DNA of 64,000 nt from Candidatus Iainarchaeum sp. GTDB taxonomy: Archaea; Iainarchaeota; Iainarchaeia; Iainarchaeales; JAXPJC01. This document shows, piece after piece, positions 1-64,000 of the stretch. Where the stretch lies: assembly GCA_016187745.1 (NCBI GenBank), contig JACPJC010000007.1, forward strand, positions 35,429 to 99,428, read 5' to 3'. The notes under the pieces are model-generated. The model ran no database searches. It saw nothing but the letters and a program-made list of their open reading frames with translations, and was not told where the DNA came from. Within the stretch, counting starts at the first letter, position 1. Every line of letters starts with the position of its first letter. The position numbers and the translations under genes were made by a program.

Positions 1-2697
1 GGGAGCGGAAGTCGCTATTATGAGGTCCTTCTCAAACACAACCCTGAAATCCGAAACCATGCGCATCTCAATCATTGCGGCATTTGACTTCTGCGTTGTA
101 AAGTAAAGCGTGCCCGAAACCTTGCTGTTCGGCGCGAAATTCCCGATGTCAAGCCACGGGAACTCATACCCATTAACTGTTCCTGAGCTTGCAATCCCCT
201 CCGAATCGTAAATTATGTAACTGTCAAATAGCAATGACTCCTCGGGATTCTTTATGCGCAGGTTCGCATTGTTGTGGATTTTTGTCTTTGAATTGTTGGT
301 AATTGTGAAGGAAAGCATATAGCGGTTGTAGATTGTTGCCTGGTAGCTCTCAAGCACAGCGCTTGCAATCTCCTCCTTCAAATCCGTAATGCTTGACTCA
401 AAGCAGAAATCATCATCGCACAGCCCCCCTGCGCCAAGCTGATAAATCTGCTGGTATGTGGTGCAGTACAAATCATATGTAGCAACTGTGCATTCCTTGT
501 CCCTTACTGTTGTTCCATCCTTTGCCCACGCCCTGTAATCAATTGTAAGCTTGTCAGTAACTGAGGCGGTGCTCTTTATGAGTATTGTTGCTTCTGCATT
601 GTAAATTCCTGCTTTCGGGCTTGCCAAAGTAGCATTGAACCATTTTGCCTCCGCGCTTGTTATGGAAGCGATATCATTCGAATAGCCGTTCCCGTAGGAA
701 GTGTACTTGAATATTGTTGCATTTGGTATGTTAATTTCCTTTATGAGCAATGAGTCCTTCTCCATTATCAATGCGCTTCCCGTCCTCACATGGATTCCCG
801 CTTCAGTGTAGCTCTTCTCCTCAGGAATGACCAGCTGGAATTTCGCAATGTACTCCTCATCGGAAGCGACGCTTGTTGCTATTTTCTCATTCTTGTAAAG
901 CCCAAGGAACCTTATGCGTGCCTCCCCGCTTATTATGGGTGCTTCCATTTCCACATTGAATGTTTGGACAGTATTTGCAATTACTGATTTTACAGCTGAA
1001 ATGTAATCCGCCTTCTCCTCCTTGCTCACTATCACATACACTTTCTTGTCTGCCTTTGTTGCAAGCCTGTAAGTTCCGTTCGCATCAGTGTAATCGCTCC
1101 CGAACAGCGAATTGTCAAGCGCATCATAAACATCAACCTTTGCAAACGCTATTGCAATTCCCTCAGCATCAGTCACATTCACATTCACAAGCCCATCGCC
1201 CATGACCATCGTGATGTCAAGGCTTATGTCCTCGGCAAGGCGCATGTCAAAGAATTTCGCTTCCGACTTCCCCGAAGCGCTTGACTTGTACGCGAACGCC
1301 TTGTAGTTCCCGTTCTGCACGCGCGTGAAGCTTGCTATTCCGTTTATGTCTGTAACCTGCTCCCCATATCCGGCAAGGAAGCCGGAATCCGCATTGTAGA
1401 GCGCGGCCCTTGCGTTCTGCACGTTTTTTCCGGATTCATTCACCACCTTCACTTTGAGCGTTCCTCCGTTGGCGCCGGTGTATTTCTCAATCTCGGCAAT
1501 GTAAGTTGCGGAGCCCGCATTTATGTTTGCGATTTTTCCAATGAGGTAATCGGGATGGTCAATGACCGCCTTGTAGGTGATTGTGGAATCAGCAACATTG
1601 AACTTGACAATTCCGTTCGCATCGGAAGCGGTAGTAAGGACTTCCACAATGTCATCATTCTCCTTCCGCAATTGCACCTGCGCGCCTGCGACAGCGCTTT
1701 TTGTTGACTTGTCAATTACCTGAATCTGCACAAACCCGGCGATGTTCTTTGAAAGATTGAAATCATAATTTACTGTTGCATTGCTTGCAAGGGAAAGAAG
1801 CCCTGACTCCAATTGCGCATAAACGTTATTGGGGTCGTAAGTTCGCAGCTTGTAGTTTCCCGCATTCAGCGCGAGAATTGCCTGCCCCGAGGAATTTGTT
1901 GTTTCAGTTCCGATTCCCAGGCCCATTTCATTGTATGCCGTTATACGAATTCCCGCAACCGGCGCGTTGAGGTAGGAAACGCCCACATTTATTGTCCCTG
2001 TTGCAACAATCAACGGCTCAAGGTAAATGGGCTGGTCGGCAAACGCATAAGAGTCGATATTCCTGTATGTGTCGCTTTTAACGCTTACATATAATTTCCC
2101 GCAGTTGCTCGGGATCTGCACATCGGCCTCGCCTGTGTATGTGGTTATGCTTCCGATTTGCGGAGCGCGCGCGTTCTCGCACGCAAATGAGAGCTCGGCC
2201 CTTCCCACAATCGGGATTCCTGCGCTCAGGAGCCTTATTTTCTTTGTTGAGAGCTCAGGCGCAACCAGCTGCAGGGTAATTGTCTTGCTCTCCGCTGCCT
2301 TTGAAATTTGGATAGTTGAAGTTGCGGTCTTGTAATTGTCCTTTTTTGCAGTAATTGCCACGCTTGCGCCAATGCTTGTTGTGAAGGATGCGTCCCCGAA
2401 ATCCTTTGTTTCCGCGGTTTTTGTAATCCCTGCATATGTTATTGTAACGCTTGCATTCGGCAATGCGCTTCCTGAATCATCAACGACCTTTACCGCAAGC
2501 GTTGCCTCCTGCGGCAGTATTACCGGGAGCAAAAAGAAATATGCCCCAAGGGCAATAAGCGCAATAAGGATTATGAAAACTATAAAGCTGGGCATTATCT
2601 TGTCTATGCGGTCAACAAGCCCTGCTATGGGTATTACGCCATCAATTTTCTCAACAAGCCTGTAATAGCCGTCTTCCAGTTTCCGGTAAATGCCCAT
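1..2697 (-). CDS. Giant membrane-anchored surface protein, paralog 1 (5' part only, >899 aa, runs off the window edge; CarboxypepD_reg/Ig-like repeats)
   Basis: Absent from the ORF track because no stop lies in the window. I translated it from ATG at 2697: MGIYRKLEDGYYRLVEKIDG...MPSFIVFIILIALIALG (TM), open to base 1. Aligns by eye with 4235..12160 (YIAKFQLVIP..EAGIHVRTG..LIMEKD, YRAWA, LCDDDFCF). Confidence 0.9.
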   Translation of the reverse strand, partial: MGIYRKLEDGYYRLVEKIDGVIPIAGLVDRIDKIMPSFIVFIILIALIALGAYFFLLPVILPQEATLAVKVVDDSGSALPNASVTITYAGITKTAETKDFGDASFTTSIGASVAITAKKDNYKTATSTIQISKAAESKTITLQLVAPELSTKKIRLLSAGIPIVGRAELSFACENARAPQIGSITTYTGEADVQIPSNCGKLYVSVKSDTYRNIDSYAFADQPIYLEPLIVATGTINVGVSYLNAPVAGIRITAYNEMGLGIGTETTNSSGQAILALNAGNYKLRTYDPNNVYAQLESGLLSLASNATVNYDFNLSKNIAGFVQIQVIDKSTKSAVAGAQVQLRKENDDIVEVLTTASDANGIVKFNVADSTITYKAVIDHPDYLIGKIANINAGSATYIAEIEKYTGANGGTLKVKVVNESGKNVQNARAALYNADSGFLAGYGEQVTDINGIASFTRVQNGNYKAFAYKSSASGKSEAKFFDMRLAEDISLDITMVMGDGLVNVNVTDAEGIAIAFAKVDVYDALDNSLFGSDYTDANGTYRLATKADKKVYVIVSKEEKADYISAVKSVIANTVQTFNVEMEAPIISGEARIRFLGLYKNEKIATSVASDEEYIAKFQLVIPEEKSYTEAGIHVRTGSALIMEKDSLLIKEINIPNATIFKYTSYGNGYSNDIASITSAEAKWFNATLASPKAGIYNAEATILIKSTASVTDKLTIDYRAWAKDGTTVRDKECTVATYDLYCTTYQQIYQLGAGGLCDDDFCFESSITDLKEEIASAVLESYQATIYNRYMLSFTITNNSKTKIHNNANLRIKNPEESLLFDSYIIYDSEGIASSGTVNGYEFPWLDIGNFAPNSKVSGTLYFTTQKSNAAMIEMRMVSDFRVVFEKDLIIATSAP

Positions 2698-2807
2698 AGT
2701 TTATCGCTTGATTAATTTATTCATTATACGCTATTAATCTTATGGCTTTCCCTGTATTTAATATTATAGTATAATGGCTGGATATATAAATAAAACCTGA
2801 TTTATTA

Positions 2808-3032
2808 ATGTTTCGGATTGAGGGGGCTCGGGAGCATCCTGTATTGCCCCAAAAACAATATCCAAAAATAGTGTCCGTTTGGGATTTGATCAAATTGCGA
2901 AAGAATAAGCAGAAGAAGCTGGAAAATGCAATGTGTTTAGAATGCAAAGAATTTGCAAATCTCTGCCCCAATTATCTCCCTCTTGTGCGCAATTGCTTAA
3001 CTTTAAATAATGTTTTCAGAGTTTTTCCATAA
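2808..3032 (+). CDS. Small hypothetical protein, possible partner/antitoxin of the downstream PIN gene
   Basis: Its stop overlaps the next ATG (TAATG at 3030-3034). A TATA-like tatataaata lies about 25 nt upstream. Start uncertain. Confidence 0.4.
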   Translation: MFRIEGAREHPVLPQKQYPKIVSVWDLIKLRKNKQKKLENAMCLECKEFANLCPNYLPLVRNCLTLNNVFRVFP

Positions 3033-3529
3033 TGGAGCAAGTCTGGCAGGCTCAGTTCTATCCTGATACAAATTATATTTATGGCGGATTTAAGAAGCTG
3101 GCTATAGAATTGAAGAAGAAGGACAGAAAAAGATTCAAAACTGAAATAAAGGACTTTGAGCAGAGGCAGAAGCTGATTGACAAAGGAATAAAATTCATAA
3201 TCTCAGAATTGACAGAATTTGAAATCAAAAACAGCCTGATGAATGAAGAGGGATTAACCTTCAGCCAAGCCAATCACATATTCCAAAGGAGGATTGTTGA
3301 GTGCCCGATTTATACAAAAATAGCAATAAAGAGCGTCAATCTGGATTATACTTTCATTAATTGGGCGTTGCAGCACAAATTCGGGTTAAATGACGCATTC
3401 CACATACTGATTGCCACAAAGCTGAAACTGATTGTCATAACAAAGGAAAGAAACATTGAAAAATGGCAGAAAGCCTATCATAATGTCTGGAGTGCAGAGC
3501 AATTCCAGGACTATGTCAGAAAGTTATGA
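3032..3529 (+). CDS. PIN-domain (VapC-like) ribonuclease
   Basis: YPDTN N-terminal Asp, SELTEFE, LNDAFHILIA and VITKE acidic PIN motifs; AT-rich gene. Confidence 0.8.
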   Translation: MEQVWQAQFYPDTNYIYGGFKKLAIELKKKDRKRFKTEIKDFEQRQKLIDKGIKFIISELTEFEIKNSLMNEEGLTFSQANHIFQRRIVECPIYTKIAIKSVNLDYTFINWALQHKFGLNDAFHILIATKLKLIVITKERNIEKWQKAYHNVWSAEQFQDYVRKL

Positions 3530-3671
3530 CTCTGTTGGCCAATCTCCTCAGTTCCCTGCTGTTTTTTGCCTTAACTGCGGATTGAAGCCTGTTTGGAAGC
3601 AATTGGCCTGCATGCATAACCCTGACCCTGACGCCATTGAGCGTTATTGTCTGGCTTTTTAGCTTTTCCAT
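3516..3671 (-). CDS. Small basic hypothetical protein (about 51 aa)
   Basis: MEKLKSQTITLNGVRVR... with GTGA Shine-Dalgarno-like element upstream of ATG 3671; fills the gap between genes. Confidence 0.4.
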   Translation of the reverse strand: MEKLKSQTITLNGVRVRVMHAGQLLPNRLQSAVKAKNSRELRRLANRVITF

Positions 3672-3757
3672 ATTTATCACAAATGAGTGCCTTTTAGTAT
3701 ATATTACTTCTTGCTTCAGAATCTTTTTAAATGCAACCCACAGGCGCATTCCCGCTT

Positions 3758-4225
3758 TCAGCCGGCAATCCCTATTATCACAGCGGCAACCAATGAAACC
3801 CCGAACAGCGCAACCATCTCCCTCTTGTGCGCGAAAAAATTCCCCGTTCCCCTGAAATCAGCATACAGATAGCGCCCTGCAACAAGCGCTGCATATGCGG
3901 CAATGAAAAGCGGAATTGCGCCCGCAATTGTTTCAACCGGCGCGCCCAAAAAAGCCTTTCCCTGCATTATCCCGACAAAGAACAGAATCAGCGGCGCGGA
4001 GCTTCCGAAAAACAGCAATGAGAAAATGAAAACGCTTGCCGTAAGAAGCAATAAATTCAGCGCTGGATTTGCGCTCAGTTCCATAAGTGAAAAAACCGCA
4101 ATTGAATTCGCGCCCACAAAAATCCCAAGCGCCCAGCACAAAAGGGAAACAATGAAAACGCCCTGCAGAACCCCAATGCGCAGGTTCAGCTTCTTCCGCC
4201 CCTTCTGCTTGGTTTTTTTAGGCAT
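3758..4225 (-). CDS. Multi-pass membrane protein (SpoIIM-like topology)
   Basis: Basic N-terminus, then 4-5 hydrophobic helices; starts 9 nt after the stop of the giant gene. Confidence 0.7.
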   Translation of the reverse strand: MPKKTKQKGRKKLNLRIGVLQGVFIVSLLCWALGIFVGANSIAVFSLMELSANPALNLLLLTASVFIFSLLFFGSSAPLILFFVGIMQGKAFLGAPVETIAGAIPLFIAAYAALVAGRYLYADFRGTGNFFAHKREMVALFGVSLVAAVIIGIAG

Positions 4226-4234
4226 TGCTTTTCA

Positions 4235-7200
4235 CTAAGAAGTGTGATCCGTATGCCCTGCTGCTTCAACTGCGCTTCCCGTGCCCTTATCAGGATTCCA
4301 GAATATGTCTGCGCTGTTGGCTGTTGTGTTTATGCAGAGCTCCCCGCTGCTTATCTTTTCCGGTATTGCCAATGGATTGAATTTCGCAAGCTCCTCGGTG
4401 CCCAACCCCGTGTTTAACGCAATTTCCTTGGTTCCTGCTTCTTTGGCCCAGTCAATTAGCGTTCCTCCAATGTCTGTAATGTCAGCGCCGCAGAATATCT
4501 GCAGGCTATACGCATATTTCGCAGGCAGATACGCAACAGTCTTGAGGTCTATCTCGCCCTGCATTGTTGCCTTGCTCCAGAGCAATGCGTGGGACATGCT
4601 CGTGCCTGCGCATAGCGCCCCCTGCGATGAATAGATTTCATTTATTGCAGCCCCCTTCGCAAGCGGATTTCCCCCGAAATCCATTCCTGCGGCCGCAACA
4701 ACCCAGTTAAATATGGGCTCCCTTTCGGGAATGCTTATGACTCCTTCCAGGCCTTCTTTTGGCGTTTCCACTAGTGCAGCTATTGCCGTCCCGGATGACA
4801 ATTCATAGAATATCCCCGCGCCCCTGCTTAAATCATTCTTGAATATTGCCAGGTTTATTTTAACTGCAACGCTCGGGCTGTATGTGAATTTGTCATTATC
4901 CCTGTCAATGCTCAATACAACGCCATTTCTCATTGAGCTGTAGCTCTTGTTCTGCACGAGTTTGAAGTGCTCAGCGCCTTTTGTAGTGCCGCTCGGGAGC
5001 GCCCTTATGGATTCAACAACCCCAAGCAGGCTCGAGGATGTACTTTCTGGCGCGGTTTTACCTTTTTTCTCACAATCCTCATTACATGCTGCAAGCACCG
5101 TGGGCTCTGCAGTGGCCCATGTGGTTCCATAGCCGTCCCTGTTTAATATGTCTTTGTCTGTGTCCTTCCCTTCCTTATCCTTCTCCTTTTCAAGGCCGAC
5201 TTCGCCATCTATCGGCATATAGAAGAACAAATTGTTCTGCATTTTCTCACCAAATTTAGAAGATTCAGGCTTTGAAGTGTCTACACTAACAGTTATAAGT
5301 GGGGCATCTGCAGTTATTGCAGGAACATTTGGATCAGCAAACACATACTTTATTTTCACGTCATAAAGCGCTGGCTTATCGACAACAAGCTCCCCGCCAG
5401 AGCCGTTCAATAAATTCCACGTGGTGAAATCCCCAACCAGGCTTGAAAGAAATCCCTTTTTAGTTGCGAATTCTTTGAAATCAGCCTTGAAGTCCGGGGA
5501 ATAGCCATCGCGCATCAGATAGGACTTGAATTCAACATTTTCAGTATGGAAATATTTTCCATCAGCAGCAGCATCAGGCGGCGGATAATAGCCAGCATAC
5601 CCTGCCCCGGAAAGGAAAGTAACAAAGTCATCATTTTCCATGCCGTTCTTCAAAATAGCCTCTATTTGTGGTTTTGTCAAAATCGGCTTGTGCCTTATGC
5701 CCGCAACAAATTTCAGCGCGCCTTTTAACGGGCTGTAAATGTTCACAAGCCATTCCTTGCTTATGAACGTGTGCGTTGCTGAATCCTTCTGCCATGCAGC
5801 CCAATCAATAGGCTTTTGAACTGTAATCCACAAAAATTTCCTTCCAGCATAATCTTTTTTTGCTTGGTCCCAAATAGCAGAATCCAGATCTGAATTAGGG
5901 TCAAGTTGACTAATAACACAGAATTTATAATTCACATTAGTTTCTTTGCCGCAATCATTAGCATATATCGTACCATCAATTTTATCTGCATTTTTAATCG
6001 CATCATAAATCTTCCCGTAAAATACGTAGAAGTCCTCGTAGGTCATTAGCCATTTTCCCGTTACTGAATTTCTTTCGGCACCCAATTCTTCCAATATTGG
6101 CCTGTCAGAATCTGTCAGGCCTTTAATGTTGATTTCAACAACCACATCACTCATATTTTTAGGAGCCGGCAGTTCTGCAGGGTTGCCATAAGCGCTCAAT
6201 GCCTTGACCCCTGTTGTGCCCAAGCCGGCATTTATGCTTTCGGATTTTGCATTGAGCAGTTTCACATTCGTTATGGATTTGGAGTCAGGGCTCTCAAGTA
6301 TGCCCTGCTTACTGTCAACAAAGAACTGATATCTTTCAGTGATACTATTTACTTTGTTGTTCAGGCTTTCAATATAAATTTTTTCTTTAACAAACCTGAA
6401 GAAATTTTCGGAGTCCTTGAGATCGCCAATGGGCTTTCCAATCATCTCTTTGTCTGCAAATTCATAACTATTATCAGGGTAGAGAGAATTAACTTTTTCT
6501 GCCAGCTTCTTGATTTCCCCTGCCTTTTTGTTGAGCGCAATGCTGAATTGGGTTGCATCGCACACAGTGTAATTCTCGCCTGAGCCTTCTTTTTTGTCGC
6601 AGGCATTCTTTAAGATGCTGGCCCAGGTCCACGAATATTTCAGGTGCCTGAACCCGTATTGGTCGTATGCCGCGCTTCCCGTGTTTTCTGAAGTGCATTT
6701 AAGCGCAGCAGCCGGCTTTATGGGGATTGAGACAACATTTTTGCCCTTTATGCAGAGCTTGAAAGGCAGCTCATAGCGCCTTGTTATCCCAAGCGAAGGC
6801 CTTGTGGCCGTAATGCGCAGCTTTTCATCAAATCTTTCAGTTGCGCCGTCCGGCAGCGCGCTTGCATCAACCGTAACCCTTATGTCGTGGCTGTTCTGTA
6901 TTGTTTCAAAATTGACCCTAGTCCCGCGGCTGCCCAGCAATTCTGTTCGCTCAAGCATTATTTTGTCGCTTGTGCCGCAGAGCTTCGGCGATATTCTCAT
7001 CACCCAGTTCTTATTATCAGCAGGGGAATAGCCAAGCAAATAGCCCCCGAACAAGGGCGCTTCTCCCTCAGGCGGATGCACAAGTATTGTTCCTTCCTTG
7101 AACAATCCCGTGTCGGTTACAGAAATGCAGTTGTCCGAGTCGCCTGCAATAATATTCTGCAGGTTGAGCGCATCCTTGTTTATGCACAGGTCCAAATCCA

Positions 7201-10200
7201 CTTTCGGGTCCCCGAAAATATCCTCCTGCGGCAGCGCCCCTGCGGCAAGCCACAGGTCTTCAAGGACAACATTGAATGGGATGCGCTCGCGCGTCCCATA
7301 GCGGGTTATGAACTCAACGCTCATTGTTGCGCGGCTTTCCACGGTGTAGTAGCCGGCAGTAAGCGCATAGCGCAGATTCCCTATCTGCTGTATCGGGTTT
7401 GTGGATGTGAGATTTGCGCCTCCTCCCCTGTACTGCACGTCCTTTATTATTTCAAACTGCAGTATTTCCCTTGTATGGTCCCCTGCGCCTTCAGTGTAGA
7501 TCGCAGTAACGCTTACTTCCTTTGCAAGCCTCAATTGCTCCGGAGCGGGCGTTTTTCCCGGCTCGGCGCTTATCGGAGGGGTTGTATACATTGAGCCCTC
7601 GCTTATTTTTATTGAATCGGCACTGTAAATGAGCCTTACCCCTGAATCATAGCAATCATTGAATACTTTCCCGGAAACGGGCTTTCCAATGAAGCTATTG
7701 AACTTGAATTTCTTCTTGTCAAGCTGGACGCAATCAAACCATGTCTTTGTGAATATGTTGCTCACACTGACCATTAGCGTTGTTATTGTCGTGCTTGCAT
7801 CCTTTGAATCCTTTACGCGCGCTTTCACATCAATCGGATAGTTCCCTACCATGTAAGCCGCCTGCACCTCGCTCTCAAGCTCCTCTCCCGCGGAAAGCGC
7901 AGTTGTTGCCTTATCAACAATGAGCGCAGGGTCTGAGGAAAGCGAAATTTCAACAGCGCTTGAGCAGTTATTGCGCACCGTAAAGGAAGTTTTGCCGCAG
8001 TTGAAGCTTGAGCCATAAGCGCCAATGCCGCCGCCAATTCCGCCATAGCCGCCTGTTCCATAATCGCTTCCGTAGAACGGCTGCTGGTAATTTGAAGAGG
8101 GATAATTGTTTGCATAAAGTTGATCGTAATTTCCAAGCCAGGGCTGCTGGTTCGGTGTGTAGCCCCACTGCTGATAGGGATTATAATTTGCTCCGGAAAA
8201 GCCGCCCATGCCGCTGAATCCAGGCCCGCCGCCACTGCCTCCAAAGCCACCGCCAAATCCAAAGTTTCCATAATTTCCATAGCCCATATTGTACGGGCAG
8301 CTTTCAATTGCAAGCGCAGCGCTCTGTATTACTTCCACGCACTCCTGGAGGTCATTTACCTTTGCATTAACTTTCAGCTGCGTTGAAATTTCCTCATCCC
8401 CGCGCGTGGTTTTGTTTATTGCCTTGAAAATTATATTGTAAGTGGCTTCGCCGCTTGTAACGTCCTCAGGCTCAAATTCTAATTTGATGGTTGCGCTTGC
8501 CCCTGCCTCAATTAAGGGCGCAATTTCAGCATATGTGTTTGTAAGCGAAACATCGCTTGAATCCTCAATGTCAGAGGAAATTTCAAATGTGCCCAAAGCG
8601 TTGTCATTCGCCTGCGTCATTTTTACGGAGAGCTCGCGCAATACTATTCCCTCGCCTCCAACCTCGCAGTTGTTCTGCAGGGCAATGCTCAGCGTCTTGC
8701 TCCCTGTTGATGCGAACAAATCCCATGTGCCCGGGTTTATTGTGAGGCATGAGGAATCATCCGCTTCCGCCCCGAAGCCGATTGTAATATTTACAGGAAC
8801 AGAAATGCGCCATGTTGCGCTCGCATCAGTGCTTTCAAGGCTTATGTCTATGCTTGCGGAAAGCTTTGTTATCTCATCAACGCGCTTCCCCTCATCAGTC
8901 AGGTCAAGTATTATCCCTATATTGAAATCCTCCCCTTTCGGAAGGGCACTGTCCTCGTATGTGTCAGCGAAAGTTATTGTTGCAAGCCCGTCCAAATCGC
9001 CGGAAGCGCTTATTGAGGAAATCATCAGCGGGAGTTCGGTTATGTTGTTGAGGAGCAGTTCCACATCCTTTCTATCCGAACCGGCAATTGTAAGGGTCTC
9101 ATTTATTTTTTCAGGGCTTATTTCAAGTATGTCCTCGCTCACGCCCATTGAAAGCGAATTCTGCTTGTAGTTGGATTTTTCCGCGCGGAATTCAAGGGAA
9201 GTTCCCGAACTTACCGAAGCAAGGGCATATGCGAATATTCCATTGAAATCAGTTGTTCCTGAAGCTAGCGTTGTTCCGTTCTTGAGTATTGTTACAACAG
9301 CATCAGCAAGCGCGCTCCCATCATTGGAATCAGTTACCCTTATGAGCAAATTATTCTGCACAAATGGAACAATAATTTTCGGCAGCACTTCAACGCTCAG
9401 CGCTTTTGCGCCGGCAATATTTATGGAGATTGATTTCTGCATCACCTTCTCATTCCCTGAAATGAGCTCCATTCTCAGCAAAGTGCTTCCCTCCTTTGCG
9501 GTCCTGAAGCCGAGGTTGCCATAGAACTTGCTGTTTGTTGCGGCATCCCCCACATCAATTTCAAGCGAGGCCCCCGTAAGCGTTCCGGGTATTTTAGCCC
9601 CTGTAACGGTCGTAATCTCATATCCCGAAAACCCAAGGCTGCCTGTCTCATTGTAAATTTTGAGTTTGGAACTTGCGAATGTTGTTGAAGCTTTGCTTGT
9701 TATTGTGAATATGAGCTTGTAGTCATTTGAAACCTTCGCGGAATAGGAATCCACGATCGAGGTCTGCAGGTTCCCGGAAGCAATGTCCTCAATTATCAGG
9801 CGGTAGCAGAAAACATCATCGCACAAATTGCTCGGCCCTATTGACAATGGCAGTGAATTCGTCTGCGCATAGAGCGCCTGCTTGCTTCCAGAACTTTCGC
9901 TGCTCCCTAGCGTTGAGTCCGTCGGGAATCTCACATATGCGCCCTTCTTCCCCCAGCCCCTGTACTGCAGTTCAGTAAGGGTTCCGATTGCAATTCCATC
10001 TTTTACAATTATTTCGGCTTCCGCATCGTAAATCCCGTCAGAGGCGTTCTTCCACACGATGTTTGACCATTTCGCATTTCCTGTTGTGAGATGCAATGCA
10101 TCAGTCGCATAATTGTTCGGGGGCGTGTAGGAAGAGCCCTTTGTCATTCCCGAAGTTGAGGCGTAAATATTGCGCAGGTATATGGGATCCTTTTCCATTA

Positions 10201-12160
10201 TCAGCGCGTCATCGCTCCCCGCCCTTATGTGCATTCCCGCCTCATCAAAGCTTGAATTTGCAGGAATCAGCAATTGCAGCTTTGCGATGTATTTCTGCCC
10301 CGGGCTTAACGAATCCGCAATTTCCAGATCCTCAGTTGCGAAAATCCCAAGGACTTTCACTTCAAGCTTTGCAATGTCCTTTGCGAGCGCAATCTCAATA
10401 TTCTGCGTGACATCCCTTATTGGCAGATATGCGATTGTCGTGTGCTTCAGGTAGCCTGAAGCGCTTGCAACAAAGTATATCTTCCTGTCAATCCTCTCAT
10501 CAATTGCCTTTGTCCCCTGCAAATTTGTTGTGTTCTCCGAAAGCCTTGCGTTTGTGTATGCGTTGTATACCTCAACCTTTGCTGCGGCAAGCGGCTTCTG
10601 CTCGTTGTCAAGGACGCTTACATTGAATGTTCCGCTTCCAATTGCAAGCCTTACAACGACTGAATTTTCCTCCCTTGCTATTACCGCAGTAACATCGCTT
10701 ACCGCGGAGCCAAACCCTGTTTTCAGTACTTCCGCATAGTAATTGCCGGGCTCAAGCCTCTCAAATGCCACTTCCCCGTTTATGCCTGTCGAAAGCTCGC
10801 TTCCCACAATTGAATCATCCGAAGCCCTGTGCAGCCTTACCTTCACATCTTCCACAGGGAGCGCAAACTCATCAACAACTTTCACTTTCAGCGAGTTTGC
10901 ATTTGCAGAGGTTGCAGGCGCAAGCAGCACATCAACAAAAGCAGCGGACTTCTGCACTTGTGTGAGGGTTTTGAGCATATATGCGGGATGGTCTATGACA
11001 ATATCATATAGAACATTCTCTGCAACATTGAATTCAACCTTCCCGTCAATTGCGCTCGGCCTGCCTGCAAGCTCTGTTCCGTCCTTTATCAGTTTTACAG
11101 TTGCGTTTGAAACAGGCGCGTTTGTGCTTGCGTCCTTCAGCAGTAGCATTATTTTCCCGACAGCCTTTGTGAAGAGCGCAATGCTCTTCTGCAGTACCGC
11201 ATCAGGCAATAACTCATTTATTTCTGCCCTTCCGTCATACTCCGCATATTTTCCCGAAGCGTCATATGTTGCAAAATAATATTTTCCCGCGGGGATTTCA
11301 GAGAATACGGCGCTTCCTGAGGAGCCTGTGATTTTCTTCGCGATCTGCATCCCGCCCTCATCCTTCAGATTAACCTCAATTCCCGCAATTGCCTGCTGAA
11401 GCTCATTCGCAACATAAACATTTATTGCCCCCTTCCCCCCTGCCTCCTCGCTTAAATACACGTCCACTGTTGCGCCTGAAGTTCCAAGCTCAATAGCATC
11501 CTGCTCGGTTGTAAATCCGTTTTTTGGAGCAGCATACAGAATTCCGCAGTTCTCCGGAATTCCGCTGAGCTCAATTACCCCGTTGCTGGTTGTTTTTGTT
11601 TCGCTGTATTCCGAAGCAGCGCTGCAGGAGAATTCAACCGCCACTTCCTTCTTCACAAGCTCTGTTGTTCCCTTCTCAAGCAGCTGTATTGTCCTTGAAA
11701 GCGTTTTGCGCAATAATTCAAGCACCAATGGAAGCGATTCGCTCCCGCTTTTTGCTGTAAACCTCATCGCCTTGTCCTTGTAGCCGGATTTTGTTATTTT
11801 TATCCCGACTTCCTGCCCTATTGGAAGTTTTGCAAGGAACTTTCCCTCATCAGTTGTATTTCCGGTTTGCACTATCCCATTGGGGAGCGTAATTATCACA
11901 TCGGCATTTGCAATTGCCCCCGCATCAGAAGAAACGCTGAGCATTATGCTTGAAGTGCCAGGCGCAATAATACCATAAGCAATAAATCCAATTCCCGCAA
12001 TTAGTGCAATCAAAACAACCAGCGCAATCGGAAAAGTAGGAATTCCCCTGTCCTCAAACGCATCAACAAGCGAATAAATTGGAAGCCCATGCGCATCTAC
12101 CCAGTCAAGGAACCTGTAATATCCGTCCTCCGCCTTGAAATATATGTCCTTCAGAGCCAT
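4235..12160 (-). CDS. Giant membrane-anchored surface protein, paralog 2 (2641 aa)
   Basis: N-terminal EDGYY motif and TM helix; repeated CarboxypepD_reg-like beta-sandwiches (V.D....P...A.V.L; T...G...F; G.Y); Gly/Tyr-rich loop; Cys-containing C-terminal domains. Confidence 0.93.
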   Translation of the reverse strand: MALKDIYFKAEDGYYRFLDWVDAHGLPIYSLVDAFEDRGIPTFPIALVVLIALIAGIGFIAYGIIAPGTSSIMLSVSSDAGAIANADVIITLPNGIVQTGNTTDEGKFLAKLPIGQEVGIKITKSGYKDKAMRFTAKSGSESLPLVLELLRKTLSRTIQLLEKGTTELVKKEVAVEFSCSAASEYSETKTTSNGVIELSGIPENCGILYAAPKNGFTTEQDAIELGTSGATVDVYLSEEAGGKGAINVYVANELQQAIAGIEVNLKDEGGMQIAKKITGSSGSAVFSEIPAGKYYFATYDASGKYAEYDGRAEINELLPDAVLQKSIALFTKAVGKIMLLLKDASTNAPVSNATVKLIKDGTELAGRPSAIDGKVEFNVAENVLYDIVIDHPAYMLKTLTQVQKSAAFVDVLLAPATSANANSLKVKVVDEFALPVEDVKVRLHRASDDSIVGSELSTGINGEVAFERLEPGNYYAEVLKTGFGSAVSDVTAVIAREENSVVVRLAIGSGTFNVSVLDNEQKPLAAAKVEVYNAYTNARLSENTTNLQGTKAIDERIDRKIYFVASASGYLKHTTIAYLPIRDVTQNIEIALAKDIAKLEVKVLGIFATEDLEIADSLSPGQKYIAKLQLLIPANSSFDEAGMHIRAGSDDALIMEKDPIYLRNIYASTSGMTKGSSYTPPNNYATDALHLTTGNAKWSNIVWKNASDGIYDAEAEIIVKDGIAIGTLTELQYRGWGKKGAYVRFPTDSTLGSSESSGSKQALYAQTNSLPLSIGPSNLCDDVFCYRLIIEDIASGNLQTSIVDSYSAKVSNDYKLIFTITSKASTTFASSKLKIYNETGSLGFSGYEITTVTGAKIPGTLTGASLEIDVGDAATNSKFYGNLGFRTAKEGSTLLRMELISGNEKVMQKSISINIAGAKALSVEVLPKIIVPFVQNNLLIRVTDSNDGSALADAVVTILKNGTTLASGTTDFNGIFAYALASVSSGTSLEFRAEKSNYKQNSLSMGVSEDILEISPEKINETLTIAGSDRKDVELLLNNITELPLMISSISASGDLDGLATITFADTYEDSALPKGEDFNIGIILDLTDEGKRVDEITKLSASIDISLESTDASATWRISVPVNITIGFGAEADDSSCLTINPGTWDLFASTGSKTLSIALQNNCEVGGEGIVLRELSVKMTQANDNALGTFEISSDIEDSSDVSLTNTYAEIAPLIEAGASATIKLEFEPEDVTSGEATYNIIFKAINKTTRGDEEISTQLKVNAKVNDLQECVEVIQSAALAIESCPYNMGYGNYGNFGFGGGFGGSGGGPGFSGMGGFSGANYNPYQQWGYTPNQQPWLGNYDQLYANNYPSSNYQQPFYGSDYGTGGYGGIGGGIGAYGSSFNCGKTSFTVRNNCSSAVEISLSSDPALIVDKATTALSAGEELESEVQAAYMVGNYPIDVKARVKDSKDASTTITTLMVSVSNIFTKTWFDCVQLDKKKFKFNSFIGKPVSGKVFNDCYDSGVRLIYSADSIKISEGSMYTTPPISAEPGKTPAPEQLRLAKEVSVTAIYTEGAGDHTREILQFEIIKDVQYRGGGANLTSTNPIQQIGNLRYALTAGYYTVESRATMSVEFITRYGTRERIPFNVVLEDLWLAAGALPQEDIFGDPKVDLDLCINKDALNLQNIIAGDSDNCISVTDTGLFKEGTILVHPPEGEAPLFGGYLLGYSPADNKNWVMRISPKLCGTSDKIMLERTELLGSRGTRVNFETIQNSHDIRVTVDASALPDGATERFDEKLRITATRPSLGITRRYELPFKLCIKGKNVVSIPIKPAAALKCTSENTGSAAYDQYGFRHLKYSWTWASILKNACDKKEGSGENYTVCDATQFSIALNKKAGEIKKLAEKVNSLYPDNSYEFADKEMIGKPIGDLKDSENFFRFVKEKIYIESLNNKVNSITERYQFFVDSKQGILESPDSKSITNVKLLNAKSESINAGLGTTGVKALSAYGNPAELPAPKNMSDVVVEINIKGLTDSDRPILEELGAERNSVTGKWLMTYEDFYVFYGKIYDAIKNADKIDGTIYANDCGKETNVNYKFCVISQLDPNSDLDSAIWDQAKKDYAGRKFLWITVQKPIDWAAWQKDSATHTFISKEWLVNIYSPLKGALKFVAGIRHKPILTKPQIEAILKNGMENDDFVTFLSGAGYAGYYPPPDAAADGKYFHTENVEFKSYLMRDGYSPDFKADFKEFATKKGFLSSLVGDFTTWNLLNGSGGELVVDKPALYDVKIKYVFADPNVPAITADAPLITVSVDTSKPESSKFGEKMQNNLFFYMPIDGEVGLEKEKDKEGKDTDKDILNRDGYGTTWATAEPTVLAACNEDCEKKGKTAPESTSSSLLGVVESIRALPSGTTKGAEHFKLVQNKSYSSMRNGVVLSIDRDNDKFTYSPSVAVKINLAIFKNDLSRGAGIFYELSSGTAIAALVETPKEGLEGVISIPEREPIFNWVVAAAGMDFGGNPLAKGAAINEIYSSQGALCAGTSMSHALLWSKATMQGEIDLKTVAYLPAKYAYSLQIFCGADITDIGGTLIDWAKEAGTKEIALNTGLGTEELAKFNPLAIPEKISSGELCINTTANSADIFWNPDKGTGSAVEAAGHTDHTS

Positions 12161-12274
12161 CTAATCACTCAATAATTATATATAATGAATATCCGCCTTT
12201 ATTTACTTTGCGTTTGCCGGTTTTAGCAGTTCCGCGCCGTTTCTATTATTCATTTAATGTTTATATATTTATTC

Positions 12275-12290
12275 ATTCAGGATAGCAGCC
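12275..12290. repeat. 16-bp direct repeat copy 1 (ATTCAGGATAGCAGCC)
   Basis: Identical to 13592..13607; overlaps the stop codon of the ATPase gene. Confidence 0.85.
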
Positions 12291-13488
12291 ATTTCCAGAC
12301 AGGCTTTACAATTATGTGCCTGTTTTTAATCTCCAGCCTGTCTTCCTGGTTGTTTGTGAGTATAAGCCCCTCCCTGAGATTGAATTTTTCGAGCGCTTCA
12401 AGCAGGCCATTTATTTCCCTTTCCTTATTGTCTTCATCAAGCCCCCAGCATACTTGGATTGCCCTTGTTATTTTTTCCCTTTCCTTTACAAGAAAGTCAC
12501 ATTCATTCTTTTCCCTGAAATAAAAAATTTGCTGGTTTTTTCTCCTCAACCCAAGGAAAACAGCATTTTCAAGCATCCTTCCATTATCTGAAGAAAAGGA
12601 AGCCGAATTTACGCTTGCCAGCCCGTTGTCTATTGCATATATCTTTTTCAGGCTAACCAGCTGCTTTTTCAGCGAATAATCAAACTTCGGGAGCGCAAAC
12701 AGCAGATAGCAGTCCTCAAGATATGAAATGAATGCAATTGCGCTGTTTGTGGAGCCGAGCGAAAATAGCTTTTTTATGCCGTTATATGAGAATTCCTTCC
12801 CAATGTTTGTAAGCAGAAATACCGCAATCCGTTTGACTGTTTTCAGGTTTCTCAGCCCATATCTCACTACAACATCCCTCGCAATAACATCGTTCAGCAA
12901 TTCCTGGAGTATTTCAGCCTTTTCGCTTTTCAGGTATTCAGGGAAGCCGCCCTTGCAGAGGTAATCCTCAAATGCGGCATGGCTCGGCTTCCTGCCCTTT
13001 AGCGTGAGGAATTCAGCAAATGAGAAAGGGAAAAGCTCATAGCGCAAATGCCTCCCTGTAAGCCTTGTCCCAAGCTCTCTGCTCAGAAGAGAGGCATTTG
13101 AGCCGGTAATTACAAAGTGCTTTTTATTGTCCAGCATTGTCCGCACAAAAAGCTCCCATTTCTGGACATTCTGGATTTCATCAAAAAAATAATAATCGCT
13201 CCTGCCAAACTCCTCCAAAAACACATCATTGAGCTTCTGGAAATCCGAAACTTCAAAGCCAGCCGCCCTCGGGTCCTCAAAATTGAAATAATAAAAACCA
13301 TTTGTTTTTTTTATCAGCTGGCGGAGCAGGGTGCTCTTTCCGCAGCGCCTTATGCCTGAGAGAATCATTGCAAAAGGCAGCTTCAGGTCAAGCTCCCTGT
13401 TTTTCTCCCGCACTATCCCATAATCAGCACCAGAAAGCGAATCACGCTGGGAGCGCACAATGCCCCTCAAAGTTTCCTTAAGCAGCAT
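12277..13488 (-). CDS. AAA+ ATP-binding protein (AAA_14 + DUF4143 family)
   Basis: Walker A GIRRCGKST, Walker B FFDEIQ, ITGSNA, LTGR, GGFPEY, KKIYAIDNG, LENAV, ECDF..IQV nuclease-like tail. Confidence 0.92.
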   Translation of the reverse strand: MLLKETLRGIVRSQRDSLSGADYGIVREKNRELDLKLPFAMILSGIRRCGKSTLLRQLIKKTNGFYYFNFEDPRAAGFEVSDFQKLNDVFLEEFGRSDYYFFDEIQNVQKWELFVRTMLDNKKHFVITGSNASLLSRELGTRLTGRHLRYELFPFSFAEFLTLKGRKPSHAAFEDYLCKGGFPEYLKSEKAEILQELLNDVIARDVVVRYGLRNLKTVKRIAVFLLTNIGKEFSYNGIKKLFSLGSTNSAIAFISYLEDCYLLFALPKFDYSLKKQLVSLKKIYAIDNGLASVNSASFSSDNGRMLENAVFLGLRRKNQQIFYFREKNECDFLVKEREKITRAIQVCWGLDEDNKEREINGLLEALEKFNLREGLILTNNQEDRLEIKNRHIIVKPVWKWLLS

Positions 13489-13523
13489 AATAATATCCTT
13501 ATCCGCATGGTTTTTTAAATGTT

Positions 13524-13565
13524 TTCATTACTAATGCACACTTTTGTTCATTACTAATGCACACT
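13524..13565. promoter_or_regulatory. Tandem 19-bp direct repeats, each containing the palindrome CATTA-C-TAATG; probable operator upstream of the AAA gene
   Basis: TTCATTACTAATGCACACT at 13524-13542 and 13547-13565 (23-bp period). Confidence 0.65.
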
Positions 13566-13589
13566 ATAGGATACAACTCGGATACGCTC

Positions 13590-15227
13590 CTATTCAGGAT
13601 AGCAGCCCCCCGGGCCAATAGCTGGCTCGGCCGTTATATCCGTCCTTGAATAGCAAGTCCATTCGCTTAAATCAACTGCTGCAAGTTCTTCCGGTGCATT
13701 AGAAAGCGCGCACGTTGGGGGAGCCGCATTAGCGCTCTTGAATTTTGCTGAGAAAGGGGTGTATGCATAATCCGCAAGCCTTATCCTGAATTCCGCGCCC
13801 ATTGCCTTATTGACCTTGTAGTGCTCATTGTTCTCCCTGAAGCGCAGCTGCATTTCAACCGCGCTCACTTCGCTGCAGTAGGAAGTGCTTCCAGGATTTG
13901 CAGGAATCCCGCTGTCCCCCCCGCCGGTTTCAGGCCCCCTTGCAATTACCTTCCCGTCGGACAGATAAAAGCCGGTTCCCCCGCGCATAGCAGAGCACGG
14001 GGAATATGAATGTCCTGAATCCCCAGAACCCTCGCTTCCGCCATCATCCTGTATTATTATTTTTGAAGGCCTTGCCTGTGTAGTGGCTGAAAACAGCTCT
14101 GCAATGTCGCATGCGCTTGCTCCGCTTCCAACAAGCTCCAGCCCATCCCACTGCCTTTCAGCGCCGATAGAATTTTTTGCAATCCCGCATATCCTTTCCT
14201 GCGCAAGCGCCTTCAGTGCGTCATTTGCGGCCTCTCCAATGCCCGAGGCATCATATGCATCAGGGTTCTGCATCAGATTGCTAATGCCCGCGCTTCTTGA
14301 CCAGCTGCCCGGGGAAAATTCGACCCTGTAATCCCCGCCCCTGTTGTCCCCCGGGCAATATTTGTCTGTATCTCCGATTGCCGAATTCGCAGAATCATAG
14401 GGGTCCTCCCTCGGAGCGCAGCTCTTTGCATCGCACATCCCGAGGCGCATTTCCTCAATCTCATTATGGACCCCCGCGGAAAACAGCCCGCCATCATTTG
14501 CAGCAAATGCAATGCTCCTTGCAATTGCAATCGCCTTGAACAATCTCAAGGGGACGAAAATCCTGAATTTTCCCTTGGGAAGGACTGGCTCCTTTATTCT
14601 CCTTCCCGTGTTCTCATTGAAAACAAGAATCTGGGGAAGCATCTCGTAATCCGGCTCTTCCAGCGACTTTATGTCAAGCACAACATAGAAGGTTCCGGGG
14701 TTGCATTCATCAGGATTGCCATCAGGGCAGCCCACAACCTGTAAAAATTCACTCGCCCCCACGCTATTGTCAATCGCCTTCTGCAAAGCGCCAACCATCT
14801 CAACCTCTGAACCGACAATCACAACATTATAGCTGCCGAAGCTTTTGCCTGTCGTGCCGGTGCCAAGAAGGCTTGAGATTACCTTTGCCGTGTATCTGGC
14901 AAACGCGCCCCCGCCGCTGAATTTTGAACTTGCAAAATCATTCTGCAGCTCCTGCCATGTCCTCGCTTCCGGGCCAAGGATGTAATAATTGCCGGGCTCA
15001 AGGAGATAATCGCTTATCTGCCAGCGCATATTGTAATTGAAGACCTGCATCGCATCAGCCCTGCTCAGGTCCGCAATCGCCTGCATTTCCGCCTGCTCCT
15101 CAATGCTCCTTATTATGTCAACGGTATTCCTTTCGGTCTGCATCATGTTCTGCGCAAGGAGGAGCGCAAGCACTATAAGCACGAACGAAACAAGCGCAGT
15201 GAATAAGTTGAATGCCCTTTCGCGCAT
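13590..15227 (-). CDS. Large prepilin-like secreted protein (545 aa, Cys-rich)
   Basis: MRERA/FNLFTALVSFVLIVLALLL resembles a class III signal peptide; long helix, then a Cys-rich globular region. Confidence 0.75.
   Translation of the reverse strand: MRERAFNLFTALVSFVLIVLALLLAQNMMQTERNTVDIIRSIEEQAEMQAIADLSRADAMQVFNYNMRWQISDYLLEPGNYYILGPEARTWQELQNDFASSKFSGGGAFARYTAKVISSLLGTGTTGKSFGSYNVVIVGSEVEMVGALQKAIDNSVGASEFLQVVGCPDGNPDECNPGTFYVVLDIKSLEEPDYEMLPQILVFNENTGRRIKEPVLPKGKFRIFVPLRLFKAIAIARSIAFAANDGGLFSAGVHNEIEEMRLGMCDAKSCAPREDPYDSANSAIGDTDKYCPGDNRGGDYRVEFSPGSWSRSAGISNLMQNPDAYDASGIGEAANDALKALAQERICGIAKNSIGAERQWDGLELVGSGASACDIAELFSATTQARPSKIIIQDDGGSEGSGDSGHSYSPCSAMRGGTGFYLSDGKVIARGPETGGGDSGIPANPGSTSYCSEVSAVEMQLRFRENNEHYKVNKAMGAEFRIRLADYAYTPFSAKFKSANAAPPTCALSNAPEELAAVDLSEWTCYSRTDITAEPAIGPGGCYPE
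13592..13607. repeat. 16-bp direct repeat copy 2 (ATTCAGGATAGCAGCC)
   Basis: Identical to 12275..12290; encodes GCYPE at the 3' end of the 545-aa gene. Confidence 0.85.
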
Positions 15228-15295
15228 GAGAATCAGGACTAATAATAATTAATGGGATATATATGCGTTATGCCAAGCCTTATTGTGCCATACGG

Positions 15296-15574
15296 CTACT
15301 TATATGCGTCATCATGATGTTTGAATTTGTCAAAAAGAATATATCCTTCTTTCTTGGAAACCTTAAATAGAAGAACAAAACTCTTGGCTATATGCGCACG
15401 CTTGTAATCAGCCAGACTATGGCGAAGATTTTTGTAATGTTCTATGGTCCGTTCATCAGAGCTGATTATCTGCTTGATTTTCTTATTTAATATTCCAAGA
15501 GTTTTTTTGTCCTTCTTTTCAAGTATCCTGATTGTCGCCTTTAGTTCATCTGACAGGTCAAATGAAAAAGTCAT
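15296..15574 (-). CDS. RelE/ParE-family toxin
   Basis: 92 aa, basic; HYKNLRHSLADYKRAHI..SFVLLF and C-terminal HHDDAYK; abuts the upstream antitoxin gene. Confidence 0.85.
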   Translation of the reverse strand: MTFSFDLSDELKATIRILEKKDKKTLGILNKKIKQIISSDERTIEHYKNLRHSLADYKRAHIAKSFVLLFKVSKKEGYILFDKFKHHDDAYK

Positions 15575-15853
15575 TCATTCGCCCCTGCATAGCCTGTCAA
15601 GCTCTTCAACACTCATGCTTCTGAATCCATATTTTTTAATATGCCTATCGCAGGATTCAATTACTTCCCTTACAACTTCATCCTTTACTTCCTTGTCAAT
15701 GAATTCATCAACAAAATCACCCCCGTACAGCTCCGCAAACTTGTCCAGCGCCTCGGATTTGTCGCGCAGGCCGTATTTTTCCTTAATTACCCCAAGCACC
15801 CTGTTGGTATAATCCTTGGCCCTCAGGTTCATGGTTACGGTTCTTCCTCTCAT
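15575..15853 (-). CDS. Antitoxin (DUF2683-like, RHH-type N-terminus)
   Basis: YTNRVLGVIKEKYGLRDKSEAL motif, acidic C-terminal half; stop directly precedes the toxin ATG. Confidence 0.8.
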   Translation of the reverse strand: MRGRTVTMNLRAKDYTNRVLGVIKEKYGLRDKSEALDKFAELYGGDFVDEFIDKEVKDEVVREVIESCDRHIKKYGFRSMSVEELDRLCRGE

Positions 15854-15894
15854 GTTAGTCCTCCTAACATAGAATTAGTCCAACTAATTTATAA
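15852..15894 (-). promoter_or_regulatory. TA promoter with two palindromic operators
   Basis: ATGTTAG-tcctc-CTAACAT (15852-15870) and AATTAG-tccaa-CTAATT (15873-15889). Minus-strand TTATAAA box adjacent; AGGAGG SD lies inside the first palindrome. Confidence 0.7.
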
Positions 15895-15933
15895 GGATTG
15901 CGCCTTACCCGGGCGATTTCCCAGCCATTGCAA

Positions 15934-18900
15934 TTAAGCGTTTTGCCCGGCCAGAATAAATGTGCTGTCGCCCTGCGGTATTACCTTGAATTGGTTCCAT
16001 TGCAAATACATATTGTAAACGGCTTCATATTCCCTGTCCGCCAGGTCTGGCGTATGCTTGTTTTTCGGGTCATTGTTATAATCCTTTAACGCATTAATGA
16101 TCTGCTGCTTGCCAGAGTTGCTTGTAATGCCCTTTTCATGGAACCACCTTGCTGCGCATTCTATATTCTGCGCCGGCTCTTTGGAATCTGGATTGGCAAC
16201 GTCGCAGCCCATTATATGATCGCTTGATGCAATGCCAAGGCCGCTCTTCAGAATGCCAACCGCAACAAGTAATGCATCCGGCACATCCCTCCTTGTTCCG
16301 GGCCCAACTTCCCTGTGCGCAAGGCTTCCAATCAGGCCGCCATAATTCTCATAATATGCGATAATGTATTTTACATCTTGCCTGTCAAATTTGCTGGCAT
16401 CAGGCAATAGGCCGTACTCAGGCACAGGCTCAGAAAGCTCTTTCGGGTCGCATTCTTCAATCCATTTCACGTCCTTCACATTCTTCAGTTCACCTTCAAC
16501 ATCCACTATGGGGCCGGAAATTTTCCATTGCGTCTTTCCATCCTTCTCTTCCACATCAATCCTGTAGGTTGAATATTTTACAAAATCAATGTCGCTTATC
16601 TGCCCGAAAGTGGGCCCATATGCGCTTACACCAACCACATTAAGCGTCGGCTGCAGCTGCGGGAACACATTGTGCATATATACACTATAGAAGAGCATTC
16701 CAATCGCGTCTTCAATGATTCCTGTAAGAAGCCCCTTCCCTACATTTATGAGATTTTCTTTACTAACCATGCTGGTAAAGAACCTGCTAAACCTCTTCAT
16801 CGGAATCTGGTATGCGCCGCCGCTTTTCACGAATAAATCAGCATCTTTCCCAAATTCCTTCAGCACATTCTTTGCAATAACATTCTTTGTAAGATCGTCA
16901 GTAAGAGCCGCAGCTGGCTTCTTGGGCTTAACGCTGTTTAGCGCGCCTTTGATAGTTTCATCAATAAAGTCTTTTGGCGGCTTAAATTTTGCAACAAGTG
17001 TAACTCCAGTAGCCCTTGGTACCGGTACTGGTTCAAGTACTACAAGCCTTTCAACATTCTTAGTCAGAGAGGTTTTAATGTCATTTTTAATATTATCCCT
17101 GACTGTGCTAGGAACAGTGGTCTTAGAAAACTCTTCCAGTTTAGCGACTACGCTCTTGGTCAAATCTTCAGATATGTTATCAATCTGGCCACTAACTTGT
17201 GTAACATAATGGGCTTTTTGCATAGCAGGAGTTATATCACCAATTGTACTCTCCTGAAGCACAGTTGCTCTTGATGCGTGATCCAGAATTTCCTGAGTCT
17301 TGAATATTTCTTCAGCGCTTTTCTCCCAGGTCTTCTTTAGAACATCTTCGGCATCTATCCCGAAATTAGTCTTATACTTATCAAACTCGGTGATAACCTT
17401 CACATTGTCAGCTGTTTTTTCAACTGCATCTGCCACTGCCTTGGTAAGGGAATCATCAAGGGTTTTTTCACCCAAGTATCTTTTTGCATTTTTGGTCATT
17501 GTTTCTTCTAGTGCCTTTGCGCGCTCTGTTACATAATTAGTGGCAGCTCCCCCAAAGAACTTTTCATTTTCTTGCTGGGCGATCTGCTCTGCAACTTGCT
17601 TGGCTGCGGCTTTGAAAGAAGATTCCGAAGGCAGGCCTTTTAGCCCTGGAATTGTGAGCCTCCCGCCATATCTTCCAATCAGTTCAACTGCCGCGGCGTT
17701 AGTAATGTCCCCATAGTATCTTTTAACAACCTCTGTATTTTGAGAAGCCAGCGCAGAAGCTGCATCGCCTTGCATGCCGCCCGGCTTAGGCACATATCCG
17801 AGAATTTTGAAAGTTTCCCTTCCGTTTTTGAAACTTGCCCAGCCTGCAGGAACTCCGCAGTTCCATATTACATCAGCCACACCGCCAATGCCTGGCATCT
17901 TTAAGCTGCCGGCAATCATTGCGGCAATTCCGCAAGCCGCAAAGTAAACTCCTATCCCTGATTCCTGCAGCCAGAAGCGCTTAGTTTCATAGGCGGTCTG
18001 GCCTGGCTGTTGCGTGTTGGCCAATTGCTGTTTTGCATTGTCCAGGCGCGTATAAGCATCAGGCACCAGTTTGATTTTGCCCATGTTGATTTTTTCAGGC
18101 CCCCCGCCCCAAACAGCATTCGCATAATAGCTGCCGGGCTTTACTTCTCCCTTCGCAAGCTTGCTCATAAGCCTTACCGGATGTATGCCGCACATCTGCA
18201 GTTTTACATTTGCCTCTTCAGCAGTTCTTGCAGGATCGTCCTTGCTCTGCGCCGAAATTGCAACCTCCTTGTTATGGGCATCGGCAATAAAGTTATCCGG
18301 CTTAACGCACAGCTTATAGGGGTGCTCCCACTTCTTTTCCTTTTCAAACCATTTGAGCGAGAGCGCCTCATCCTTCCCTATTTCCCTTTTTTCTTCTGCA
18401 CTTTCAATCCATAATTTTGAAATTCCGCGCAGATTCGGCTCAAGCGTTCTGCTTTCAGTCTTTACCTTTTCGCTGATATCGGAAACAACAGAATACTCGC
18501 AGCATGAAGCCCCGCCCGTGTGCATCTTTAAGATACCTTCCTTGCAGCTCTCAATCTTGAATTCCCCAATCTCCTTCGTAGAGCGCAGCTTTAGCGAGAG
18601 CAGATTGGCTGTGATGCAGGAGTCCTTGGAAATTGCGGCATTCTTCAGCTCGCGGATTGCCTTTCCTGCCTCTGCTGCAATTTCCTTCTGCTGCCCGCTC
18701 TGCACGTTAAGCGCCTCATTTATGTTTGCATAGAGAGTTTTCTGCGAATCCGCGCTCCCCCTTCCCTCTTTGGAAGCATCCCCGGAGCTCTGCAGGCTCA
18801 ATTGCACAACAGCGCCCTCAACCCCCCCGACAGCCAGCTGCACATGGTTTGAGGCGCTTGAATTCACAACCCTCTCCTCCTTGTTGAAAAGGGTTTTCGC

Positions 18901-21900
18901 AAAATCAGTTGCAATTGCATTCAATTTATCATTGCTGTTTGCAACAGTTGCAAGCCAGCTTTCCTTTGGATCTGAAACCCCGCGGGATGCATCAACCGGA
19001 AGGAAATTCATTGCATTGTAAATGTAATTGTCGCATTCCGCGGTTGCTTCCCTTTGTGAAACCTCAATAAGCACATTCATCTGCTCTGTTGCTATTGCGC
19101 TTCCCTGTATGGGAACCGCGCCGTTGATTTTTACCTTGTAGCGCCCGCAGCCCTTTATTGCACCGGCAATTGCAAGATGGTTGCCCCATCCGCTCCTTGC
19201 AACATTTGTCTCAAACTCCTGCGCATTTGCAACATACTGCACATAGTAAGGGCCTAGCATGCCTGATTTTTCGCTTATTACGCTCTTGAGCATATCAGGG
19301 CTTAAATTGTCAAGCTGCAAATAGGCGGTAAAGCTTTCGGTTTGAACGCCCAGCTGCGAGAACATGCAGTAATTCGCAAACCTTTCGCAGTTTGTGTTGA
19401 ATACCTCGCTTCCGAAATTAAGGACCTTCAGCTTCGCGTCATTCATCTTGCTCTCAATCCTTTTAATCAGGAATGAGGCGAACTGCTCCGCATCGCAGTA
19501 TGCAGTGTCGCAGTTGTCTGTTTTTGCGATTTTAGGGAATTTAATTTTCGCATATCCCTCCTTGTCGCAGTATTTCACTTCAACTTCCCCTGTAGAAGGC
19601 CCGGAAGATTCAGCGCCCTTTCCCAATTCAACTTTTATTGTAAAGCGCTCGGAATTCGTCCACTTGAAGCTCCTTATCATGAATGCCGCAAGGAATGCGC
19701 TCAGCGTTCCGGATTGCGCCTGGTTTTTTGTAAGGGCAAGGCGCATTTCAGCCTTCTGCATGGGCTGCAGCGTAACATCCGACGGAATCATCACAAGCGG
19801 GTTTGTGGAAAACGCGTCCTTGGGCTCAAGCGCAGCAATCCTTATTTCCTCGTTGCACGTGTTGTATGCCGTAATCTTCTGCTCTATTATCTGGCCGTCA
19901 ACTTTGGTGGAGGAGAATTCAAGCGGGTTTGTTTCCGGGGTTATTTTCAGGCAGATCGGAGCGCTCACATGTATTGTAAGGAGTATCCTTCTCAGCTCAT
20001 ATTCCTGCCCGTTTATTGTCCCATTGACAACAATTGTCCCCTGAACCACCTGCCCTTTTGAAGAATCCGATTTTGCGACAATGAATGCCGGGGGAGTAAG
20101 CGTCCTTCCCTTCTGCAGCGTTTCCACAGGGTATTTTGGAAGGAACTCAACATTCACATTCTGCAGGAAAGCCGGCTCCATGCTGAATGTGATGTGCGAA
20201 ATCTCAAACTCGGAGCCGTTCCTTATGAAGAGAGGCACTTCGCTTATTGCAAACTGGTCGTTCCGGGTCTGCGCAAGCCACATCTCAATATTTGAGGGGG
20301 CGGTAAGCGCGAAGTACTTGTTCCATATTACCACTTCCACAGGAAGCGTTTTTGTGAGCGCATCGGATTTGTAGACTATTTCATAGCTGAAGCTTCTGCG
20401 GTTGAAGAATTTCCTGTCCAGTTCGTTTGAGGCATCTATGCGAATGGTTGCGGTTTCTTCAGCAGTTCCTGCGGCTCCCAAAGTAATTGAATCCGCCGAA
20501 ATAATAATGTCCTTGTCAGCAGTGCCCTTTGCCCTTATCTCAGGGTCGAGCGCAAGCGGAACATTGCATGTATTTTTTACGGTAAGCGTTGCAGATTCGC
20601 TTGAGCCCTTGTCATCAAGCAGATAGAATTTAAGCGAAGAAACGCTGAACTCAAGGCAGCCCTGCTCCAGCTCCCTGTTGTAAGTTGCAATAATCCGTGT
20701 TTTTGTTGAGGTTACATAGCTTCCCGCAACTGTTCCGCGGATAATCAAATCAGCTTCCGCATGCTCCCTTTCCTTTTTGCCGGAGTATTCCGCAATTACA
20801 GTAACATTCTGCCTCGCGCCCGAAGGAAGGGAGGAAGGAACGGCAACAGTGATTTCCATTTCTTCCGGGAATCCCGGGGATTTCACAATCTCATAATCAA
20901 TAGCATCAATAAGTTCCGGGGAAGCGTTTGAAAGGTCCGCAAATGCCTCTGCGCTTTCAGTTCCCTTCGGAATGTCAACTTCAATGCTTTCTGCAATTGA
21001 AAGCAGGCCCTCCTTCCCTATTGCTATTTGCGTAGCGTATGATTTGTAATTCTCCGCGGAAGCCTCAACTAAAAGAATTCCCGCATCAAACCCGTTCTTC
21101 ACAAGATACTGCCCGCCTGCGCCCTTGTCTGTTGTTGCATCCCCAACAATTGTCTGCAATAATTCCCCTGTTGATTTTTTCAGCTGCAATTGCGCCTTTT
21201 CCACAGGATTCCCGTCAATATCCTTAACGACAATCCTGAAATCCTGCCCGAACAAAACATCCTTCGGGCTTGTTTCAATGTACATTTCCTTCTCAACATA
21301 GATATTGAAATAGAAATTCTCGCTCAATACGCTCTCCCCTGAAATTATCTGCGAGGTAATGTAGGAGTTTTCAGCGGAATTTGCCCTGAAGTAGGCCCAT
21401 ATTTTTGTCTCCTCGTTTGCAATCGCCTGCACATCATCAATCTGCAGTTCAGTGTCGCTTTTATTATTATCAGCAATTTCAGTGAATCGCATCACCTCAT
21501 ATCCTGTAAATGCGATTTTCGGGAGCGTGCGCGAAGTGCTCAATTTTATTGTAGCGGAAACATCCTTGTCCGGCTTCAATGCAATTTCAAGCGCATAGGC
21601 ATTCCCCTTTACCGCCTTGAAGTTCTCTGGTGAAAATTCATTTCCCATCGCATCAATGAATCTGTAGCTTGCGCAAAGCTCATTCTCGCACGTTGGAATA
21701 GTCTCAAACACCGAAATTTCGGCATCATTTGTGCCTGCATACAGCCCTGTGCGCTCAGAAGTGTACTGCGCATCAGCGAGGAGCGCATCTTCCGGAGCCC
21801 TGTAATAGCGGTTTGCAATTATTGCCCATGCGCGGTAATGCACATCAATTTTGTCCGCAGTAATTGTTTCCTTTGCCTTTATTCTCACTTTTATTATGCG

Positions 21901-24060
21901 CGTTCCGTTGGGATTTGAATCAAAGTAAAGCTCAAGCCACTTGCTGTACTGTCCAGGAGTTCCGGAATTCTGCAAATCAATACCCTCATTTCCCGGCTCA
22001 GGGAAGGGAGAGTATGTGCGCCCGTAGAAATAGCGCGCCCCAATAACATTAAATCCGAGTATTCCAACATCATCCTGGTCAACATTGCTTATGGCATCAT
22101 TCCCGACCCTTACATGCACCCCTGCAGTGTATTTTCCCGCGGGCCATACTGTTTCGAATTTAAGGTAATAATCCTGCCCCTTTGAAATTCCCTTAACCTC
22201 TTTCTCGGATGCATCATAAACCCCGAGCAATTTTATCTGCGGCGCAAGCGTATCGGATGTTTCCCCGCCAATCTGTATTGTAATTTCATCCTTCCCCTCA
22301 ACGCTCACTTCCTCCTCATATTCCTTCCCGTCCGAAGTTGTAATGCGCACTTTCAGGAATTTGTTTCCCTGCGTGTCAACAATTATGTATCCGTTTGTAA
22401 TATTGCCATCAAAGAGCAGATTCCCTGCCGCGTCCTCAACCCTCACAGTTCCTGATTTCAGCGGATTTCCAAATTCATCAAGGAGATTAATAACAACGAG
22501 GTTTGCGGGATGGGAAAGGGTTATGTATAATTTATTGAATGTTGCCGCCTGAATTGCAATATTCCCATCAGCGCTCTCCGCGCCCTTAACCGCATTTACA
22601 AAAACATTTGCGCCAATAGCAAGCGTTGCTGCCGCATATCCCGTTACATCAGTGCGCATCTGCGGAATTCCCAGCGGCTGCTTCTCGCTCTCGGCGAACT
22701 CATAGAAGTTAAGCACAGCATCATTTGCCGCATTTCCCTTTGAATCGGAAACAAATATCCCAAGGCTTGCGGAATTGAGGGTTGTAATGCGCTCAAGCGC
22801 AAGAGTTATGCTTTTTCCAACTTGTATTGGAACAATCCTCATTCTTGCAGGCAAATAATTTGAATTGTATGCTGTAACAAAATAAGTGAAATCCGCATTC
22901 AGGTCCCTGAACTCAACGCTTCCCCCAAACCCTGTTTTATTATAGTCAATCATTTCCAGATTTGAATTGAAGAGCATTACCTCCGCATTCATTATGGGCT
23001 GGGAATCGACCCTGCTGCTGACATTAACCTGCAGAATGCTCCCGCCCTTCTGCATGTAAACATTCCATGTTTCCTCGTCGCTTCTTAGTGTGCGGTCCTC
23101 ATTTGATTCGCTTGAATCGTATTTCACATAATTTTCCCTGCTCACCGCAATCCTTATTGAAGTTCCCTTTTCTATTGCCAGAGTTGCCTGCCCGTCCTTA
23201 TCCACAACATCGGTTATGAGCCCGGAATCGGATTTATCATAAACCTGTATGCGCGCATTCTGCATAAGCAGGTTTGTTGAGGCGTCATAGACATTTATGA
23301 GCAGTGTTGATTTTCCGAGAAGCCCTGCTGCCTTCGGAACAAGCGCAACCTCATATAAATTATTTGAATCAAATGATTTTGTTATTTCATCGCTCTCATA
23401 CGCATCGCTTTCAACCTGCAGGGTTATTGATTCGCCTTTTGGGATATTGAGCAGCCTTACTACCCCGTTATTGTCAGTTTCAGAAACAATTTCCTTCGCA
23501 TCCCAGCGCGCTGTCACTTTTGCATTCCTTATGACATCCCCTGTTTCCTCATCAATGAAGCGCAGCATTCCAATTATTGGTTCGATTATTTTCTCAAGCA
23601 CCAATGAAGCCGCCATTTCCCTGTCCTTTATCTGCACAATGCTCTGGGAAGCCTTATACCCTGTTTTTGCCCCGCGGATTGTAAGCTCGTCCCCGGGTTT
23701 CACTCCTGAAAGCGCAACAACATCATTGTTCCCGAAGGTTTTTGAGGGAAGATTCAACTGCGCCCCATCCTCATTGAATATTGAAACCGAAACCCCGTAA
23801 AGCCCTGAATTCTCATTGTCAGTAATGCTCAATCTCAAATTAACATTCCACGCGCCGCCGAAAAGCGCAAATCCCGCAACAAGCGCAATTATTATCCCTA
23901 TAACCGCAACAGTGAACGGAAACGCGGGAATCCCCTTATTGTCAAGGAAGTCCGCATACGCATAAACCGGAATCCCCTTCCCATCCAGGAAATCCAGCAC
24001 ACTATAGAAGCCGTCCTCAATCTTCGTATAAGCGCCAAGAAGCGCAGAGCTTATTGCCAT
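15934..24060 (-). CDS. Giant membrane-anchored surface protein, paralog 3 (2708 aa) with C-terminal lysozyme/SLT-like domain
   Basis: EDGFY motif and TM; CarboxypepD_reg/Ig-like repeats; shared central domain (AGVHVRVG, YRAWA); CDAEQF motif; helical C-terminal region; VPDALLVAVGILKSG..NIECAARW..ALKDYN. Confidence 0.93.
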   Translation of the reverse strand: MAISSALLGAYTKIEDGFYSVLDFLDGKGIPVYAYADFLDNKGIPAFPFTVAVIGIIIALVAGFALFGGAWNVNLRLSITDNENSGLYGVSVSIFNEDGAQLNLPSKTFGNNDVVALSGVKPGDELTIRGAKTGYKASQSIVQIKDREMAASLVLEKIIEPIIGMLRFIDEETGDVIRNAKVTARWDAKEIVSETDNNGVVRLLNIPKGESITLQVESDAYESDEITKSFDSNNLYEVALVPKAAGLLGKSTLLINVYDASTNLLMQNARIQVYDKSDSGLITDVVDKDGQATLAIEKGTSIRIAVSRENYVKYDSSESNEDRTLRSDEETWNVYMQKGGSILQVNVSSRVDSQPIMNAEVMLFNSNLEMIDYNKTGFGGSVEFRDLNADFTYFVTAYNSNYLPARMRIVPIQVGKSITLALERITTLNSASLGIFVSDSKGNAANDAVLNFYEFAESEKQPLGIPQMRTDVTGYAAATLAIGANVFVNAVKGAESADGNIAIQAATFNKLYITLSHPANLVVINLLDEFGNPLKSGTVRVEDAAGNLLFDGNITNGYIIVDTQGNKFLKVRITTSDGKEYEEEVSVEGKDEITIQIGGETSDTLAPQIKLLGVYDASEKEVKGISKGQDYYLKFETVWPAGKYTAGVHVRVGNDAISNVDQDDVGILGFNVIGARYFYGRTYSPFPEPGNEGIDLQNSGTPGQYSKWLELYFDSNPNGTRIIKVRIKAKETITADKIDVHYRAWAIIANRYYRAPEDALLADAQYTSERTGLYAGTNDAEISVFETIPTCENELCASYRFIDAMGNEFSPENFKAVKGNAYALEIALKPDKDVSATIKLSTSRTLPKIAFTGYEVMRFTEIADNNKSDTELQIDDVQAIANEETKIWAYFRANSAENSYITSQIISGESVLSENFYFNIYVEKEMYIETSPKDVLFGQDFRIVVKDIDGNPVEKAQLQLKKSTGELLQTIVGDATTDKGAGGQYLVKNGFDAGILLVEASAENYKSYATQIAIGKEGLLSIAESIEVDIPKGTESAEAFADLSNASPELIDAIDYEIVKSPGFPEEMEITVAVPSSLPSGARQNVTVIAEYSGKKEREHAEADLIIRGTVAGSYVTSTKTRIIATYNRELEQGCLEFSVSSLKFYLLDDKGSSESATLTVKNTCNVPLALDPEIRAKGTADKDIIISADSITLGAAGTAEETATIRIDASNELDRKFFNRRSFSYEIVYKSDALTKTLPVEVVIWNKYFALTAPSNIEMWLAQTRNDQFAISEVPLFIRNGSEFEISHITFSMEPAFLQNVNVEFLPKYPVETLQKGRTLTPPAFIVAKSDSSKGQVVQGTIVVNGTINGQEYELRRILLTIHVSAPICLKITPETNPLEFSSTKVDGQIIEQKITAYNTCNEEIRIAALEPKDAFSTNPLVMIPSDVTLQPMQKAEMRLALTKNQAQSGTLSAFLAAFMIRSFKWTNSERFTIKVELGKGAESSGPSTGEVEVKYCDKEGYAKIKFPKIAKTDNCDTAYCDAEQFASFLIKRIESKMNDAKLKVLNFGSEVFNTNCERFANYCMFSQLGVQTESFTAYLQLDNLSPDMLKSVISEKSGMLGPYYVQYVANAQEFETNVARSGWGNHLAIAGAIKGCGRYKVKINGAVPIQGSAIATEQMNVLIEVSQREATAECDNYIYNAMNFLPVDASRGVSDPKESWLATVANSNDKLNAIATDFAKTLFNKEERVVNSSASNHVQLAVGGVEGAVVQLSLQSSGDASKEGRGSADSQKTLYANINEALNVQSGQQKEIAAEAGKAIRELKNAAISKDSCITANLLSLKLRSTKEIGEFKIESCKEGILKMHTGGASCCEYSVVSDISEKVKTESRTLEPNLRGISKLWIESAEEKREIGKDEALSLKWFEKEKKWEHPYKLCVKPDNFIADAHNKEVAISAQSKDDPARTAEEANVKLQMCGIHPVRLMSKLAKGEVKPGSYYANAVWGGGPEKINMGKIKLVPDAYTRLDNAKQQLANTQQPGQTAYETKRFWLQESGIGVYFAACGIAAMIAGSLKMPGIGGVADVIWNCGVPAGWASFKNGRETFKILGYVPKPGGMQGDAASALASQNTEVVKRYYGDITNAAAVELIGRYGGRLTIPGLKGLPSESSFKAAAKQVAEQIAQQENEKFFGGAATNYVTERAKALEETMTKNAKRYLGEKTLDDSLTKAVADAVEKTADNVKVITEFDKYKTNFGIDAEDVLKKTWEKSAEEIFKTQEILDHASRATVLQESTIGDITPAMQKAHYVTQVSGQIDNISEDLTKSVVAKLEEFSKTTVPSTVRDNIKNDIKTSLTKNVERLVVLEPVPVPRATGVTLVAKFKPPKDFIDETIKGALNSVKPKKPAAALTDDLTKNVIAKNVLKEFGKDADLFVKSGGAYQIPMKRFSRFFTSMVSKENLINVGKGLLTGIIEDAIGMLFYSVYMHNVFPQLQPTLNVVGVSAYGPTFGQISDIDFVKYSTYRIDVEEKDGKTQWKISGPIVDVEGELKNVKDVKWIEECDPKELSEPVPEYGLLPDASKFDRQDVKYIIAYYENYGGLIGSLAHREVGPGTRRDVPDALLVAVGILKSGLGIASSDHIMGCDVANPDSKEPAQNIECAARWFHEKGITSNSGKQQIINALKDYNNDPKNKHTPDLADREYEAVYNMYLQWNQFKVIPQGDSTFILAGQNA

Positions 24061-24146
24061 ACCATAACCTTCGCCAAATGTAATTAATTAATGCTCCTTT
24101 CCCCTTATTATATTTATTTGATTATAGTAGCCATTATATTTAAACT

Positions 24147-24749
24147 TTATCTGCCCGCAGCCCAATTCTGCCACGCGTAATAGAAGCCCGCAATGGCAAT
24201 GAGCAGCGAAATCCTGAAGAGCAGGTCATGCGAAATTTCCGCAATGCGCAAATCCAGATTTATAAGCAAAAAAATTGTTATGAGTATGCGGAGCAGGTTG
24301 AAAATGAAAACCGCGATGAATGCGGCTATTGCGCCAATAATGCGCTTTCTCATATCAATCCCGAAGCTCGCGAGTATTGCCGCGATCAGGAGAAATGTTT
24401 CAAGCGCGCCTGTGCACAGATAGCTTATGAATATCTGCAGGCCGTTCGGGAAAAGCGCAACAACAGGCTCCATTCCTGCATTTACGCTTGCCTGCACTCC
24501 AAATGCCCCGAAAATGAATGCCACAATGCTTGCAATTGCGCTTTCATAAATCTGCAAAGGAACAATAAGGAAAAAGGCAGTGTGCAGGAGCGCAAATGCC
24601 GCAATTATTGCAATTATGAATTTTGCCGCCTGAATTGCATTGCCCCTGTTCAGCTTGAATTTAAGCAGATGCTCGGCGGATTTTTTTATGTTTTTTTTTG
24701 AGCTTTTTGCAACATTCTTTTTAACTTTTGCCTTTCTTTTGCCCCGCAT
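24147..24749 (-). CDS. Archaeosortase/exosortase family transpeptidase
   Basis: Multi-TM protein with ISYLCTG (Cys), FNLLRI (Arg) and SHDLLF (His). Start placed at ATG 24749 because a TATA box lies inside the longer track ORF. Confidence 0.88.
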   Translation of the reverse strand: MRGKRKAKVKKNVAKSSKKNIKKSAEHLLKFKLNRGNAIQAAKFIIAIIAAFALLHTAFFLIVPLQIYESAIASIVAFIFGAFGVQASVNAGMEPVVALFPNGLQIFISYLCTGALETFLLIAAILASFGIDMRKRIIGAIAAFIAVFIFNLLRILITIFLLINLDLRIAEISHDLLFRISLLIAIAGFYYAWQNWAAGR

Positions 24750-24762
24750 GCTAACTATATAA

Positions 24763-24787
24763 AAATAAGGATTATATATAAGTTTGT
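24763..24787. repeat. 25-bp direct repeat copy 1, containing a BRE/TATA-like element on the minus strand
   Basis: AAATAAGGATTATATATAAGTTTGT, identical to 25607..25631. Confidence 0.9.
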
Positions 24788-24845
24788 TGTGCAATTGGCA
24801 GCTGTATCAAATCTGCACAAAGCATCAAACTGGCATTTTGTTTAT

Positions 24846-25583
24846 TTACTTGCGCATTTTAATCTGTAAAGTCATTTTTCTCTCTTTTAATCTTCGTAGC
24901 GTTCTTTTTGTAGATGTTTCCTTTTTTTTCCAAAGCTCATTAATCAATATGGTTTTAGCGATTTCTGGGTCCATTTTTCTTCTCTTATAATAAGTAACAT
25001 CTCTAACTCTTTCTCCCCTCATAATTCTCGCTATTAATCTTTTTTGTCTATTAATCTTTTCCAATATTTCTTTTTTATATGTAAAGATAGTAGTATTTAC
25101 TCTGGCATTTATCCCCCTTTTTCTTAGTTCATTCAATATTTCTCCCAAAGCAACATGCTGAAGGCCAAGGAGCACAGGAAGTTTCTGTCCCTTAAATTTC
25201 TTTAGTGTTGTTTCTAAAATTCTTGCAAAAGTCTGATCCCTGAATTTATTAGCCAATTCTGTTGAATAGCGACTACTCTTATTTTCATATGTTTTTATTA
25301 TTATTTCCCTAGAAACTGGAGTTTCTAATGGAATTATTGTAATATTCCTCTTTTTGCATTCATGCATTATTTCTAATGCAGCCAAGACATCAGGGAGAAT
25401 TTTTCTAACTGAACCAGTAATGACACTAAGTAATCTGTTGTAATAAGAGAGTCTTTCTGGGGTTATTTCCGTTGCCAAATGGGAATTTTTCGGCAAACCC
25501 CTAACATAATTTACAACATCTTCATGGGCAGAAGTATCAAAGTTATGAACCCAAGGTATCAACTCAACATCTGCCTTGTCCAT
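24846..25583 (-). CDS. AT-rich basic protein with TraB/GumN/TIKI-like motif pattern
   Basis: Start reassigned to ATG 25583 (SD AAGGTG). Motifs WVHN, LATE, FRDQTFA, LLGLQHV; Lys/Arg-rich tail. Confidence 0.65.
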   Translation of the reverse strand: MDKADVELIPWVHNFDTSAHEDVVNYVRGLPKNSHLATEITPERLSYYNRLLSVITGSVRKILPDVLAALEIMHECKKRNITIIPLETPVSREIIIKTYENKSSRYSTELANKFRDQTFARILETTLKKFKGQKLPVLLGLQHVALGEILNELRKRGINARVNTTIFTYKKEILEKINRQKRLIARIMRGERVRDVTYYKRRKMDPEIAKTILINELWKKKETSTKRTLRRLKERKMTLQIKMRK

Positions 25584-25606
25584 ATATAGTTTAGCACCTT
25601 TAATAT

Positions 25607-25631
25607 AAATAAGGATTATATATAAGTTTGT
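25607..25631. repeat. 25-bp direct repeat copy 2; lies in the divergent promoter region before the pilus ATPase
   Basis: Identical to 24763..24787; central TTATATATAA is palindromic, so it could act as a TATA box both ways. Confidence 0.9.
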
Positions 25632-25652
25632 CCTCTTTTTATCTGGGCAAAA

Positions 25653-27941
25653 ATGAAGATTGGCGGATTGCAGGTTGGGGACTGGGCTGTAAAGGAATCC
25701 GGGGGAAAGCAGCACCTTATTTTTGACTGCAGGAACTGCCCCTATGGAACCTCATTTGTGGAGGACCCGCACTGCAGGTTCCATATTTTTGCCGCGCTGC
25801 TTGAAACCGAAGCGGATTTGGTTGTGCTTTCTGAAGTGTATGAAAGGGTATACAACGAGGCGCAGACAAAAATGATGAGCGAAATAGCAAAGCTCATGGT
25901 GAAATTTGAAACCGAGGCGATATGGAGCTATGCGCATCTGGGCGACCCCAAAATCGAGGGCGAGGAATTCTTCGGCGAAAGGCATGATGCGCTTGTAAAA
26001 GTTGCGCATGACATACTCGCATATGACCCTATAGCCGCTTACGTCCTCTGCCTTGAGGAAATAAAAAAGGAAAGGAACCGGCTTGCGAAAACCCCTGAAA
26101 ACACAAGGGCTGAGATATACCTGAATAATTTGGTTGCGCTGCGCGAAACAATGGAGCGCACGGAACTCATAGGAAAGGCGCGCGACATAATAATGCGTTT
26201 GCGCCAAATACCTGAAACAACTGCATTGTACCACTCATTTTTCGAGGCGCAGATTAAGCCGAGCTTCATAGGCTCAAGGCTGCTGTTTGAGGAAATGGAA
26301 AAACTGGAATTGCTTGATGAATACAATGTCGGCCAGTCTTCCGTTCAAATCTTCAAGCACCCGAGCAAGACGGAAAAATTATATTTCATAAACCCGCCGG
26401 AATACTCTCTCCCCCCGGACAAGTATTTCGTGCTGAGCAAAACGCGCGAGATTGTCGCGACCTACCAGCCCGGAAAGGCTTCCCTGAGCTCAACCGCAAA
26501 ATCGCGCAAGTATTTTGAGCGCATCTATCAGGCAAGCATAAGGGACATTTCAAAGCAGGCAAACATAAAAATGTCCCCCGAGGATGTCAACCAGCTTGCG
26601 GAGATTGTGGCGCGCTATACGGTAGGATATGGAATCCTTGAAATCCTTCTTTCGGACAGGAGAATTACTGACATTTACCTTGATGCGCCGATAGGGCAGA
26701 AGAAAGTGTATATTGTGCATTCCAAATACGGGCAGTGCGAAACGAACATCATTTACACGCAGGACGAGGCGAATGCGCTGGTTTCAAAAATGCGCGCAAT
26801 GTCCGGAAGGCCGTTTGATGAGGCGCACCCGGTTCTTGACCTTGACCTTGCGGAACTGGAAACTCGCGTAGCAGTTATCGGCCCTCCGCTTTCTCCGGAC
26901 GGAACAGCATTTGCATTCCGCCTGCATAAGGTAACCCCCTGGACGCTCCCGCAGTTCATTGACGCGAAGATGCTTACTCCGCTTGCAGCAGGGCTGCTGA
27001 GCTTTTTCATTGACATGCAGGCGACAATGCTAATTACCGGTTCTCGCGGATCAGGAAAAACAAGCCTTGCGGGATCCTTGATGCTTGAAATTCCTCAGAA
27101 TTCGCGCATAATAGTGCAGGAAGACACAATGGAAATTGCGGTTCCCTACATGAAGGAGCTCGGATTCAATGTTCAGAGATTAAAAACAAGAAGCCCTATT
27201 TCAATTTCAAAAACAGAAACCGAAGTGGCGCCGGAGGAATCGCTAAGAACTGCATTGCGCCTGGGTGATTCCGCGCTGGTTATTGGGGAAGTGCGCTCAA
27301 AGGAGGCAAAGGTCCTCTATGAGGCGATGCGCGTTGGGGCGGCAGGAAATATAGTAATGGGAACAATTCATGGAGACTCCGCATACAGCGTTTGGGACAG
27401 GGTTGTGAATGATTTGGGGGTTCCGAACACTTCCTTCAAGGCGACGGATGTTGTTGTTGTTGCCCGCCCAATAAGGTTCGCCGGCTCGTTGGAAAGGCAC
27501 AGGAGGATTGTGCAGATTACTGAAGTTGGGAAACACTGGACTGAAGACCCGGAAAAAGAGCACGGCCTTCTGGATCTTATGACCTATGATGCCGGAAAGG
27601 ACACGCTTGAGCTTAATGAGGCAAACATAAAGAAATCGGAATTGTTTGAGAGGATAATGAGCGTTTCGGGATTGTCCGCAAAGCAGATATGGGCGAACAT
27701 AGAGCTGAAGGCGAACTCAAAGGAATATCTTGTGCAATTGAAGAACAAATACAAAATCCCCCTGCTGCTCGAATCGGAAAATACGGTGCTTGCGAACAAC
27801 AAGCTGCTTCTCATAAAGGAGAATGCGCTGCAGAAGTATGGGGCGTCGGCAAACCTTGATTCTGTTCTGGGCGAGTGGAAGGAATGGGTTAGTTCTGTGC
27901 TTCTCAAGAGGGTGCTGGGCGCACAAATGAAGAAGGGATGA
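25653..27941 (+). CDS. Type IV pilus/T2SS assembly ATPase (VirB11/FlaI/TadA family)
   Basis: Walker A GSRGSGKT, QEDTMEI Asp box, ALRLGD..LVIGEVR, MGTIHG; N-terminal DCRNC..PHC. Confidence 0.95.
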   Translation: MKIGGLQVGDWAVKESGGKQHLIFDCRNCPYGTSFVEDPHCRFHIFAALLETEADLVVLSEVYERVYNEAQTKMMSEIAKLMVKFETEAIWSYAHLGDPKIEGEEFFGERHDALVKVAHDILAYDPIAAYVLCLEEIKKERNRLAKTPENTRAEIYLNNLVALRETMERTELIGKARDIIMRLRQIPETTALYHSFFEAQIKPSFIGSRLLFEEMEKLELLDEYNVGQSSVQIFKHPSKTEKLYFINPPEYSLPPDKYFVLSKTREIVATYQPGKASLSSTAKSRKYFERIYQASIRDISKQANIKMSPEDVNQLAEIVARYTVGYGILEILLSDRRITDIYLDAPIGQKKVYIVHSKYGQCETNIIYTQDEANALVSKMRAMSGRPFDEAHPVLDLDLAELETRVAVIGPPLSPDGTAFAFRLHKVTPWTLPQFIDAKMLTPLAAGLLSFFIDMQATMLITGSRGSGKTSLAGSLMLEIPQNSRIIVQEDTMEIAVPYMKELGFNVQRLKTRSPISISKTETEVAPEESLRTALRLGDSALVIGEVRSKEAKVLYEAMRVGAAGNIVMGTIHGDSAYSVWDRVVNDLGVPNTSFKATDVVVVARPIRFAGSLERHRRIVQITEVGKHWTEDPEKEHGLLDLMTYDAGKDTLELNEANIKKSELFERIMSVSGLSAKQIWANIELKANSKEYLVQLKNKYKIPLLLESENTVLANNKLLLIKENALQKYGASANLDSVLGEWKEWVSSVLLKRVLGAQMKKG

Positions 27942-27947
27942 TGAAAA

Positions 27948-30269
27948 TTGGCTGGCAGGCGCGCTGAAAGGGCATCAAAAATTGCGGAGCAGAAAGGCCA
28001 GAGGGAAGTGGCTGCAGCGCGCGCAAGAATCTCCCCCGGGCAGCTTTACAAGGAAATTGCAGTTTCAAAGCCGGAGTTTGAGTCAAGGGAGGAAAGGGAG
28101 GAGCTTGTAAAGCGCAGGGAAACCGGATATGTGAGGTTCTGCAAATCCGCCTACAAAAGATTCCCCTCATTTGGGAAGGGCGCAAAATTCAAGGAGCACT
28201 ACAAGGAGGCAATTGACTTTCTGGGATGGAATTTGAGGGCGGAGGAATTCTCCGCTGCAATAAAAGAGGCAATGTTCCTTTCGCTCTCCCTTGGAATAAT
28301 TGCAATAATTGGAATATTCTTCTTCTTCAGCAGGGAGCTTTCCGCATTTCTAGGGGAGATGTTCCTGTTCTACCTGGTAGTGCCTGTAGTGTTGGCTGCG
28401 GTCATTGCCACATATTATGTGCAGAACTATCCCCTGAATGCCGCAAAGGTAGAGGAGATGCGCGCCCTTACCTACATTCCGGAAATTATCGGATACATGA
28501 CAATGTCAATGAAGCTTTCCCCGAACCTTGAGAAGGCGGTTGAATTTGCTGCGGAGCACGGCAGGGGGAAAGTAGCGGATGATTTCAAGAAAATTTTATG
28601 GGATGTGCAATTGGGCATTTACTTGACGGTTTCAGAGGCGCTTGATGAGCTCGCCTACAAATGGGGGAAATTCAGCGAGGAATTCAAGCAGGGGCTCATG
28701 ATGATACGCGCCTCAGTGCTGGAGGACACGGAAGCGAAAAGATATGCGCTTCTGGACAAGACAATGGTCAGCATCCTTGACAGCGTTAAGGAAAAAATGG
28801 AATCCTATGCAAGGGCGCTTTCCCAGCCGAGCATTGTCCTTTTTTATATAGGAATCCTGCTGCCGCTGATTTTAATAATAATTCTCCCCGTGGGAAGCAG
28901 CTTCTCCGGAGCATCAATGGCAAGGCCTGAAATAATGTTTGCGCTTTACAACATTGCAATTCCGCTGATGGCATTCGCATTTGCGCGCAATTTAATAAAA
29001 TCCAGGCCCCCCACATACGAGGCGCCGAAAATCCCGGACAATTACATCGGGCTGCCAAAAAAAGGGAGAATGCGCATTGGCAAAAAGGGCGCGATGAGCA
29101 TTTTTGCTGTTGTGGCGCTTGTGTTTGTCATTGGGATTTCCGCCTCCTATTTCATGCACCTTTATGGCGCCCCTCCAATACTGCCTGCTGATGGAACAGC
29201 GGAAAAGGCACTTGAGCGCGACAACAAGCCCGCAAACTGGTTTGCGCCCGGGGGCGGAAAGGAAACAGAGCTCATACGCTCAGGGGTAAGCGCAGGAAAA
29301 CTTGCTGAAACGCTCAGGGCTGAGGAGCAGAAGTATTTCATGCGCCCTGAGAATGACGTTACCCCCTACAATCTGATTTTCGGCCTGCTCATTACAATAA
29401 GCCTTTGCATTGCAGTTAATTATTATTATTCAAATATTTACAAGCGCAGGATACAGCAGAGAATAATGGACATGGAAACGGAATTCAAGGACTCGCTTTA
29501 CATAATCGCATCGCGCATGGGGGAGAACAAGCCTGTTGAGGAAGCCTTCAAGCACGCGAAGGAATTCCTTCCGAACTACAAAATCTCGCAGGAGGTTTTC
29601 GGAAGAATTGTTGATAATATAAACCTGCTGGGAATGCCGCTTGATGGCGCGATATTTGATGCGAATTACGGCGCGCTCAAGGACAATCCCTCGGCAATAA
29701 TAAGGAGCTCAATGCGCCTGCTGGTTGATTCGGTAGGGTTGGGGGTGAATGTTGCGGCGCGCACAATGATGTCCCTGAGCATGCAGCTGCAGAATTCTGA
29801 AAAGGTTACAAAAATGCTCTCCCTCCTTGTGAAGGACATTACAACAATGATGCGCACAATGTCAGTTTATATCGCGCCTGTTGTTCTGGGAATTACCACT
29901 TCCCTGCAGAAAGTCGTTATTTTAACGCTTTCAGCAATATCCGTTGAAAGCCCATCAATTACCTCAAGCGCTCTCCCTACAAACATTCCCGGCCTTTCGG
30001 GCTTCCAGGGCTTCACCACACAGGGCCTGGGATTGGTAATGAAGCCCGAGGCGTTTGCGCAGATGGCAAACCCCGCGCAATTCGTATTTATTGTCGCGCT
30101 CTATGTGATTGAATTGGTGTTTATAATGAGCTATTTCACAACGCGCATTGAGGAGGACAACCCGATACTTGCAAAAATAAACCTCGCAAAGGCGCTCCCT
30201 GTCGCAATGATTGTGTTTGTAATTAGCGTTATAGGCGCGAATCTGGTTGTTGGTGGAATAATTGCATAA
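27948..30269 (+). CDS. Pilus membrane platform protein (fused TadB/TadC, T2SSF/ArlJ-like)
   Basis: Two T2SSF-like cytoplasmic domains (PEIIGYMTMSM..PNLEKAV; FKDSLYIIASRM.ENKPVE), each followed by TM helices; follows the ATPase. Confidence 0.9.
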   Translation: MAGRRAERASKIAEQKGQREVAAARARISPGQLYKEIAVSKPEFESREEREELVKRRETGYVRFCKSAYKRFPSFGKGAKFKEHYKEAIDFLGWNLRAEEFSAAIKEAMFLSLSLGIIAIIGIFFFFSRELSAFLGEMFLFYLVVPVVLAAVIATYYVQNYPLNAAKVEEMRALTYIPEIIGYMTMSMKLSPNLEKAVEFAAEHGRGKVADDFKKILWDVQLGIYLTVSEALDELAYKWGKFSEEFKQGLMMIRASVLEDTEAKRYALLDKTMVSILDSVKEKMESYARALSQPSIVLFYIGILLPLILIIILPVGSSFSGASMARPEIMFALYNIAIPLMAFAFARNLIKSRPPTYEAPKIPDNYIGLPKKGRMRIGKKGAMSIFAVVALVFVIGISASYFMHLYGAPPILPADGTAEKALERDNKPANWFAPGGGKETELIRSGVSAGKLAETLRAEEQKYFMRPENDVTPYNLIFGLLITISLCIAVNYYYSNIYKRRIQQRIMDMETEFKDSLYIIASRMGENKPVEEAFKHAKEFLPNYKISQEVFGRIVDNINLLGMPLDGAIFDANYGALKDNPSAIIRSSMRLLVDSVGLGVNVAARTMMSLSMQLQNSEKVTKMLSLLVKDITTMMRTMSVYIAPVVLGITTSLQKVVILTLSAISVESPSITSSALPTNIPGLSGFQGFTTQGLGLVMKPEAFAQMANPAQFVFIVALYVIELVFIMSYFTTRIEEDNPILAKINLAKALPVAMIVFVISVIGANLVVGGIIA

Positions 30270-30726
30270 TCTGAATCAGAAAGGGCAGGCATTTGCTGTT
30301 TATCGCCTGCTAATAGGCGCAATTCTCGCAATAATGATAATGTATTTCATTTCCGGGATTTACTTATATTTCGAGGAGCAGAAGGCGATAGTGAGCGAGC
30401 GCGGCCTGCAGTCTGCAATAAGGAATGCCGTCTCAAGCCCGAACGGGGACGTGATTGCTGCGGAAAACCTCACCTTCAGGCCGGGCACTGTCTACTCGAA
30501 GGGGGCTTTTGCGCACATCGCGGCAATTCCCGAATCCTGCATAGAACTTTCCCAAACGCGCAGCGTTTCCGCAGTTGAAGCAAGCGAAGATGAAATTTCA
30601 ATAAGGAAGCAGATAATGCTGGATGTTTATGTGAAATGCAGCCTGGAATTGTGCGCCGATGATGAAAATCCCTCTGACGATGTGAAATGCGAAATTTCCT
30701 TCGGGGAAAAACTTGAAAGCGGATGA
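30262..30726 (+). CDS. Pilin-like protein with class III signal peptide
   Basis: NQKG/QAFAVYRLLIGAILAIMI; Cys pairs; overlaps the platform gene stop. Confidence 0.85.
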   Translation: MHNLNQKGQAFAVYRLLIGAILAIMIMYFISGIYLYFEEQKAIVSERGLQSAIRNAVSSPNGDVIAAENLTFRPGTVYSKGAFAHIAAIPESCIELSQTRSVSAVEASEDEISIRKQIMLDVYVKCSLELCADDENPSDDVKCEISFGEKLESG

Positions 30727-30771
30727 AAACATTTATATATGAGTTTTGCATTATTTAATCGGTGGTTTAAG

Positions 30772-31308
30772 GTGATTAATCAGAAAGGCCAGGCATTTGA
30801 TGTTTTTAAACTGCTTATTGCCGCGGTTATTGCAATAGCAATACTCTCGCTCCTGATGCCGATCATAGGGACAATAACCGGCATATTCACAAAAGACCCC
30901 ACAGTTGAGGCAAGAACGCTTTTGTCAGATTTATACAACAAAACGATTACCTGGAAAGAAACCCCGGGAGTGACTTTCAGCACTTCTAATCCCACAATGG
31001 CAGTAGCAGCGCTTATTGAAGGCACCAACCTGAGTTCGGATCAGGTCTGCCTGAGCCTTGGCGATTTCTCAGACAGCACGACAGAATGGGAAATAACAGG
31101 AACTGCCGGACTCAGAAAAATTGAGCACAAATTATCAACAAGCAGGCTTGTGAAGATCGGCGTGGAATGCGCCCGTGATGGAGAAGACCCTGCCCAAATT
31201 GCATTAGAGAGCGAGCTTAATAATAAAATAAGCGGCGCAGAACTTGAGTGCGATGACTCTGGCTGCCCAGGCCCGACCTGTTGCATGGTTGTATTGAGAA
31301 GGACATAA
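30772..31308 (+). CDS. Pilin, candidate major subunit
   Basis: NQKG/QAFDVFKLLIAAVIAIAIL. GTG start after GGTGG SD; own TATA-like aaaacatttatata at about 30726-30739; T-rich tract after the stop. Confidence 0.85.
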   Translation: MINQKGQAFDVFKLLIAAVIAIAILSLLMPIIGTITGIFTKDPTVEARTLLSDLYNKTITWKETPGVTFSTSNPTMAVAALIEGTNLSSDQVCLSLGDFSDSTTEWEITGTAGLRKIEHKLSTSRLVKIGVECARDGEDPAQIALESELNNKISGAELECDDSGCPGPTCCMVVLRRT

Positions 31309-31367
31309 TTGCCTTTCTTTTTTTAACGCGGGAAATATTTATATACTCCAAATGCATTCATGTTAGT

Positions 31368-31526
31368 ATGCGCATAACTGATTTCCTAAGGGATGAAAAA
31401 GCCCAGAGCGAGTTCAGCTCCCTTTACATGCTAATAGTGCTGGTTATTGCGGCGCTTCTCATAATTACGCTTGTAAAGCCGATGTTCCGGCAGAGCCAGA
31501 AGATTGTAAGCAAAACCGTGAAATAG
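31368..31526 (+). CDS. Very small pilin-like protein (52 aa)
   Basis: MRITDFLRDEKA/QSEFSSLYMLIVLVIAALLII; TATA-like tttatata about 25-30 nt upstream. Confidence 0.75.
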   Translation: MRITDFLRDEKAQSEFSSLYMLIVLVIAALLIITLVKPMFRQSQKIVSKTVK

Positions 31527-31529
31527 AAT

Positions 31530-32078
31530 GTGCCTAATATGCCAAAATTCAACCAGAAGGGCCAGGAAGAGGCTCCCTTTGAGCTGCTTGTCGCAGTCAT
31601 AATAATGGGCTTCGTGCTTTTTGTGGGCATGCAGGCCATGGCGCAGCTTCAACTGAACGAATGCACGGGAAGGACTGAAAAAACCCTTGAGAGCATGAAA
31701 ACAGTAATTGAGACAGTCGCAACGGAACGGGGAAAACAGAATATCAATTTCAGGCTGCCGGGCTGCTTCAAGGAAGAAAAGCAGAAATTATTTGTAAAGC
31801 AGATTTCCGACAAGCAGAGCTGCATGTATTTCTGCAAGCAGATTGCGGAGAGATGCACTGTGCTTTATTATGATGCGGAGGAAATCGCGCCGATAGTGAA
31901 GTGCCTCTCAATATCCTATCTTACAACCTTCCCGAGCGAAGGCACGCTGTGCAATGCAATTGACGATTATGCGCTGCAGGATTTCTACAATGACATTCCG
32001 CAGGGGAATTACATACTCATAAGCAGGCCAAACCCCACAACGCAAGTCCCAACAGTATGCGCATACCGCCATGATTAG
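31530..32078 (+). CDS. Pilin-like protein with class III signal peptide
   Basis: NQKG/QEEAPFELLVAVIIMGFVL; 8 Cys. Confidence 0.85.
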   Translation: MPNMPKFNQKGQEEAPFELLVAVIIMGFVLFVGMQAMAQLQLNECTGRTEKTLESMKTVIETVATERGKQNINFRLPGCFKEEKQKLFVKQISDKQSCMYFCKQIAERCTVLYYDAEEIAPIVKCLSISYLTTFPSEGTLCNAIDDYALQDFYNDIPQGNYILISRPNPTTQVPTVCAYRHD

Positions 32079-32090
32079 GAGCAAGGCAGA

Positions 32091-32711
32091 ATGTTAGGGT
32101 TTACATTAAGCAAACTGAATTTGCTTTTATTGGCGATTGCCGCAAGCGCAACTGTCGCGTATTTCATGGTAATTTACATTGACGCTTCCGAGGCACAGGC
32201 TGCGCAGCAGCTGGCGCAGAAACTCGCGCAGGACGCGGCATCGCTGGTGAATTCATCAACCTACTGCGATTACCTCGAATTTTCACTGCCGCGCTCCTTT
32301 TCAGTAGGGGGGAAGGAATTCTACTACAAGCTGAAGATTTCAGGCCTTGAGGCGCAATCAGAAACCAGCAATCCAAAAAACTATCTTATTTTTTCAGTAA
32401 TAAGGAAGCGCGAGGGCAGGGAAAGCATTGCTGCGACAAGCTCTGTTGTTGCTTCCGCGGAAATAAATGTGTTCAGGTTCGGGGATGAAACAACGCTCGA
32501 GCCTGAACTGGTGGGATTGGAAGAAGGCGCAATCCTCGACCCGCAGGAAATCCCAAGGCAGAACATAGTCATGCTTGTGAAGGAAATAATTGATGGCGCG
32601 CCATACATTTATGCAATTCCCTGCAGCTCTGACAGCGATGCGAGCTCATGCCCGGCAAACAAGAGCAGCGCGGCAGTTCTGCTCGACCGCCCGGAGGGAT
32701 TCAATTGCTAG
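32091..32711 (+). CDS. Minor pilin-like protein (N-terminal hydrophobic helix, no basic leader)
   Basis: MLGFTLSKLNLLLLAIAA, then amphipathic helix and beta domain; inside the pilin operon. Confidence 0.75.
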   Translation: MLGFTLSKLNLLLLAIAASATVAYFMVIYIDASEAQAAQQLAQKLAQDAASLVNSSTYCDYLEFSLPRSFSVGGKEFYYKLKISGLEAQSETSNPKNYLIFSVIRKREGRESIAATSSVVASAEINVFRFGDETTLEPELVGLEEGAILDPQEIPRQNIVMLVKEIIDGAPYIYAIPCSSDSDASSCPANKSSAAVLLDRPEGFNC

Positions 32712-33268
32712 AAAAGAAACGCAAGGGGTTTTTGGGCCCCATAGGCGATGACCTTCCGAGTCTGGTCCCCCTGGTTTTTGCGCTGATAATTTTCTTCTCC
32801 ACTTTCACTTATGCGATGAATTCCATGGACTCGAGGAACGAGGATTTTGATGCGGATCTGGCAACGCTGGGCATTGCAAGGATAATGCGGAGCAACGGCT
32901 ACATTACAGGATATGAGGATTTCAGGCGCCTTTGCGGCAACATCAATGTTTCAGGCCTGAATTACGAAGTTGCGCTTGTTGAAACAGAGCTCACATACGA
33001 TGAAAGCAATTATGCAGGTTATGAAGACCAAAGATTTTCAGGGGTTGATATTCTTGATTTGCGCATATTTGATTCAACCCCGAATATAAAGGATGATGAA
33101 GAGGACAGGAAAGCAAGCGAGTTCTTCTGCAGCAATATTCCCATTTCCGAACTGCCGGAGCTTATTGAAATTGGGCAGAGGCTCAGCTCAAGGGTATTCC
33201 CAATAGTTCTTGAGGATGCGAAGATAGCGAAGCCGATGTTCCTGGTTGTGATAACATGGAGGCCATAA
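32705..33268 (+). CDS. Minor pilin-like protein
   Basis: TTG start at 32705 after GGAGGG; KRKG/FLGPIGDDLPSLVPLVFALIIFF. Confidence 0.75.
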   Translation: MLEKKRKGFLGPIGDDLPSLVPLVFALIIFFSTFTYAMNSMDSRNEDFDADLATLGIARIMRSNGYITGYEDFRRLCGNINVSGLNYEVALVETELTYDESNYAGYEDQRFSGVDILDLRIFDSTPNIKDDEEDRKASEFFCSNIPISELPELIEIGQRLSSRVFPIVLEDAKIAKPMFLVVITWRP

Positions 33269-33269
33269 A

Positions 33270-34061
33270 TTGCGGAAACTAAATAGCAAGGGCCAGGCGG
33301 CAATTACTGATGCGCTGTTTTTCCTGCTGATAGTTTCAGCGCTTGCAACACTGCTCTTTCTCTTCATAAACCAGTACGGGATAATGGTTTCCGATGAGGT
33401 AAAGCGCTCTTATGGGACGGATTATGCGTCTTCTGCATTGAAAACAATCCTATATGGCAGCGTTCCGAGGAATGCCGGTGAAAAGCTTGCGGATGCGGAA
33501 ACCCAGGAGATTGATTATCTGCTTGCCGCAATAAAGGAGGATTATGCCTATGCGAAGGATGACGGGAAGCAAAGGCTCAGCCCTGAAATGCAGAAAACCC
33601 TCCATAGCAATATTTCCGCAATAATGAAGCCGCTTTCAGAGCAGTTTGACTATTTGTTTTATGTTTACAGGATCGATTCCCCAAGCGATGCGGATGAGTT
33701 TGCCTATCTGCTGCTGCACATAAGCGGGTGCAAAGCGGAAATCAGCTCCTCCGAGTTCTGCCCAGAGGGCGAAGGAATCCATGCGGATTACCTCTGCAAT
33801 CCCAAAACGCTTTCCGGGCAGTCCGCAGTTTCCTCAACCCTTGATGCGCTTACAATGCTGATTCCGAATTCCGCGCAGTCTGTAAGCAGCATTCTCCTCT
33901 CAAAAGTTGCAGATTCCGCAAGCAGCCCGAAAACAGTCCCTGCGCGCGCTGCAATTATGCTCTGGCCTGCGGTTTATCTCAAGCAGAACGAAACAGGGGA
34001 TTTCGCCTCAGCGCCCTGGAACTGCTGCGACGCCTCAAAAACATACTGCCCTGCAGGCTAG
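33270..34061 (+). CDS. Minor pilin-like protein
   Basis: NSKG/QAAITDALFFLLIVSAL; Cys-rich C-terminus. Confidence 0.82.
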   Translation: MRKLNSKGQAAITDALFFLLIVSALATLLFLFINQYGIMVSDEVKRSYGTDYASSALKTILYGSVPRNAGEKLADAETQEIDYLLAAIKEDYAYAKDDGKQRLSPEMQKTLHSNISAIMKPLSEQFDYLFYVYRIDSPSDADEFAYLLLHISGCKAEISSSEFCPEGEGIHADYLCNPKTLSGQSAVSSTLDALTMLIPNSAQSVSSILLSKVADSASSPKTVPARAAIMLWPAVYLKQNETGDFASAPWNCCDASKTYCPAG

Positions 34062-34993
34062 CGCATTTGGACCTTGAATTCTTTATTGCACTTTGGGCAT
34101 TTATACACAACAATGTCATCATAGGGCTTTACGCTTTTTGCGCAGTGCGCGCAGAAAGCCGAATTGCAGTTCGGGCAGAAGATTATTTCCGGGCTCTTGT
34201 TCCCGCAGTTCGGGCATACGTTCTTGTCGGTTTCAATTTCCTTTGTTATGCTTTCCGGGCCGCCCGCAATTTTTTTTAGCTGCTCCTCCAGGCTTTCCTC
34301 ATTTTTCTTTTCTCCCTTCTCGGATTCCGGCTCCTCGGACATCTGCTCAATCAATTCAGGATGCTCCTCGCTTTCAATCCCGAAAAGCTCAGAAACGCTA
34401 AGCTTCTTTTTTTCCGCTGTTTCAGGGATAGAAAATTCCCCCTCAGCAACATCCTTTTTCCCCTCCCCTGCCCTTTCCCTTGCGCGCTTTTTTCTGGCTC
34501 CGGGTTTTTCAGCCGGGAATTTTGATTTTACCTCCTCAAAAACATTTTCTGAAAGCTTTTCCTCCTCCTTCTCTGTTGGGAGCCTTCTGTGCCTTTCTCG
34601 GAAGCGCCTGACCTCGCTTATTGCTGCATGCGCTGTTTCTTCCTTTGCAACTTCCTCAGGAATTTCCCTGGAAGCGCGGTAAATCTCCTCTGCAGCCTCC
34701 CTTTCGGGCTTTTCAGCCTTCCTTCTGCGGAATTTTTCCGCTGCCCTTTCAGGTTCCTTAACCTTCTCTTCCTCGTAAAGCGTTTCTATCAGTTCCTCCT
34801 CTTCCTTCCTTCCAATCTCCTTGAGCAGCTGCTCCATTTCCCTTGTGGGCCTTATGGGCTCTTCCTTCCTCGGAATTTCCTTTTTCTCTGCTGTTTTTTC
34901 AGCAGGCCCCGGCCTTGCTTCTGCCTTTTCAGCCTGCCCCCTGTAGAAGCGCCTCATCCTCCGGGGAACTTCCTCGTTTTCCTCAGTGCTCAT
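34058..34993 (-). CDS. Glu/Lys/Arg-rich protein with C-terminal double zinc ribbon
   Basis: Low-complexity charged body; CPNC, CPNC, CAHC, CPKC. Confidence 0.8.
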   Translation of the reverse strand: MSTEENEEVPRRMRRFYRGQAEKAEARPGPAEKTAEKKEIPRKEEPIRPTREMEQLLKEIGRKEEEELIETLYEEEKVKEPERAAEKFRRRKAEKPEREAAEEIYRASREIPEEVAKEETAHAAISEVRRFRERHRRLPTEKEEEKLSENVFEEVKSKFPAEKPGARKKRARERAGEGKKDVAEGEFSIPETAEKKKLSVSELFGIESEEHPELIEQMSEEPESEKGEKKNEESLEEQLKKIAGGPESITKEIETDKNVCPNCGNKSPEIIFCPNCNSAFCAHCAKSVKPYDDIVVYKCPKCNKEFKVQMR

Positions 34994-35388
34994 TTCCTTC
35001 CCTTCTTCCTTTTTTTATTTTTCAGTTTTCTGAAGGCGCGCTTCGCAACAGCGCCCGCGCTTATGTAATCGAGAGGCACAACAACCTTTAATTTTTTCCT
35101 CGGCTTGATTTTCCTGTAAACATTGAGCGCGAGGAATGAGGCAAAAAATGCAAACGCAAGCAGGTAAAGGAAGGTCTTTTCAAACGGCATGGAAATTGCG
35201 GTTTCCAGAAGCAGGCCTGCTGCAATCACAAGCGCTCCGAAGGAAACTCCCGCAAGCACCGAATATGCGAGCTTTGCCCTTTCCCTCAGCGCCCTCACCG
35301 CAGGCCAGGAGGCGCGGAGCATGAGATAGCCTATGCTTGCCGCTCCGGAGAGTATGTAAAGCGCAAGCAGCAATCCGTCAGCATTCAT
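34990..35388 (-). CDS. Small membrane protein (3 TM, basic tail)
   Basis: Three hydrophobic helices; 4-nt ATGA overlap with the downstream gene. Confidence 0.75.
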   Translation of the reverse strand: MNADGLLLALYILSGAASIGYLMLRASWPAVRALRERAKLAYSVLAGVSFGALVIAAGLLLETAISMPFEKTFLYLLAFAFFASFLALNVYRKIKPRKKLKVVVPLDYISAGAVAKRAFRKLKNKKRKKGRK

Positions 35389-35471
35389 ACAGAATCACAT
35401 TTTCGTAAGGGCATCTATGCCATTATATATTAAGTAAGTTATTTATATTACTTTATAGTAATTCTTTACAG

Positions 35472-36020
35472 GTGCATGGGATGGTGCTGGATCTGCTTTC
35501 AAATATTGCCTTTTCAACAACTAGTTTCCTCTGGCTCGGCTTCATTTCATCAATCCCTGTGTTCGCGCTTGTGCTGATCGCATGGCTTGCCAATAAAATA
35601 ATATCGAAGCCCAGGAAAAAATACTCATGGCTTGCAAGATGCTTTGCGCTTTCCTATATAATAATCCTCTGCATTGTTGCCTTCGCATATTTCGCTCCGT
35701 TGATTTCTGCAGGACAGCAGGCTGCAGCCATTGGAAGCGAGCCGGGGGATGTTGCGCAGGATTTCCTGACAGAAACCCTGCCCGAATGGGCCTTCTATAT
35801 TGTCAGGGCATTTGCAATAGCGTTTGCGCTTGCATTGCTCATAATGCCGTTGGCATTGGTCGGGGAATTTGCAAATGAGGCAATAGGAAAGAAATTCAGG
35901 CCGCATAAGGCGCTCTGCGCATATGCTGCAACGCTCCTTGCGACATTTGCTGCAGTTGCCGTTATAATGCTTTTCCCAGGCATTCCCGCGGGGATAATTT
36001 ACCTGGTTTATTTCGCTTAA
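35472..36020 (+). CDS. Membrane protein (4-5 TM)
   Basis: Hydrophobic helices throughout; start may be ATG 35481. Confidence 0.75.
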   Translation: MHGMVLDLLSNIAFSTTSFLWLGFISSIPVFALVLIAWLANKIISKPRKKYSWLARCFALSYIIILCIVAFAYFAPLISAGQQAAAIGSEPGDVAQDFLTETLPEWAFYIVRAFAIAFALALLIMPLALVGEFANEAIGKKFRPHKALCAYAATLLATFAAVAVIMLFPGIPAGIIYLVYFA

Positions 36021-36053
36021 AAGCCTAGAAGGGATTAATAACTCGGAAAACAG

Positions 36054-39000
36054 ATGATTATTATGGGAAAAAACAAGGAAAGGCTTGAAAATGCACTGCA
36101 GATTGCATTGCACTTCCTCATAATATTCCTGCTTATCGGCATGAATTTCTCATTTGCATTTTCCCAGAGCCCGGGAACAGATGCCGAAAAAGAAGTGAAG
36201 TCCGAGTCCTTCTCATGCAATACTGCAAAAATTTCCCCTGAGGAAATTGAAAAATTCAAGAACGAGGTTTTTGTGAAGGGATTTGACGGCAACGCAATAA
36301 GCTCCGGCACCCCCGCAAACAGCGACCGGGATGCGTTGGACAGCAACAGGATAATCCTTACCTCGGAGGACAGCAATACCGCAGTAAAGGCGGAAATTCC
36401 CTCCGAAAAAATCTCACCGTTTGAAGTTTCGCATTTGCTCGGGGATTATGGGAAGGGGGCATTTGCAATAGGCCTTGTGCTGGATGATTCCCTGCGCACA
36501 GGGCGCTGCAAGAACTTCGAGACCTGCCCATTGACCGGAAGCAACCTGAAGCTGAGGAATTCAGGAACCGGCTTCATCGAGGAGACAAAATCAATTTTTT
36601 CAGATTTGCTCGATGGCAACAAGTACAGGATTGAGGCCCTTACTGAGGAAGACAAAAAGCTCATTGACGCGCAGCTATATCTGGATGAGAACAAGTTTGA
36701 TGCAAAGACGTTAAAAAGGATAGAGAGCGTCATAATCCCGAACTCAATCCTTGCGGATTCTTTCACAGCGAAAATGGAAACCAACTGCAGGAATTCCGGC
36801 TGCTTCATAAATTCCTATTCATTGTTTGACAAATACTTCAATGCGTGGTTTTCATTGGACATGGTTGTGAGCAGCTTTGCCCCCACGCTTTTCAGCAATG
36901 CGCGCAAGATGATGGGATGGGGCGCAAGAAGGGGCTGGCCATGGCACATGAATGAATTAGGATTTTACAAGAAGTTCAAGGAGGCTTTCTACAGCACGGA
37001 TTCCCTTACAGGGAAGGCGAATCTTGTGAAGATGGACACGGACATACAGAAGTATGGGCTGGGGGTTGTTTTTGAGGATCTTGTTGATTCGAGCAAGGGC
37101 TACAGGCTCATAAGAAGCGGCCCATTTGCGGACTGGCTTTATTCCTCGCTTGAGTCAGGAAGCCTTTCAAAGCTGAAAACCCCGCAGCAGAGGGCCGCGC
37201 TTGTAAGGGTAATAAAGCGCATTAACAATTACGGGCAGGCGATAAACTATAAGAACAAGGAGCTGCAGGATGTAATGAACAAGGCAATAAAGCAGTTCGG
37301 CCCCGATTCCCAGCAGGCAATGCAGGCAAGGCTTTCACTCTCGCAGTATCTTGCAAAGGTTGGGGTGGAAATGGATGACAAGCTGCATCTTGATTTGCCC
37401 GAGTTCTGGATGCGCTATGGCTCCACAAATTTATATCCCTATTCTTTCATGAACACATTGACAGGGGAAACGCACTCAATAACCTCCCAGGCGCGCTATA
37501 TGAGGCAGAATGTTCTCGCCCCATTCTATGAGCAGTATGACGGGGCCGTGGACGAATTCTACAAAATAGGGAACCGCTGGAAGCCCAAGGCTAGCTGCCC
37601 GAAATGCATTTTCGAAACCAATGGCGCAGGGGACCTGAAGCTATATATACCCTCTCCGCAGGACTACTTTGGAAGAGTGGATGTGGACAAGCTTGAAACT
37701 CTTTTAAGCAGCGGAATAATTGACCTTACAGTGAAGATTCCCGCAAAGGAGCAGTACATAATGGTCAATAGCGCAAACTTAAAGCTCATAAAGGAATACG
37801 GCGCCCCGCAAGTTGAGGTTTACAGGGTAGGGAAAGTGGTTGATTCCGGGAAGGTTCTGACTCCGGAAATGCTCGCAGGCACAATGACTGACAATTACTT
37901 CCCCACAAGGGTATCAAAGGTATACGGGAATACAACAATTATGCTTAACACGCTCCTTGAGCAGGGCTGGGAAACAAGGCGTTACGCTTCATTGCTTGAT
38001 AAAATAATGGCAGAGGAATCAGAGCTGATAAAGGCGTATTTCTCATTCCCGAAAGGGGCAGCAAAATGGACTGCCCTTCCCTATGTTTATTGGGCCGGAA
38101 AGCGCGGCTTCGGCTCTGAGAATTTCTCCGCATACCAGCTCCCAACCTCGTGGCGCAGCATTGAATTCCGGCCCGCGGAAGGGGAAATATACAATGACGC
38201 GTTCATTGATTTCTTTGCGAATGAAGGATCGGACCAGGGGGATTTGTTCATAAGGGTAATAAACAACCTCCCCTGGAAGATGGTATTGAATGCCGCTGTT
38301 GAGAATTTCGCCCCGCTGAAAAACATGTATGACAAATTAACAAAGGGCGAGCTGCGCAATGAAGTGGAGAACCTTGCGCTCTACATGTCCGCCCCTGAAG
38401 AATGCGAGGACTGCACATTCACACTGAAGAGCACAAATCTCAGGGATTTTTCCCCGTTCTTCTTTTCAAACAGGGAGCTGAAATCCTATTTATTGGAGGA
38501 CATTGAAAGCGACAAGGCAAAGAAGATTGGCCAAACACTCATAAGCTTTGCCCATCACACAAATATGGAAGGCTCAAACGAGTCCGGCGGCAACAAGGAA
38601 GGGATGATTGACCTGCTTGCCGCAAGGAAGGACGGAAAAACATGCGCCCAGAAGATTGCTGACCTGCATATAGCGGGGCTGCCCCTCGGAAGGGCAATTC
38701 CAAAGGGCCTGCAGGGCCCTGAAATAGGGGCAATACTTGCCATTTCTGAAAGCATAGGCTATTTCACATTCATGTGGTCAGGCATTCTGGGAAGCGTTGT
38801 GCAGCAGGTTGTTATTACCCCGCAGCTCCATGAATGCGTTGATGACGAGCAGGGATATTACACGCATTATTTCGCTCCTGCAAAAAGCGAAGCCGCAGAC
38901 AAGAAAAATGCGACGGAGCTTTCAACGCAGAACGTTTCGAATATGATAAAGGAGAATGCGGACAAGTTCCTAAGCTCATTCCAGGGCGATGAGAATTCAC

Positions 39001-40559
39001 TCACAAGGGATGCGATAGAAAAAATCGGGAAAGGCATTGACAAGCTTGCCGGCGCTTCTACAGATTCGGACATAATACAGGCAAGCCTCACAACCTTCGG
39101 GCAGAGCTCAGGGCAATTGCGCGGAAAACAGCTGTTTTATTTCTGGTGCCAGCCGGGGTGCGAGCTGCACAAGTCAGAGTATCCAACGGAAGGGAGGATG
39201 GTTGTTTCCGATGAGAACGGGAGCAGCGCCGAGTTTGACTACGAGAGCGGCATATTGAGCATAAACGGCAGGCCTGTAATTACAAACCCCGATTCCGTAA
39301 GGCTTTCCTACACTGATACGAGGATTCCCGCAATTGTAATTCCCAATGCGATAACCCACATTTCGCTGCCTGATTCAAATGCGCTGGTATTTGAAATTAC
39401 CGCAAAGGGGGAAGCCTTTGTAAGGGACAAGCAGGTATTGGAGTGCATAAAATCAGGGGTAAAGGAGCAGAGCGGATTGGAGCTTAATTCTGACGAGCTC
39501 AGCGAGGCATTTGGGAATGTTGAGATGGTTGTTACTGATTCGCATCCCGGGGTGAAGCCATTGCAGGACAGGATTGTTGCCGAGGGAACCCCGAGAAAAA
39601 TCGCCGAAGGCGCAGATGCAAGAATAAACATATTCGCGAACAAGGAAGTGCAGCTTTCAAAATCAAATGATGCCGATCCGGAAATAGGGAAGCTGAAATC
39701 CATACAGTTCAAGAACGGCTCAATTGTTTACAATCCTGAAAAGGATGAGCTGCTCGTACTGTTGAGGCATCATGAGAATGCAATACTGCAGCAGAACGAT
39801 GTCGCAAACCTCAATGCAAAGCTTACGGATACGACAAACCCGATTACGAATTGCACGGAGCCGGCGATAGATTTGAGCGTTGCAGTAAACGGCGCTTCAG
39901 ATTCAGCAGTCCAGGGCAGCAAGGAAGAGCAGTTCAACAAGGCCCTGCAGCATTACGGCCCATACCAGGTGTTTGAAACGGATACAAAAAGGTTTGTGAT
40001 TTATTCAAAGCTTGATGGCGGGGCATGCAAGGACTATTTCAAGGTAATAGACAAGGACACGGGGGAGGTTCTTGTTGATTCGCCAATAAAGGAGATTGTC
40101 CAAACGCCCGATGGCAAGATAAAAATCATTACAGAAGACGGGAAGGCGCACGAGCTTGAATTCTCCTCCGACAACGGAAGGCCAATACTCACATACAACG
40201 GCACTCCTGAGAATTTGAGATATGCGCAGGGAAGGAACGGCGCATTCTGGTATGACCCTGAGAAGGGATTATGGTATGCGGAGAACGGCCAGCTATTGCC
40301 TTTGTTGGAGGCTTTCAGGCAGCAGGGCATTTCAACCCAGGCAAGGCCTGATGGAAGCGTTTCTTCCACTCCGGGAGGCAATTTCATGAATGTAAACCTG
40401 GGCGAGCAGCAGGGCTTGGGATTCAACCTTCCAAGCCTGCCCGAGAATGCGCTTTATCTGTTCATGTTTGTTTCCGCAATGGTTGCAGTGTTTGTAGTAA
40501 TAAGAATAAGAAAATCAACAACGCTTGTGCATAAAAAATTTACTGCAAGGCGGCCTTGA
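36054..40559 (+). CDS. Large secreted protein with C-terminal membrane anchor (1501 aa)
   Basis: Signal peptide ending FSFAFS; paired Cys; C-terminal LPSLPE + TM + IRIRK. Confidence 0.9.
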   Translation: MIIMGKNKERLENALQIALHFLIIFLLIGMNFSFAFSQSPGTDAEKEVKSESFSCNTAKISPEEIEKFKNEVFVKGFDGNAISSGTPANSDRDALDSNRIILTSEDSNTAVKAEIPSEKISPFEVSHLLGDYGKGAFAIGLVLDDSLRTGRCKNFETCPLTGSNLKLRNSGTGFIEETKSIFSDLLDGNKYRIEALTEEDKKLIDAQLYLDENKFDAKTLKRIESVIIPNSILADSFTAKMETNCRNSGCFINSYSLFDKYFNAWFSLDMVVSSFAPTLFSNARKMMGWGARRGWPWHMNELGFYKKFKEAFYSTDSLTGKANLVKMDTDIQKYGLGVVFEDLVDSSKGYRLIRSGPFADWLYSSLESGSLSKLKTPQQRAALVRVIKRINNYGQAINYKNKELQDVMNKAIKQFGPDSQQAMQARLSLSQYLAKVGVEMDDKLHLDLPEFWMRYGSTNLYPYSFMNTLTGETHSITSQARYMRQNVLAPFYEQYDGAVDEFYKIGNRWKPKASCPKCIFETNGAGDLKLYIPSPQDYFGRVDVDKLETLLSSGIIDLTVKIPAKEQYIMVNSANLKLIKEYGAPQVEVYRVGKVVDSGKVLTPEMLAGTMTDNYFPTRVSKVYGNTTIMLNTLLEQGWETRRYASLLDKIMAEESELIKAYFSFPKGAAKWTALPYVYWAGKRGFGSENFSAYQLPTSWRSIEFRPAEGEIYNDAFIDFFANEGSDQGDLFIRVINNLPWKMVLNAAVENFAPLKNMYDKLTKGELRNEVENLALYMSAPEECEDCTFTLKSTNLRDFSPFFFSNRELKSYLLEDIESDKAKKIGQTLISFAHHTNMEGSNESGGNKEGMIDLLAARKDGKTCAQKIADLHIAGLPLGRAIPKGLQGPEIGAILAISESIGYFTFMWSGILGSVVQQVVITPQLHECVDDEQGYYTHYFAPAKSEAADKKNATELSTQNVSNMIKENADKFLSSFQGDENSLTRDAIEKIGKGIDKLAGASTDSDIIQASLTTFGQSSGQLRGKQLFYFWCQPGCELHKSEYPTEGRMVVSDENGSSAEFDYESGILSINGRPVITNPDSVRLSYTDTRIPAIVIPNAITHISLPDSNALVFEITAKGEAFVRDKQVLECIKSGVKEQSGLELNSDELSEAFGNVEMVVTDSHPGVKPLQDRIVAEGTPRKIAEGADARINIFANKEVQLSKSNDADPEIGKLKSIQFKNGSIVYNPEKDELLVLLRHHENAILQQNDVANLNAKLTDTTNPITNCTEPAIDLSVAVNGASDSAVQGSKEEQFNKALQHYGPYQVFETDTKRFVIYSKLDGGACKDYFKVIDKDTGEVLVDSPIKEIVQTPDGKIKIITEDGKAHELEFSSDNGRPILTYNGTPENLRYAQGRNGAFWYDPEKGLWYAENGQLLPLLEAFRQQGISTQARPDGSVSSTPGGNFMNVNLGEQQGLGFNLPSLPENALYLFMFVSAMVAVFVVIRIRKSTTLVHKKFTARRP

Positions 40560-41133
40560 ATTTCTTGTTGAAATCGCTCTGCCTTGCAGCAAGCTCCTTT
40601 TTAAGGGAGTCTATCAATTTCTGCATGTCCTGGGGATTTTTGGGCTTTTCAAACAGCTTTTTAGAAGTGAACCAGGTATGAGGCCAGCCCCCTCCCCCGC
40701 TTTTCTTAATGTCGCCTATAAGCTTCTTGACATTCTTCCATATCCACTTCGGGGGCTTTCCCCCATATTTTTTTTCGAGCTCGGCCTTTGCCTTTTCCAA
40801 ATGCTCAATGCTTGCCTTAAGCGCATTTATTTCCCCCTTGTACTGCTTGTGCATTGCCCAGTTCAGTTCCATTGCCTCGCGCGCAAGCCTAAAATCCCTG
40901 TAAGCCTGCGGATGGCCTTCCTGCGGCGCCTTAATCCATTTTTTGCCAAATGCGTCTGCAATGGCTGCATCTTCAGGATTTTCCATCCACTTCTTCATTA
41001 GCCTGTTTATTTCATCAACATGCTTATTTTCCGCTTCAATCCCGAACCTGCGCTGCTCCGCGGAAAGCCCCGCAAAAGGCCTGAAATCGCCCGGAAGCGC
41101 TGTCGGGAATTTTTTCTTTGTCGGCTTCGGCAT
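40540..41133 (-). CDS. Basic helical hypothetical protein
   Basis: 197-aa ORF 13 nt after PAC2, with GGAG SD; Lys-rich. Confidence 0.7.
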   Translation of the reverse strand: MPKPTKKKFPTALPGDFRPFAGLSAEQRRFGIEAENKHVDEINRLMKKWMENPEDAAIADAFGKKWIKAPQEGHPQAYRDFRLAREAMELNWAMHKQYKGEINALKASIEHLEKAKAELEKKYGGKPPKWIWKNVKKLIGDIKKSGGGGWPHTWFTSKKLFEKPKNPQDMQKLIDSLKKELAARQSDFNKKFKAALQ

Positions 41134-41146
41134 TTCTTATGCTCCG

Positions 41147-41893
41147 TTAAGTATACATTGGCGCCTTGCCCTCAAACTTCTGCACGGTTTCATGTGTTTT
41201 TTTCATGTTATCCAGATGTTCAAGCAGCTCTTTTTCAGTTTCCTTTGCCTCCTTCATGAGGGGGTCAACGCTGATGTCCAGCCCGATTATTTCATTGAGC
41301 TTTTTGAGCAGCTGCGCCGCGCCCTTGTAATCCGCCTGCAGCTGCGCATTCCCGAGTATTGAAAACGCCTCTATATTGCTGTCCTTGAGATTCAGAAGAA
41401 TAAGGGCTGTTACGCCTGTTGTAATCCCATCCTGTATTGTTTCAATGCCATGGCGCTTCAGAATTTCCTTTGATTTCAGGTTTGCAGCAATGCCATATAT
41501 TTTTTCCTTGCTCTCGGAACCCTCAAGCGAAATTCCCGCAAGAGATATCACTCTCCTGATGCGCTTTTCCGCAATCCAATCAACAATCCCCCTTGCAAGC
41601 TTTTCTGTAACGTTCCTGGGGATTATCTGCTCGGAAAGCAATACTACCAGCTTCTGCTTGCTGTTTGCGTAAATGCGCGAGGGATGCACTGGAAGTCCGG
41701 CATGAATCCTTATTATGGGCGCGAAAACATCCATGCCAATATAGCCGATTTCCTCAAAGCCAAGCTTCTCAACAAGGTATTTCGCCCCTATCGTTCCAAC
41801 GAGCCCCATTCCGGGAAATCCCTCAATAAGGGTGTAATTGCGCAAATCCCTTTCAGCGGTCTCAACAAAAGTTATTTCGGAATCTTTCTTCAT
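41147..41893 (-). CDS. Proteasome assembly chaperone PAC2 family protein
   Basis: LIEGFPGMGLVGTI, PSRIY, GITTGV, C-terminal PMYT HbYX motif. Confidence 0.93.
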   Translation of the reverse strand: MKKDSEITFVETAERDLRNYTLIEGFPGMGLVGTIGAKYLVEKLGFEEIGYIGMDVFAPIIRIHAGLPVHPSRIYANSKQKLVVLLSEQIIPRNVTEKLARGIVDWIAEKRIRRVISLAGISLEGSESKEKIYGIAANLKSKEILKRHGIETIQDGITTGVTALILLNLKDSNIEAFSILGNAQLQADYKGAAQLLKKLNEIIGLDISVDPLMKEAKETEKELLEHLDNMKKTHETVQKFEGKAPMYT

Positions 41894-42022
41894 GCTTGAA
41901 TAATAGAACGCATAACAGATTTAAATATCTTACTGGGGGCTGCATTCTTTCAATAATGCCGCAGATTTGCACTTAATAGTATGCCATTAAATAGCTTTTG
42001 CATGCTGTTGTTTATGATGCAT

Positions 42023-42307
42023 ATGCAAAAAGCAAAGGCAACCACGATGAGCTTTTCCGCGGAGCCGGAATTTGTGAGGATGATTGGCAGGGTAATTTCA
42101 AAGACCGGGGCATACCACTCAAAAAGCGAATTCCTGAGGGATGCGGCAAGGCAGAGGGCAATACAGCTCATGGGGCTTGAGGATGAGCTGAAGCGCGTTC
42201 ATGAAGTGACAAAAGAGCTGAGGAAGAAAGTGAAGTTTGTCAGGGAGCTGACGCCTGAGGATAAAGACGAAATTGCAGAAAAATACCTCAAACAAATTGG
42301 CCGATAA
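42023..42307 (+). CDS. Ribbon-helix-helix (CopG-like) regulator/antitoxin
   Basis: TTMSFS..GAYHSKSEFLRDAAR. Inverted repeat TTTTGCAT (41996-42003) / ATGCAAAA (42023-42030) overlaps the likely start. Confidence 0.8.
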   Translation: MQKAKATTMSFSAEPEFVRMIGRVISKTGAYHSKSEFLRDAARQRAIQLMGLEDELKRVHEVTKELRKKVKFVRELTPEDKDEIAEKYLKQIGR

Positions 42308-42737
42308 ATTCACTTGGTGTCATGCACCTCATAATATTGCCCGCTTTTTCGAAATCCTTTACATTCCACGTAAGTATGAAGTCGCAATTGCATTGCTTGG
42401 CAATTGTGGCATGTAATGAATCCGTGTAATGGAGGCCTGTCTCCTTTGTTGTATCAAATGCCTCTTCCAGCCATGCCAATTGCGGTTCATTTACCTCTTC
42501 AATGTAAATTACGTTCTTATATAGTATTTCAGAGGCGGATTCCCTGTCCAAGCCGCATGCCTTCCTGATTTCATCAAAAAACAAATAGGAAACAACAACT
42601 TTTATTCCGGCACTATTGCATATTGACAAGGCGGCTTCTGCGTCCCTGAAAAGCATTCTGAAATTCCCGTCAATCTCCTCCCTGACTAAAGAAACAAAAA
42701 CATTGGAATCAAGATATATTTTCTTTATTTTCGGCAT
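42288..42737 (-). CDS. PIN-domain (VapC-like) protein
   Basis: IYLDSNVF, FFDEI, TDSLHATIA, LTWNVKDF. Confidence 0.9.
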   Translation of the reverse strand: MPKIKKIYLDSNVFVSLVREEIDGNFRMLFRDAEAALSICNSAGIKVVVSYLFFDEIRKACGLDRESASEILYKNVIYIEEVNEPQLAWLEEAFDTTKETGLHYTDSLHATIAKQCNCDFILTWNVKDFEKAGNIMRCMTPSEFIGQFV

Positions 42738-43652
42738 TTACAGCACCTGCGCAATCATGTAGACTGCGAAGCTCAGCGGCATCATGATGCACGCGTAAAT
42801 AACAGCCTTCTTGATGTTGTTTTCCATGTTCGCTATGAAGAAGCTTGCGAGGAGCGCATATTCCGCAATATACAGCTGGTTTGCAAGCATTGCCGCACTG
42901 AGAAGCGCCCTTCTCTCCATTGCACCCATTCCTATCTGCAGGAAGTCCGCCTGCACAAAATCAAGCTTTATGACCAGCCCCACAAGCAGCCCAAGCACTA
43001 AAGGGACTATAATGCCTCCGGCAAGAATCAGGGTATATTTTTCAATGGTCATTGTGGCTATGCGCTCCCTTATTATCCCGCGCGTTTCCAGCATGTCCTC
43101 CGCAGCTTCCCTGAATATTTTTGACATTTTTGCGCCGGAATTATATCCCTGTATTATCAGCTCCAGTGCGCGGGAGAGTGTTTTTGACTTGTTCCTGAAG
43201 GACATGTTCTTGAGCGCGGTTTCAACGCTTGCGCCCTTTCTTATTTCCGCCAGCGCCTTTCTGAATTCCCCGGAAAGCGCGCCGTAATCCGCATTTGAGA
43301 GATACTCAATTATTTTTATTGCTTCAGCGCTTTCGGGGAAAATGCTTGCCTGCAGCAGGAGGTCAGGAACCGCGCCTTCAATGGAGCGCCTGCGCATTTC
43401 AAACTTATATAGCAGCAGGAAATATCTGCCGAATGCAAAGAGGAGCGCGGATGCAAGCGCTGCGGAAAGGGCATAAAAGGCGCTCTGGGAGAGATAGAAT
43501 GCAAGCGCAGAGGCGAATGCGGAAAGCGCAATCGCGCACACCAGGATTCCCCTGAGGAATTCCCCCGCATTCCCTTTTGCATTTGTCTGCCTCAGCATAA
43601 GCCCAATTTTATCCGGGAAATTCCCGCCCGGCAATGCGCCCTTCCCTTTCAT
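42738..43652 (-). CDS. Type II secretion F / TadC-like membrane protein
   Basis: IEGAVPDLLL, YGALSGEF..EIRKGASVETAL, followed by TM helices. Confidence 0.9.
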   Translation of the reverse strand: MKGKGALPGGNFPDKIGLMLRQTNAKGNAGEFLRGILVCAIALSAFASALAFYLSQSAFYALSAALASALLFAFGRYFLLLYKFEMRRRSIEGAVPDLLLQASIFPESAEAIKIIEYLSNADYGALSGEFRKALAEIRKGASVETALKNMSFRNKSKTLSRALELIIQGYNSGAKMSKIFREAAEDMLETRGIIRERIATMTIEKYTLILAGGIIVPLVLGLLVGLVIKLDFVQADFLQIGMGAMERRALLSAAMLANQLYIAEYALLASFFIANMENNIKKAVIYACIMMPLSFAVYMIAQVL

Positions 43653-44405
43653 TCAGTTCCCCTTCAGGAATTCTGGCGTCCTTGCCCTTATGTAAAGCAA
43701 AACAGCAAAATCAAGCGCAGGAAACAGCAGCGCAACTATCAATAGTATTTGCAGCGCGCTCAGCTCCAATGCAAGGAAGGCGCTCCCCACGATTATGAAT
43801 GCCTGGAAAAGCGCCGGCACAATGGCGGAAACAGCAATGAACATCAGTGAAAAAACAACAAGCTTGTTGCTGAACTCCTTAGATTCGGAATGCTGCCTGA
43901 GGAGCATTTCATGAGCAAGCCTTTTCAGCGGGGAGGAACTTCTCTTCCCAGAGCCCTGCTCATATGCCGCAACAATCTGGGTTATTGCCCTCTTCACATC
44001 AAGCGAATTTGCCCTTTCCGAAAAGCCGAACAGCGCTTCCTGCACGGAAGAGCCGGAATCCCTTATTTCAGAGACGATTTTCCTGAATTCCATTGACACA
44101 AGGCCGTAATCCTGCCCTGCGATGTTCCCAAGCGCTGTTTCGAACTGCACATCCATTTCAGTTTCTACCGCAAGGGAAAGAAGGGCAAAAGGCATATCCT
44201 TCTCAATCAGCAGTGCGTATTTCCTTTTTTTTAGCTTCGGGTAATATTGCAGTGCGGAATAAGCAAGCGCAAAAACAAGGATTGCGGGAACTAGCGAAAG
44301 CGCAATCTCCTCAAGCAGGAGCGCTGAGGCAAACCATGCGCACAGCGCTGCAATTGCGGAATGCCTGAAATTCCTATCCTGAAGAATTTTTCCATTGTTT
44401 CTCAT
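43653..44405 (-). CDS. Type II secretion F / TadB-like membrane protein
   Basis: IEKDMPFALL, YGLVSMEF..GSSVQEAL, followed by TM helices. Confidence 0.9.
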   Translation of the reverse strand: MRNNGKILQDRNFRHSAIAALCAWFASALLLEEIALSLVPAILVFALAYSALQYYPKLKKRKYALLIEKDMPFALLSLAVETEMDVQFETALGNIAGQDYGLVSMEFRKIVSEIRDSGSSVQEALFGFSERANSLDVKRAITQIVAAYEQGSGKRSSSPLKRLAHEMLLRQHSESKEFSNKLVVFSLMFIAVSAIVPALFQAFIIVGSAFLALELSALQILLIVALLFPALDFAVLLYIRARTPEFLKGN

Positions 44406-46119
44406 TGCGTTTCATCTCCATGGTGAAATCGGAATTGCTGAACCCATGGCATTTCATTATTTTTCCCAGAACTCTTGCGCTTTTGTTCCTTGCAACCAGG
44501 CGGCCTTTTTTGTAGTCATATTCATAAAGAACATTCAGACCTGCCGAATTCCCCTTCCCCTGCACTTCCGCAATCTCGGTTATGCGCCTTATCTCCCTGT
44601 GCCCTGAATTTTTTCCGATTACGTTCCAGCGCCTCTGCACCAGAACCAAATCTATTGAGCAAAGGTCAATATCATCAATGCCAAGGCTTTTCAGCCTTAT
44701 AAGCGCCTCATTTGCTGACTGCGCATGGAAGGTTGCATAGCTCCCCTTCCCCTGCCCTGCAAGAAGCGTGTCAATAAACGCCTTTGCCTCCTCGGAATTC
44801 CTTATTTCCCCCACTATTACCCTATCAGGGCGCATGCGCAATGTGTCAACAATCAGCTCCGGCATCCTTATCTGCAGGCCATCAGCAACATTCAGCCTGA
44901 CAACATGCCTGTGCCGCAGATTTATTTCAGGCGTTTCCTCAGTCACTATTATGCGCTCGCTCTCCGGGATGAAATTGAAAAGCGCGTTCAATGTAGATGT
45001 TTTTCCGGAGCCCGTATTGCCGCATATCAGCATGGAACAATCAGTCTGCAATGCAAACTGGAGGAAGGCAAGCGCATTTGCGGAAATTGTTCCAGTATCA
45101 AGCAAATCCTTCGGGGTAAATGGAACTTCCCGGAATTTCCTTATTGTAAGGCTTGGCCCCGAAACTGAAACAGGGGAAATTGTGGCGCATATCCTCTCCC
45201 CGGAAGGAAGCGCGGCATTCAGCTTGGGGGTCTGCATGCTGAGGCGCCTTCCAATTGCACGCGACATCCTGTTCACGAGGTTCTTTAGCGTTGTTTCGTC
45301 GCAGAAATAGAAATTCGTCCTCAGCCAGCCCAATTTCCTCTCATAAACATAAACCGGCTTGTTTTTTCCCAGCCCAATAACCGCAATCTCCTCAAGGTTT
45401 CCATTGCCCAGCAGTTCAGAAATTGCCCCAAATCCGAATACAAGCAGTTCCAGAATCTTCAGCAAATAATTATGCTGCGCTCCCTCAAGCTCAAGGAAAT
45501 TCCTATGGCAATAGCGCCTCAGGCTTTCCTCAAGCGCGCGCGGCTCTGCCTCCTCATTTTTCTCCTGGAATTCAGAAAGCACAGAGCTGAGAAGCAGCGC
45601 CTCCTGCCTTGTAAGCTCGGGGATTCCTTGAATGCAGTAAATAAGCCCTTCCGTTGTTTCAATTATCTCATAATTCGCGCCATGTGCAATGGATTTTCTT
45701 TTATCCGCATCTGCAATTTTATATATGCGCCAGCCCAGGATTTTCTCAATTTCATCAATTTCAGACTCTGATTTGCACATCTTCAATGCCCTTTTACCGC
45801 ATGCGGAAATGCAGGGCATTTTGAAATCATTCAGGGCGCACAGGTCGCACTTAACGGCCTTTCCATCAACAACAGAAATCGCGCCGTAGTTGCAGGCATC
45901 CGCGCATGCGCCGCAGCCGTTGCATTTGCCCCCTGCATCAACAGCCAATATCCCCTGTGAAACCTCATATATTGCGTTTCTCCTGCAGGCAAGAAGGCAT
46001 TTTGCCTTCTCAGGGGCGCAATGCCTGCATTTTAGGAGCGCAATCCCGCTCAATTTGTGCCTGCAAACAGCCAGGCATTTCCCGCAGGAATCGCACGCAT
46101 CAGAAACAACAAGCTCCAA
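44374..46119 (-). CDS. TadA/VirB11-like pilus ATPase with N-terminal 4x[4Fe-4S]-type ferredoxin domain
   Basis: Four 4-Cys groups in the first ~110 aa; Walker A GNTGSGKT, EETPEI, LRMRPDRVIVGEIR, ATFHA. Confidence 0.92.
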   Translation of the reverse strand: MELVVSDACDSCGKCLAVCRHKLSGIALLKCRHCAPEKAKCLLACRRNAIYEVSQGILAVDAGGKCNGCGACADACNYGAISVVDGKAVKCDLCALNDFKMPCISACGKRALKMCKSESEIDEIEKILGWRIYKIADADKRKSIAHGANYEIIETTEGLIYCIQGIPELTRQEALLLSSVLSEFQEKNEEAEPRALEESLRRYCHRNFLELEGAQHNYLLKILELLVFGFGAISELLGNGNLEEIAVIGLGKNKPVYVYERKLGWLRTNFYFCDETTLKNLVNRMSRAIGRRLSMQTPKLNAALPSGERICATISPVSVSGPSLTIRKFREVPFTPKDLLDTGTISANALAFLQFALQTDCSMLICGNTGSGKTSTLNALFNFIPESERIIVTEETPEINLRHRHVVRLNVADGLQIRMPELIVDTLRMRPDRVIVGEIRNSEEAKAFIDTLLAGQGKGSYATFHAQSANEALIRLKSLGIDDIDLCSIDLVLVQRRWNVIGKNSGHREIRRITEIAEVQGKGNSAGLNVLYEYDYKKGRLVARNKSARVLGKIMKCHGFSNSDFTMEMKRNEKQWKNSSG

Positions 46120-46225
46120 AACTCACACCCCTCTATATACGTCTATTGACGTATATATAGGAGCACAAGAATTAATAAACCTATGCACCAATCCTTTCTT
46201 TTTTAGGAAAAAAGAAAGTCTAGGT

Positions 46226-46275
46226 TAAAACATTAAGCACACAAAGTTTGCAAGCTAGGCGTGCTTAATGTTTTA
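46226..46275. repeat. 15-bp perfect inverted repeat with 20-nt spacer
   Basis: TAAAACATTAAGCAC (46226-46240) / GTGCTTAATGTTTTA (46261-46275). Confidence 0.85.
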
Positions 46276-46382
46276 TTACCCAAAGAAAAAATAACTTTGA
46301 GGCATCCCAAAAGAAAATAAGTTTCAGGGGAAACTAAAAATAGGGATAGTGTGCTGAAAATAAAAAGAAAGAGAAGGGGTTT

Positions 46383-49300
46383 CTATCTTCGTCTCATTAT
46401 GAGGAAGTAGTAGGCCGCCCCCGCTATTATTATGAGTATTACTGCAATTCCGCCAATAAGCGTCCAGTCTGGTCCTGCGGCTGCTGCCTCAGCAGCTTCG
46501 CACGCCCCATCAACGCAGCTTTCCCCTGATGCGCAATCAGCATCTGCTGTGCACTCAGCTTCAGGAGCAATTTCCACGCAGTCCCCTGCCGAGCATTCCA
46601 TATTGTCTCCGCAGGATGTGCCATCTGCTTTAGCAACATTGCTTACTGTGCCTGTTGTTTCGTCGCAGGAATCGGCAGTGCATGGATTTGAATCATCAGA
46701 ATCAACGCCATCGCACAGGCTCACTTCAGTTTCCTGCAGGTCTGCTACCACAGGCGCCTTATATGAAGCAATCGCATTGCTGTCAATCTGCTTCTGCACA
46801 GTGTATGTCACTGATGTTGTTTCCCCAGGAGCAATGCTCGGAACTGTGAATTCCACAACAGGATCATCCACAAGTATGGTGAATGCGAACTCGCTTGTAA
46901 TTTCAGTCGCGCTCAATGCAACGGTCTTCGGAATGGTTTCAATGACCTTCACATTCTCAAGATTCTTAGTGCCCGGGTTCTCAACCTTGAGTGTGATATT
47001 CGAGTAATAGGTTATTACATTGGTTGTTGAAGTGCTCTTTACTACTTGTATGTCGCGCACAACATTGCTCAGTTCCTCGGCTGCCTTTGCCCTTTCTATG
47101 GCAGCCTCTATTCCATCCGCAGGCGCAATAACTGAGAACGCATTGTAAAGTATCTCGGAAATTACATCCTCTGTCGGCGCATAAGGTGTTGTGTCAGTTG
47201 TTACGGTCTCTTCAGTCGGAGTGGTTGTAGGTGTTGTTGGCCCTGGTCCGCCGCTTGGACCGCTACTTGGCCCTGAAGTGCCTGTAGTGCTGCAGCTGCT
47301 TGTTCCGATTGTCTGGCTCTTCTCCGAGCTGTTAAGATCGGCATTATTTGTTGATTTAAGATACAGTGTATATTGCCTTCCGCATGCAAGGCTAGAGAAT
47401 GTATAGCTTGTATTTATCCCGTTATTAGTATAAAGTCCTGTACTATCAAGCCTTACCCAGAAGGCCTTTATTCCGCTCTGGCTGTCCGAGCCCCCATAGG
47501 TCATTATAATCTGCGAAGTTACTGTTGCCCCATCAATTGTTGGATAATTGATGGTTGCAGTTGGCGCTGAATTGTCAACATTGAAGCTGAACTGGCTGAC
47601 ATTCGCATCAGTTGCAAGCCAGCCGCCCTTGTTCTCGTTCAAATCAATCACAATATTGTAATTGCCATCAGCCAATGCGCTAGTGCTCCAGTCATATGAG
47701 CAGTTGGCATCAATTGCGCTGTTCTGGTCTGCCAAGTTAGTATCCTGCTTGCAGTTTGCCCTTGTTGCAAGATTCAGGTCATTTGTTATAAGCGTTCCAT
47801 AGCCATTGAACAGGTTATTGTCAGTGTCATAGTAAATGTCTGCGAGCAGGAAGTTCCCGTCTGATTTGTTGTAATCATACCAATCAGGGTCATTTACATT
47901 GAAATCAATCCTGTAAGTTCCGCTGATATATGAAGTTGCATCAAGAGGCCTGTATATTGTTGCTGTCGGCCTCCTGTCCTCAATAAATACTGTTCTCGGG
48001 GTATAAACCGCGCCGAAATTATTTGTGTCAATTCCTACATAGTATTCTCCCTTTATCCTTCCGGTCCTTCCCCCGACAAGCGCAACTGACATGTTTACAT
48101 CAGCGCTGCAGTTCATGTCCGAGCTGTTTCCATCAGTTCCCGGCCCTACATTGCCATCAAGGCCTCCAGCGCCGCGTGTATTGCAGAATGTCGGCTGGGT
48201 AACATTTGCGTCCAGGTTCAAATCAACCAAAAAGCGCGCCCTGTTTCCATCATACAAGTTAGCATCAATCCCGTTGTTCCTGTTGTTGTCAACATCAATA
48301 AATACAGTGAATTTGTTCATGTTGGACATTCTGTTTGTGTTTATGTTGTTCAGGTTGAAGTCATAGCGCATATTGAAATCAATTGTAAATACTAAGTTTG
48401 TGTCGCTCTTTCCGTCTCCCTGGGTGCCTGTGCCGTTAATCAATGCGGCCGGCGAGAGGACGCTTATCTTCGGGGTGTTGATAATTACATTATTGTCAGT
48501 TGAATCAATCAAGTAATTTGCGTAATTCCAGTCCATTACATTAAGGTCAATCCAGTACACTCCTGCAGGAACATTCGCATCCCAGGAGTATGAGCACACC
48601 TGTATTGTTGCAAGGTTAAGGTCGGAATCTGCGCAGCTTATGTTGCCATCTACGCCTGTATTGTTCAGGTAATCAAGTATGTTTGTGTCATCAACAATTA
48701 ATTTGTAGCCTGTTGTGTTGTTGTCAGAGTAGTAGAGTGCTGCCCTTCTCCTGTCCCTTGATTCATTCGTGTCCTGGAAATTGAATGTTATCAGTATGTT
48801 TCCATCAACTTTCCTGTAGATTGTTGTTCCGCCGTTCGGAGAAACAATATTCGCATCAAATGTAACCGTTCCATAGGTTGAGAATGTGCTTACCCTGAAG
48901 AATATGTTTCCGTCTTTTGTAACAGAGTTCCATACCCATGTAAGCTGGCCGTAAACATCCGTTGTGCTCGCGCTCACAGGGCTTGTTCCGTCCCTGTTCT
49001 TGCAGAACTGCACCGGGCACCTGAAGCCGTCCCTTGCAAGCACAGGCATCTGCCCCGAGGGGCTGCGCACATTAAGAAGCGTAATATTTGCATCAATTGC
49101 GAATTCTGGCATGCTTGCTGTGTCCATGCTTGCCTGTCCCTGCCTTCCCTGCATATTGGAATCATAGTTCCTGCTTGGGCCCTGGCCCATATTTACCCCT
49201 GAATTCATTGCAATATTCACATCATTGCCCATTGAGATTACAAGGTTACAGACGGAATTCATGTCTGAAATGTTCCCGTCGCGCATTGCCTGCGAGATTG

Positions 49301-50657
49301 TTATGTATTTGGCAATTTGTGTTGTGGAGCATGCTGCTGCGCTTCCGCTTGTTGTCAGTCCTGCAGAAGTAATTCCAACAACAACATTCTGGTCTGTTTC
49401 AGTCATTGTTACCGCAGGGAACGCGTGGAAGTTGGAATCTCCGCCAAACATGAATGCATCATTTATATCTACTACTCCAGAGCCGGGATTTGCAGCGCTG
49501 GTGCCTGAATATGCGTAGTTTACATCAATTACATCCCCATAAGCCCCGCCAATTGTTGCATCGCTAGGCACAAATATATTTACATCAAACCCTCCAGTCC
49601 TTACAACGCTATTCGGGCCGTTCCTGTAAAAGCCCCAATTTTTGTTTCCTGGGGTTTCAGGCACAAAGCCGTTTGTGTCGTTTGTATCAATGTGTACAAG
49701 CGTTCCATTGTTGTCCCTTGCCACTACGCCTTTGTTCTGGTCAGTGCCTCCGGTATTATAATCAGCCTTGGTATTCAAATCGTAAATGCTTCCATTGCCA
49801 TCAGCCCTCATATTCACATCTGTTCTTACAAGGCCATTGGTGCCTGTGCGCTTCCAGCCAATCCATACATTCGCATCCCTTGGGAAGCCCACTCCGCGCA
49901 GCATCACATTGTTGTCGCTTCTGCTGCCAAATGGCGCAAGGAAGCCAGAAAACCTGCCGCCTGCCCTAGTATTCAGCACAGCAATGTAAGGGGTAATGAA
50001 AATAGGCGTATTCATTTGTATCCTGCCTGCAGCATAGTTTATGTCTGTAAGGTAATTGCCAGTGTATGGCGCAGTGTTGTTCTTTAACCTATAAGCATAA
50101 ATGTACTTGTATCCTGGCTTTATCCATTTAGGCAAGACAAAATTTACATCAAACGAAACAGCAGGATTTCCAAAGCATGTTGAGCTTACTGCGCGTCTTG
50201 CCTGCACATAATAGCCTGCGAATTTTCCGCTTGCCTTGTAAGATACACCATTCAGGTCGCTGTTCAAATCCCCCTTAACGGCAAAGTTGTTTGAGTCATT
50301 CTGGGCATTTAAGTCTGCTGGGGCAAAAACATTCTCATCGCATAATCGGGCGCTTCCCGCCGTTACATTATTGCCATCGGCATTGTTATCTAGGATGTTC
50401 AAATCCCTTCCGCCCCAATAGTTTATGTCATCTGTTACATCATTAATGGTCCTGTTGGCATCAACAATGACAAACACAATGTTCTGGTCGCCCAAATCAT
50501 CTGGGTCAAAGTTGACTCCGCGGATGTTTACATTTGCATCGGCAGTGTAATAATTCGCATCAACAGTGTCAAAGGTTCCGTTGAATGCAGCGCCCGCATA
50601 GCTCAGCGCAACAAGTAGAATCGCAATTAGAATTGCAAATCTGCTAAAACTCCCCAT
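46383..50657 (-). CDS. Large D-x-N-rich cell-surface (S-layer-like) protein, 1424 aa
   Basis: Signal peptide (SYAGA), Asn/Asp-rich beta domains, Gly/Ser/Thr/Pro linker, Cys-rich repeats, C-terminal TM + RRR; T-rich terminator-like tract downstream. Confidence 0.9.
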   Translation of the reverse strand: MGSFSRFAILIAILLVALSYAGAAFNGTFDTVDANYYTADANVNIRGVNFDPDDLGDQNIVFVIVDANRTINDVTDDINYWGGRDLNILDNNADGNNVTAGSARLCDENVFAPADLNAQNDSNNFAVKGDLNSDLNGVSYKASGKFAGYYVQARRAVSSTCFGNPAVSFDVNFVLPKWIKPGYKYIYAYRLKNNTAPYTGNYLTDINYAAGRIQMNTPIFITPYIAVLNTRAGGRFSGFLAPFGSRSDNNVMLRGVGFPRDANVWIGWKRTGTNGLVRTDVNMRADGNGSIYDLNTKADYNTGGTDQNKGVVARDNNGTLVHIDTNDTNGFVPETPGNKNWGFYRNGPNSVVRTGGFDVNIFVPSDATIGGAYGDVIDVNYAYSGTSAANPGSGVVDINDAFMFGGDSNFHAFPAVTMTETDQNVVVGITSAGLTTSGSAAACSTTQIAKYITISQAMRDGNISDMNSVCNLVISMGNDVNIAMNSGVNMGQGPSRNYDSNMQGRQGQASMDTASMPEFAIDANITLLNVRSPSGQMPVLARDGFRCPVQFCKNRDGTSPVSASTTDVYGQLTWVWNSVTKDGNIFFRVSTFSTYGTVTFDANIVSPNGGTTIYRKVDGNILITFNFQDTNESRDRRRAALYYSDNNTTGYKLIVDDTNILDYLNNTGVDGNISCADSDLNLATIQVCSYSWDANVPAGVYWIDLNVMDWNYANYLIDSTDNNVIINTPKISVLSPAALINGTGTQGDGKSDTNLVFTIDFNMRYDFNLNNINTNRMSNMNKFTVFIDVDNNRNNGIDANLYDGNRARFLVDLNLDANVTQPTFCNTRGAGGLDGNVGPGTDGNSSDMNCSADVNMSVALVGGRTGRIKGEYYVGIDTNNFGAVYTPRTVFIEDRRPTATIYRPLDATSYISGTYRIDFNVNDPDWYDYNKSDGNFLLADIYYDTDNNLFNGYGTLITNDLNLATRANCKQDTNLADQNSAIDANCSYDWSTSALADGNYNIVIDLNENKGGWLATDANVSQFSFNVDNSAPTATINYPTIDGATVTSQIIMTYGGSDSQSGIKAFWVRLDSTGLYTNNGINTSYTFSSLACGRQYTLYLKSTNNADLNSSEKSQTIGTSSCSTTGTSGPSSGPSGGPGPTTPTTTPTEETVTTDTTPYAPTEDVISEILYNAFSVIAPADGIEAAIERAKAAEELSNVVRDIQVVKSTSTTNVITYYSNITLKVENPGTKNLENVKVIETIPKTVALSATEITSEFAFTILVDDPVVEFTVPSIAPGETTSVTYTVQKQIDSNAIASYKAPVVADLQETEVSLCDGVDSDDSNPCTADSCDETTGTVSNVAKADGTSCGDNMECSAGDCVEIAPEAECTADADCASGESCVDGACEAAEAAAAGPDWTLIGGIAVILIIIAGAAYYFLIMRRR

Positions 50658-50785
50658 TTATACTTCCCCACATTAATACAATCCTGAATTTCTTTAATTA
50701 ATAGGGCTATTGTATTTAAATACTTTTCTATTGAAAAAAACCAATTAACAAAAATAAAAATTGCAATTTATTTATTCAGTTGCGC

Positions 50786-52162
50786 TCATTCGATTGATTT
50801 CAGGAATTCCTTCTCTCTGCATCTGAAAATCTTTGCTATTACAATGAACGGGAACTGCATTATGAGCGTGTTGTACTTCAGCACTGTTTTGTTGTAAAAT
50901 CCCCGGAAGTATGCGATATTGTCCTCTATCAGTTTCAGCCTGTAGGCGAAATCCAAAAACACCTCATTCGCCCTAAGCTTTGGGTAGTTCTCAATTATTC
51001 CGAAAAGCGTTTTTGTTTTCCCCTCATTTTCAAGGTAGCTGCTGAATTTTTGGCCGAATTCCTCCCCCCTGATTCCCGCCCTTATGTTTGCTATCAGCTC
51101 CATAATTGTTTTTTCATATCCCGCATATGCCTTTGCGATATTCTCCAGCACCGGCACCAAATCATTCCTTTTCTTCAATTCAATCATTATCTGGCTCTCG
51201 GCATTCCTGCAGCGCTGGAGAAGCGCCACAATCCTGTTGTATATGCTGTAAATTATCCTGAAAAGGACAGCAAGGAAAATGATTATTACATACTCAAAGG
51301 GAATTTTGAACAGGTAATTCGCCATAAGAAAAAGAATTGCGCCGCCGATCAAAAAGATGAAATTTGATGTATAAAAGAAATTGTCCCCCTTTGCAAAATC
51401 CTCCAAGTAGGCTTCCTTTGTTTTCCTGCTTATTATCAGCGGGGTTTCGGAATGCTCTGCAATTATTTTTTTCCTGTCCTCCGAATAAACCCAGCCGTTT
51501 ACAAACACATTTTCCCCTTCCGTCAGGGCGTACTCGGACACCCTGCACTCTGCCCTGTGCCTGAAGATTATCCCCTGCTTTTCCTCCACTACAGGCGCAT
51601 GGAAGCACAGCTTTATTGCATCAACTTCGCTGTTGGAATAATCTATGAATCTGCTTCCCTTCATTTTTGGCAGCTTATAGCCTCCCAGAACGGAGTCAAT
51701 ATTCCTCAGGCTTATCCCGATGCTCCCTGATTTGTCGGCAACATCAAAGCCGATAAAATCCGACTTGTTCTCAATCACTTCCCAATGGGAGCTGTCCTTG
51801 GTTTTCACGAACTGCTCTTTTATGTAATGGTAAAAAACGCACGGCGCTTTCATATAGGGGCTTTCCAACAGCCTGCCCTTCGCCTTTATTGCCCCATAAA
51901 CCTGCGCAGGCATCCCATCGGTGCAGTAGCCTGCAGGGGAAATTGGCTGCCTTGCAATCCTGTAAAGCAATGAATCGGCACTCGCCCATGCCCTTGAATA
52001 ATAAAATGCCGCGCCAACAAAGAGCATTCCAACAACAAAGAACTTTGCTGTCATCACAGGCGCGCTGTAGCAGCCCTCGCAATCCTCATCCCCGGCAATC
52101 ACAACATAGAAAGAGACAATCACCAATATGGCAAATACTCCCCAAAAGTTTATTCTCTGCAT
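50786..52162 (-). CDS. GIDE-domain / LemA fusion membrane protein
   Basis: LESPY..APCVFYHY, VADKSG, EYALTEGENVFVNG, LIIS (GIDE-like). Then KRNDLVP, ENYPKLRANE, FYNKTVLKYN..FP (LemA). Confidence 0.85.
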   Translation of the reverse strand: MQRINFWGVFAILVIVSFYVVIAGDEDCEGCYSAPVMTAKFFVVGMLFVGAAFYYSRAWASADSLLYRIARQPISPAGYCTDGMPAQVYGAIKAKGRLLESPYMKAPCVFYHYIKEQFVKTKDSSHWEVIENKSDFIGFDVADKSGSIGISLRNIDSVLGGYKLPKMKGSRFIDYSNSEVDAIKLCFHAPVVEEKQGIIFRHRAECRVSEYALTEGENVFVNGWVYSEDRKKIIAEHSETPLIISRKTKEAYLEDFAKGDNFFYTSNFIFLIGGAILFLMANYLFKIPFEYVIIIFLAVLFRIIYSIYNRIVALLQRCRNAESQIMIELKKRNDLVPVLENIAKAYAGYEKTIMELIANIRAGIRGEEFGQKFSSYLENEGKTKTLFGIIENYPKLRANEVFLDFAYRLKLIEDNIAYFRGFYNKTVLKYNTLIMQFPFIVIAKIFRCREKEFLKSIE

Positions 52163-52244
52163 TTAATCCCGCCATCCAGAAATAAGTGCAAACCCCTATT
52201 TAAGCCTAATTAAAAATTCACCCAGAAAACAGGCAAATTAGGGC

Positions 52245-52433
52245 TTACTCTTCACTGCTTCTCGCGCTGTCGATGTATTTCTGCCTGCAGCGCTCGGAGC
52301 AGAAGCTCCGGTAATACAAATAGTTCCCATCGGCCTCAAGCGCCCTTCCGCACTCCATGCAGTATTTTTCCCTCTGCAGGGGAATCCTGCTTCTCGAGCT
52401 TGCGCTTTTTCTAAGATAAGGATTCAGATCCAT
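52245..52433 (-). CDS. Small zinc-ribbon protein (TRASH/DUF2116-like)
   Basis: CMECG...FCSERC; GGGGAG SD. Confidence 0.75.
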   Translation of the reverse strand: MDLNPYLRKSASSRSRIPLQREKYCMECGRALEADGNYLYYRSFCSERCRQKYIDSARSSEE

Positions 52434-52607
52434 GCTCTCCCCTATTTTATTTGATTAATTAGGAATATAAATAGTAATATAATAAGCGGCAGCCCTCCAA
52501 TGGGCCTTAAATGCGCCTTTGGGAGTTCTGTTTCCTAATGCTTTTGCCACCAAAAGTTAGAAAAGCGAAGGAAAAATTTATAATAAGGAGATAGTGTATA
52601 TAACAAT

Positions 52608-52704
52608 AGCGGGTAATTTATCACCCCGAATTCTCTGACGAAGACAAAAAGGCAAAGGAGGAAGGTTGGCGCTTGGGAGTGGCTGACTTTCCTCTCTGAT
52701 TTTT
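52608..52704 (+). ncRNA. Candidate small structured RNA, family unknown
   Basis: BRE/TATA-like gaaaaatttata at 52571-52582 with no plus-strand gene behind it; 14-bp stem 52657-52670/52682-52695 with G-U pairs; ends in a T-run. Confidence 0.35.
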
Positions 52705-53053
52705 AGGGAAAATCCAATAAATCGCCAATTCTCGCTTTCTTTCCGAGCCCTTCAGGCAGCTCCACAACATACTTTGCGGCGCGCTTCGGGGCATAATTCA
52801 GGGCGAATGGCCTCAGGCCCAGCGCCTTGTCAACCACTTGCTTTTTGGAATTAAGGAAAAGGACATCAATAGGATAGAAAACAAAAAGCATGTGTATTGC
52901 CGCCCCCAAGCGCGATTCCCGCGGCATGCAGAGAATCAGCGCATAATCCGGCCTGCGCGAAAACATCAGGCCGCGCATCCTCTGCGCACTGGTTTTTGCA
53001 AGTTTTGCCTTCCTGATTATCATTTTTCCCTTTGTTTTGTTTTCAAGTGGCAT
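52703..53053 (-). CDS. DUF192 family protein
   Basis: RMRGLMF, IHMLFVFYPIDVLFL, KYVVELPEG; start taken at MPLEN. Confidence 0.9.
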   Translation of the reverse strand: MPLENKTKGKMIIRKAKLAKTSAQRMRGLMFSRRPDYALILCMPRESRLGAAIHMLFVFYPIDVLFLNSKKQVVDKALGLRPFALNYAPKRAAKYVVELPEGLGKKARIGDLLDFP

Positions 53054-53230
53054 TTTTTTCCGCTCCGCTTGCAATGCAATGATTTTTAAATATTCAACGG
53101 CACAATCTAATTATATTTGCCATCATAAAAATTGCCTTTTTATATAAGCAACATTCCAATCATGTACCAGGATAAAATTATAAACAGGATAATATATATA
53201 ATTAGGCCTTGTGGATTTTAAAGTGGAAAA

Positions 53231-53929
53231 ATGGAGCTTAAATCAATCGCATTCATTCCCGACGGGAACAGGCGTTATGCGCAGAAGGCGCGCATCTCCC
53301 TTCTGGAATCATATAAGCTGGGAACGCAGAAGGCATGGGACGTGCTTGACTGGCTTGTGAAATATCCGCAGATAAAAGTCGGAACATTCTATACGCTCTC
53401 GCTTGAGAATTTCAGCAGGGGCAGGCTTGAGCTGCATGCGCTCTTCAAGATATTCGGGCGCGAGCTTGACGCAATAAATGAAAAGCCGATTGTTGAGGAG
53501 CAGAAAATTGCATTCAAATTCCTCGGCAGGCTTGATAAATTCCCTCAAAAACTGCAGGAGAAAATGCGCTCTGTGGAAGAGCAGACCTCACAAAACAAAA
53601 AGCACACTGTAAACCTTGCAATAGGCTACAACGGCCAGGCGGAAATTGTCGATGCCGCGAAAAGAATTGCCGAGCAATACAAAAACAACCGGCTTCAGCT
53701 CGAGAAAATTGATGAAAGCGCATTCAAGAATTATTTATATGGCAATTTCGCAGAGCCCGATTTGCTCATAAGGACCTCAGGAACCCAGCGCCTTTCCGGA
53801 TTTCTCACATACCAGAGCGCCTATTCCGAATTGTGCTTCATAAACAAGTTCTGGCCGGAGCTGGAGGAAAGCGACCTGGACTGCGCAATCGGGGATTTCG
53901 GCGAAAGGCAGAGACGGTTTGGCAAGTGA
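53231..53929 (+). CDS. uppS: cis-prenyltransferase (undecaprenyl/polyprenyl diphosphate synthase)
   Basis: IPDGNRRYA, LSLENF, IGYNG, PDLLIRTSG..RLSGFL.YQSAYSE, RRFGK. Confidence 0.96.
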   Translation: MELKSIAFIPDGNRRYAQKARISLLESYKLGTQKAWDVLDWLVKYPQIKVGTFYTLSLENFSRGRLELHALFKIFGRELDAINEKPIVEEQKIAFKFLGRLDKFPQKLQEKMRSVEEQTSQNKKHTVNLAIGYNGQAEIVDAAKRIAEQYKNNRLQLEKIDESAFKNYLYGNFAEPDLLIRTSGTQRLSGFLTYQSAYSELCFINKFWPELEESDLDCAIGDFGERQRRFGK

Positions 53930-53972
53930 ATATCTATTTTAATTTATTCCAACCTAATTTTATTGCATTAAA

Positions 53973-54045
53973 AGCCCCCTAGTATAGTGGCCAAGTATAC
54001 AAGGCTCTGGACCTTGGGACGAGAGTTCGAATCTCTCGGGGGCTA
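53973..54045 (+). tRNA. tRNA-Gln(CUG), intron-less, CCA not encoded
   Basis: Acceptor AGCCCCC/GGGGGCT (A1-U72), anticodon arm CAAGG-CTCTGGA-CCTTG, T arm GAGAG-TTCGAAT-CTCTC. Confidence 0.96.
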
Positions 54046-54048
54046 TTT

Positions 54049-55188
54049 TTATTTTATTGCCAATTTGAGCGCCAATCCCCAGAGAGAGGGGGTGCGCAGA
54101 AGCTTTGGGAGGAACTTGCTCGGCATGTCCATATCGCCATGCAATGAGAGGAAGTCTTCGGCCCTTGCCTTTCTGAGTTTTGCAAAAAGCGCATTAATGT
54201 CATTCTCATTCAGGGAATTGAAATAATTGCGCAATTTCCAGTGCATTGCCAATTCCTTATTTAATGCGCCAAGATTGCTTGAATAATTTGAAAGCGGGGC
54301 ATTGTTTTTGAGATGCTCGGAAATTGTTTTGTTCAATGCAAGGGAAGCAATGCAGCCCGTAATTATTCCCCCGCCTGTTGTCGCCTTTGTCTGCAATGCG
54401 CAGTCCCCAACCAACAAAACATTCCCCTTCAAGTTCTCTTTGAGCGGAGGACCAACAGGAACAATTCCCGCAAGCCTTGAATGCACATCGCTTATCTGCA
54501 GATTCGCTTTCCCCATGAATTCCTGCAGCGCCTCATTAGGGTTTTTGTTCCCGGAGCAGGCGATTCCAATGCGCGCAGTTTCAGAGCTTTCAGGAACAAC
54601 CCATGCAAAAAACCCAGGCGCAAAATTCCCGAAATGTAATTCAACAAAATCCTTGTCAAAACTTCCTTTTGCAGTTACTTGGTAAGCATGCAATAAATTT
54701 TCAGCGGCAACATTTATTCCGAGAATTTTCCTGATGTTCGAGTTTGCCCCATCAGCTCCAATTACTATTTTTGCCTTAAGCATTTCCCCCCTATTTTCGT
54801 GCTTTATGAAGAGCATTTCATTCCTTATGTCAATAAGGGATGTATTCAGCATTATTTTTGCATTGTGCTTTTTTGCTTCCGCATAAAGCGCCTTGTCCAG
54901 TTTTGCCCTATCCAGGACATAAGCAACAGATTTGTTTTTCTCAATCTTCAGGATTTGCCCATCGGGAGCGAACAATTTCGCGCCCCTCACTTCATTTACA
55001 GTGCATTCTTCAGTAGGGAGATGCAGCATTTCCGCCCCTGTTCTGCTTACCAATCCCGCGCACTGCACCGGCCTGCCGACTTCCCCGTGCTCCTCGATTA
55101 CGGTAACATCCCATCCGCTCTTGAGCAATTCAATTGCGGAATGCAGCCCCACCGCTCCGGCGCCAATAACTGCGATAGCATGCACCAC
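54049..55188 (-). CDS. Geranylgeranyl reductase family FAD oxidoreductase
   Basis: GAGAVG, PVQCAG, IGADGANS, FFAWVVP, VGDCA.Q.K.TTGGGI. Confidence 0.92.
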   Translation of the reverse strand: MVHAIAVIGAGAVGLHSAIELLKSGWDVTVIEEHGEVGRPVQCAGLVSRTGAEMLHLPTEECTVNEVRGAKLFAPDGQILKIEKNKSVAYVLDRAKLDKALYAEAKKHNAKIMLNTSLIDIRNEMLFIKHENRGEMLKAKIVIGADGANSNIRKILGINVAAENLLHAYQVTAKGSFDKDFVELHFGNFAPGFFAWVVPESSETARIGIACSGNKNPNEALQEFMGKANLQISDVHSRLAGIVPVGPPLKENLKGNVLLVGDCALQTKATTGGGIITGCIASLALNKTISEHLKNNAPLSNYSSNLGALNKELAMHWKLRNYFNSLNENDINALFAKLRKARAEDFLSLHGDMDMPSKFLPKLLRTPSLWGLALKLAIK

Positions 55189-55248
55189 CCTCTCATCCCC
55201 AAATTATAATTACGTTTATGTTTATTAGTTTATTGCTATGCTATTTTT

Positions 55249-55563
55249 ATGGTGTTTATGGATCCTGCCTCAATAATGCTGGGGATTGCCGCAATTGCGC
55301 TTGCTGTAAGCATTCCGGGCTATGCCCTTTCGCTTGCAATCTTCCCAAAAAAGGATGAGCTGGACATTTTCGAGAGGGCCGCGTTTTCATTCATTCTCTC
55401 AATTGCAGTTCCCGGAATTGCCCTGCTTGCGGGGAATATGCTTCTCGGCATCGGAATAAATTTTATTTCAGCCTCAATTGCCTACATTGCAATTGCCGCA
55501 ATAGGATTCATTGCATTCACACTGCGCTCTCGCGCATTGCTCCTGCAGGGGCTGAAACAATGA
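55249..55563 (+). CDS. DUF1616-like membrane protein
   Basis: IPGYALSLAIFP..ELDIFERAAFSF.LSIA. Confidence 0.8.
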   Translation: MVFMDPASIMLGIAAIALAVSIPGYALSLAIFPKKDELDIFERAAFSFILSIAVPGIALLAGNMLLGIGINFISASIAYIAIAAIGFIAFTLRSRALLLQGLKQ

Positions 55564-55955
55564 GAAACAGGATAAGGGCAGCAGTAAGGCAGCGCAAAGG
55601 GAAATCCACAGGGAAATGGAAAAGCCGCATAATGGCGCAGATCATTTCCTTTGAGAAAATGAAACACAAATTTGATGAAACCCACAGCAAAGTTGGCATG
55701 CTTGCGGAGAAGTGCGCCCGGCGCGGCTATTTCTCAAACTCAGATGAATTTTTTGCGCTCAATGACATGATAGACGCGCTGGACAGAATGAATAATGAAG
55801 GCAGGCAGGCAATAATGAAAATAAGGGAGTTTGAGCTGCAGCAGCCATATGAAAGGGAGACAAAAAGAATAGTTGGCGCAATAAGGACTACATCCGGCCT
55901 GAGAAAAAATTATGAAAAAGCGCTCAGGTTCAAGCCGCGGAAAGTGGTGCTATGA
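55560..55955 (+). CDS. Basic helical hypothetical protein
   Basis: ATGA overlaps with both neighbours. Confidence 0.65.
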   Translation: MRNRIRAAVRQRKGKSTGKWKSRIMAQIISFEKMKHKFDETHSKVGMLAEKCARRGYFSNSDEFFALNDMIDALDRMNNEGRQAIMKIREFELQQPYERETKRIVGAIRTTSGLRKNYEKALRFKPRKVVL

Positions 55956-56323
55956 GGCGAAGGCAGCTGGCAAAGGCGGCAAAGCTGAAAATTACAGCAG
56001 GGCGCAATATAAAGTTCCAGATTGAATCGCTCACTGAAAAGAAAATGGCGTGGAGCAATCTGCGCAATGCAAGCGCAAAGATGCTTGATTTGATACGCAA
56101 CAGGGGCTTCGCCGCTTCGGATGAAGAGCGCAGTCTTGTAAGAAAGCTGATCAGCCGCACTGACGCCATACAAAAGAGATGCCAGGGCGCAATTGCACTG
56201 ATAAAGGAATTCAATGAGGAAAAGCCGCATTCAGCAGACCTGCAGGAACTGCAGAGGGAAATGGGAACTGCAGCCAGCCTTAAGAATTATTACATGGAAT
56301 TTCTCAGGCGCAATAGAAACTAG
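55952..56323 (+). CDS. Basic helical hypothetical protein
   Basis: ATGA overlap; GGTG SD. Confidence 0.65.
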   Translation: MRRRQLAKAAKLKITAGRNIKFQIESLTEKKMAWSNLRNASAKMLDLIRNRGFAASDEERSLVRKLISRTDAIQKRCQGAIALIKEFNEEKPHSADLQELQREMGTAASLKNYYMEFLRRNRN

Positions 56324-56338
56324 CGGATTTGCAGTTAA

Positions 56339-59269
56339 CTATTTCTTGCCGGGCTTGAATGCCCATCTAGGCGCCTTTTCCTGCTCTTTAGGCCTGAAGA
56401 TTCCTGAAATGCGCTCTCCAAGCGGCTTTTCCGCCCTTACCCTGTGCAGGCCCTCGCTCGAGGTCAGTGCGCCCTCATTCTTTCTGGCATAATTGAGATA
56501 GAGAAGCGCGATTACAATTACTACAACAATCCCGAGGACAATCCATACCGCGTTCCTGCCGATTGCGTTTGTGAATTTGATTGTGGAAATCCCTGTTGAA
56601 AGGTCAGCATAGAGCGTTGCGGCGTTCTCCGCAAGCGCTTTCGCTGCCGCATAATCCTTTGCTGCAAGCAATACCTTTGCCTTTGCCAGATTCGCATCAG
56701 CCCACTGCTTTTTTAGTGCAAGTTCGTCAGGAAGCTCAATTTCAAGTGCCTGCAGCTCTTCAACCAGGCCCTCAACCGCTGCCTTCCCGGAATCTGCGTC
56801 TGAAATCTCATTCTCTGTGCTGGATTTTTCTGAGGGCGCATTCTTTACGCTTACTTTAGCAGTCTGCGAGTCTGTCGCATTTCCCGCATTGTCGCTTGCG
56901 ATTGCCTTTACTTCATAAGCCCCGTTATTCACATCCGTTGTGTCCCATTCGGCGGAATATGAATTTCCTGAAGCAACAGCGATTGCTATATTGGTCCAGT
57001 TGCTTGCCCCGCTTGCCCTGTAATAGAAAGTAACCTGCTTTATCCCCGAAACAATAAGAGTTCCTTTGTCAGTTGCAGTTGCAAGCAGGTTCGCATCGCC
57101 TTCTAATTCTGCGTTATTCAATGGCGCGAGCAGATTCACATCGGGCTTTGCCGTATCAACCTCGAAATTCTGCGTAACATCATAATTTCCCCCGGAAGCG
57201 TCTGTTGCTGTAACCCTTGCGGTTGCAATTCCGTCTTCCCCCTCATCAACCGTGTAGGAAGCGGAAAAGCTTGCCCCGCTCTTCCCTGAAGCAACAGTCT
57301 CATAATCCTTGCCATAGGTTTTAACCTGCAGCGTTGCGTTCTGCATATTTCCGCCGCCTGCGGAAACAGTTATTGCTACTGCGCCGGCCTTTGCGTATTT
57401 CGGAACAGTGATTGTAATTGCAATTCCTCCCGGGGCTTTTGCAGTTGCGCTGGCCTCGGAGGAAAGCGAACTTAAATTGCCCGCATTGTCCTTTGCCTTT
57501 ATTTTATAGTAATAAACCGTGCCCGCACTCAAATTTGAAGCCGCATCAGTGTAGGAAGTTGAAGTGGCGGTTGCAATTGCCGTGCCAACAGAAAATGCCG
57601 AGGAAGTTCCTCTGTAAATTTCATATCCATATATTCCGCTTCCCCCTGTGTCAGAGGCAGCGCTCCATGAAAGCGCTATCGCGCCATCAGCATTTGCGCT
57701 TGCGCTCAGGTCTGCAGGAATTGCAGGCGCGGCCTTGTCAATATTTATGGTAAAATGCGCAACACTTCCCCAGGAGCTTCCATTTGTTGCCTTTATGTGG
57801 AAATACCATGTTCCATCCGCATAGTCCGTATAGCTTGCGGTAAGTACATTGCCGTCAGATGTGTTGCCCGGATCTGTGCCTGAATTTGAATCAATGCTCC
57901 AGGAATAATTTGTTGCCCCGCTTACCGCGCCCCAGGAAACTGTAATGTCATCGGCGCTATACCATGCGCTTGTGCTTGGGTGCGTTGAAGAAGAAACACT
58001 TGGCGCTGAAAGCGTGCCTGCCGCTGTAGGGATTGCACGGCTTGTTGATGAGGATGCAGCGCTGTTGTTGTCAGAATAGTCAAATGCAATTATCCTGTAC
58101 CAGTAATTGTAATCAGCAATCACATTTGTGTCGGAATAAGTTGTAGAGCCTGTCCTGCCTATGTGGGCTTGGGAATTTGTGTCAAATGCCAATTGATAGG
58201 GATTTGCAATTGCCCCGCCAATTCTATATATCCTATAGCCATTGACATCGCTTTCAAGGTTTGCAACCCAGTCAAGCTTTATTGTCAGTGCAGAGGGATA
58301 TGTTATTGTAGGAGTAGCGGGCGTGCCCGGCGCTGTTTGGTCAAGCCTTGCAAATATCGCATCCTTCTGCGCCAAATTTCCTGCAAGATCGCTTGCAAAA
58401 ACAGCAACATTGAAATCGCCCGTCTTGTTCAATTTATTCTCATCATAGCTGCAGGAGTATCTGTTCTTGTCAGCATAAATGTTTGCGCAGCCCGTGGAGA
58501 AATTGAAATCAGTTGAGCGCGCGCCATTTATGTCAACATGAATGCTGTTTAGATTTATGTCAGTTAAGGAATTATTTATGTCAAATTTTATTGTTTGCGT
58601 GGTTGAAGTAGTCACTGTTATGGTCGGAGCAACGCCATCCCTTGCAACGTATGCCCTTCTATTTAAATCAGAATTGCCCAAATTGTCAACAGAATTGAAA
58701 TCAATTGTGTAATTGCCATCAACAGTGATGTTTATTGTCGTGCCTGCTACCGGCGCTGCGCCGTTCAGGGAATAAAGCGTTGTTGCACATCCTGAATTTG
58801 CGCTTGCAGGATAATCCGCGCATGTAAGAGTAACTGTAAAGCTTGAGCCTGAAATATAATAATTCTTGTCAGAGGTTGTAATAGGCCCTGTCCTGTCGTA
58901 AATAATGGTGTCGGTTGCTGAGGCTATATTATTTATATTCTGATTTATATCCACCATTTCAGCGCGCACTGTTACTGTTCCCTGAGAAGTGCTTGCGCAA
59001 CCATTTACATCAGAAACAACATTCAAATCATCAATTCTTACATAGGTTGGGATTGGCGGCAGCGGAACCCATGTGCCGGAGCATGAAGTGCCGCAGCAAT
59101 ACCTTACATAGTTGGCATCGCCAGTTCCTGAAATATTCAAATCAATAAGGGGATTTGATGTGTAAACTCCAGAAATTATGTTGAAATCCGGAATAGTCGG
59201 TGTTGCCGCGCCCGCATATGCCAATGCAAGCAGAATAAGCAATACTACTCCTAAAACTTTAACTCCCAC
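56339..59269 (-). CDS. Fibronectin type III / Ig-like surface protein with C-terminal TM (976 aa)
   Basis: Signal peptide (AYAGA); FN3 motifs (LSW..D..GYEIYRG; YYYKIKAKDNAGN); Ig-like WDTT..NGAY; helical stalk, then TM. Confidence 0.92.
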   Translation of the reverse strand: MGVKVLGVVLLILLALAYAGAATPTIPDFNIISGVYTSNPLIDLNISGTGDANYVRYCCGTSCSGTWVPLPPIPTYVRIDDLNVVSDVNGCASTSQGTVTVRAEMVDINQNINNIASATDTIIYDRTGPITTSDKNYYISGSSFTVTLTCADYPASANSGCATTLYSLNGAAPVAGTTINITVDGNYTIDFNSVDNLGNSDLNRRAYVARDGVAPTITVTTSTTQTIKFDINNSLTDINLNSIHVDINGARSTDFNFSTGCANIYADKNRYSCSYDENKLNKTGDFNVAVFASDLAGNLAQKDAIFARLDQTAPGTPATPTITYPSALTIKLDWVANLESDVNGYRIYRIGGAIANPYQLAFDTNSQAHIGRTGSTTYSDTNVIADYNYWYRIIAFDYSDNNSAASSSTSRAIPTAAGTLSAPSVSSSTHPSTSAWYSADDITVSWGAVSGATNYSWSIDSNSGTDPGNTSDGNVLTASYTDYADGTWYFHIKATNGSSWGSVAHFTINIDKAAPAIPADLSASANADGAIALSWSAASDTGGSGIYGYEIYRGTSSAFSVGTAIATATSTSYTDAASNLSAGTVYYYKIKAKDNAGNLSSLSSEASATAKAPGGIAITITVPKYAKAGAVAITVSAGGGNMQNATLQVKTYGKDYETVASGKSGASFSASYTVDEGEDGIATARVTATDASGGNYDVTQNFEVDTAKPDVNLLAPLNNAELEGDANLLATATDKGTLIVSGIKQVTFYYRASGASNWTNIAIAVASGNSYSAEWDTTDVNNGAYEVKAIASDNAGNATDSQTAKVSVKNAPSEKSSTENEISDADSGKAAVEGLVEELQALEIELPDELALKKQWADANLAKAKVLLAAKDYAAAKALAENAATLYADLSTGISTIKFTNAIGRNAVWIVLGIVVVIVIALLYLNYARKNEGALTSSEGLHRVRAEKPLGERISGIFRPKEQEKAPRWAFKPGKK

Positions 59270-59340
59270 AAATACACCCCGAACTCTTATATAGATATAC
59301 TAACTGCTTAAAAAAGATTTCGGCTTTTTAAATCAACAAG

Positions 59341-59808
59341 ATGGCGCCTGACAATATTATTTACTTGATTATTATAACCATACTGCCCTGGATTGAGCTG
59401 AGGGGCGGCATTCCCCTCGGAATTCTGGTCTATGGGATGGATCCCTTGCTTGTTTTTGCAATTTGCGTAATCGCAAACATCCTGCTTGTAATTCCAACAT
59501 TCATAGCCCTGCATTTTGTGTTTGGATGGCTGAACACAAAGAAATGGGCTGCAAAGCCATTGCAGAAATTGCATGCCAAATCAAAAAAATACATTGAAAA
59601 ATACGGATTCCTCGGGCTGATGGTTCTTGTTGCTGTTCCGCTCCCAGGAACGGGCGCTTATTCGGGGAGCTTAGTTGCCTATCTGCTCAACATCCCGAAA
59701 AAGCGCGCATTCATTGCAATCGCGCTGGGGGTGTTAATTGCAGGGATTATTGTGACCGCGGCTTCAATAGGGCTGCTGCCCTTTGTTAAAGCAATTTTCG
59801 GGATATAA
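59341..59808 (+). CDS. Putative small multi-drug export family protein (COG2426)
   Basis: LPWIELRGGIP and VAVPLPGTGAYSG. Confidence 0.9.
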   Translation: MAPDNIIYLIIITILPWIELRGGIPLGILVYGMDPLLVFAICVIANILLVIPTFIALHFVFGWLNTKKWAAKPLQKLHAKSKKYIEKYGFLGLMVLVAVPLPGTGAYSGSLVAYLLNIPKKRAFIAIALGVLIAGIIVTAASIGLLPFVKAIFGI

Positions 59809-59810
59809 AA

Positions 59811-60764
59811 TCATATCCACTTCTTTCTCCTGAAATAGAGGAGCATTATTCCCGCAACAACAGCCATGAGTGCAAGCACCCCATAATACCCGTAGCGCCA
59901 TTCAAGTTCCGGCAAAAACCTGAAATTCATGCCGTAAATTCCCGCAATCAAGGTCAGGGGCATCATTATTGTCGCGATTATTGTAAGGACTTTCATTATT
60001 TCATTCATCTTGTTGCTTACAACCGAAAGGTATGCCTCAAGCGCGCCTGTTGCGATTTCCCTCTGCGTATCAATTATGCCTATCAGCCTTATCATCCTGT
60101 CATAAACATCCCTGAAGTATATGGAGGTTTCCTTGCCCAGGAACGGGAACTCCCTCCTTGCGAGCATATTCACTATTTCAGCCTGCGGCGCGATTGTCAT
60201 GTAGAGGCTGAGGCTCGCCTTCTTCATCCTGAAGAGCTCATTCACAACAATGGGCTTCGGCTCCCTGAATATTGTGTTTTCGATTTTTGCCATCTTCTCA
60301 TCATAGCGCTCAAGGACGGCAAAATAATTGTCCACTAATTTGTCAAGTATGCTGTAAATGAGGAAGTCTGCTCCCTTGTCAAAAAGCGAGGGATTCTTCT
60401 TGTAGGTTTCAATTGTGTATTCTATCGCATTGAGCCGCTTGTAGTGGGTCGTTATCACAAAATTCTTTCCGAGGAAAATGTCAAGCTCGTTCAGCTGCAA
60501 AGCCGCATCAAATTCAAGCTCGTGTATCACAAGGAACAAATGTTCCGGATATGTCTCGAATTTCGGCCTCTGGTTCCTTGTTACCGCGTCTTCAACGGCA
60601 AGCTTGTGCAAATTGAATTTCTTCGCGATATTTATGAAATCCCCGTATCCTGGATTCTCAATGTCAATCCAGACAAAGCCGCATGTTTTCAGCGCCTTGT
60701 CAAGCTCCTCCGGCCTTATCCCTGAAAGCGCATTGTCGCCCTTGCACATTATTGCGCGCAGCAT
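59811..60764 (-). CDS. corA: Magnesium/cobalt transporter CorA
   Basis: QRPKFE, MNEIMKVLT, YGMNF, PEL.W.YGY. Confidence 0.96.
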   Translation of the reverse strand: MLRAIMCKGDNALSGIRPEELDKALKTCGFVWIDIENPGYGDFINIAKKFNLHKLAVEDAVTRNQRPKFETYPEHLFLVIHELEFDAALQLNELDIFLGKNFVITTHYKRLNAIEYTIETYKKNPSLFDKGADFLIYSILDKLVDNYFAVLERYDEKMAKIENTIFREPKPIVVNELFRMKKASLSLYMTIAPQAEIVNMLARREFPFLGKETSIYFRDVYDRMIRLIGIIDTQREIATGALEAYLSVVSNKMNEIMKVLTIIATIMMPLTLIAGIYGMNFRFLPELEWRYGYYGVLALMAVVAGIMLLYFRRKKWI

Positions 60765-60801
60765 CCAACATTAAACGCAAAGCGCATATTTAAATTTATT
60801 G

Positions 60802-60936
60802 ATGGCGCTAATTAATCTGAGAGCAATGGCTGAGAGGCTTAAAAGCAAGGGCGCAAACCTGCTGAAACGCAGGAAGCGCAGGCTGCAGAGATTCCCAACA
60901 CCCTTCGTTGATGAGTTCCCGGAAAGGATTGTTTAG
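60802..60936 (+). CDS. Possible 44-aa basic peptide
   Basis: My translation: MALINLRAMAERLKSKGANLLKRRKRRLQRFPTPFVDEFPERIV; fills an otherwise empty gap. Confidence 0.3.
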   Translation: MALINLRAMAERLKSKGANLLKRRKRRLQRFPTPFVDEFPERIV

Positions 60937-61021
60937 GCGCATGGGAATTCCTGAAACTCAGCGGAGCGGGATAATTTTCAAATGGCGCAGCCTGCAGGAG
61001 GGCTGTTATTATGTAGCAGTT

Positions 61022-61708
61022 TTAAATCCCTGCAACAATTTTCTCAAGGTTTTTGTCCATTGATTTCAGGGTTTTTGAAACGCTTCCATACTTTTTGTCA
61101 AGAGAGCCAAAATTGCCATCTATCTTTGCGCCAAGGGATTTGAAGTTCTTGTCTGTCTTGCCAAATCCCTTTTTGGTTTCTTCCCCAAGTGATTTAAAGC
61201 CATTCTCGGTCTTATCCTCAAGGGATTTAAAATTCCTATCCATCCTATCAAATCCTCTCCTTGTCTCTCCGCTTAACTCCTTAAAATTCCCATCAGTCTT
61301 ATCAAATCCTTTTTTTGTCTCTCCAGTAAGTGTTTTGAGATTTCCATCAATCTGCTTAAGGAGCAGCACACCCTCATCAAGCCTCTCCTGAAGCTCATTG
61401 CCCTTGCTTACAACCTCAAATTCCCTGTCCCTGAACTCGCCGCCATATGGCATTTCCTTTGCAATAATTTTGCCTATCTTTGCTGCAGTTCTTGCCCTAT
61501 CTTCCTCATTCGGGTTTGCAAGGCGCTGCAGAAATTTTCTGATTTTCTGGTTTGAGCCTTCAAGTATGATCAGTACATCCTCATCATAGTTCCGGAGGTT
61601 TTCGGCCTTTCCATGCAGCCCATATCCCTTTGCCAGGAATTTTACAAACTGCCTGAAAGCAACCTTCTGCACATCTCCCTTTACAATTATTTCAAAGCGC
61701 TTCAACAT
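61022..61708 (-). CDS. Acylphosphatase-domain protein with repetitive coiled-coil tail
   Basis: KGDVQKVAFR..GKAEN; repeats such as L.GETKKGFDKTD.NFK. Confidence 0.85.
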   Translation of the reverse strand: MLKRFEIIVKGDVQKVAFRQFVKFLAKGYGLHGKAENLRNYDEDVLIILEGSNQKIRKFLQRLANPNEEDRARTAAKIGKIIAKEMPYGGEFRDREFEVVSKGNELQERLDEGVLLLKQIDGNLKTLTGETKKGFDKTDGNFKELSGETRRGFDRMDRNFKSLEDKTENGFKSLGEETKKGFGKTDKNFKSLGAKIDGNFGSLDKKYGSVSKTLKSMDKNLEKIVAGI

Positions 61709-61753
61709 TTAGATTCGCCTACCTGTATTTTTTCCCAGCCAATAGCAGCTTTG

Positions 61754-62221
61754 CTAAGTTGCTGCTGCAAATTTTTTTATTTCCCTTGCAAGCTCCGCAG
61801 GCAGTTTCGCGATGTTTTCAGAAATCTTTTTCTGATAGCTGAAAATATTCTTCTGGTATTTGATTGTGTCAAGCTGATATCTTATGCCCTTTGAGAGCTG
61901 CTCAAAAATCAGCTTATTCCCCTGCTTTAAAATCACTATATCCCTTAATTTTCCTTTGGCGAACGTCAAGCCGCTTATGACATCAACCCTCGCAGCCCTT
62001 GGCTTGTTTATGTAATGGCTGTTTCCTCCCCTCTCTGTCAGAAACGCATAAAAGCCCGTTATGTCCTTTTTTGCCCCGCTGACTTCAACGCTTACTATGT
62101 TCCTGTTCAGCTCGTTTCTTGCAATCACATCCACATTGTAATTTATGGAAAGCTCCTGCAAATATGGCCTATAGCCGACTTCCTGCACCCTTTCGCCCTG
62201 AATTACAAATATGCCCCTCAT
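61754..62221 (-). CDS. Acylphosphatase-domain protein with short coiled-coil tail
   Basis: QGERVQEVGYR..ARN..VSVEVSG. Confidence 0.8.
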   Translation of the reverse strand: MRGIFVIQGERVQEVGYRPYLQELSINYNVDVIARNELNRNIVSVEVSGAKKDITGFYAFLTERGGNSHYINKPRAARVDVISGLTFAKGKLRDIVILKQGNKLIFEQLSKGIRYQLDTIKYQKNIFSYQKKISENIAKLPAELAREIKKFAAAT

Positions 62222-62379
62222 GCCAATATTATATGCAACAAACCACTATTTAAGCATTTCTATTTTTACGTTCTTTGCCGATATTAAGAAGAAGCAACAG
62301 CGGAGCAGGGGATGCACAAAAACTGCGATTTTAAATAAAAATGTTGTTATGTAGCACTTATGCGGTTTTTGCTCAGAAA

Positions 62380-63090
62380 TTAATCCGCCAGTTCAAAATA
62401 AATCCTTCTGTTCTCTGCGCCCTTGTTGTCAAGCCTTGTGATTTTTATTTTCCCTATTTCCTTTGTATTGCGCACGTGTGTGCCCCCGTCCGCCTGCCTG
62501 TCATAATCACCAATGCTTATAACCCTGAAATCGGAAATTACTTTCGGAAACAAATCCCTCAATCTAAAAATCTCTGGAATTTTCATCGCCTCTTCCCTTG
62601 CAATATAAGAGATTGTAATTGGCATAGCGCTCCCGACAATTTCATTCGCCTTCTCCTCAAATCCCTGCAGCAAATTCCTGTCAAAATCCTTCACATTATA
62701 ATCCATCCTGCTCTCCCCAAATCCAAGCTGATTCCCTGTTATGAGCGAGCCAATTTCGCGATATATAACAGCGGCAAGCACATGCGCTGCCGAATGCATT
62801 CTCATCATAGCATAGCGCCTTTCCCAGTCTATTGCCCCGCTAATCTGCATGCCCGCCTGCAGCCCTTCAAAAGAATCCAGCTCATGCAGTACTTTCCCGG
62901 AATTTTTCTCAACGCTTTTTACCGCATATTCTTTCCCATTTGCAATTATTTTTCCTATATCGCCCAGCTGCCCGCCGCCTCTCGGATAAAAAGCAGTTTT
63001 GTCCAGCTCAATTTTATTTTCAGCAACAGAAGCTATGTTTGCGGAAAACTCCTTCAGATAGGAATCATCCAGATAAAGCAGTTCTGTCAT
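62380..63090 (-). CDS. alaX: Alanyl-tRNA editing protein AlaX (AlaXM type)
   Basis: TAFYPRGGGQLGD, MRMHSAAH, QADGGTHV. Confidence 0.93.
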   Translation of the reverse strand: MTELLYLDDSYLKEFSANIASVAENKIELDKTAFYPRGGGQLGDIGKIIANGKEYAVKSVEKNSGKVLHELDSFEGLQAGMQISGAIDWERRYAMMRMHSAAHVLAAVIYREIGSLITGNQLGFGESRMDYNVKDFDRNLLQGFEEKANEIVGSAMPITISYIAREEAMKIPEIFRLRDLFPKVISDFRVISIGDYDRQADGGTHVRNTKEIGKIKITRLDNKGAENRRIYFELAD

Positions 63091-63106
63091 AAGAATCCAA
63101 TTGCAA

Positions 63107-63901
63107 TTATTGAATTACGGCTCTCTTAATGTCCCCGGGGCATCTGCACTTTCTTTCCATTTCAATTTTAGGAATCACATTCACAAAAAGTTTCTTCACG
63201 TTCTCGGCATTCTGCCTGAAAATGCGCATTACGCCTTCAATATCAACAGCCCGCTCCGCCTCCTTCCAGCAGTCATAATCGGTCGCCATTGCAACCGCCT
63301 GATAGCAGATTCCCAATTCACGCGCCAGCACAACTTCCGGAACAGTGCTCATATTTATTACATCTGCTCCCCAGAGCCGAAACATATGGCTTTCAGCCCT
63401 TGTTGAAAAGCGCGGGCCTTCAATTGTAATGACTGTCCCTCGGGGATGGAAATCCAATTTCAGTTCCTTCGCGCATTCAATAAGGATTTTGCGCAAATCA
63501 ATGCAGAATGGCTCGTCCATAGGGATATGGCACACCTTGTCCTTGTCATAAAATGTCGGAATGCGATGCTTCGTATGGTCTATAAACTGATCCGGAAAAA
63601 CCAGATTCCCGGGCTTTATTCCCTCGCGCAAACTTCCACAAGCCGTTGATGCAAGAACAACATTGCAGCCGAGTTTTTTCAGCGCCCATAAATTCGCGCG
63701 GAACGGAACCTTGCTGGGGGGAATTGTGTGCTTCTTCCCGTGCCTTGCAAGAATTGCAACATCAATGCCTGAAATCCTTCCAAGCGTTATTGGCGAGCTT
63801 GTTTTCCCGTAAGGGGTTTTTACATTCTTCCCCCTCGGATTCCTGAGGATTTTCGGATCCTCCAGCCCCGAGCCGCCGATTATTCCGATCATTCTACTCA
63901 C
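63107..63901 (-). CDS. mtnP: S-methyl-5'-thioadenosine phosphorylase
   Basis: IGIIGGSG, ARHG, IEGPRFSTRAES, NMSTVPE, ATDYDCW. Confidence 0.96.
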   Translation of the reverse strand: MSRMIGIIGGSGLEDPKILRNPRGKNVKTPYGKTSSPITLGRISGIDVAILARHGKKHTIPPSKVPFRANLWALKKLGCNVVLASTACGSLREGIKPGNLVFPDQFIDHTKHRIPTFYDKDKVCHIPMDEPFCIDLRKILIECAKELKLDFHPRGTVITIEGPRFSTRAESHMFRLWGADVINMSTVPEVVLARELGICYQAVAMATDYDCWKEAERAVDIEGVMRIFRQNAENVKKLFVNVIPKIEMERKCRCPGDIKRAVIQ

Positions 63902-64000
63902 TCATTTTATTGAAGGAAATGTTTTTATAACAAGTCACTTACCTTACCTAGACTTGTAAACTCTTACAAGCCTGAGTCGAGTAAGCTCATTAATATCTGA

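Follow-up and report, generated by a model that had tools for sequence, protein, structure and literature searches.

The stretch of DNA analysed here (64,000 nucleotides, referred to as the window) originates from a member of the Iainarchaeota (Diapherotrites), which are DPANN archaea; relatives of its filament ATPase (64–79% identity) are listed under names like Candidatus Diapherotrites or Iainarchaeum. It raises the question of whether genes for a type IV filament machine, a sortase-like enzyme and giant surface proteins, grouped around a divergent point at 24.8–25.6 kb, belong to one system. ORF, Pfam and NCBIfam analyses recovered in place all the genes listed in an earlier note on this DNA. 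The left arm (minus strand) contains an exosortase/archaeosortase-family gene (Art), genes for three giant N-anchored paralogs (G1–G3) and a gene for a 545-aa pilin-like protein (p545). The right arm (plus strand) encodes a TadA/GspE2-type ATPase, a T2SSF platform, seven pilin-like proteins (eight in the cluster, including p545) and a 1501-aa surface protein (p1501), with Znr, tm132 and tm182 positioned between the pilins and p1501 (Table 1).

Table 1. Positions of the analysed features within the window
Feature	Position	Strand	Evidence or remark
G1, giant paralog	1-2697	-	899 aa within window, gene continues past edge; Pfam, ORFs
G2, giant paralog, 2641 aa	4235-12160	-	ORFs, Pfam
AAA_14/DUF4143 ATPase, 403 aa	12277-13488		not part of system
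p545, 545 aa, pilin-like N-terminus	13590-15227	-	conserved N-terminus in orthologs
G3, conserved giant, 2708 aa	15934-24060	-	Pfam; orthologs in related loci
Art, exosortase/archaeosortase-family, 215-aa ORF	24147-24794	-	TIGR04178
Type IV filament assembly ATPase, 762 aa	25653-27941	+	T2SSE (Pfam)
Platform protein, 773 aa, nine hydrophobic segments/TM	27948-30269	+	T2SSF
Seven pilin-like ORFs, tight operon	30262-34061	+	orthologous families, class III-like N-termini
pil1	30262-30726	+	
pil2	30739-31308	+	
pilS	31368-31526	+	~52-aa precursor
pil3	31530-32078	+	
pil4	32091-32711	+	
pil5	32648-33268	+	start probably later
pil6	33270-34061	+	
Znr, 311 aa	34058-34993	-	E/K-rich, cytoplasmic, C-terminal zinc ribbons
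tm132, three-TM protein	34990-35388	-	neighbour of Znr
tm182, four-TM protein	35472-36020	+	directly upstream of p1501
p1501, 1501 aa, secreted	36054-40559	+	signal peptide and C-terminal TM helix
Second ATPase with two T2SSF genes	42738-46119	+	

The synteny test proposed in the earlier note was performed with 208 relatives, from which 80 loci were kept; 22 related loci with ~10 kb on both sides constitute the full-flank set. The order and content of the core genes were indeed maintained across related loci. Since the same order (p545-giant-sortase followed, divergently, by ATPase-platform-pilins-Znr-tm132-tm182-p1501) recurs in 80 related genomes, most of the cluster is co-inherited and its arrangement exceeds chance. 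Within the full-flank set, the sortase is present in 21 loci, the platform and pil1 in 20 each, the giant and pil3 in 16 each, pil4-6 in 15, Znr in 11 and p1501 in nine, the last count being limited by flank length. Orthologs of G3 were identified in 26 of the 34 loci whose upstream flank is complete. The sortase and ATPase genes are divergent neighbours in 55/58 loci, the giant adjoins the sortase in 28/39, and p545 follows the giant in five of the six loci with enough sequence beyond it. All nine loci holding both tm182 and p1501 have them adjacent and co-directional, and the Znr-tm132 pair is also conserved (HMM matches to Znr in 27 loci and to tm132 in 13). A weak match of tm182 to TatC was dismissed as due to chance (found in 1/18 orthologs). 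The distance matrices of the sortase (r=0.80), giant (0.93) and platform (0.90) follow that of the ATPase, the observed values being reached by 0/999 permutations, but any block inherited vertically in small genomes should show such linkage and correlated distances, which are no proof of shared function. The analysis met with no characterised clade of archaeal pili that has these accessory genes, and a census of type IV pili in archaea from 2016 does not contain the word “archaeosortase”.

Comparison of the loci also removed several genes from the system. The second TadA/B/C set, previously counted as part of the apparatus, lies near the locus in only one of the 22 full-flank loci (L008) and has its own large surface protein; it is a separate system. 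Nor did all three giants hold up as system parts: G3 is the conserved one, and this genome has G1 and G2 as additional paralogs. The 403-aa AAA_14/DUF4143 ATPase gene was placed outside the cluster, and the spacer ORF between the sortase and ATPase genes was rejected as a member, the spacer taking up variable genes.

The reading adopted here, which we give roughly an even chance of being right, is that of a lineage-wide Iainarchaeota (DPANN) surface gene cluster, whose three co-inherited modules would together provide a contact surface for cells or polymers: (i) a Tad/Epd-like type IV filament machine, which would build a filament or short pseudopilus from a GspE2/TadA-type ATPase with an extra zinc finger-like N-domain, a T2SSF platform, p545, a very short probable major pilin (~40 aa when mature) and six larger putative minor pilins; (ii) a dedicated small archaeosortase, which would cut the LPSLPE-CTERM signal of p1501 and, by analogy with archaeosortase A, re-anchor this protein on the surface; and (iii) a giant N-anchored protein, whose Ig-like stalk would keep an exchangeable tip (a predicted murein hydrolase in a few relatives) far from the cell. 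The cluster probably forms a cell-contact surface, which would bind, and in some lineages cut into, other cells or polymers; its modules may be coupled into one physical machine, and the partner contacted may be another cell. Two points count against this reading: we know of no host for this lineage, and Ca. Iainarchaeum andersonii was suggested, in the excerpted text of PMC6349945, to be possibly independent or free-living. Cryo-ET has revealed an attachment organelle of the envelope in Nanobdellota (DPANN), from which a filament reaches another cell, and its proteins are called unknown in the excerpted text of Johnson et al. (2024, PMC11420986). However, that organelle belongs to another phylum and has no genes assigned in this text, and no such structure is known from Iainarchaeota; a link between the two is only a possibility.

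The variability of the loci may also be read differently, although we regard this as somewhat doubtful: an ordinary adhesive type IV pilus operon may share a surface-gene island with a sortase-substrate pair and a giant, S-layer-like adhesin that are unrelated to it, the genes being kept by vertical inheritance and perhaps shared envelope regulation and not as one structure. Every module is complete in its own right, the modules are shuffled in some loci (L015, L043, L059, L063, L066, L077 and L080), six of the 22 full-flank loci have no giant homolog within 10 kb, variable genes enter the sortase-ATPase spacer, and in one subclade the platform and pilin genes are not next to the ATPase gene. 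However, in this same subclade the giant-sortase-ATPase trio was kept even though the remaining pilus operon is located elsewhere. Moreover, the sortase gene adjoins those of the ATPase and giant, with its presumed substrate ~10 kb away, which would be unusual if sortase and target formed an independent pair, and pilin-like p545 is placed with the giant, outside the pilin operon.

As regards the filament module of the adopted reading, the locus resembles those of archaeal Epd-type and bacterial Tad/Flp filaments in that (i) the closest PDB relatives of the ATPase are 2OAP (A. fulgidus GspE2) and then CpaF, followed by FlaI, (ii) the platform is of the T2SSF type, and (iii) one very short pilin accompanies several larger ones with class III-type N-termini. 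It differs in the N-terminal extension of the ATPase (~290 aa, with a conserved C-x2-C...C-x2-H motif), in pilins without a match to any Pfam pilin family at a threshold as loose as E≤1, in having no A24 peptidase nearby, and in its constant linkage to a sortase and a giant protein. The conserved residues of the ATPase include the Walker A motif. The NCBIfam models of FlaI and TadA match this protein below their cutoffs; FlaI, the best by E-value, would be in keeping with a motility organelle (archaellum) or DNA-uptake pilus. This we consider highly improbable: the FlaI score (147.6 bits) is far below the cutoff (550), no archaellin, ArlH, ArlF/G or ArlCDE family was matched in the window, and no DNA-binding or competence families were seen. 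The reported absence of archaellin, ArlH and prepilin peptidase was borne out by the 45 window ORFs scanned, none of which matched archaellin, ArlH-type or Peptidase_A24 families; Peptidase_A24 was also not found among 78 unlabelled flank ORFs of the 22 loci.

The platform scores slightly below the T2SSF cutoff (24.8 versus 25.2 bits), and 27 of its 30 orthologs match this family at E≤0.01; by its sequence, it is a divergent T2SSF/TadC/FlaJ-type polytopic protein. Since archaea usually have the two platform domains on one polypeptide, the “fused” form singled out previously is not a special feature. Each of the seven pilin-like ORFs has its own family of orthologs, in which a class III-like N-terminus is conserved (pil1 and pil2, KGQAF; pilS, [KR][AG]QSEW; pil3, KGQE.APFELL; pil4, MLGF.LSK; pil5, KGF.GPIGDDLPSL; pil6, KGQAA.TDA), and pilS would be ~40 aa long if cleaved after KA. 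The putative designation “pilin” refers to N-terminal motifs and gene context only. The N-terminus of p545, [KR][GA]-F-[TN]-LFTAL ahead of a hydrophobic helix, is conserved in five orthologs and is of class III type; the protein has no Pfam, NCBIfam or PDB match.

Art exceeds the cutoff of the signature model TIGR04178 (32.3 bits versus 23), as do 12/12 sampled orthologs, none of which passes the cutoff of a named subfamily. Its true start is probably a later Met within the 215-aa ORF. Residues C127, R169 and H189, as well as G129, E132 and N166, are invariant in 59 sequences. As in archaeosortase A/PGF-CTERM and exosortase/PEP-CTERM systems, the enzyme is polytopic and combines the exosortase signature domain with invariant Cys, Arg and His residues, and the apparent substrate carries a motif, TM helix and basic tail at its extreme C-terminus. 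In contrast to these systems, the sortase is only ~180–215 aa long and falls below the cutoffs of ArtA-H, XrtX/H/G, pacearchaeosortase and heimdallarchaeosortase, the motif is LPSLPE (NCBIfam sorting-signal models match 0/5 at E≤1), and there is one apparent target in the neighbourhood. A sortase that keeps the Cys/Arg/His signature yet fits no named subfamily is new here, as is the LPSLPE-ended 1501-aa family.

The p1501 C-terminus is tripartite, consisting of (F/L)NLPSLPE, a hydrophobic helix and a basic tail, and a regular expression search detected this signal in 60 of 65 family members. Since the family ends in these conserved elements, p1501 is likely the dedicated substrate of the sortase; neither the window nor the 80 loci have another genuine carrier of the signal. 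It belongs to no Pfam or NCBIfam family, and the fold predicted for residues 1–1200 (AlphaFold2; pLDDT 78.5, pTM 0.64) has no match in PDB or BFVD.

The giants are homologous over their N-terminal 900–1200 aa only (G1/G2, 32% identity over 923 aa; G3/G2, 23.5% over 1224 aa). G3 begins with the motif EDxYY..LDFL..KGIPVY..DFLE.KGIP.FP and a TM helix, followed by CarboxypepD_reg/Ig-like repeats (Pfam), a Cys-rich conserved distal region to ~aa 2050, beyond which ortholog coverage falls, a helical stretch and a ~200-aa tip domain of no recognised family. G2 has the same anchor and Ig-like array and a different C-terminal half. A profile of the anchor motif, which is new here, matched 1,103 library representatives, always at residues 1–100; 97 of the 150 matches listed have a length of 1500 aa or more.

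This anchor bears on a further alternative. The Sulfolobus bindosome assembly, comprising a type IV pilus-like ATPase, a platform and pilin-like proteins, serves surface proteins with class III signals, and by this precedent a bindosome- or T2SS-like device might insert, lift or display large class III-like proteins on a short pseudopilus. Its cargo would be p545 and perhaps the giants themselves (sugar-binding proteins in Sulfolobus), which is close to the idea of the earlier note; we consider it unlikely. The N-terminus of p545 is pilin-type, the seven distinct pilin-like families recall pseudopilins, and the giants have an invariant Gly, mostly after Lys/Arg, directly before the hydrophobic helix (KG-IP.FP). 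Indeed, a class III pattern scan, whose matches within the window are confined to genes of the locus, retrieved G2 and G3 along with the pilins. However, since the leader of the giants is long (~45 aa) and conserved, with a duplicated KGIP motif, and paralog G1 is without the Gly, a cytoplasmic tail accounts for it better than a leader that is cleaved off. The lack of a peptidase among the ORFs searched also argues against such a device, and the BasE (72.7 bits, cutoff 1000) and BasC models were matched only far under their cutoffs.

At the opposite end of the giants, the tips are variable: the N-terminal 250-aa stretches of 92 giants form one cluster and the C-terminal ones 17. The tip of G3 falls into the largest class (42/92) and that of G2 into a separate cluster of 11. 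The former was not recognised as SLT (0/13 at E≤0.1 with Pfam; none by profile against PDB sequences). AlphaFold2 modelling of G3 residues 1520–2708 (pLDDT 69) was of low confidence at the tip, and Foldseek returned weak, beta-sandwich matches only. By description, the giants can be likened to the large murein-lytic-domain proteins (fam00969) of Pacearchaeota and Woesearchaeota, extracellular DPANN proteins of up to ~3,000 aa in the excerpted text of Castelle et al. (2021, PMC8204110), which makes no mention of the N-terminal anchor motif or of a pilus ATPase/sortase link. Some Iainarchaeota giants likewise have SLT, amidase, glucosaminidase or NlpC/P60 tips, but such murein-hydrolase tips occur in only 3/42 giants scanned, and none is recognisable in those of the window. 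The examples are an SLT tip in locus L024, an NlpC/P60, Amidase_3 and Glucosaminidase tip in P0254 and a Glucosaminidase tip in P0227. In AR10 (CP010424), a 1016-aa Amidase_3 protein is encoded upstream of the sortase.

Mapping of the window by ORF listing, Pfam and NCBIfam searches, hydropathy and all-against-all BLAST, together with the comparison of related loci, revealed a gene cluster that is real, conserved and built from known kinds of parts. The genes are listed in the table below; the remaining genes of the window are housekeeping ones (UPP synthase, geranylgeranyl reductase-like, CorA and tRNA-Gln).

Genes of the cluster and their neighbours in the window
Feature	Position	Strand	Remarks
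G1, giant N-anchored protein	1-2697	minus	899 aa in window, continues past edge
155-aa membrane protein	between G1 and G2 in listing	minus	ORF map
G2, giant	4235-12160	minus	2641 aa
Low-complexity stretch of G2	8006-8290	minus	residues 1291-1385
AAA_14/DUF4143 ATPase	12277-13488	minus	Pfam
p545 (pilin-like N-terminus)	13590-15227	minus	545 aa
Two back-to-back 92-aa ORFs	15296-15853	minus	in gap between G3 and p545
G3, conserved giant	15934-24060	minus	2708 aa
Exosortase/archaeosortase-family protein (sortase)	24147-24794	minus	215 aa
Spacer ORF	24846-25715		ORF map
T2SSE ATPase	25653-27941	plus	762 aa, first of right-arm operon
Nine-TM platform	after ATPase	plus	773 aa, nine hydrophobic segments (hydropathy)
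Seven pilin-like ORFs (pil1-pil6, pilS)	operon end 34061	plus	after platform
Znr and tm132	downstream of pilin operon	minus	zinc-ribbon protein and three-TM protein
tm182	just before p1501 in gene order	plus	four-TM protein
p1501	36054-40559	plus	1501 aa
197-aa ORF, PAC2 proteasome chaperone, PIN gene	between p1501 and second ATPase set		ORF/Pfam map
Second set: ATPase and two T2SSF genes	42738-46119		preceded by p1424 (surface protein of 1424 aa)
ATPase of second set	44374-46119	minus	with 42738-44405 and 46383-50657
GIDE-like and LemA domains in one membrane protein	50786-52162	minus	458 aa

Among 840 scored relatives of the cluster ATPase, the top 120 share 64-98% identity with it, and their named sources are MAGs of Candidatus Diapherotrites, Iainarchaeum or Micrarchaeota, in agreement with the DPANN source proposed in the earlier note. 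A one-genome-per-species scan yielded 208 ATPase relatives, from which 80 loci were retained, including those of Ca. Iainarchaeum andersonii (L030) and the complete genome GW2011_AR10 (L031). According to a passage in a review, an independent lifestyle is possible for the Iainarchaeum lineage (PMC6349945). Three contigs carrying the archaeal locus are filed in bacterial bins (L003, L004 and L007; Chloroflexota, Chloroflexi and Falkowbacteria), labels that are probably binning errors. Intein/LAGLIDADG domains (PF14528, PF14890) occur in nine of the best 120 ATPase relatives, each of about 1,270 aa.

Labelling of the ORFs of the related loci by BLAST and HMM revealed a canonical gene order: p545, giant and sortase on one strand; ATPase, platform, pil1, pil2, pilS, pil3, pil4, pil5 and pil6 on the opposite one; and, beyond the pilins, Znr and tm132 (reverse) followed by tm182 and p1501. 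Gene counts were taken in 22 loci with approximately 10 kb on either side. In the synteny test proposed by the earlier note, the core genes are co-inherited: the sortase was found in 21/22 of these full-flank loci, the platform in 20/22 and the giant in 16/22. The corresponding counts are 20 for pil1, 16 for both pilS and pil3, 15 each for pil4, pil5 and pil6, 14 for pil2, 11 for Znr, 9 for p1501, 8 for tm182, 6 for tm132 and 5 for p545, the lowest of them (down to p545) being constrained by the 10-kb reach. Of 68 loci that extend 1 kb or more upstream, 56 contain the sortase, and of 34 with a complete upstream flank, 26 contain a giant. In 55 of 58 loci the sortase and the ATPase lie next to each other in divergent orientation (median gap 952 nt), the giant adjoins the sortase in 28 of 39, tm182 adjoins p1501 in 9/9, and p545 follows the giant in five of the six loci showing at least approximately 400 nt past the latter (the exception being L072). 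The ATPase-platform-pilin operon of the window is tight: neighbouring genes either overlap or are spaced by a few bases.

The distance matrix of the ATPase correlated with the sortase matrix (r=0.80; 57 loci), with that of the giant N-terminus (r=0.93; 33 loci) and with that of the platform (r=0.90; 59 loci), and in each case 0/999 permutations reached the observed value; since the comparison was made without species-tree control, these correlations denote co-inheritance and nothing beyond it. The best-supported description is that of three co-inherited modules: (i) a filament machine, (ii) the sortase with p1501 and (iii) the giant with p545. Jointly they would furnish the contact surface of the cell; that they build one apparatus is an inference from their co-inheritance. 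The main rival interpretation regards the locus as an island of independent envelope modules. In rearranged loci the sub-modules stay together, and the giant-sortase-ATPase trio is kept in a subclade (L044, L047 and L060) though platform and pilins are not adjacent there.

The filament machine comprises the ATPase, the platform and the pilin-like proteins. The ATPase matches the Pfam family T2SSE (E 5e-18), and its Walker A motif (GSRGSGKTS) and EDT motif are invariant in relatives. It carries an N-terminal extension of approximately 290 aa, in which C26, C29, C41 and H44 are nearly invariant. The window platform scored 24.8 bits with T2SSF vs a cutoff of 25.2, and 27/30 of its orthologs matched this family at E<=0.01; the platform is a divergent T2SSF protein. 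The type IV ATPase and platform named in the earlier note are confirmed.

Each pilin-like gene represents an orthologous family with a distinctive conserved N-terminus. A class III-like motif (basic residue, Gly/Ala and an approximately 20-aa hydrophobic helix) is kept in eight orthologous families, and a pattern scan placed such N-termini, within the window, solely in genes of the locus. None of the pilin-like proteins matched a Pfam pilin family, even at E<=1. Some DPANN genomes have been noted to carry type IV pilus loci in which the pilins cannot be recognised (Makarova et al. 2019, PMC6393860). The shortest and best-conserved family is pilS, whose mature form, if cut after K-A/G, would have approximately 40 residues, like Flp-type pilins. 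No match to Peptidase_A24 (PibD/FlaK/EppA prepilin peptidase) was obtained in the 45 window ORFs scanned, as had been noted from the sequence alone, or among 78 flank ORFs of 22 loci; such an enzyme may be encoded elsewhere in the genome. In the divergent region, a scan for bacterial-type promoters and terminators, whose models are unsuited to archaea, returned fewer sites than in shuffled sequences.

The closest PDB relatives of both window ATPases are A. fulgidus GspE2 (2OAP), then CpaF and then FlaI, and both score far under the NCBIfam cutoffs for FlaI, TadA and BasE. For the cluster ATPase, the FlaI model gave 147.6 bits vs a cutoff of 550, and a search of the window ORFs for archaellin and ArlH families found none, as the first inspection had indicated; these two results argue against an archaellum. 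With 72.7 bits for the BasE model (cutoff 1000), the ATPase does not qualify as that of the bindosome (Bas) system either. GspE models of T2SS were matched far under their cutoffs, and neither a secretin nor GspC/L/M-type assembly proteins gave a Pfam or NCBIfam match in the window. The locus does possess the ATPase and platform characteristic of the type IV filament superfamily (archaeal type IV pilus/Tad-like).

The window sortase scored 32.3 bits with the signature model TIGR04178 (cutoff 23), which was also passed by all 12 orthologs sampled from 58 (30.4-45.4 bits). Residues C127, G129, E132, N166, R169 and H189 show no variation across 59 sequences; in the exosortase/archaeosortase superfamily, Cys, Arg and His are assigned as the catalytic residues. 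None of 13 scanned sortase sequences passed a named-subfamily cutoff (ArtA-H, XrtX, XrtH, XrtG, pacearchaeosortase, heimdallarchaeosortase), the best scores being 53.3 bits for XrtX (cutoff 170) and 51.3 bits for XrtH (cutoff 86).

The p1501 family comprises 65 matches, all annotated as “hypothetical” and derived from Diapherotrites- or Micrarchaeota-labelled MAGs, AR10 included; no Pfam domain was found in any of the 65. In 60 of them the last 75 residues contain [LIVMF][PS]S[LIVM]P (the exact form LPSLP in 54/65), followed by a hydrophobic helix and then a basic tail. Across the window and the 80 loci, the sole real carriers of this sorting signal are members of the p1501 family (5/5 complete C-termini), and NCBIfam sorting-signal models matched it in 0 of 5 cases. 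Motif, helix and basic tail form the recognised layout of exosortase/archaeosortase substrates; p1501 is probably the substrate of the locus sortase. Residues 1-1200 of p1501 were modelled by AlphaFold2 with 60 sequences (pLDDT 78.5, pTM 0.64), and Foldseek gave no match in the PDB (best E 0.31) or BFVD (best E 0.14), nor was there a usable match to the fold in the ESM Atlas. The neighbouring tm182 was considered as a TatC-like protein and rejected, since a TatC match shown by only 1/18 orthologs is attributable to chance.

The giants share an N-terminus of the form Y.K.EDxYY..LDFL..KGIPVY.Y.DFLE.KGIP.FP, followed by a TM helix, in which Y11, E15, G29, G43 and P45 are invariant. A profile of this anchor motif retrieved 1,103 representatives from a library of 1.84 billion proteins (546 at E<=1e-10), always within residues 1-100; among 150 matches listed, 97 reach 1,500 aa or more and 81 reach 2,300 aa or more. 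Downstream of the anchor lie repeats of the CarboxypepD_reg, Big_1 and macroglobulin-like types. The homology of the window giants, pointed out in the earlier note, extends solely across their N-terminal 900-1200 residues (all-against-all BLAST). In G2, a 95-residue low-complexity stretch is rich in Gly, Tyr and Asn (30 G, 13 Y, 10 N).

The invariant Gly that precedes the helix of the giants, together with the pilin-type N-terminus of p545, is consistent with a more elaborate scheme. The giants and p545 would be prepilin-like cargo: after cleavage at the invariant Gly of KG-IP.FP, the type IV machine would mount them on a short filament. A tip-armed, 2,700-residue “harpoon” would thereby be extended from the cell, and sortase-anchored p1501, whose fold is confidently predicted and without known analogue, would act on the membrane of the partner. 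If true, the scheme would give a DPANN cell-contact organelle its first assigned gene set. However, the leader of the giants is long and conserved, and the peptidase is missing from the window and the flanks searched; we consider the scheme improbable, and the three co-inherited modules remain the preferred description.

The alignment of G3 orthologs extends to approximately residue 2050; similarity declines past this border, which is marked by a DCG(I/V)P motif and a hydrophobic stretch, both conserved. BLAST clustering of 92 giants placed their first 250 residues in one cluster, residues 1500-1750 in six and the last 250 residues in 17 (42, 18, 11 and 3 members, five pairs and eight singletons). 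The tips vary, but three classes cover 71/92, and the gene downstream of the giant is the conserved p545 in place of a variable immunity gene. Both results speak against the polymorphic toxin/contact-dependent inhibition type.

Wall-hydrolase tips were identified in 3/42 giants scanned. The tip of the L024 giant is an SLT domain (E 2.3e-10, Pfam), while those of other giants were assigned to NlpC/P60, Amidase_3 and Glucosaminidase (P0254), CAP (P0290) or Glucosaminidase (P0227). In AR10, which is without a giant homolog within 10 kb of the locus, a 1016-aa protein with Amidase_3 (E 8e-34) and PKD is encoded upstream of the sortase (L031:3529-6579, minus strand). The murein hydrolases on some tips are a hint that certain members act on bacteria. 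In Pace- and Woesearchaeota, murein lytic transglycosylase domains have been described on proteins as long as 3,000 aa (Castelle et al. 2021, PMC8204110), and an ODZ study mentions proteins of this kind for three DPANN MAGs (PMC10936187).

The G3 tip, a member of the largest class (42 of 92), was inspected as a possible SLT domain. By eye it is SLT-motif-like, but has Lys at the position of the catalytic Glu, and a language-model search placed it near SLT clusters at a mere 0.78. Pairwise BLAST with the L024 tip gave E 0.16, phmmer against the PDB retrieved nothing relevant, a profile of 15 giants found no SLT in the PDB, and Pfam detected SLT in 0/13 proteins scanned (11 of the 13 SPR giants matching the G3 tip, the window tip and the SLT match P0241). 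The only G3-tip relatives among long proteins were G3 itself and one at 61% identity. An AlphaFold2 model of G3 residues 1520-2708 (pLDDT 69) is confident in its first 480 residues and of low confidence at the tip; Foldseek returned weak beta-sandwich matches (BcsB, complement, alpha-2-macroglobulin; E 3e-4 to 1e-2). The SLT identity of the G3 tip failed every formal test and is no more than an unconfirmed lead. Compared with the DPANN giant murein-lytic proteins (fam00969), the window giants are without an SLT or PDB profile match, whereas their L024 ortholog has SLT.

DPANN archaea are thought to live through contact with other cells, and the cluster supplies a specific candidate gene set, phylum-wide in extent, for a lineage that has neither a culture nor a known partner. 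Its notable elements are (i) a new small archaeosortase subfamily with a new LPSLPE-CTERM signal and a single putative dedicated 1,500-aa substrate of unmatched fold, (ii) a conserved N-terminal anchor motif defining a giant-protein family of more than 1,000 members and (iii) a clade of pilus ATPases that bears an extra zinc-finger-like domain and stays linked to sortase and giant. A literature search found no published account of the cluster, its sortase or its sorting signal, although the arCOG tables of Makarova may list the locus type. In a 2016 census of archaeal type IV pili, “archaeosortase” and “DPANN” occur nowhere (PMC4858521). Elaborate structures for attachment have been revealed in DPANN archaea by cryo-ET, among them an organelle of Nanobdellota whose proteins are stated by the authors to be unknown (Johnson et al. 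2024, PMC11420986).

Several genes of the window are not part of the cluster. The second TadA/B/C set, originally ascribed to the same apparatus, lies near the locus solely in L008, where the order (p1424-like, ATPase, TadB-like, TadC-like) is the same as in the window. The N-terminal domain of its ATPase contains four Cys clusters, two of them C-x2-C-x2-C-x3-C, and the ferredoxin-type Pfam matches are weak and under cutoffs; the pattern scan of the window revealed no pilin-like ORF beside this set. The AAA_14/DUF4143 ATPase, inserted among surface genes, recurs solely in L037, between giant and sortase. The spacer ORF has no homolog in the 80 loci and no family match, and the sortase-ATPase spacer of other genomes holds unrelated genes of about 350 aa. 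G1 and G2 are extra paralogs of the window genome. The G3-p545 gap (706 nt, vs 16-47 nt in five other genomes) is filled by the two 92-aa ORFs, whose layout is similar to that of a toxin-antitoxin pair, but which were rejected as such for want of a family match.

Mobile-element genes were observed inside the pilus operon of two relatives: in L024 (14768-16009, plus strand) the platform is followed by a Cas12f1-like TNB-domain (TnpB-like) ORF, and L067 (19043-20299, plus strand) carries a DDE transposase together with a C-5 methylase. Three tandem collagen triple-helix-repeat genes, each encoding approximately 230 aa, are located directly downstream of the ATPase in L060 (12342-14544, minus strand), which belongs to the subclade without adjacent platform and pilins.

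Follow-up and report, generated by a model that had tools for sequence, protein, structure and literature searches.

A Predicted Four-Cluster Iron-Sulfur Domain Fused to a Pilus Assembly ATPase in DPANN Archaea

A single gene of Candidatus Iainarchaeum sp. joins, in one reading frame, an N-terminal domain with four cysteine motifs to an ATPase of the T2SSE type. The view that this N-terminal domain is a compact module of the DmsB/HycB type, predicted to bind four [4Fe-4S] clusters in a nested chain, is well supported by sequence comparison and structure prediction. The predicted module is carried covalently on a motor and is conserved across two DPANN phyla; the fusion would be the clearest handle yet on redox control of, or a redox role for, archaeal pili.

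The Fused Gene, Its ATPase, and Its Neighbors

The window is the whole stretch of DNA that was analyzed, 64,000 nucleotides in length. The fused gene and its neighbors lie in it as follows:

44374..46119, minus strand: fused gene, 581 aa, TTG start, stop at 44374-44376, no internal stop (open reading frame and translation)
44377..45738, minus strand: ATPase body, residues 128-581, from a conserved LGW motif
44632..45306, minus strand: Pfam T2SSE match (PF00437), residues 272-496, E 2.3e-39, 135.5 bits against a cutoff of 24.9
44998..45021, minus strand: Walker A loop GNTGSGKT, residues 367-374
44800..44832, minus strand: RPDRVIVGEIR, the Walker B region, residues 430-440
43653..44405, minus strand: platform gene 1, 250 aa, one T2SSF domain (PF00482, 27.2 bits, cutoff 25.2)
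42738..43652, minus strand: platform gene 2, 304 aa, one T2SSF domain (PF00482, 42.9 bits, cutoff 25.2)

The four-motif domain (residues 1-117) and the T2SSE-type ATPase (residues 128-581) share one frame, much as had been predicted from the letters of the DNA: the 16 cysteines, expected at about 45790-46100, were found at nucleotides 45799-46095; the ATPase with which they run in frame is intact by its PF00437 match and its invariant nucleotide-binding residues; and the two T2SSF genes said to follow both score above the PF00482 cutoff. A homologue search returned proteins of matching length and architecture, and the full-length model (AlphaFold2) has a mean pLDDT of 91.6 and a pTM of 0.80. 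The TTG start is supported by an in-frame TGA two codons 5′ of it, by a Shine-Dalgarno-like box, GAGGGGTG, 7-14 nt 5′ of it (recognized by eye), and by the starts of homologues, which read M-[RKE]-L about eight residues ahead of the first cysteine.

We see only a very slight chance that the fusion is an artifact, with the N-terminal region left untranslated (the true start being Met101 or Met114) or the junction misassembled. That reading could appeal to the use of TTG as a start codon, to the earliest in-frame ATG, which encodes residue 101, and to one homologue (P0006, 481 aa) that is annotated from the position of residue 101 and begins MPCISAC. Against it stand the frame itself, open from the TGA before the TTG and with a Shine-Dalgarno-like box in place, the model of the N-terminal domain (pLDDT 93.4), and the invariant cysteines and protein-level conservation in homologues from many contigs and sources. 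Among 120 listed homologues, the self-hit included, 70 have at least 15 cysteines in the domain, seven have it in part, and 43 are without it. Since the same domain recurs in those 70, comparison of the sequences indicates that the fusion is not an assembly artifact, and the artifact reading is close to refuted.

Unfused relatives begin at or near the LGW motif that opens the ATPase body. In 59 fused homologues, G367, N368, T369, S371, G372, K373, and T374 of the Walker A loop are invariant and G370 is kept in at least 90%; R430, P431, D432, R433, E438, and R440 are likewise invariant, as are R389, E394, E395, T396, P397, and E398, and G459, S460, and H465. We take these residues to be those that carry the names Walker A, Asp box, Walker B, and His box, and, as judged from the alignment, the nucleotide-binding motifs are intact. 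A fold search recovered the two-domain fold of solved T2SSE members, with matches to archaeal GspE (2oap, E 2.5e-35, TMt 0.69-0.70), to FlaI (4ii7/4ihq), and to CpaF (8rkd/8rjf, TMt 0.71-0.72), 8rkd_A being among the best. In NCBIfam the protein scores 172.4 bits with the TadA equivalog TIGR03819 (cutoff 373.15) and 185.6 bits with the FlaI equivalog NF058587 (cutoff 550), which marks it, on these profiles, as a member of the T2SSE superfamily that is neither a TadA nor a FlaI equivalog. The name "TadA/VirB11 ATPase" given to it originally was right in announcing an intact ATPase of this superfamily and is valid at that level only, because the scores fall under every NCBIfam cutoff.

Platform gene 1 overlaps the stop of the ATPase by 32 nt, and platform gene 2 abuts platform gene 1. 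All 12 unfused archaeal loci that were examined also have an ATPase followed by two single-T2SSF genes. Two sources give the pair of split platform genes as the hallmark of Epd-like and Tad systems and report system 1 in DPANN (PMC6668835, PMC13705601). By gene content, the locus matches the layout of archaeal "system 1" (Epd/Tad-like): it has in common with system 1 and Tad (TadA/CpaF-TadB-TadC) a T2SSE ATPase and two separate one-T2SSF platform genes, but differs in the added N-terminal domain, predicted to hold four Fe-S clusters, and in its neighborhood, as no pilin (such as a short major pilin of the Epd/Flp type), dedicated prepilin peptidase, or FlaH/TadZ-like gene was recognized beside it in the 64-kb window. 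Pilin-like open reading frames with a KGQ signal at 30262-34061 belong to a different pilus locus, and DPANN pilins are described as scattered (PMC13705601).

Motifs, Fold, and Cluster Wiring of the N-Terminal Domain

The domain and its motifs, the latter read from the translation, are these:

45769..46119, minus strand: N-terminal Fe-S domain (predicted), residues 1-117, with 16 conserved cysteines at 45799-46095
Motif I, minus strand: C9-x2-C12-x2-C15-x3-C19
Motif II, minus strand: C31-x2-C34-x6-C41-x3-C45
Motif III, minus strand: C66-x2-C69-x2-C72-x3-C76
Motif IV, minus strand: C91-x2-C94-x8-C103-x3-C107

Their order, CX2CX2CX3C, CX2CXnCX3C, CX2CX2CX3C, CX2CXnCX3C, is the one that distinguishes subunits of the DmsB/HycB/PsrB type, and it is kept in homologues. 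In a local alignment, ten of the 16 cysteines occur in all 74 homologues of at least 545 aa and the other six in 61 to 72 of them, with most of the missing residues traceable to N-truncated gene calls or to a shifted CxC form of motif II; a 17th cysteine, C115, is not conserved (2 of 74). The agreement exceeds what chance would give. All 16 are kept in 89 of 131 N-domains. Identity to the query ranges from 33 to 80% for the N-domain and from 42 to 84% for the ATPase, the two being conserved about equally well. The residue after the fourth cysteine of motifs I-IV is R, R, N, and G, and the family consensus has CP in motif I.

No Fer4-family model in Pfam reached its gathering cutoff with the 581-aa protein; the best scores below cutoff were those of LdpA_Fe-S-bd (20.6 against 27.6), Fer4_7 (19 against 27), and Fer4 (18.1 against 21.1). 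Homologues do pass Fer4_11 (cutoff 26.2), among them P0129 (55.1), P0233 (50.8), and P0190 (40.2), and precomputed Fer4 families are attached to many of the homologue matches. A search of PDB sequences with the N-domain returned HycB3 (E 2.9e-7) and PsrB (E 4.1e-6). The fold search gave 24 PDB matches at E <= 0.001, and the top ones, 9mqx_G/E, 2vpw_B, 6x1o_B, 7z0s_B, 7qv7_A/B, 8c0z_C, and 1kqf_B, are all four-cluster subunits. TMq is 0.77 for WOR5-B (6x1o_B), 0.76 for HDCR HycB3 (7qv7_A), 0.71 for HycB (7z0s_B), and 0.70 for PsrB (2vpw_B), within a range of 0.70-0.78 for similarity to four-cluster electron-transfer subunits.

The nested wiring of DmsB-type modules, as we understand the rule, combines I(1-3)+IV(4), II(1-3)+III(4), III(1-3)+II(4), and IV(1-3)+I(4). 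Eight variants without cysteines 1-3 of motif I all keep cysteine 4 of that motif and all are without cysteine 4 of motif IV, which is absent also from P0154, where two of cysteines 1-3 of motif I are lost. P0312 and P0302 are without cysteine 4 of motif II and cysteines 1-3 of motif III and keep cysteine 4 of motif III. The exceptions are P0098 and P0125, which are without cysteine 4 of motif IV despite an intact motif I. Loss of I(1-3)+IV(4) falls in four lineages on the tree, at least three of them forced by supported branches (FastTree, the support values being SH-like only). Because these natural three-cluster variants lose the very ligand sets that nested wiring predicts, they constitute good sequence evidence for [4Fe-4S] clusters. 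Profile matches, the PDB sequence search, the fold, and ligand covariation all agree with the original assignment of the cysteine layout to the DmsB/HycB(HydN)/PsrB class. The accompanying label "polyferredoxin" was too loose, since the domain is one compact four-cluster module with none of the tandem repeats of the MvhB type.

Three other assignments were set aside. A match to MvhB in the PDB sequence search (E 4.8e-10) is the sum of ten weak stretches, none of which passes alone, and a polyferredoxin of that type would have many tandem repeats, not four motifs in a nested four-cluster fold. A tandem pair of clostridial 2x[4Fe-4S] ferredoxins is ruled out by the fold matches and the covariation pattern. 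The zinc-binding cysteine cluster of bacterial PilB/GspE was rejected as a parallel, that cluster being located in the C-terminal domain and made of four cysteines only.

With the DmsB/HycB(HydN)/PsrB/NrfC subunits the domain has in common its motif order, its fold, significant sequence matches, and nested ligand sharing backed by covariation, but it is much more compact (107 residues, the spacing from motif I to motif II being about 25-30 residues shorter) and is fused to a motor ATPase, whereas those subunits belong to hydrogenases and to molybdo- or tungsto-enzymes. Compact spacing, together with a second motif of the form C-x-H-C-x-P-E-x-A-x-C, is also found in stand-alone archaeal four-cluster ferredoxins (P0128, P0137, P0169, and P0181), which differ in that they stand free, are 128-155 aa long, and end in a C-terminal tail. 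P0128 is 45% identical to the Fe-S domain over residues 2-112, and sequence likeness makes this compact family the likely source of the fused domain. These ferredoxins are possibly PorF-like, a label whose sole basis is an Atlas score of 0.87; PMC13768988 is a source on the roles of PorE and PorF.

Distribution and History of the Fusion

The fusion is real and recurrent. Homologues that were never fused would have counted against the original prediction, which proposed to examine domain architecture and taxonomic spread; the 70 fused proteins among the 120 listed homologues are joined by an Atlas cluster of 184 members with T2SSE in 100% and Fer4 in 83%. The named fused homologues come from DPANN archaea, namely Ca. 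Diapherotrites/Iainarchaeum and Ca. Micrarchaeota, with one record labelled Methanopyri. Every one of the 13 matches to residues 1-120 that are 319-1017 aa long has the PF00437 domain, and T2SSE fusions make up 21 of the 23 proteins of at least 465 aa among the best 150 matches to the Fe-S domain alone.

The 43 relatives without the domain mark it as an add-on. On the ATPase tree (FastTree, SH-like support, midpoint root, its deep fused branches picked through the Fe-S domain), the fused forms are intermingled with the unfused ones, and at least seven changes are forced for the unfused label; one reading is that the fusion is ancestral and has been lost repeatedly. A scan for related loci with LRMRPDR[IV][IV] and LAGQG[KR]GS[YF] gave at least 608 stretches. 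Each of the 79 loci among the matches listed encodes a distant relative that is not fused, in most cases a bacterial CpaF/TadA, and alignments to them never begin before query residue 91.

Our literature searches found no paper in which a type IV pilus/T2SSE ATPase is described as carrying a ferredoxin or Fe-S domain, nor any report of a type IV filament ATPase with a redox cofactor, in keeping with the earlier remark that no characterized example of the fusion was known. Word searches within PMC4858521, PMC6668835, and PMC13705601 brought up no such fusion, and tables S4/S5 of the last (DPANN pilus genes) may list these genes. The fusion is already auto-annotated in databases.

Possible Functions and an Upstream Hairpin

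Domains added at the N terminus commonly serve for sensing or docking in this ATPase superfamily, and type IV filament ATPases take chemical inputs via add-on domains. In one relative from the Micrarchaeota (L007), a gene with CBS and winged-helix domains overlaps the start of an unfused ATPase. For the fused protein we infer redox or oxygen gating, and electron transfer to the filament, as the functions to be considered, and the reading that seems to us the best, one that we hold tentatively, is that the Fe-S module serves as an input domain for redox state or oxygen and in this way gates the assembly of pili. Added at the N terminus of the system 1 assembly ATPase, the module would be reduced by the low-potential ferredoxin pool of these fermenters, with their 2-oxoacid:ferredoxin oxidoreductase metabolism, and its clusters would be oxidized or destroyed by oxidants such as O2. 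Its state might be relayed by residues 118-128, a linker helix that is short and rigid, and by a surface at which the module docks on the ATPase body, so as to alter the activity of the hexamer or its engagement with the platform, and the filament would then be built only under reduced, energized conditions. The interleaving of fused and unfused forms argues that the core motor can do without the Fe-S domain, which is what one would expect of an input domain. Counting against this reading are the Fer4 scores of the protein itself, which stay below cutoff, the departure of its motif I from the CP of the family consensus, and the lack of any redox partner gene adjoining the locus in the window. 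Pili of DPANN symbionts are thought to mediate contact with the host; redox gating, if it occurs, would tie attachment to anoxic, energized conditions.

Folded with the ATPase body as two separate chains, the Fe-S domain, with four 4Fe-4S, gave a docking score of 0.33, against 0.01 for the best control; 58 of the 80 solved complexes and two of 110 mismatched pairs reached the mark used, which was attained at scores of 0.60 or below by only seven of those 80 complexes and by both of the passing mismatches. The runs share at least 92% of their contacts, with a partner pLDDT of at least 89. This model points weakly to docking of the Fe-S domain on the ATPase body.

A docking surface would also suit a structural module, in which all that the four clusters do is keep a small, rigid domain together, as in the Fe-S domain of ABCE1; this domain would form an interface to the platform or to accessory proteins, with no redox signaling; we regard this as unlikely, though less so than the alternatives that follow. 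In a domain of 107 residues with 16 cysteines the clusters are the core, so that full conservation of the ligands would be expected for folding alone. A single cluster suffices for a sensor, and the strict keeping of four is explained equally well by an electron wire or by a need of the fold. Fe-S domains on P-loop NTPases have precedents, such as ABCE1 (6tmf_d, fold rank 50, E 0.15) and a MinD/CbiA-Fer4 protein (P0216): ABCE1/Rli1 and the MinD-type ATPases likewise have a ferredoxin-like 4Fe-4S domain fused to a P-loop NTPase, but with two clusters, unrelated ATPase folds, and presumably unrelated cellular roles. PMC13705601 proposes that the additional domains at the N and C termini of archaeal pilus ATPases act as subsystem-specific interfaces to partners. 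A purely structural role is harder to square with the cost and oxygen lability of Fe-S clusters, when zinc ribbons serve equally as structure, and with a fold that is specifically that of electron-transfer chains. The unfused relatives, moreover, keep the two-platform layout in all 12 of the archaeal loci examined, which argues that no essential interface depends on the Fe-S domain.

That fold would be put to its familiar use if the four-cluster chain moved electrons through the motor, for example from ferredoxin to a partner in the membrane or filament, or along a ring formed by the 24 clusters of a hexamer, with the flow coupled to, or gated by, ATP hydrolysis; taken jointly, these possibilities strike us as improbable. 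Every close structural relative is an electron-transfer subunit, some of them (HycB3/4 of HDCR, 7qv7, and the AOR subunit, 8c0z_C/9mqx) from enzymes that polymerize into conductive filaments. The ligands of all four clusters are kept in most N-domains, the nearest stand-alone relatives are small four-cluster ferredoxins, and in the Atlas the clusters closest to the domain are PorF-like and PFOR-associated, a lead only. No acceptor is evident, however: no cytochrome, hydrogenase, or quinone-site protein was seen in the locus. Three-cluster variants without an end or a middle cluster persist, and these speak against a conduit, since loss of a middle cluster would break the wire; many relatives, besides, are entirely without the domain.

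More improbable still is a bolder version in which a hexamer with 24 [4Fe-4S] clusters would be at once a redox and a mechanical machine, either one in which ATP cycling gates electron flow, as in enzymes of the nitrogenase Fe protein type, or one whose chains feed the platform, the filament, or a partner cell from the ferredoxin pool of the symbiont. Delivery of the latter kind would link DPANN pili to the exchange of electrons with a host.

The attachment of an Fe-S module to the motor is also relevant to a long-standing question, namely why the Aap pilus of Sulfolobus needs the Fe-S protein AapX. That protein is encoded in the Aap pilus operon, and its deletion abolishes pilus assembly, according to PMC11178785 and PMC13705601. 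AapX (arCOG07320), likened here by description only, is also an iron-sulfur protein associated with the machinery of an archaeal type IV pilus, but it is the product of a separate gene and belongs to a different pilus subsystem. The existence of the fusion is an argument that direct action of an Fe-S module on the assembly ATPase is possible. The fused protein is small, soluble, and testable in vitro.

One further feature lies just upstream of the gene:

46126..46165, minus strand: hairpin built on a perfect palindrome at 46134-46157

Its 3′ arm is the Shine-Dalgarno-like box (46126-46133). No Rfam family scored above its gathering threshold in the upstream region (best 24.8 bits against 81), and a scan of that region for sigma-70 promoters and terminators, whose models are uninformative for an archaeon, gave counts at or below the shuffle means. 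The palindrome is unique in the window and was matched in none of 100 shuffles; the RNA folds with a z of -4.68, and none of 200 shuffles folds as well. The hairpin may be a promoter/operator or an element of translational control.

A recurrent fusion of an Fe-S domain and a pilus assembly ATPase

The 16 cysteines that the original prediction assigned to four motifs are present at residues 9-107 (nt 45799-46095) of the 581-aa fusion protein, as C9xxC12xxC15xxxC19 and C31xxC34x6C41xxxC45 (motifs I and II) and C66xxC69xxC72xxxC76 and C91xxC94x8C103xxxC107 (motifs III and IV). The predicted in-frame run of these motifs into an intact ATPase, with two T2SSF genes behind it, was borne out as well: the frame is open, a secretion-type ATPase (Pfam T2SSE match at residues 272-496, 135.5 bits versus a cutoff of 24.9) extends from residue 128 on, 59 fused homologues show no variation at its nucleotide-binding residues, and each of the two following genes encodes one T2SSF domain.

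The fused gene and its platform genes
44374..46119 (-): fusion ORF, 581 codons, TTG start, no stop inside
43653..44405: platform gene 1, one T2SSF domain, 32-nt overlap with the ATPase stop
42738..43652: platform gene 2, one T2SSF domain

A TGA lies in frame two codons 5′ of the TTG, and a Shine-Dalgarno-like box, GAGGGGTG, can be seen by eye 7-14 nt 5′ of it. The TTG start is supported by the homologues, which begin with M-[R/K/E]-L about eight residues ahead of the first Cys. The close homologue P0006 is annotated from an internal Met inside motif IV (MPCISAC...; the window equivalent is residue 101, nt 45817-45819), so annotation can lose the Fe-S domain; gene callers that avoid TTG starts would cut it off and under-count the fusion.

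When the whole protein was searched, 7999 candidates were scored and 2829 of them were relatives at E ≤ 0.001. The combined Fer4 and T2SSE architecture, for which the original prediction proposed a search, recurs: among the 120 relatives listed, with the query substituted for its identical self-hit (P0002), the N-terminal domain has at least 15 Cys in 70 and 12-13 in 7 (mostly N-truncated gene calls), and is absent in 43. Ten of the 16 Cys occur in all 74 listed homologues of at least 545 aa (local alignment), the remainder being C107 (72), C19 (71), C9 and C15 (67 each), C12 (66), and C31 (61); most absences reflect alignment gaps where the N-terminus is truncated, or a motif II in a shifted CxC form, and a 17th Cys (C115) appears in only 2 of the 74. 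When residues 1-120 were searched against 1.84 billion representatives, 963 matches were obtained at E ≤ 0.001; 21 of the 23 proteins of at least 465 aa among the best 150 are T2SSE fusions (by a Pfam run in 17 of 19 tested, by precomputed Pfam for four), which disposes of the possibility that homologues are never fused. Of the other two, one is a MinD/CbiA-Fer4 protein and one a flavoprotein that carries Fer4_11. PF00437 was found in 13 of 13 matches of 319-1017 aa in a word-indexed search scored on the same residues, and the ESM Atlas places the fusion protein (score 0.98) in an archaeal cluster of 184 members, auto-named "4Fe-4S ferredoxin-type domain-containing protein," in which 100% of members have T2SSE, 83% have Fer4, and the commonest phylum is Ca. 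Iainarchaeota. The fusion is real and recurrent, and it is extremely improbable that it is an artefact.

The organism-named fused proteins among the 120 listed are from Ca. Diapherotrites/Ca. Iainarchaeum (9) or "archaeon" (2), and the nearest listed relatives, at 81-90% identity to the window protein, include P0007, labelled Ca. Diapherotrites, which makes this DPANN lineage the most probable source of the window. Searching for further fused proteins with A3, a profile built from 16 distant ones, added three with all 16 Cys labelled Ca. Micrarchaeota/Micrarchaeia (P0140, P0274, P0283) and P0290, an 806-aa protein labelled Methanopyri archaeon in which the 16-Cys domain lies behind an N-terminal extension. 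A genome scan with Walker-region patterns returned at least 79 loci, all unfused distant relatives and many of them bacterial CpaF/TadA.

Identity and cluster ligands of the N-terminal domain

The Pfam Fer4 scores of the window protein fall under the gathering cutoffs (best 20.6 versus 27.6); homologues exceed Fer4-type cutoffs (e.g., P0129, Fer4_11, 55.1 versus 26.2). Residues 29-117 align with the matching part of the NCBIfam models for YgfT/AegA, DmsB (62-152 of 161), and NrfC, and the PDB sequence search returned HDCR HycB3 (E 2.9e-7) and PsrB (2vpw_B, E 4.1e-6, query 30-107 versus 57-135). An AlphaFold2 model of residues 1-120 from a 71-row alignment (mean pLDDT 93.4) had 24 PDB matches by Foldseek at E ≤ 0.001, headed exclusively by electron-transfer subunits of the four-cluster type.

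Leading Foldseek matches of the N-terminal domain model
Tungsten aldehyde oxidoreductase small subunits: 9mqx_G/E, 8c0z_C
WOR5-B: 6x1o_B, TMq 0.77
HDCR HycB3/4: TMq 0.76 and 0.69
HycB of formate hydrogenlyase: TMq 0.71
PsrB: TMq 0.70
FdnH

From these sequence and structure matches, the DmsB/CooF/HydN layout named in the original prediction is right and its term "polyferredoxin" is loose; the PDB sequence match to the polyferredoxin MvhB was a sum of ten weak stretches. The fused domain is unusually compact, with residues 55-140 of stand-alone DmsB-like proteins aligning to query residues 29-114. The closest free proteins are archaeal ferredoxins of 128-155 aa (P0128, P0137, P0169, P0181) that share its spacing and its second motif, CxHCxPExAxC; over residues 2-112, P0128 and the window's domain share 45% identity. 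With the domain alone, the nearest Atlas clusters are auto-named "PFOR-associated PorF" and contain similar 142-aa Methanobacteriota proteins (score 0.87), a kinship that we treat only as a lead.

In DmsB-type nested wiring, a cluster is held by three Cys of one motif and the fourth Cys of a partner motif. All 16 Cys are kept in 89 of 131 aligned N-terminal domains. In eight others (P0048, P0129, P0295-P0300) ordinary residues take the place of Cys 1-3 of motif I, I(1-3), and in all eight the fourth, I(4), is kept and the fourth of motif IV, IV(4), is lost; P0154, lacking two of I(1-3), follows the same pattern. In P0312 and P0302, II(4) and III(1-3) are lost together and III(4) is kept. The exceptions to this covariation, P0098 and P0125, lack only IV(4). 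Such losses are what nested wiring predicts, each variant apparently dropping one whole cluster and leaving its neighbors intact, and this covariation of ligand sets is the best evidence short of the bench that the Cys probably bind clusters. On a FastTree of the ATPase cores the I(1-3) loss falls into four lineages, and supported branches force three or more of these. There are two natural kinds of putative three-cluster domain, one without the I(1-3)+IV(4) cluster and one without the III(1-3)+II(4) cluster, and these homologues are ready-made controls for which clusters matter.

Filament system, history, and possible role of the fusion

The full-length model is confident (pLDDT 91.6, pTM 0.80), and the PDB structures that it matches best are those of the archaeal secretion ATPase afGspE (2oap, E 2.5e-35), FlaI (4ii7, 4ihq), and CpaF/TadA (8rkd, 8rjf); the protein scores under the cutoffs of all named NCBIfam equivalogs (FlaI 185.6 versus 550, TadA 172.4 versus 373). 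A split platform is described as marking Epd-like and Tad systems (PMC6668835) and, in a 2026 survey, the archaeal "system 1" reported in DPANN, in which the ATPase adjoins the platform and pilins are scattered (PMC13705601). The fusion locus shows this system 1 layout, and two single-domain T2SSF genes likewise come next in 12 of 12 examined loci of unfused archaeal ATPases from the genome scan. Next to the fusion locus, within the 64-kb window, we recognised neither a pilin gene nor one for a prepilin peptidase. The window also holds a second, separate type IV pilus locus, 25653-34061 (+), with its own ATPase, whose N-terminus has a CxxC...HC patch without Fe-S motifs. Its run of small ORFs includes at least four (starts 30262, 30739, 31530, 33270) that are pilin-like, each opening with a class III signal of the KGQ type and continuing into a hydrophobic helix.

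Second pilus locus
25653..27941 (+): T2SSE ATPase, 762 aa
27948..30269 (+): T2SSF platform protein, 773 aa

Unfused relatives start at or just before a conserved LGW (query residues 128-130), so the Fe-S domain is a clean N-terminal add-on; it is not essential to the motor. Its conservation is about equal to that of the ATPase. In the ATPase tree, fused and unfused forms are intermixed, the unfused label changing 16 times, with 7 or more changes that supported branches make unavoidable. We read this as a possible ancient fusion followed by repeated loss, an order that is a reading rather than a demonstration because truncated gene calls (P0006, P0089) account for some of the "unfused" rows, the Fe-S domain itself was used to pick the deep fused ones, and the tree has only a midpoint root. 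At L007, the locus of an unfused Ca. Micrarchaeota relative, a two-CBS plus winged-helix gene (7409-8083, +) overlaps the ATPase start, with pilin-like genes before it and two T2SSF genes after the ATPase; a separate sensor/regulator gene is found where the window has the fused Fe-S domain.

We infer, tentatively, that the Fe-S domain serves as an input domain of the pilus ATPase, and this is the reading that we favor. The clusters could reflect the state of the pool of low-potential ferredoxin, or be destroyed by oxidants; their state would be relayed through the linker helix (residues 118-128) and a docking surface and would change ATPase activity or platform engagement. The linker helix is well modelled (pLDDT block means 86-95). 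Modelled as separate chains with four 4Fe-4S clusters, the domain and ATPase body scored 0.33 (runs 0.11, 0.33, 0.35; best control 0.01), in a range, 0.60 or under, where the docking mark was reached by only 7 of 80 solved complexes and by both passing mismatches. In all, 58 of the 80 solved complexes reached that mark, as did 2 of 110 mismatched pairs, in a calibration without ligands or custom alignments. Contact agreement between runs was at least 92% and partner pLDDT at least 89, and these models hint that the domain may dock on the ATPase body. That the domain is only structural or serves docking alone, as in ABCE1, seems less likely; in favor of this rival, the clusters make up the fold of a domain this small. 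That the domain is a true electron conduit is more doubtful still: its fold class and its four retained clusters speak for it, but an acceptor gene is absent nearby and some variants drop a middle cluster.

Our literature searches found no Fe-S domain on a type IV filament ATPase, and word finds in the article text of surveys of such filament systems (PMC4858521, PMC6668835, PMC13705601) gave none. The available text of the 2026 survey reports no evidence for fission or fusion of ATPase genes and discusses only unnamed N- or C-terminal extensions (PMC13705601). AapX, encoded in the Aap operon of Sulfolobus, comes closest to a precedent; it is an Fe-S protein whose deletion is reported to abolish pili and whose role is given as unknown (PMC11178785); it differs from the fusion in being a separate protein. 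Since the fusion already bears automatic labels, among them the JGI name [quoted passage not shown] and a "4Fe-4S ferredoxin" name in UniRef, the architecture is catalogued but uncharacterised.

Surroundings of the fused gene

Just 5′ of the TTG lies a perfect palindrome, TATATACGTC-N4-GACGTATATA (46134-46157), found once in the window. It extends to a 17-bp hairpin (46126-46165, -) whose 3′ arm is the Shine-Dalgarno-like box; its RNA fold has z = -4.68, an equally good fold arose in 0 of 200 shuffles, and no Rfam family matched it. The hairpin could be a TATA/operator element or could occlude the ribosome-binding site. Farther upstream, about 110 nt past the stop of a 1424-aa gene, an inverted repeat, AACATTAAGCAC...GTGCTTAATGTT (46229-46272, -), with a loop of 20 nt and a short run of T, looks by eye like a terminator, which points to a separate promoter for the ATPase operon.

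At the other end, a PIN-domain gene (E 2.8e-5; 42288-42737, -) directly adjoins platform gene 2, with zero gap, and a convergent 108-aa ORF (41981-42307, +) overlaps its end; by eye, this ORF might be an antitoxin-like partner.

The window encodes six very large predicted surface proteins, from 899 aa (open-ended) to 2708 aa, a high load for 64 kb.

Giant surface proteins
1-2697, 4235-12160, 15934-24060, 36054-40559, 46383-50657, 56339-59269

CarboxypepD_reg, bMG3, and SpaA-type Ig-like domains occur in three and fn3 in one. The gene immediately upstream of the ATPase gene encodes the 1424-aa protein, which is rich in D/N repeats and has a signal peptide, a C-terminal membrane anchor, and Cys-rich repeats near its end. 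Just upstream of a large surface protein gene sits a gene (50786-52162, -) for a 458-aa membrane protein with a GIDE-like region (29.8 bits) and a C-terminal LemA domain (103.8 bits).
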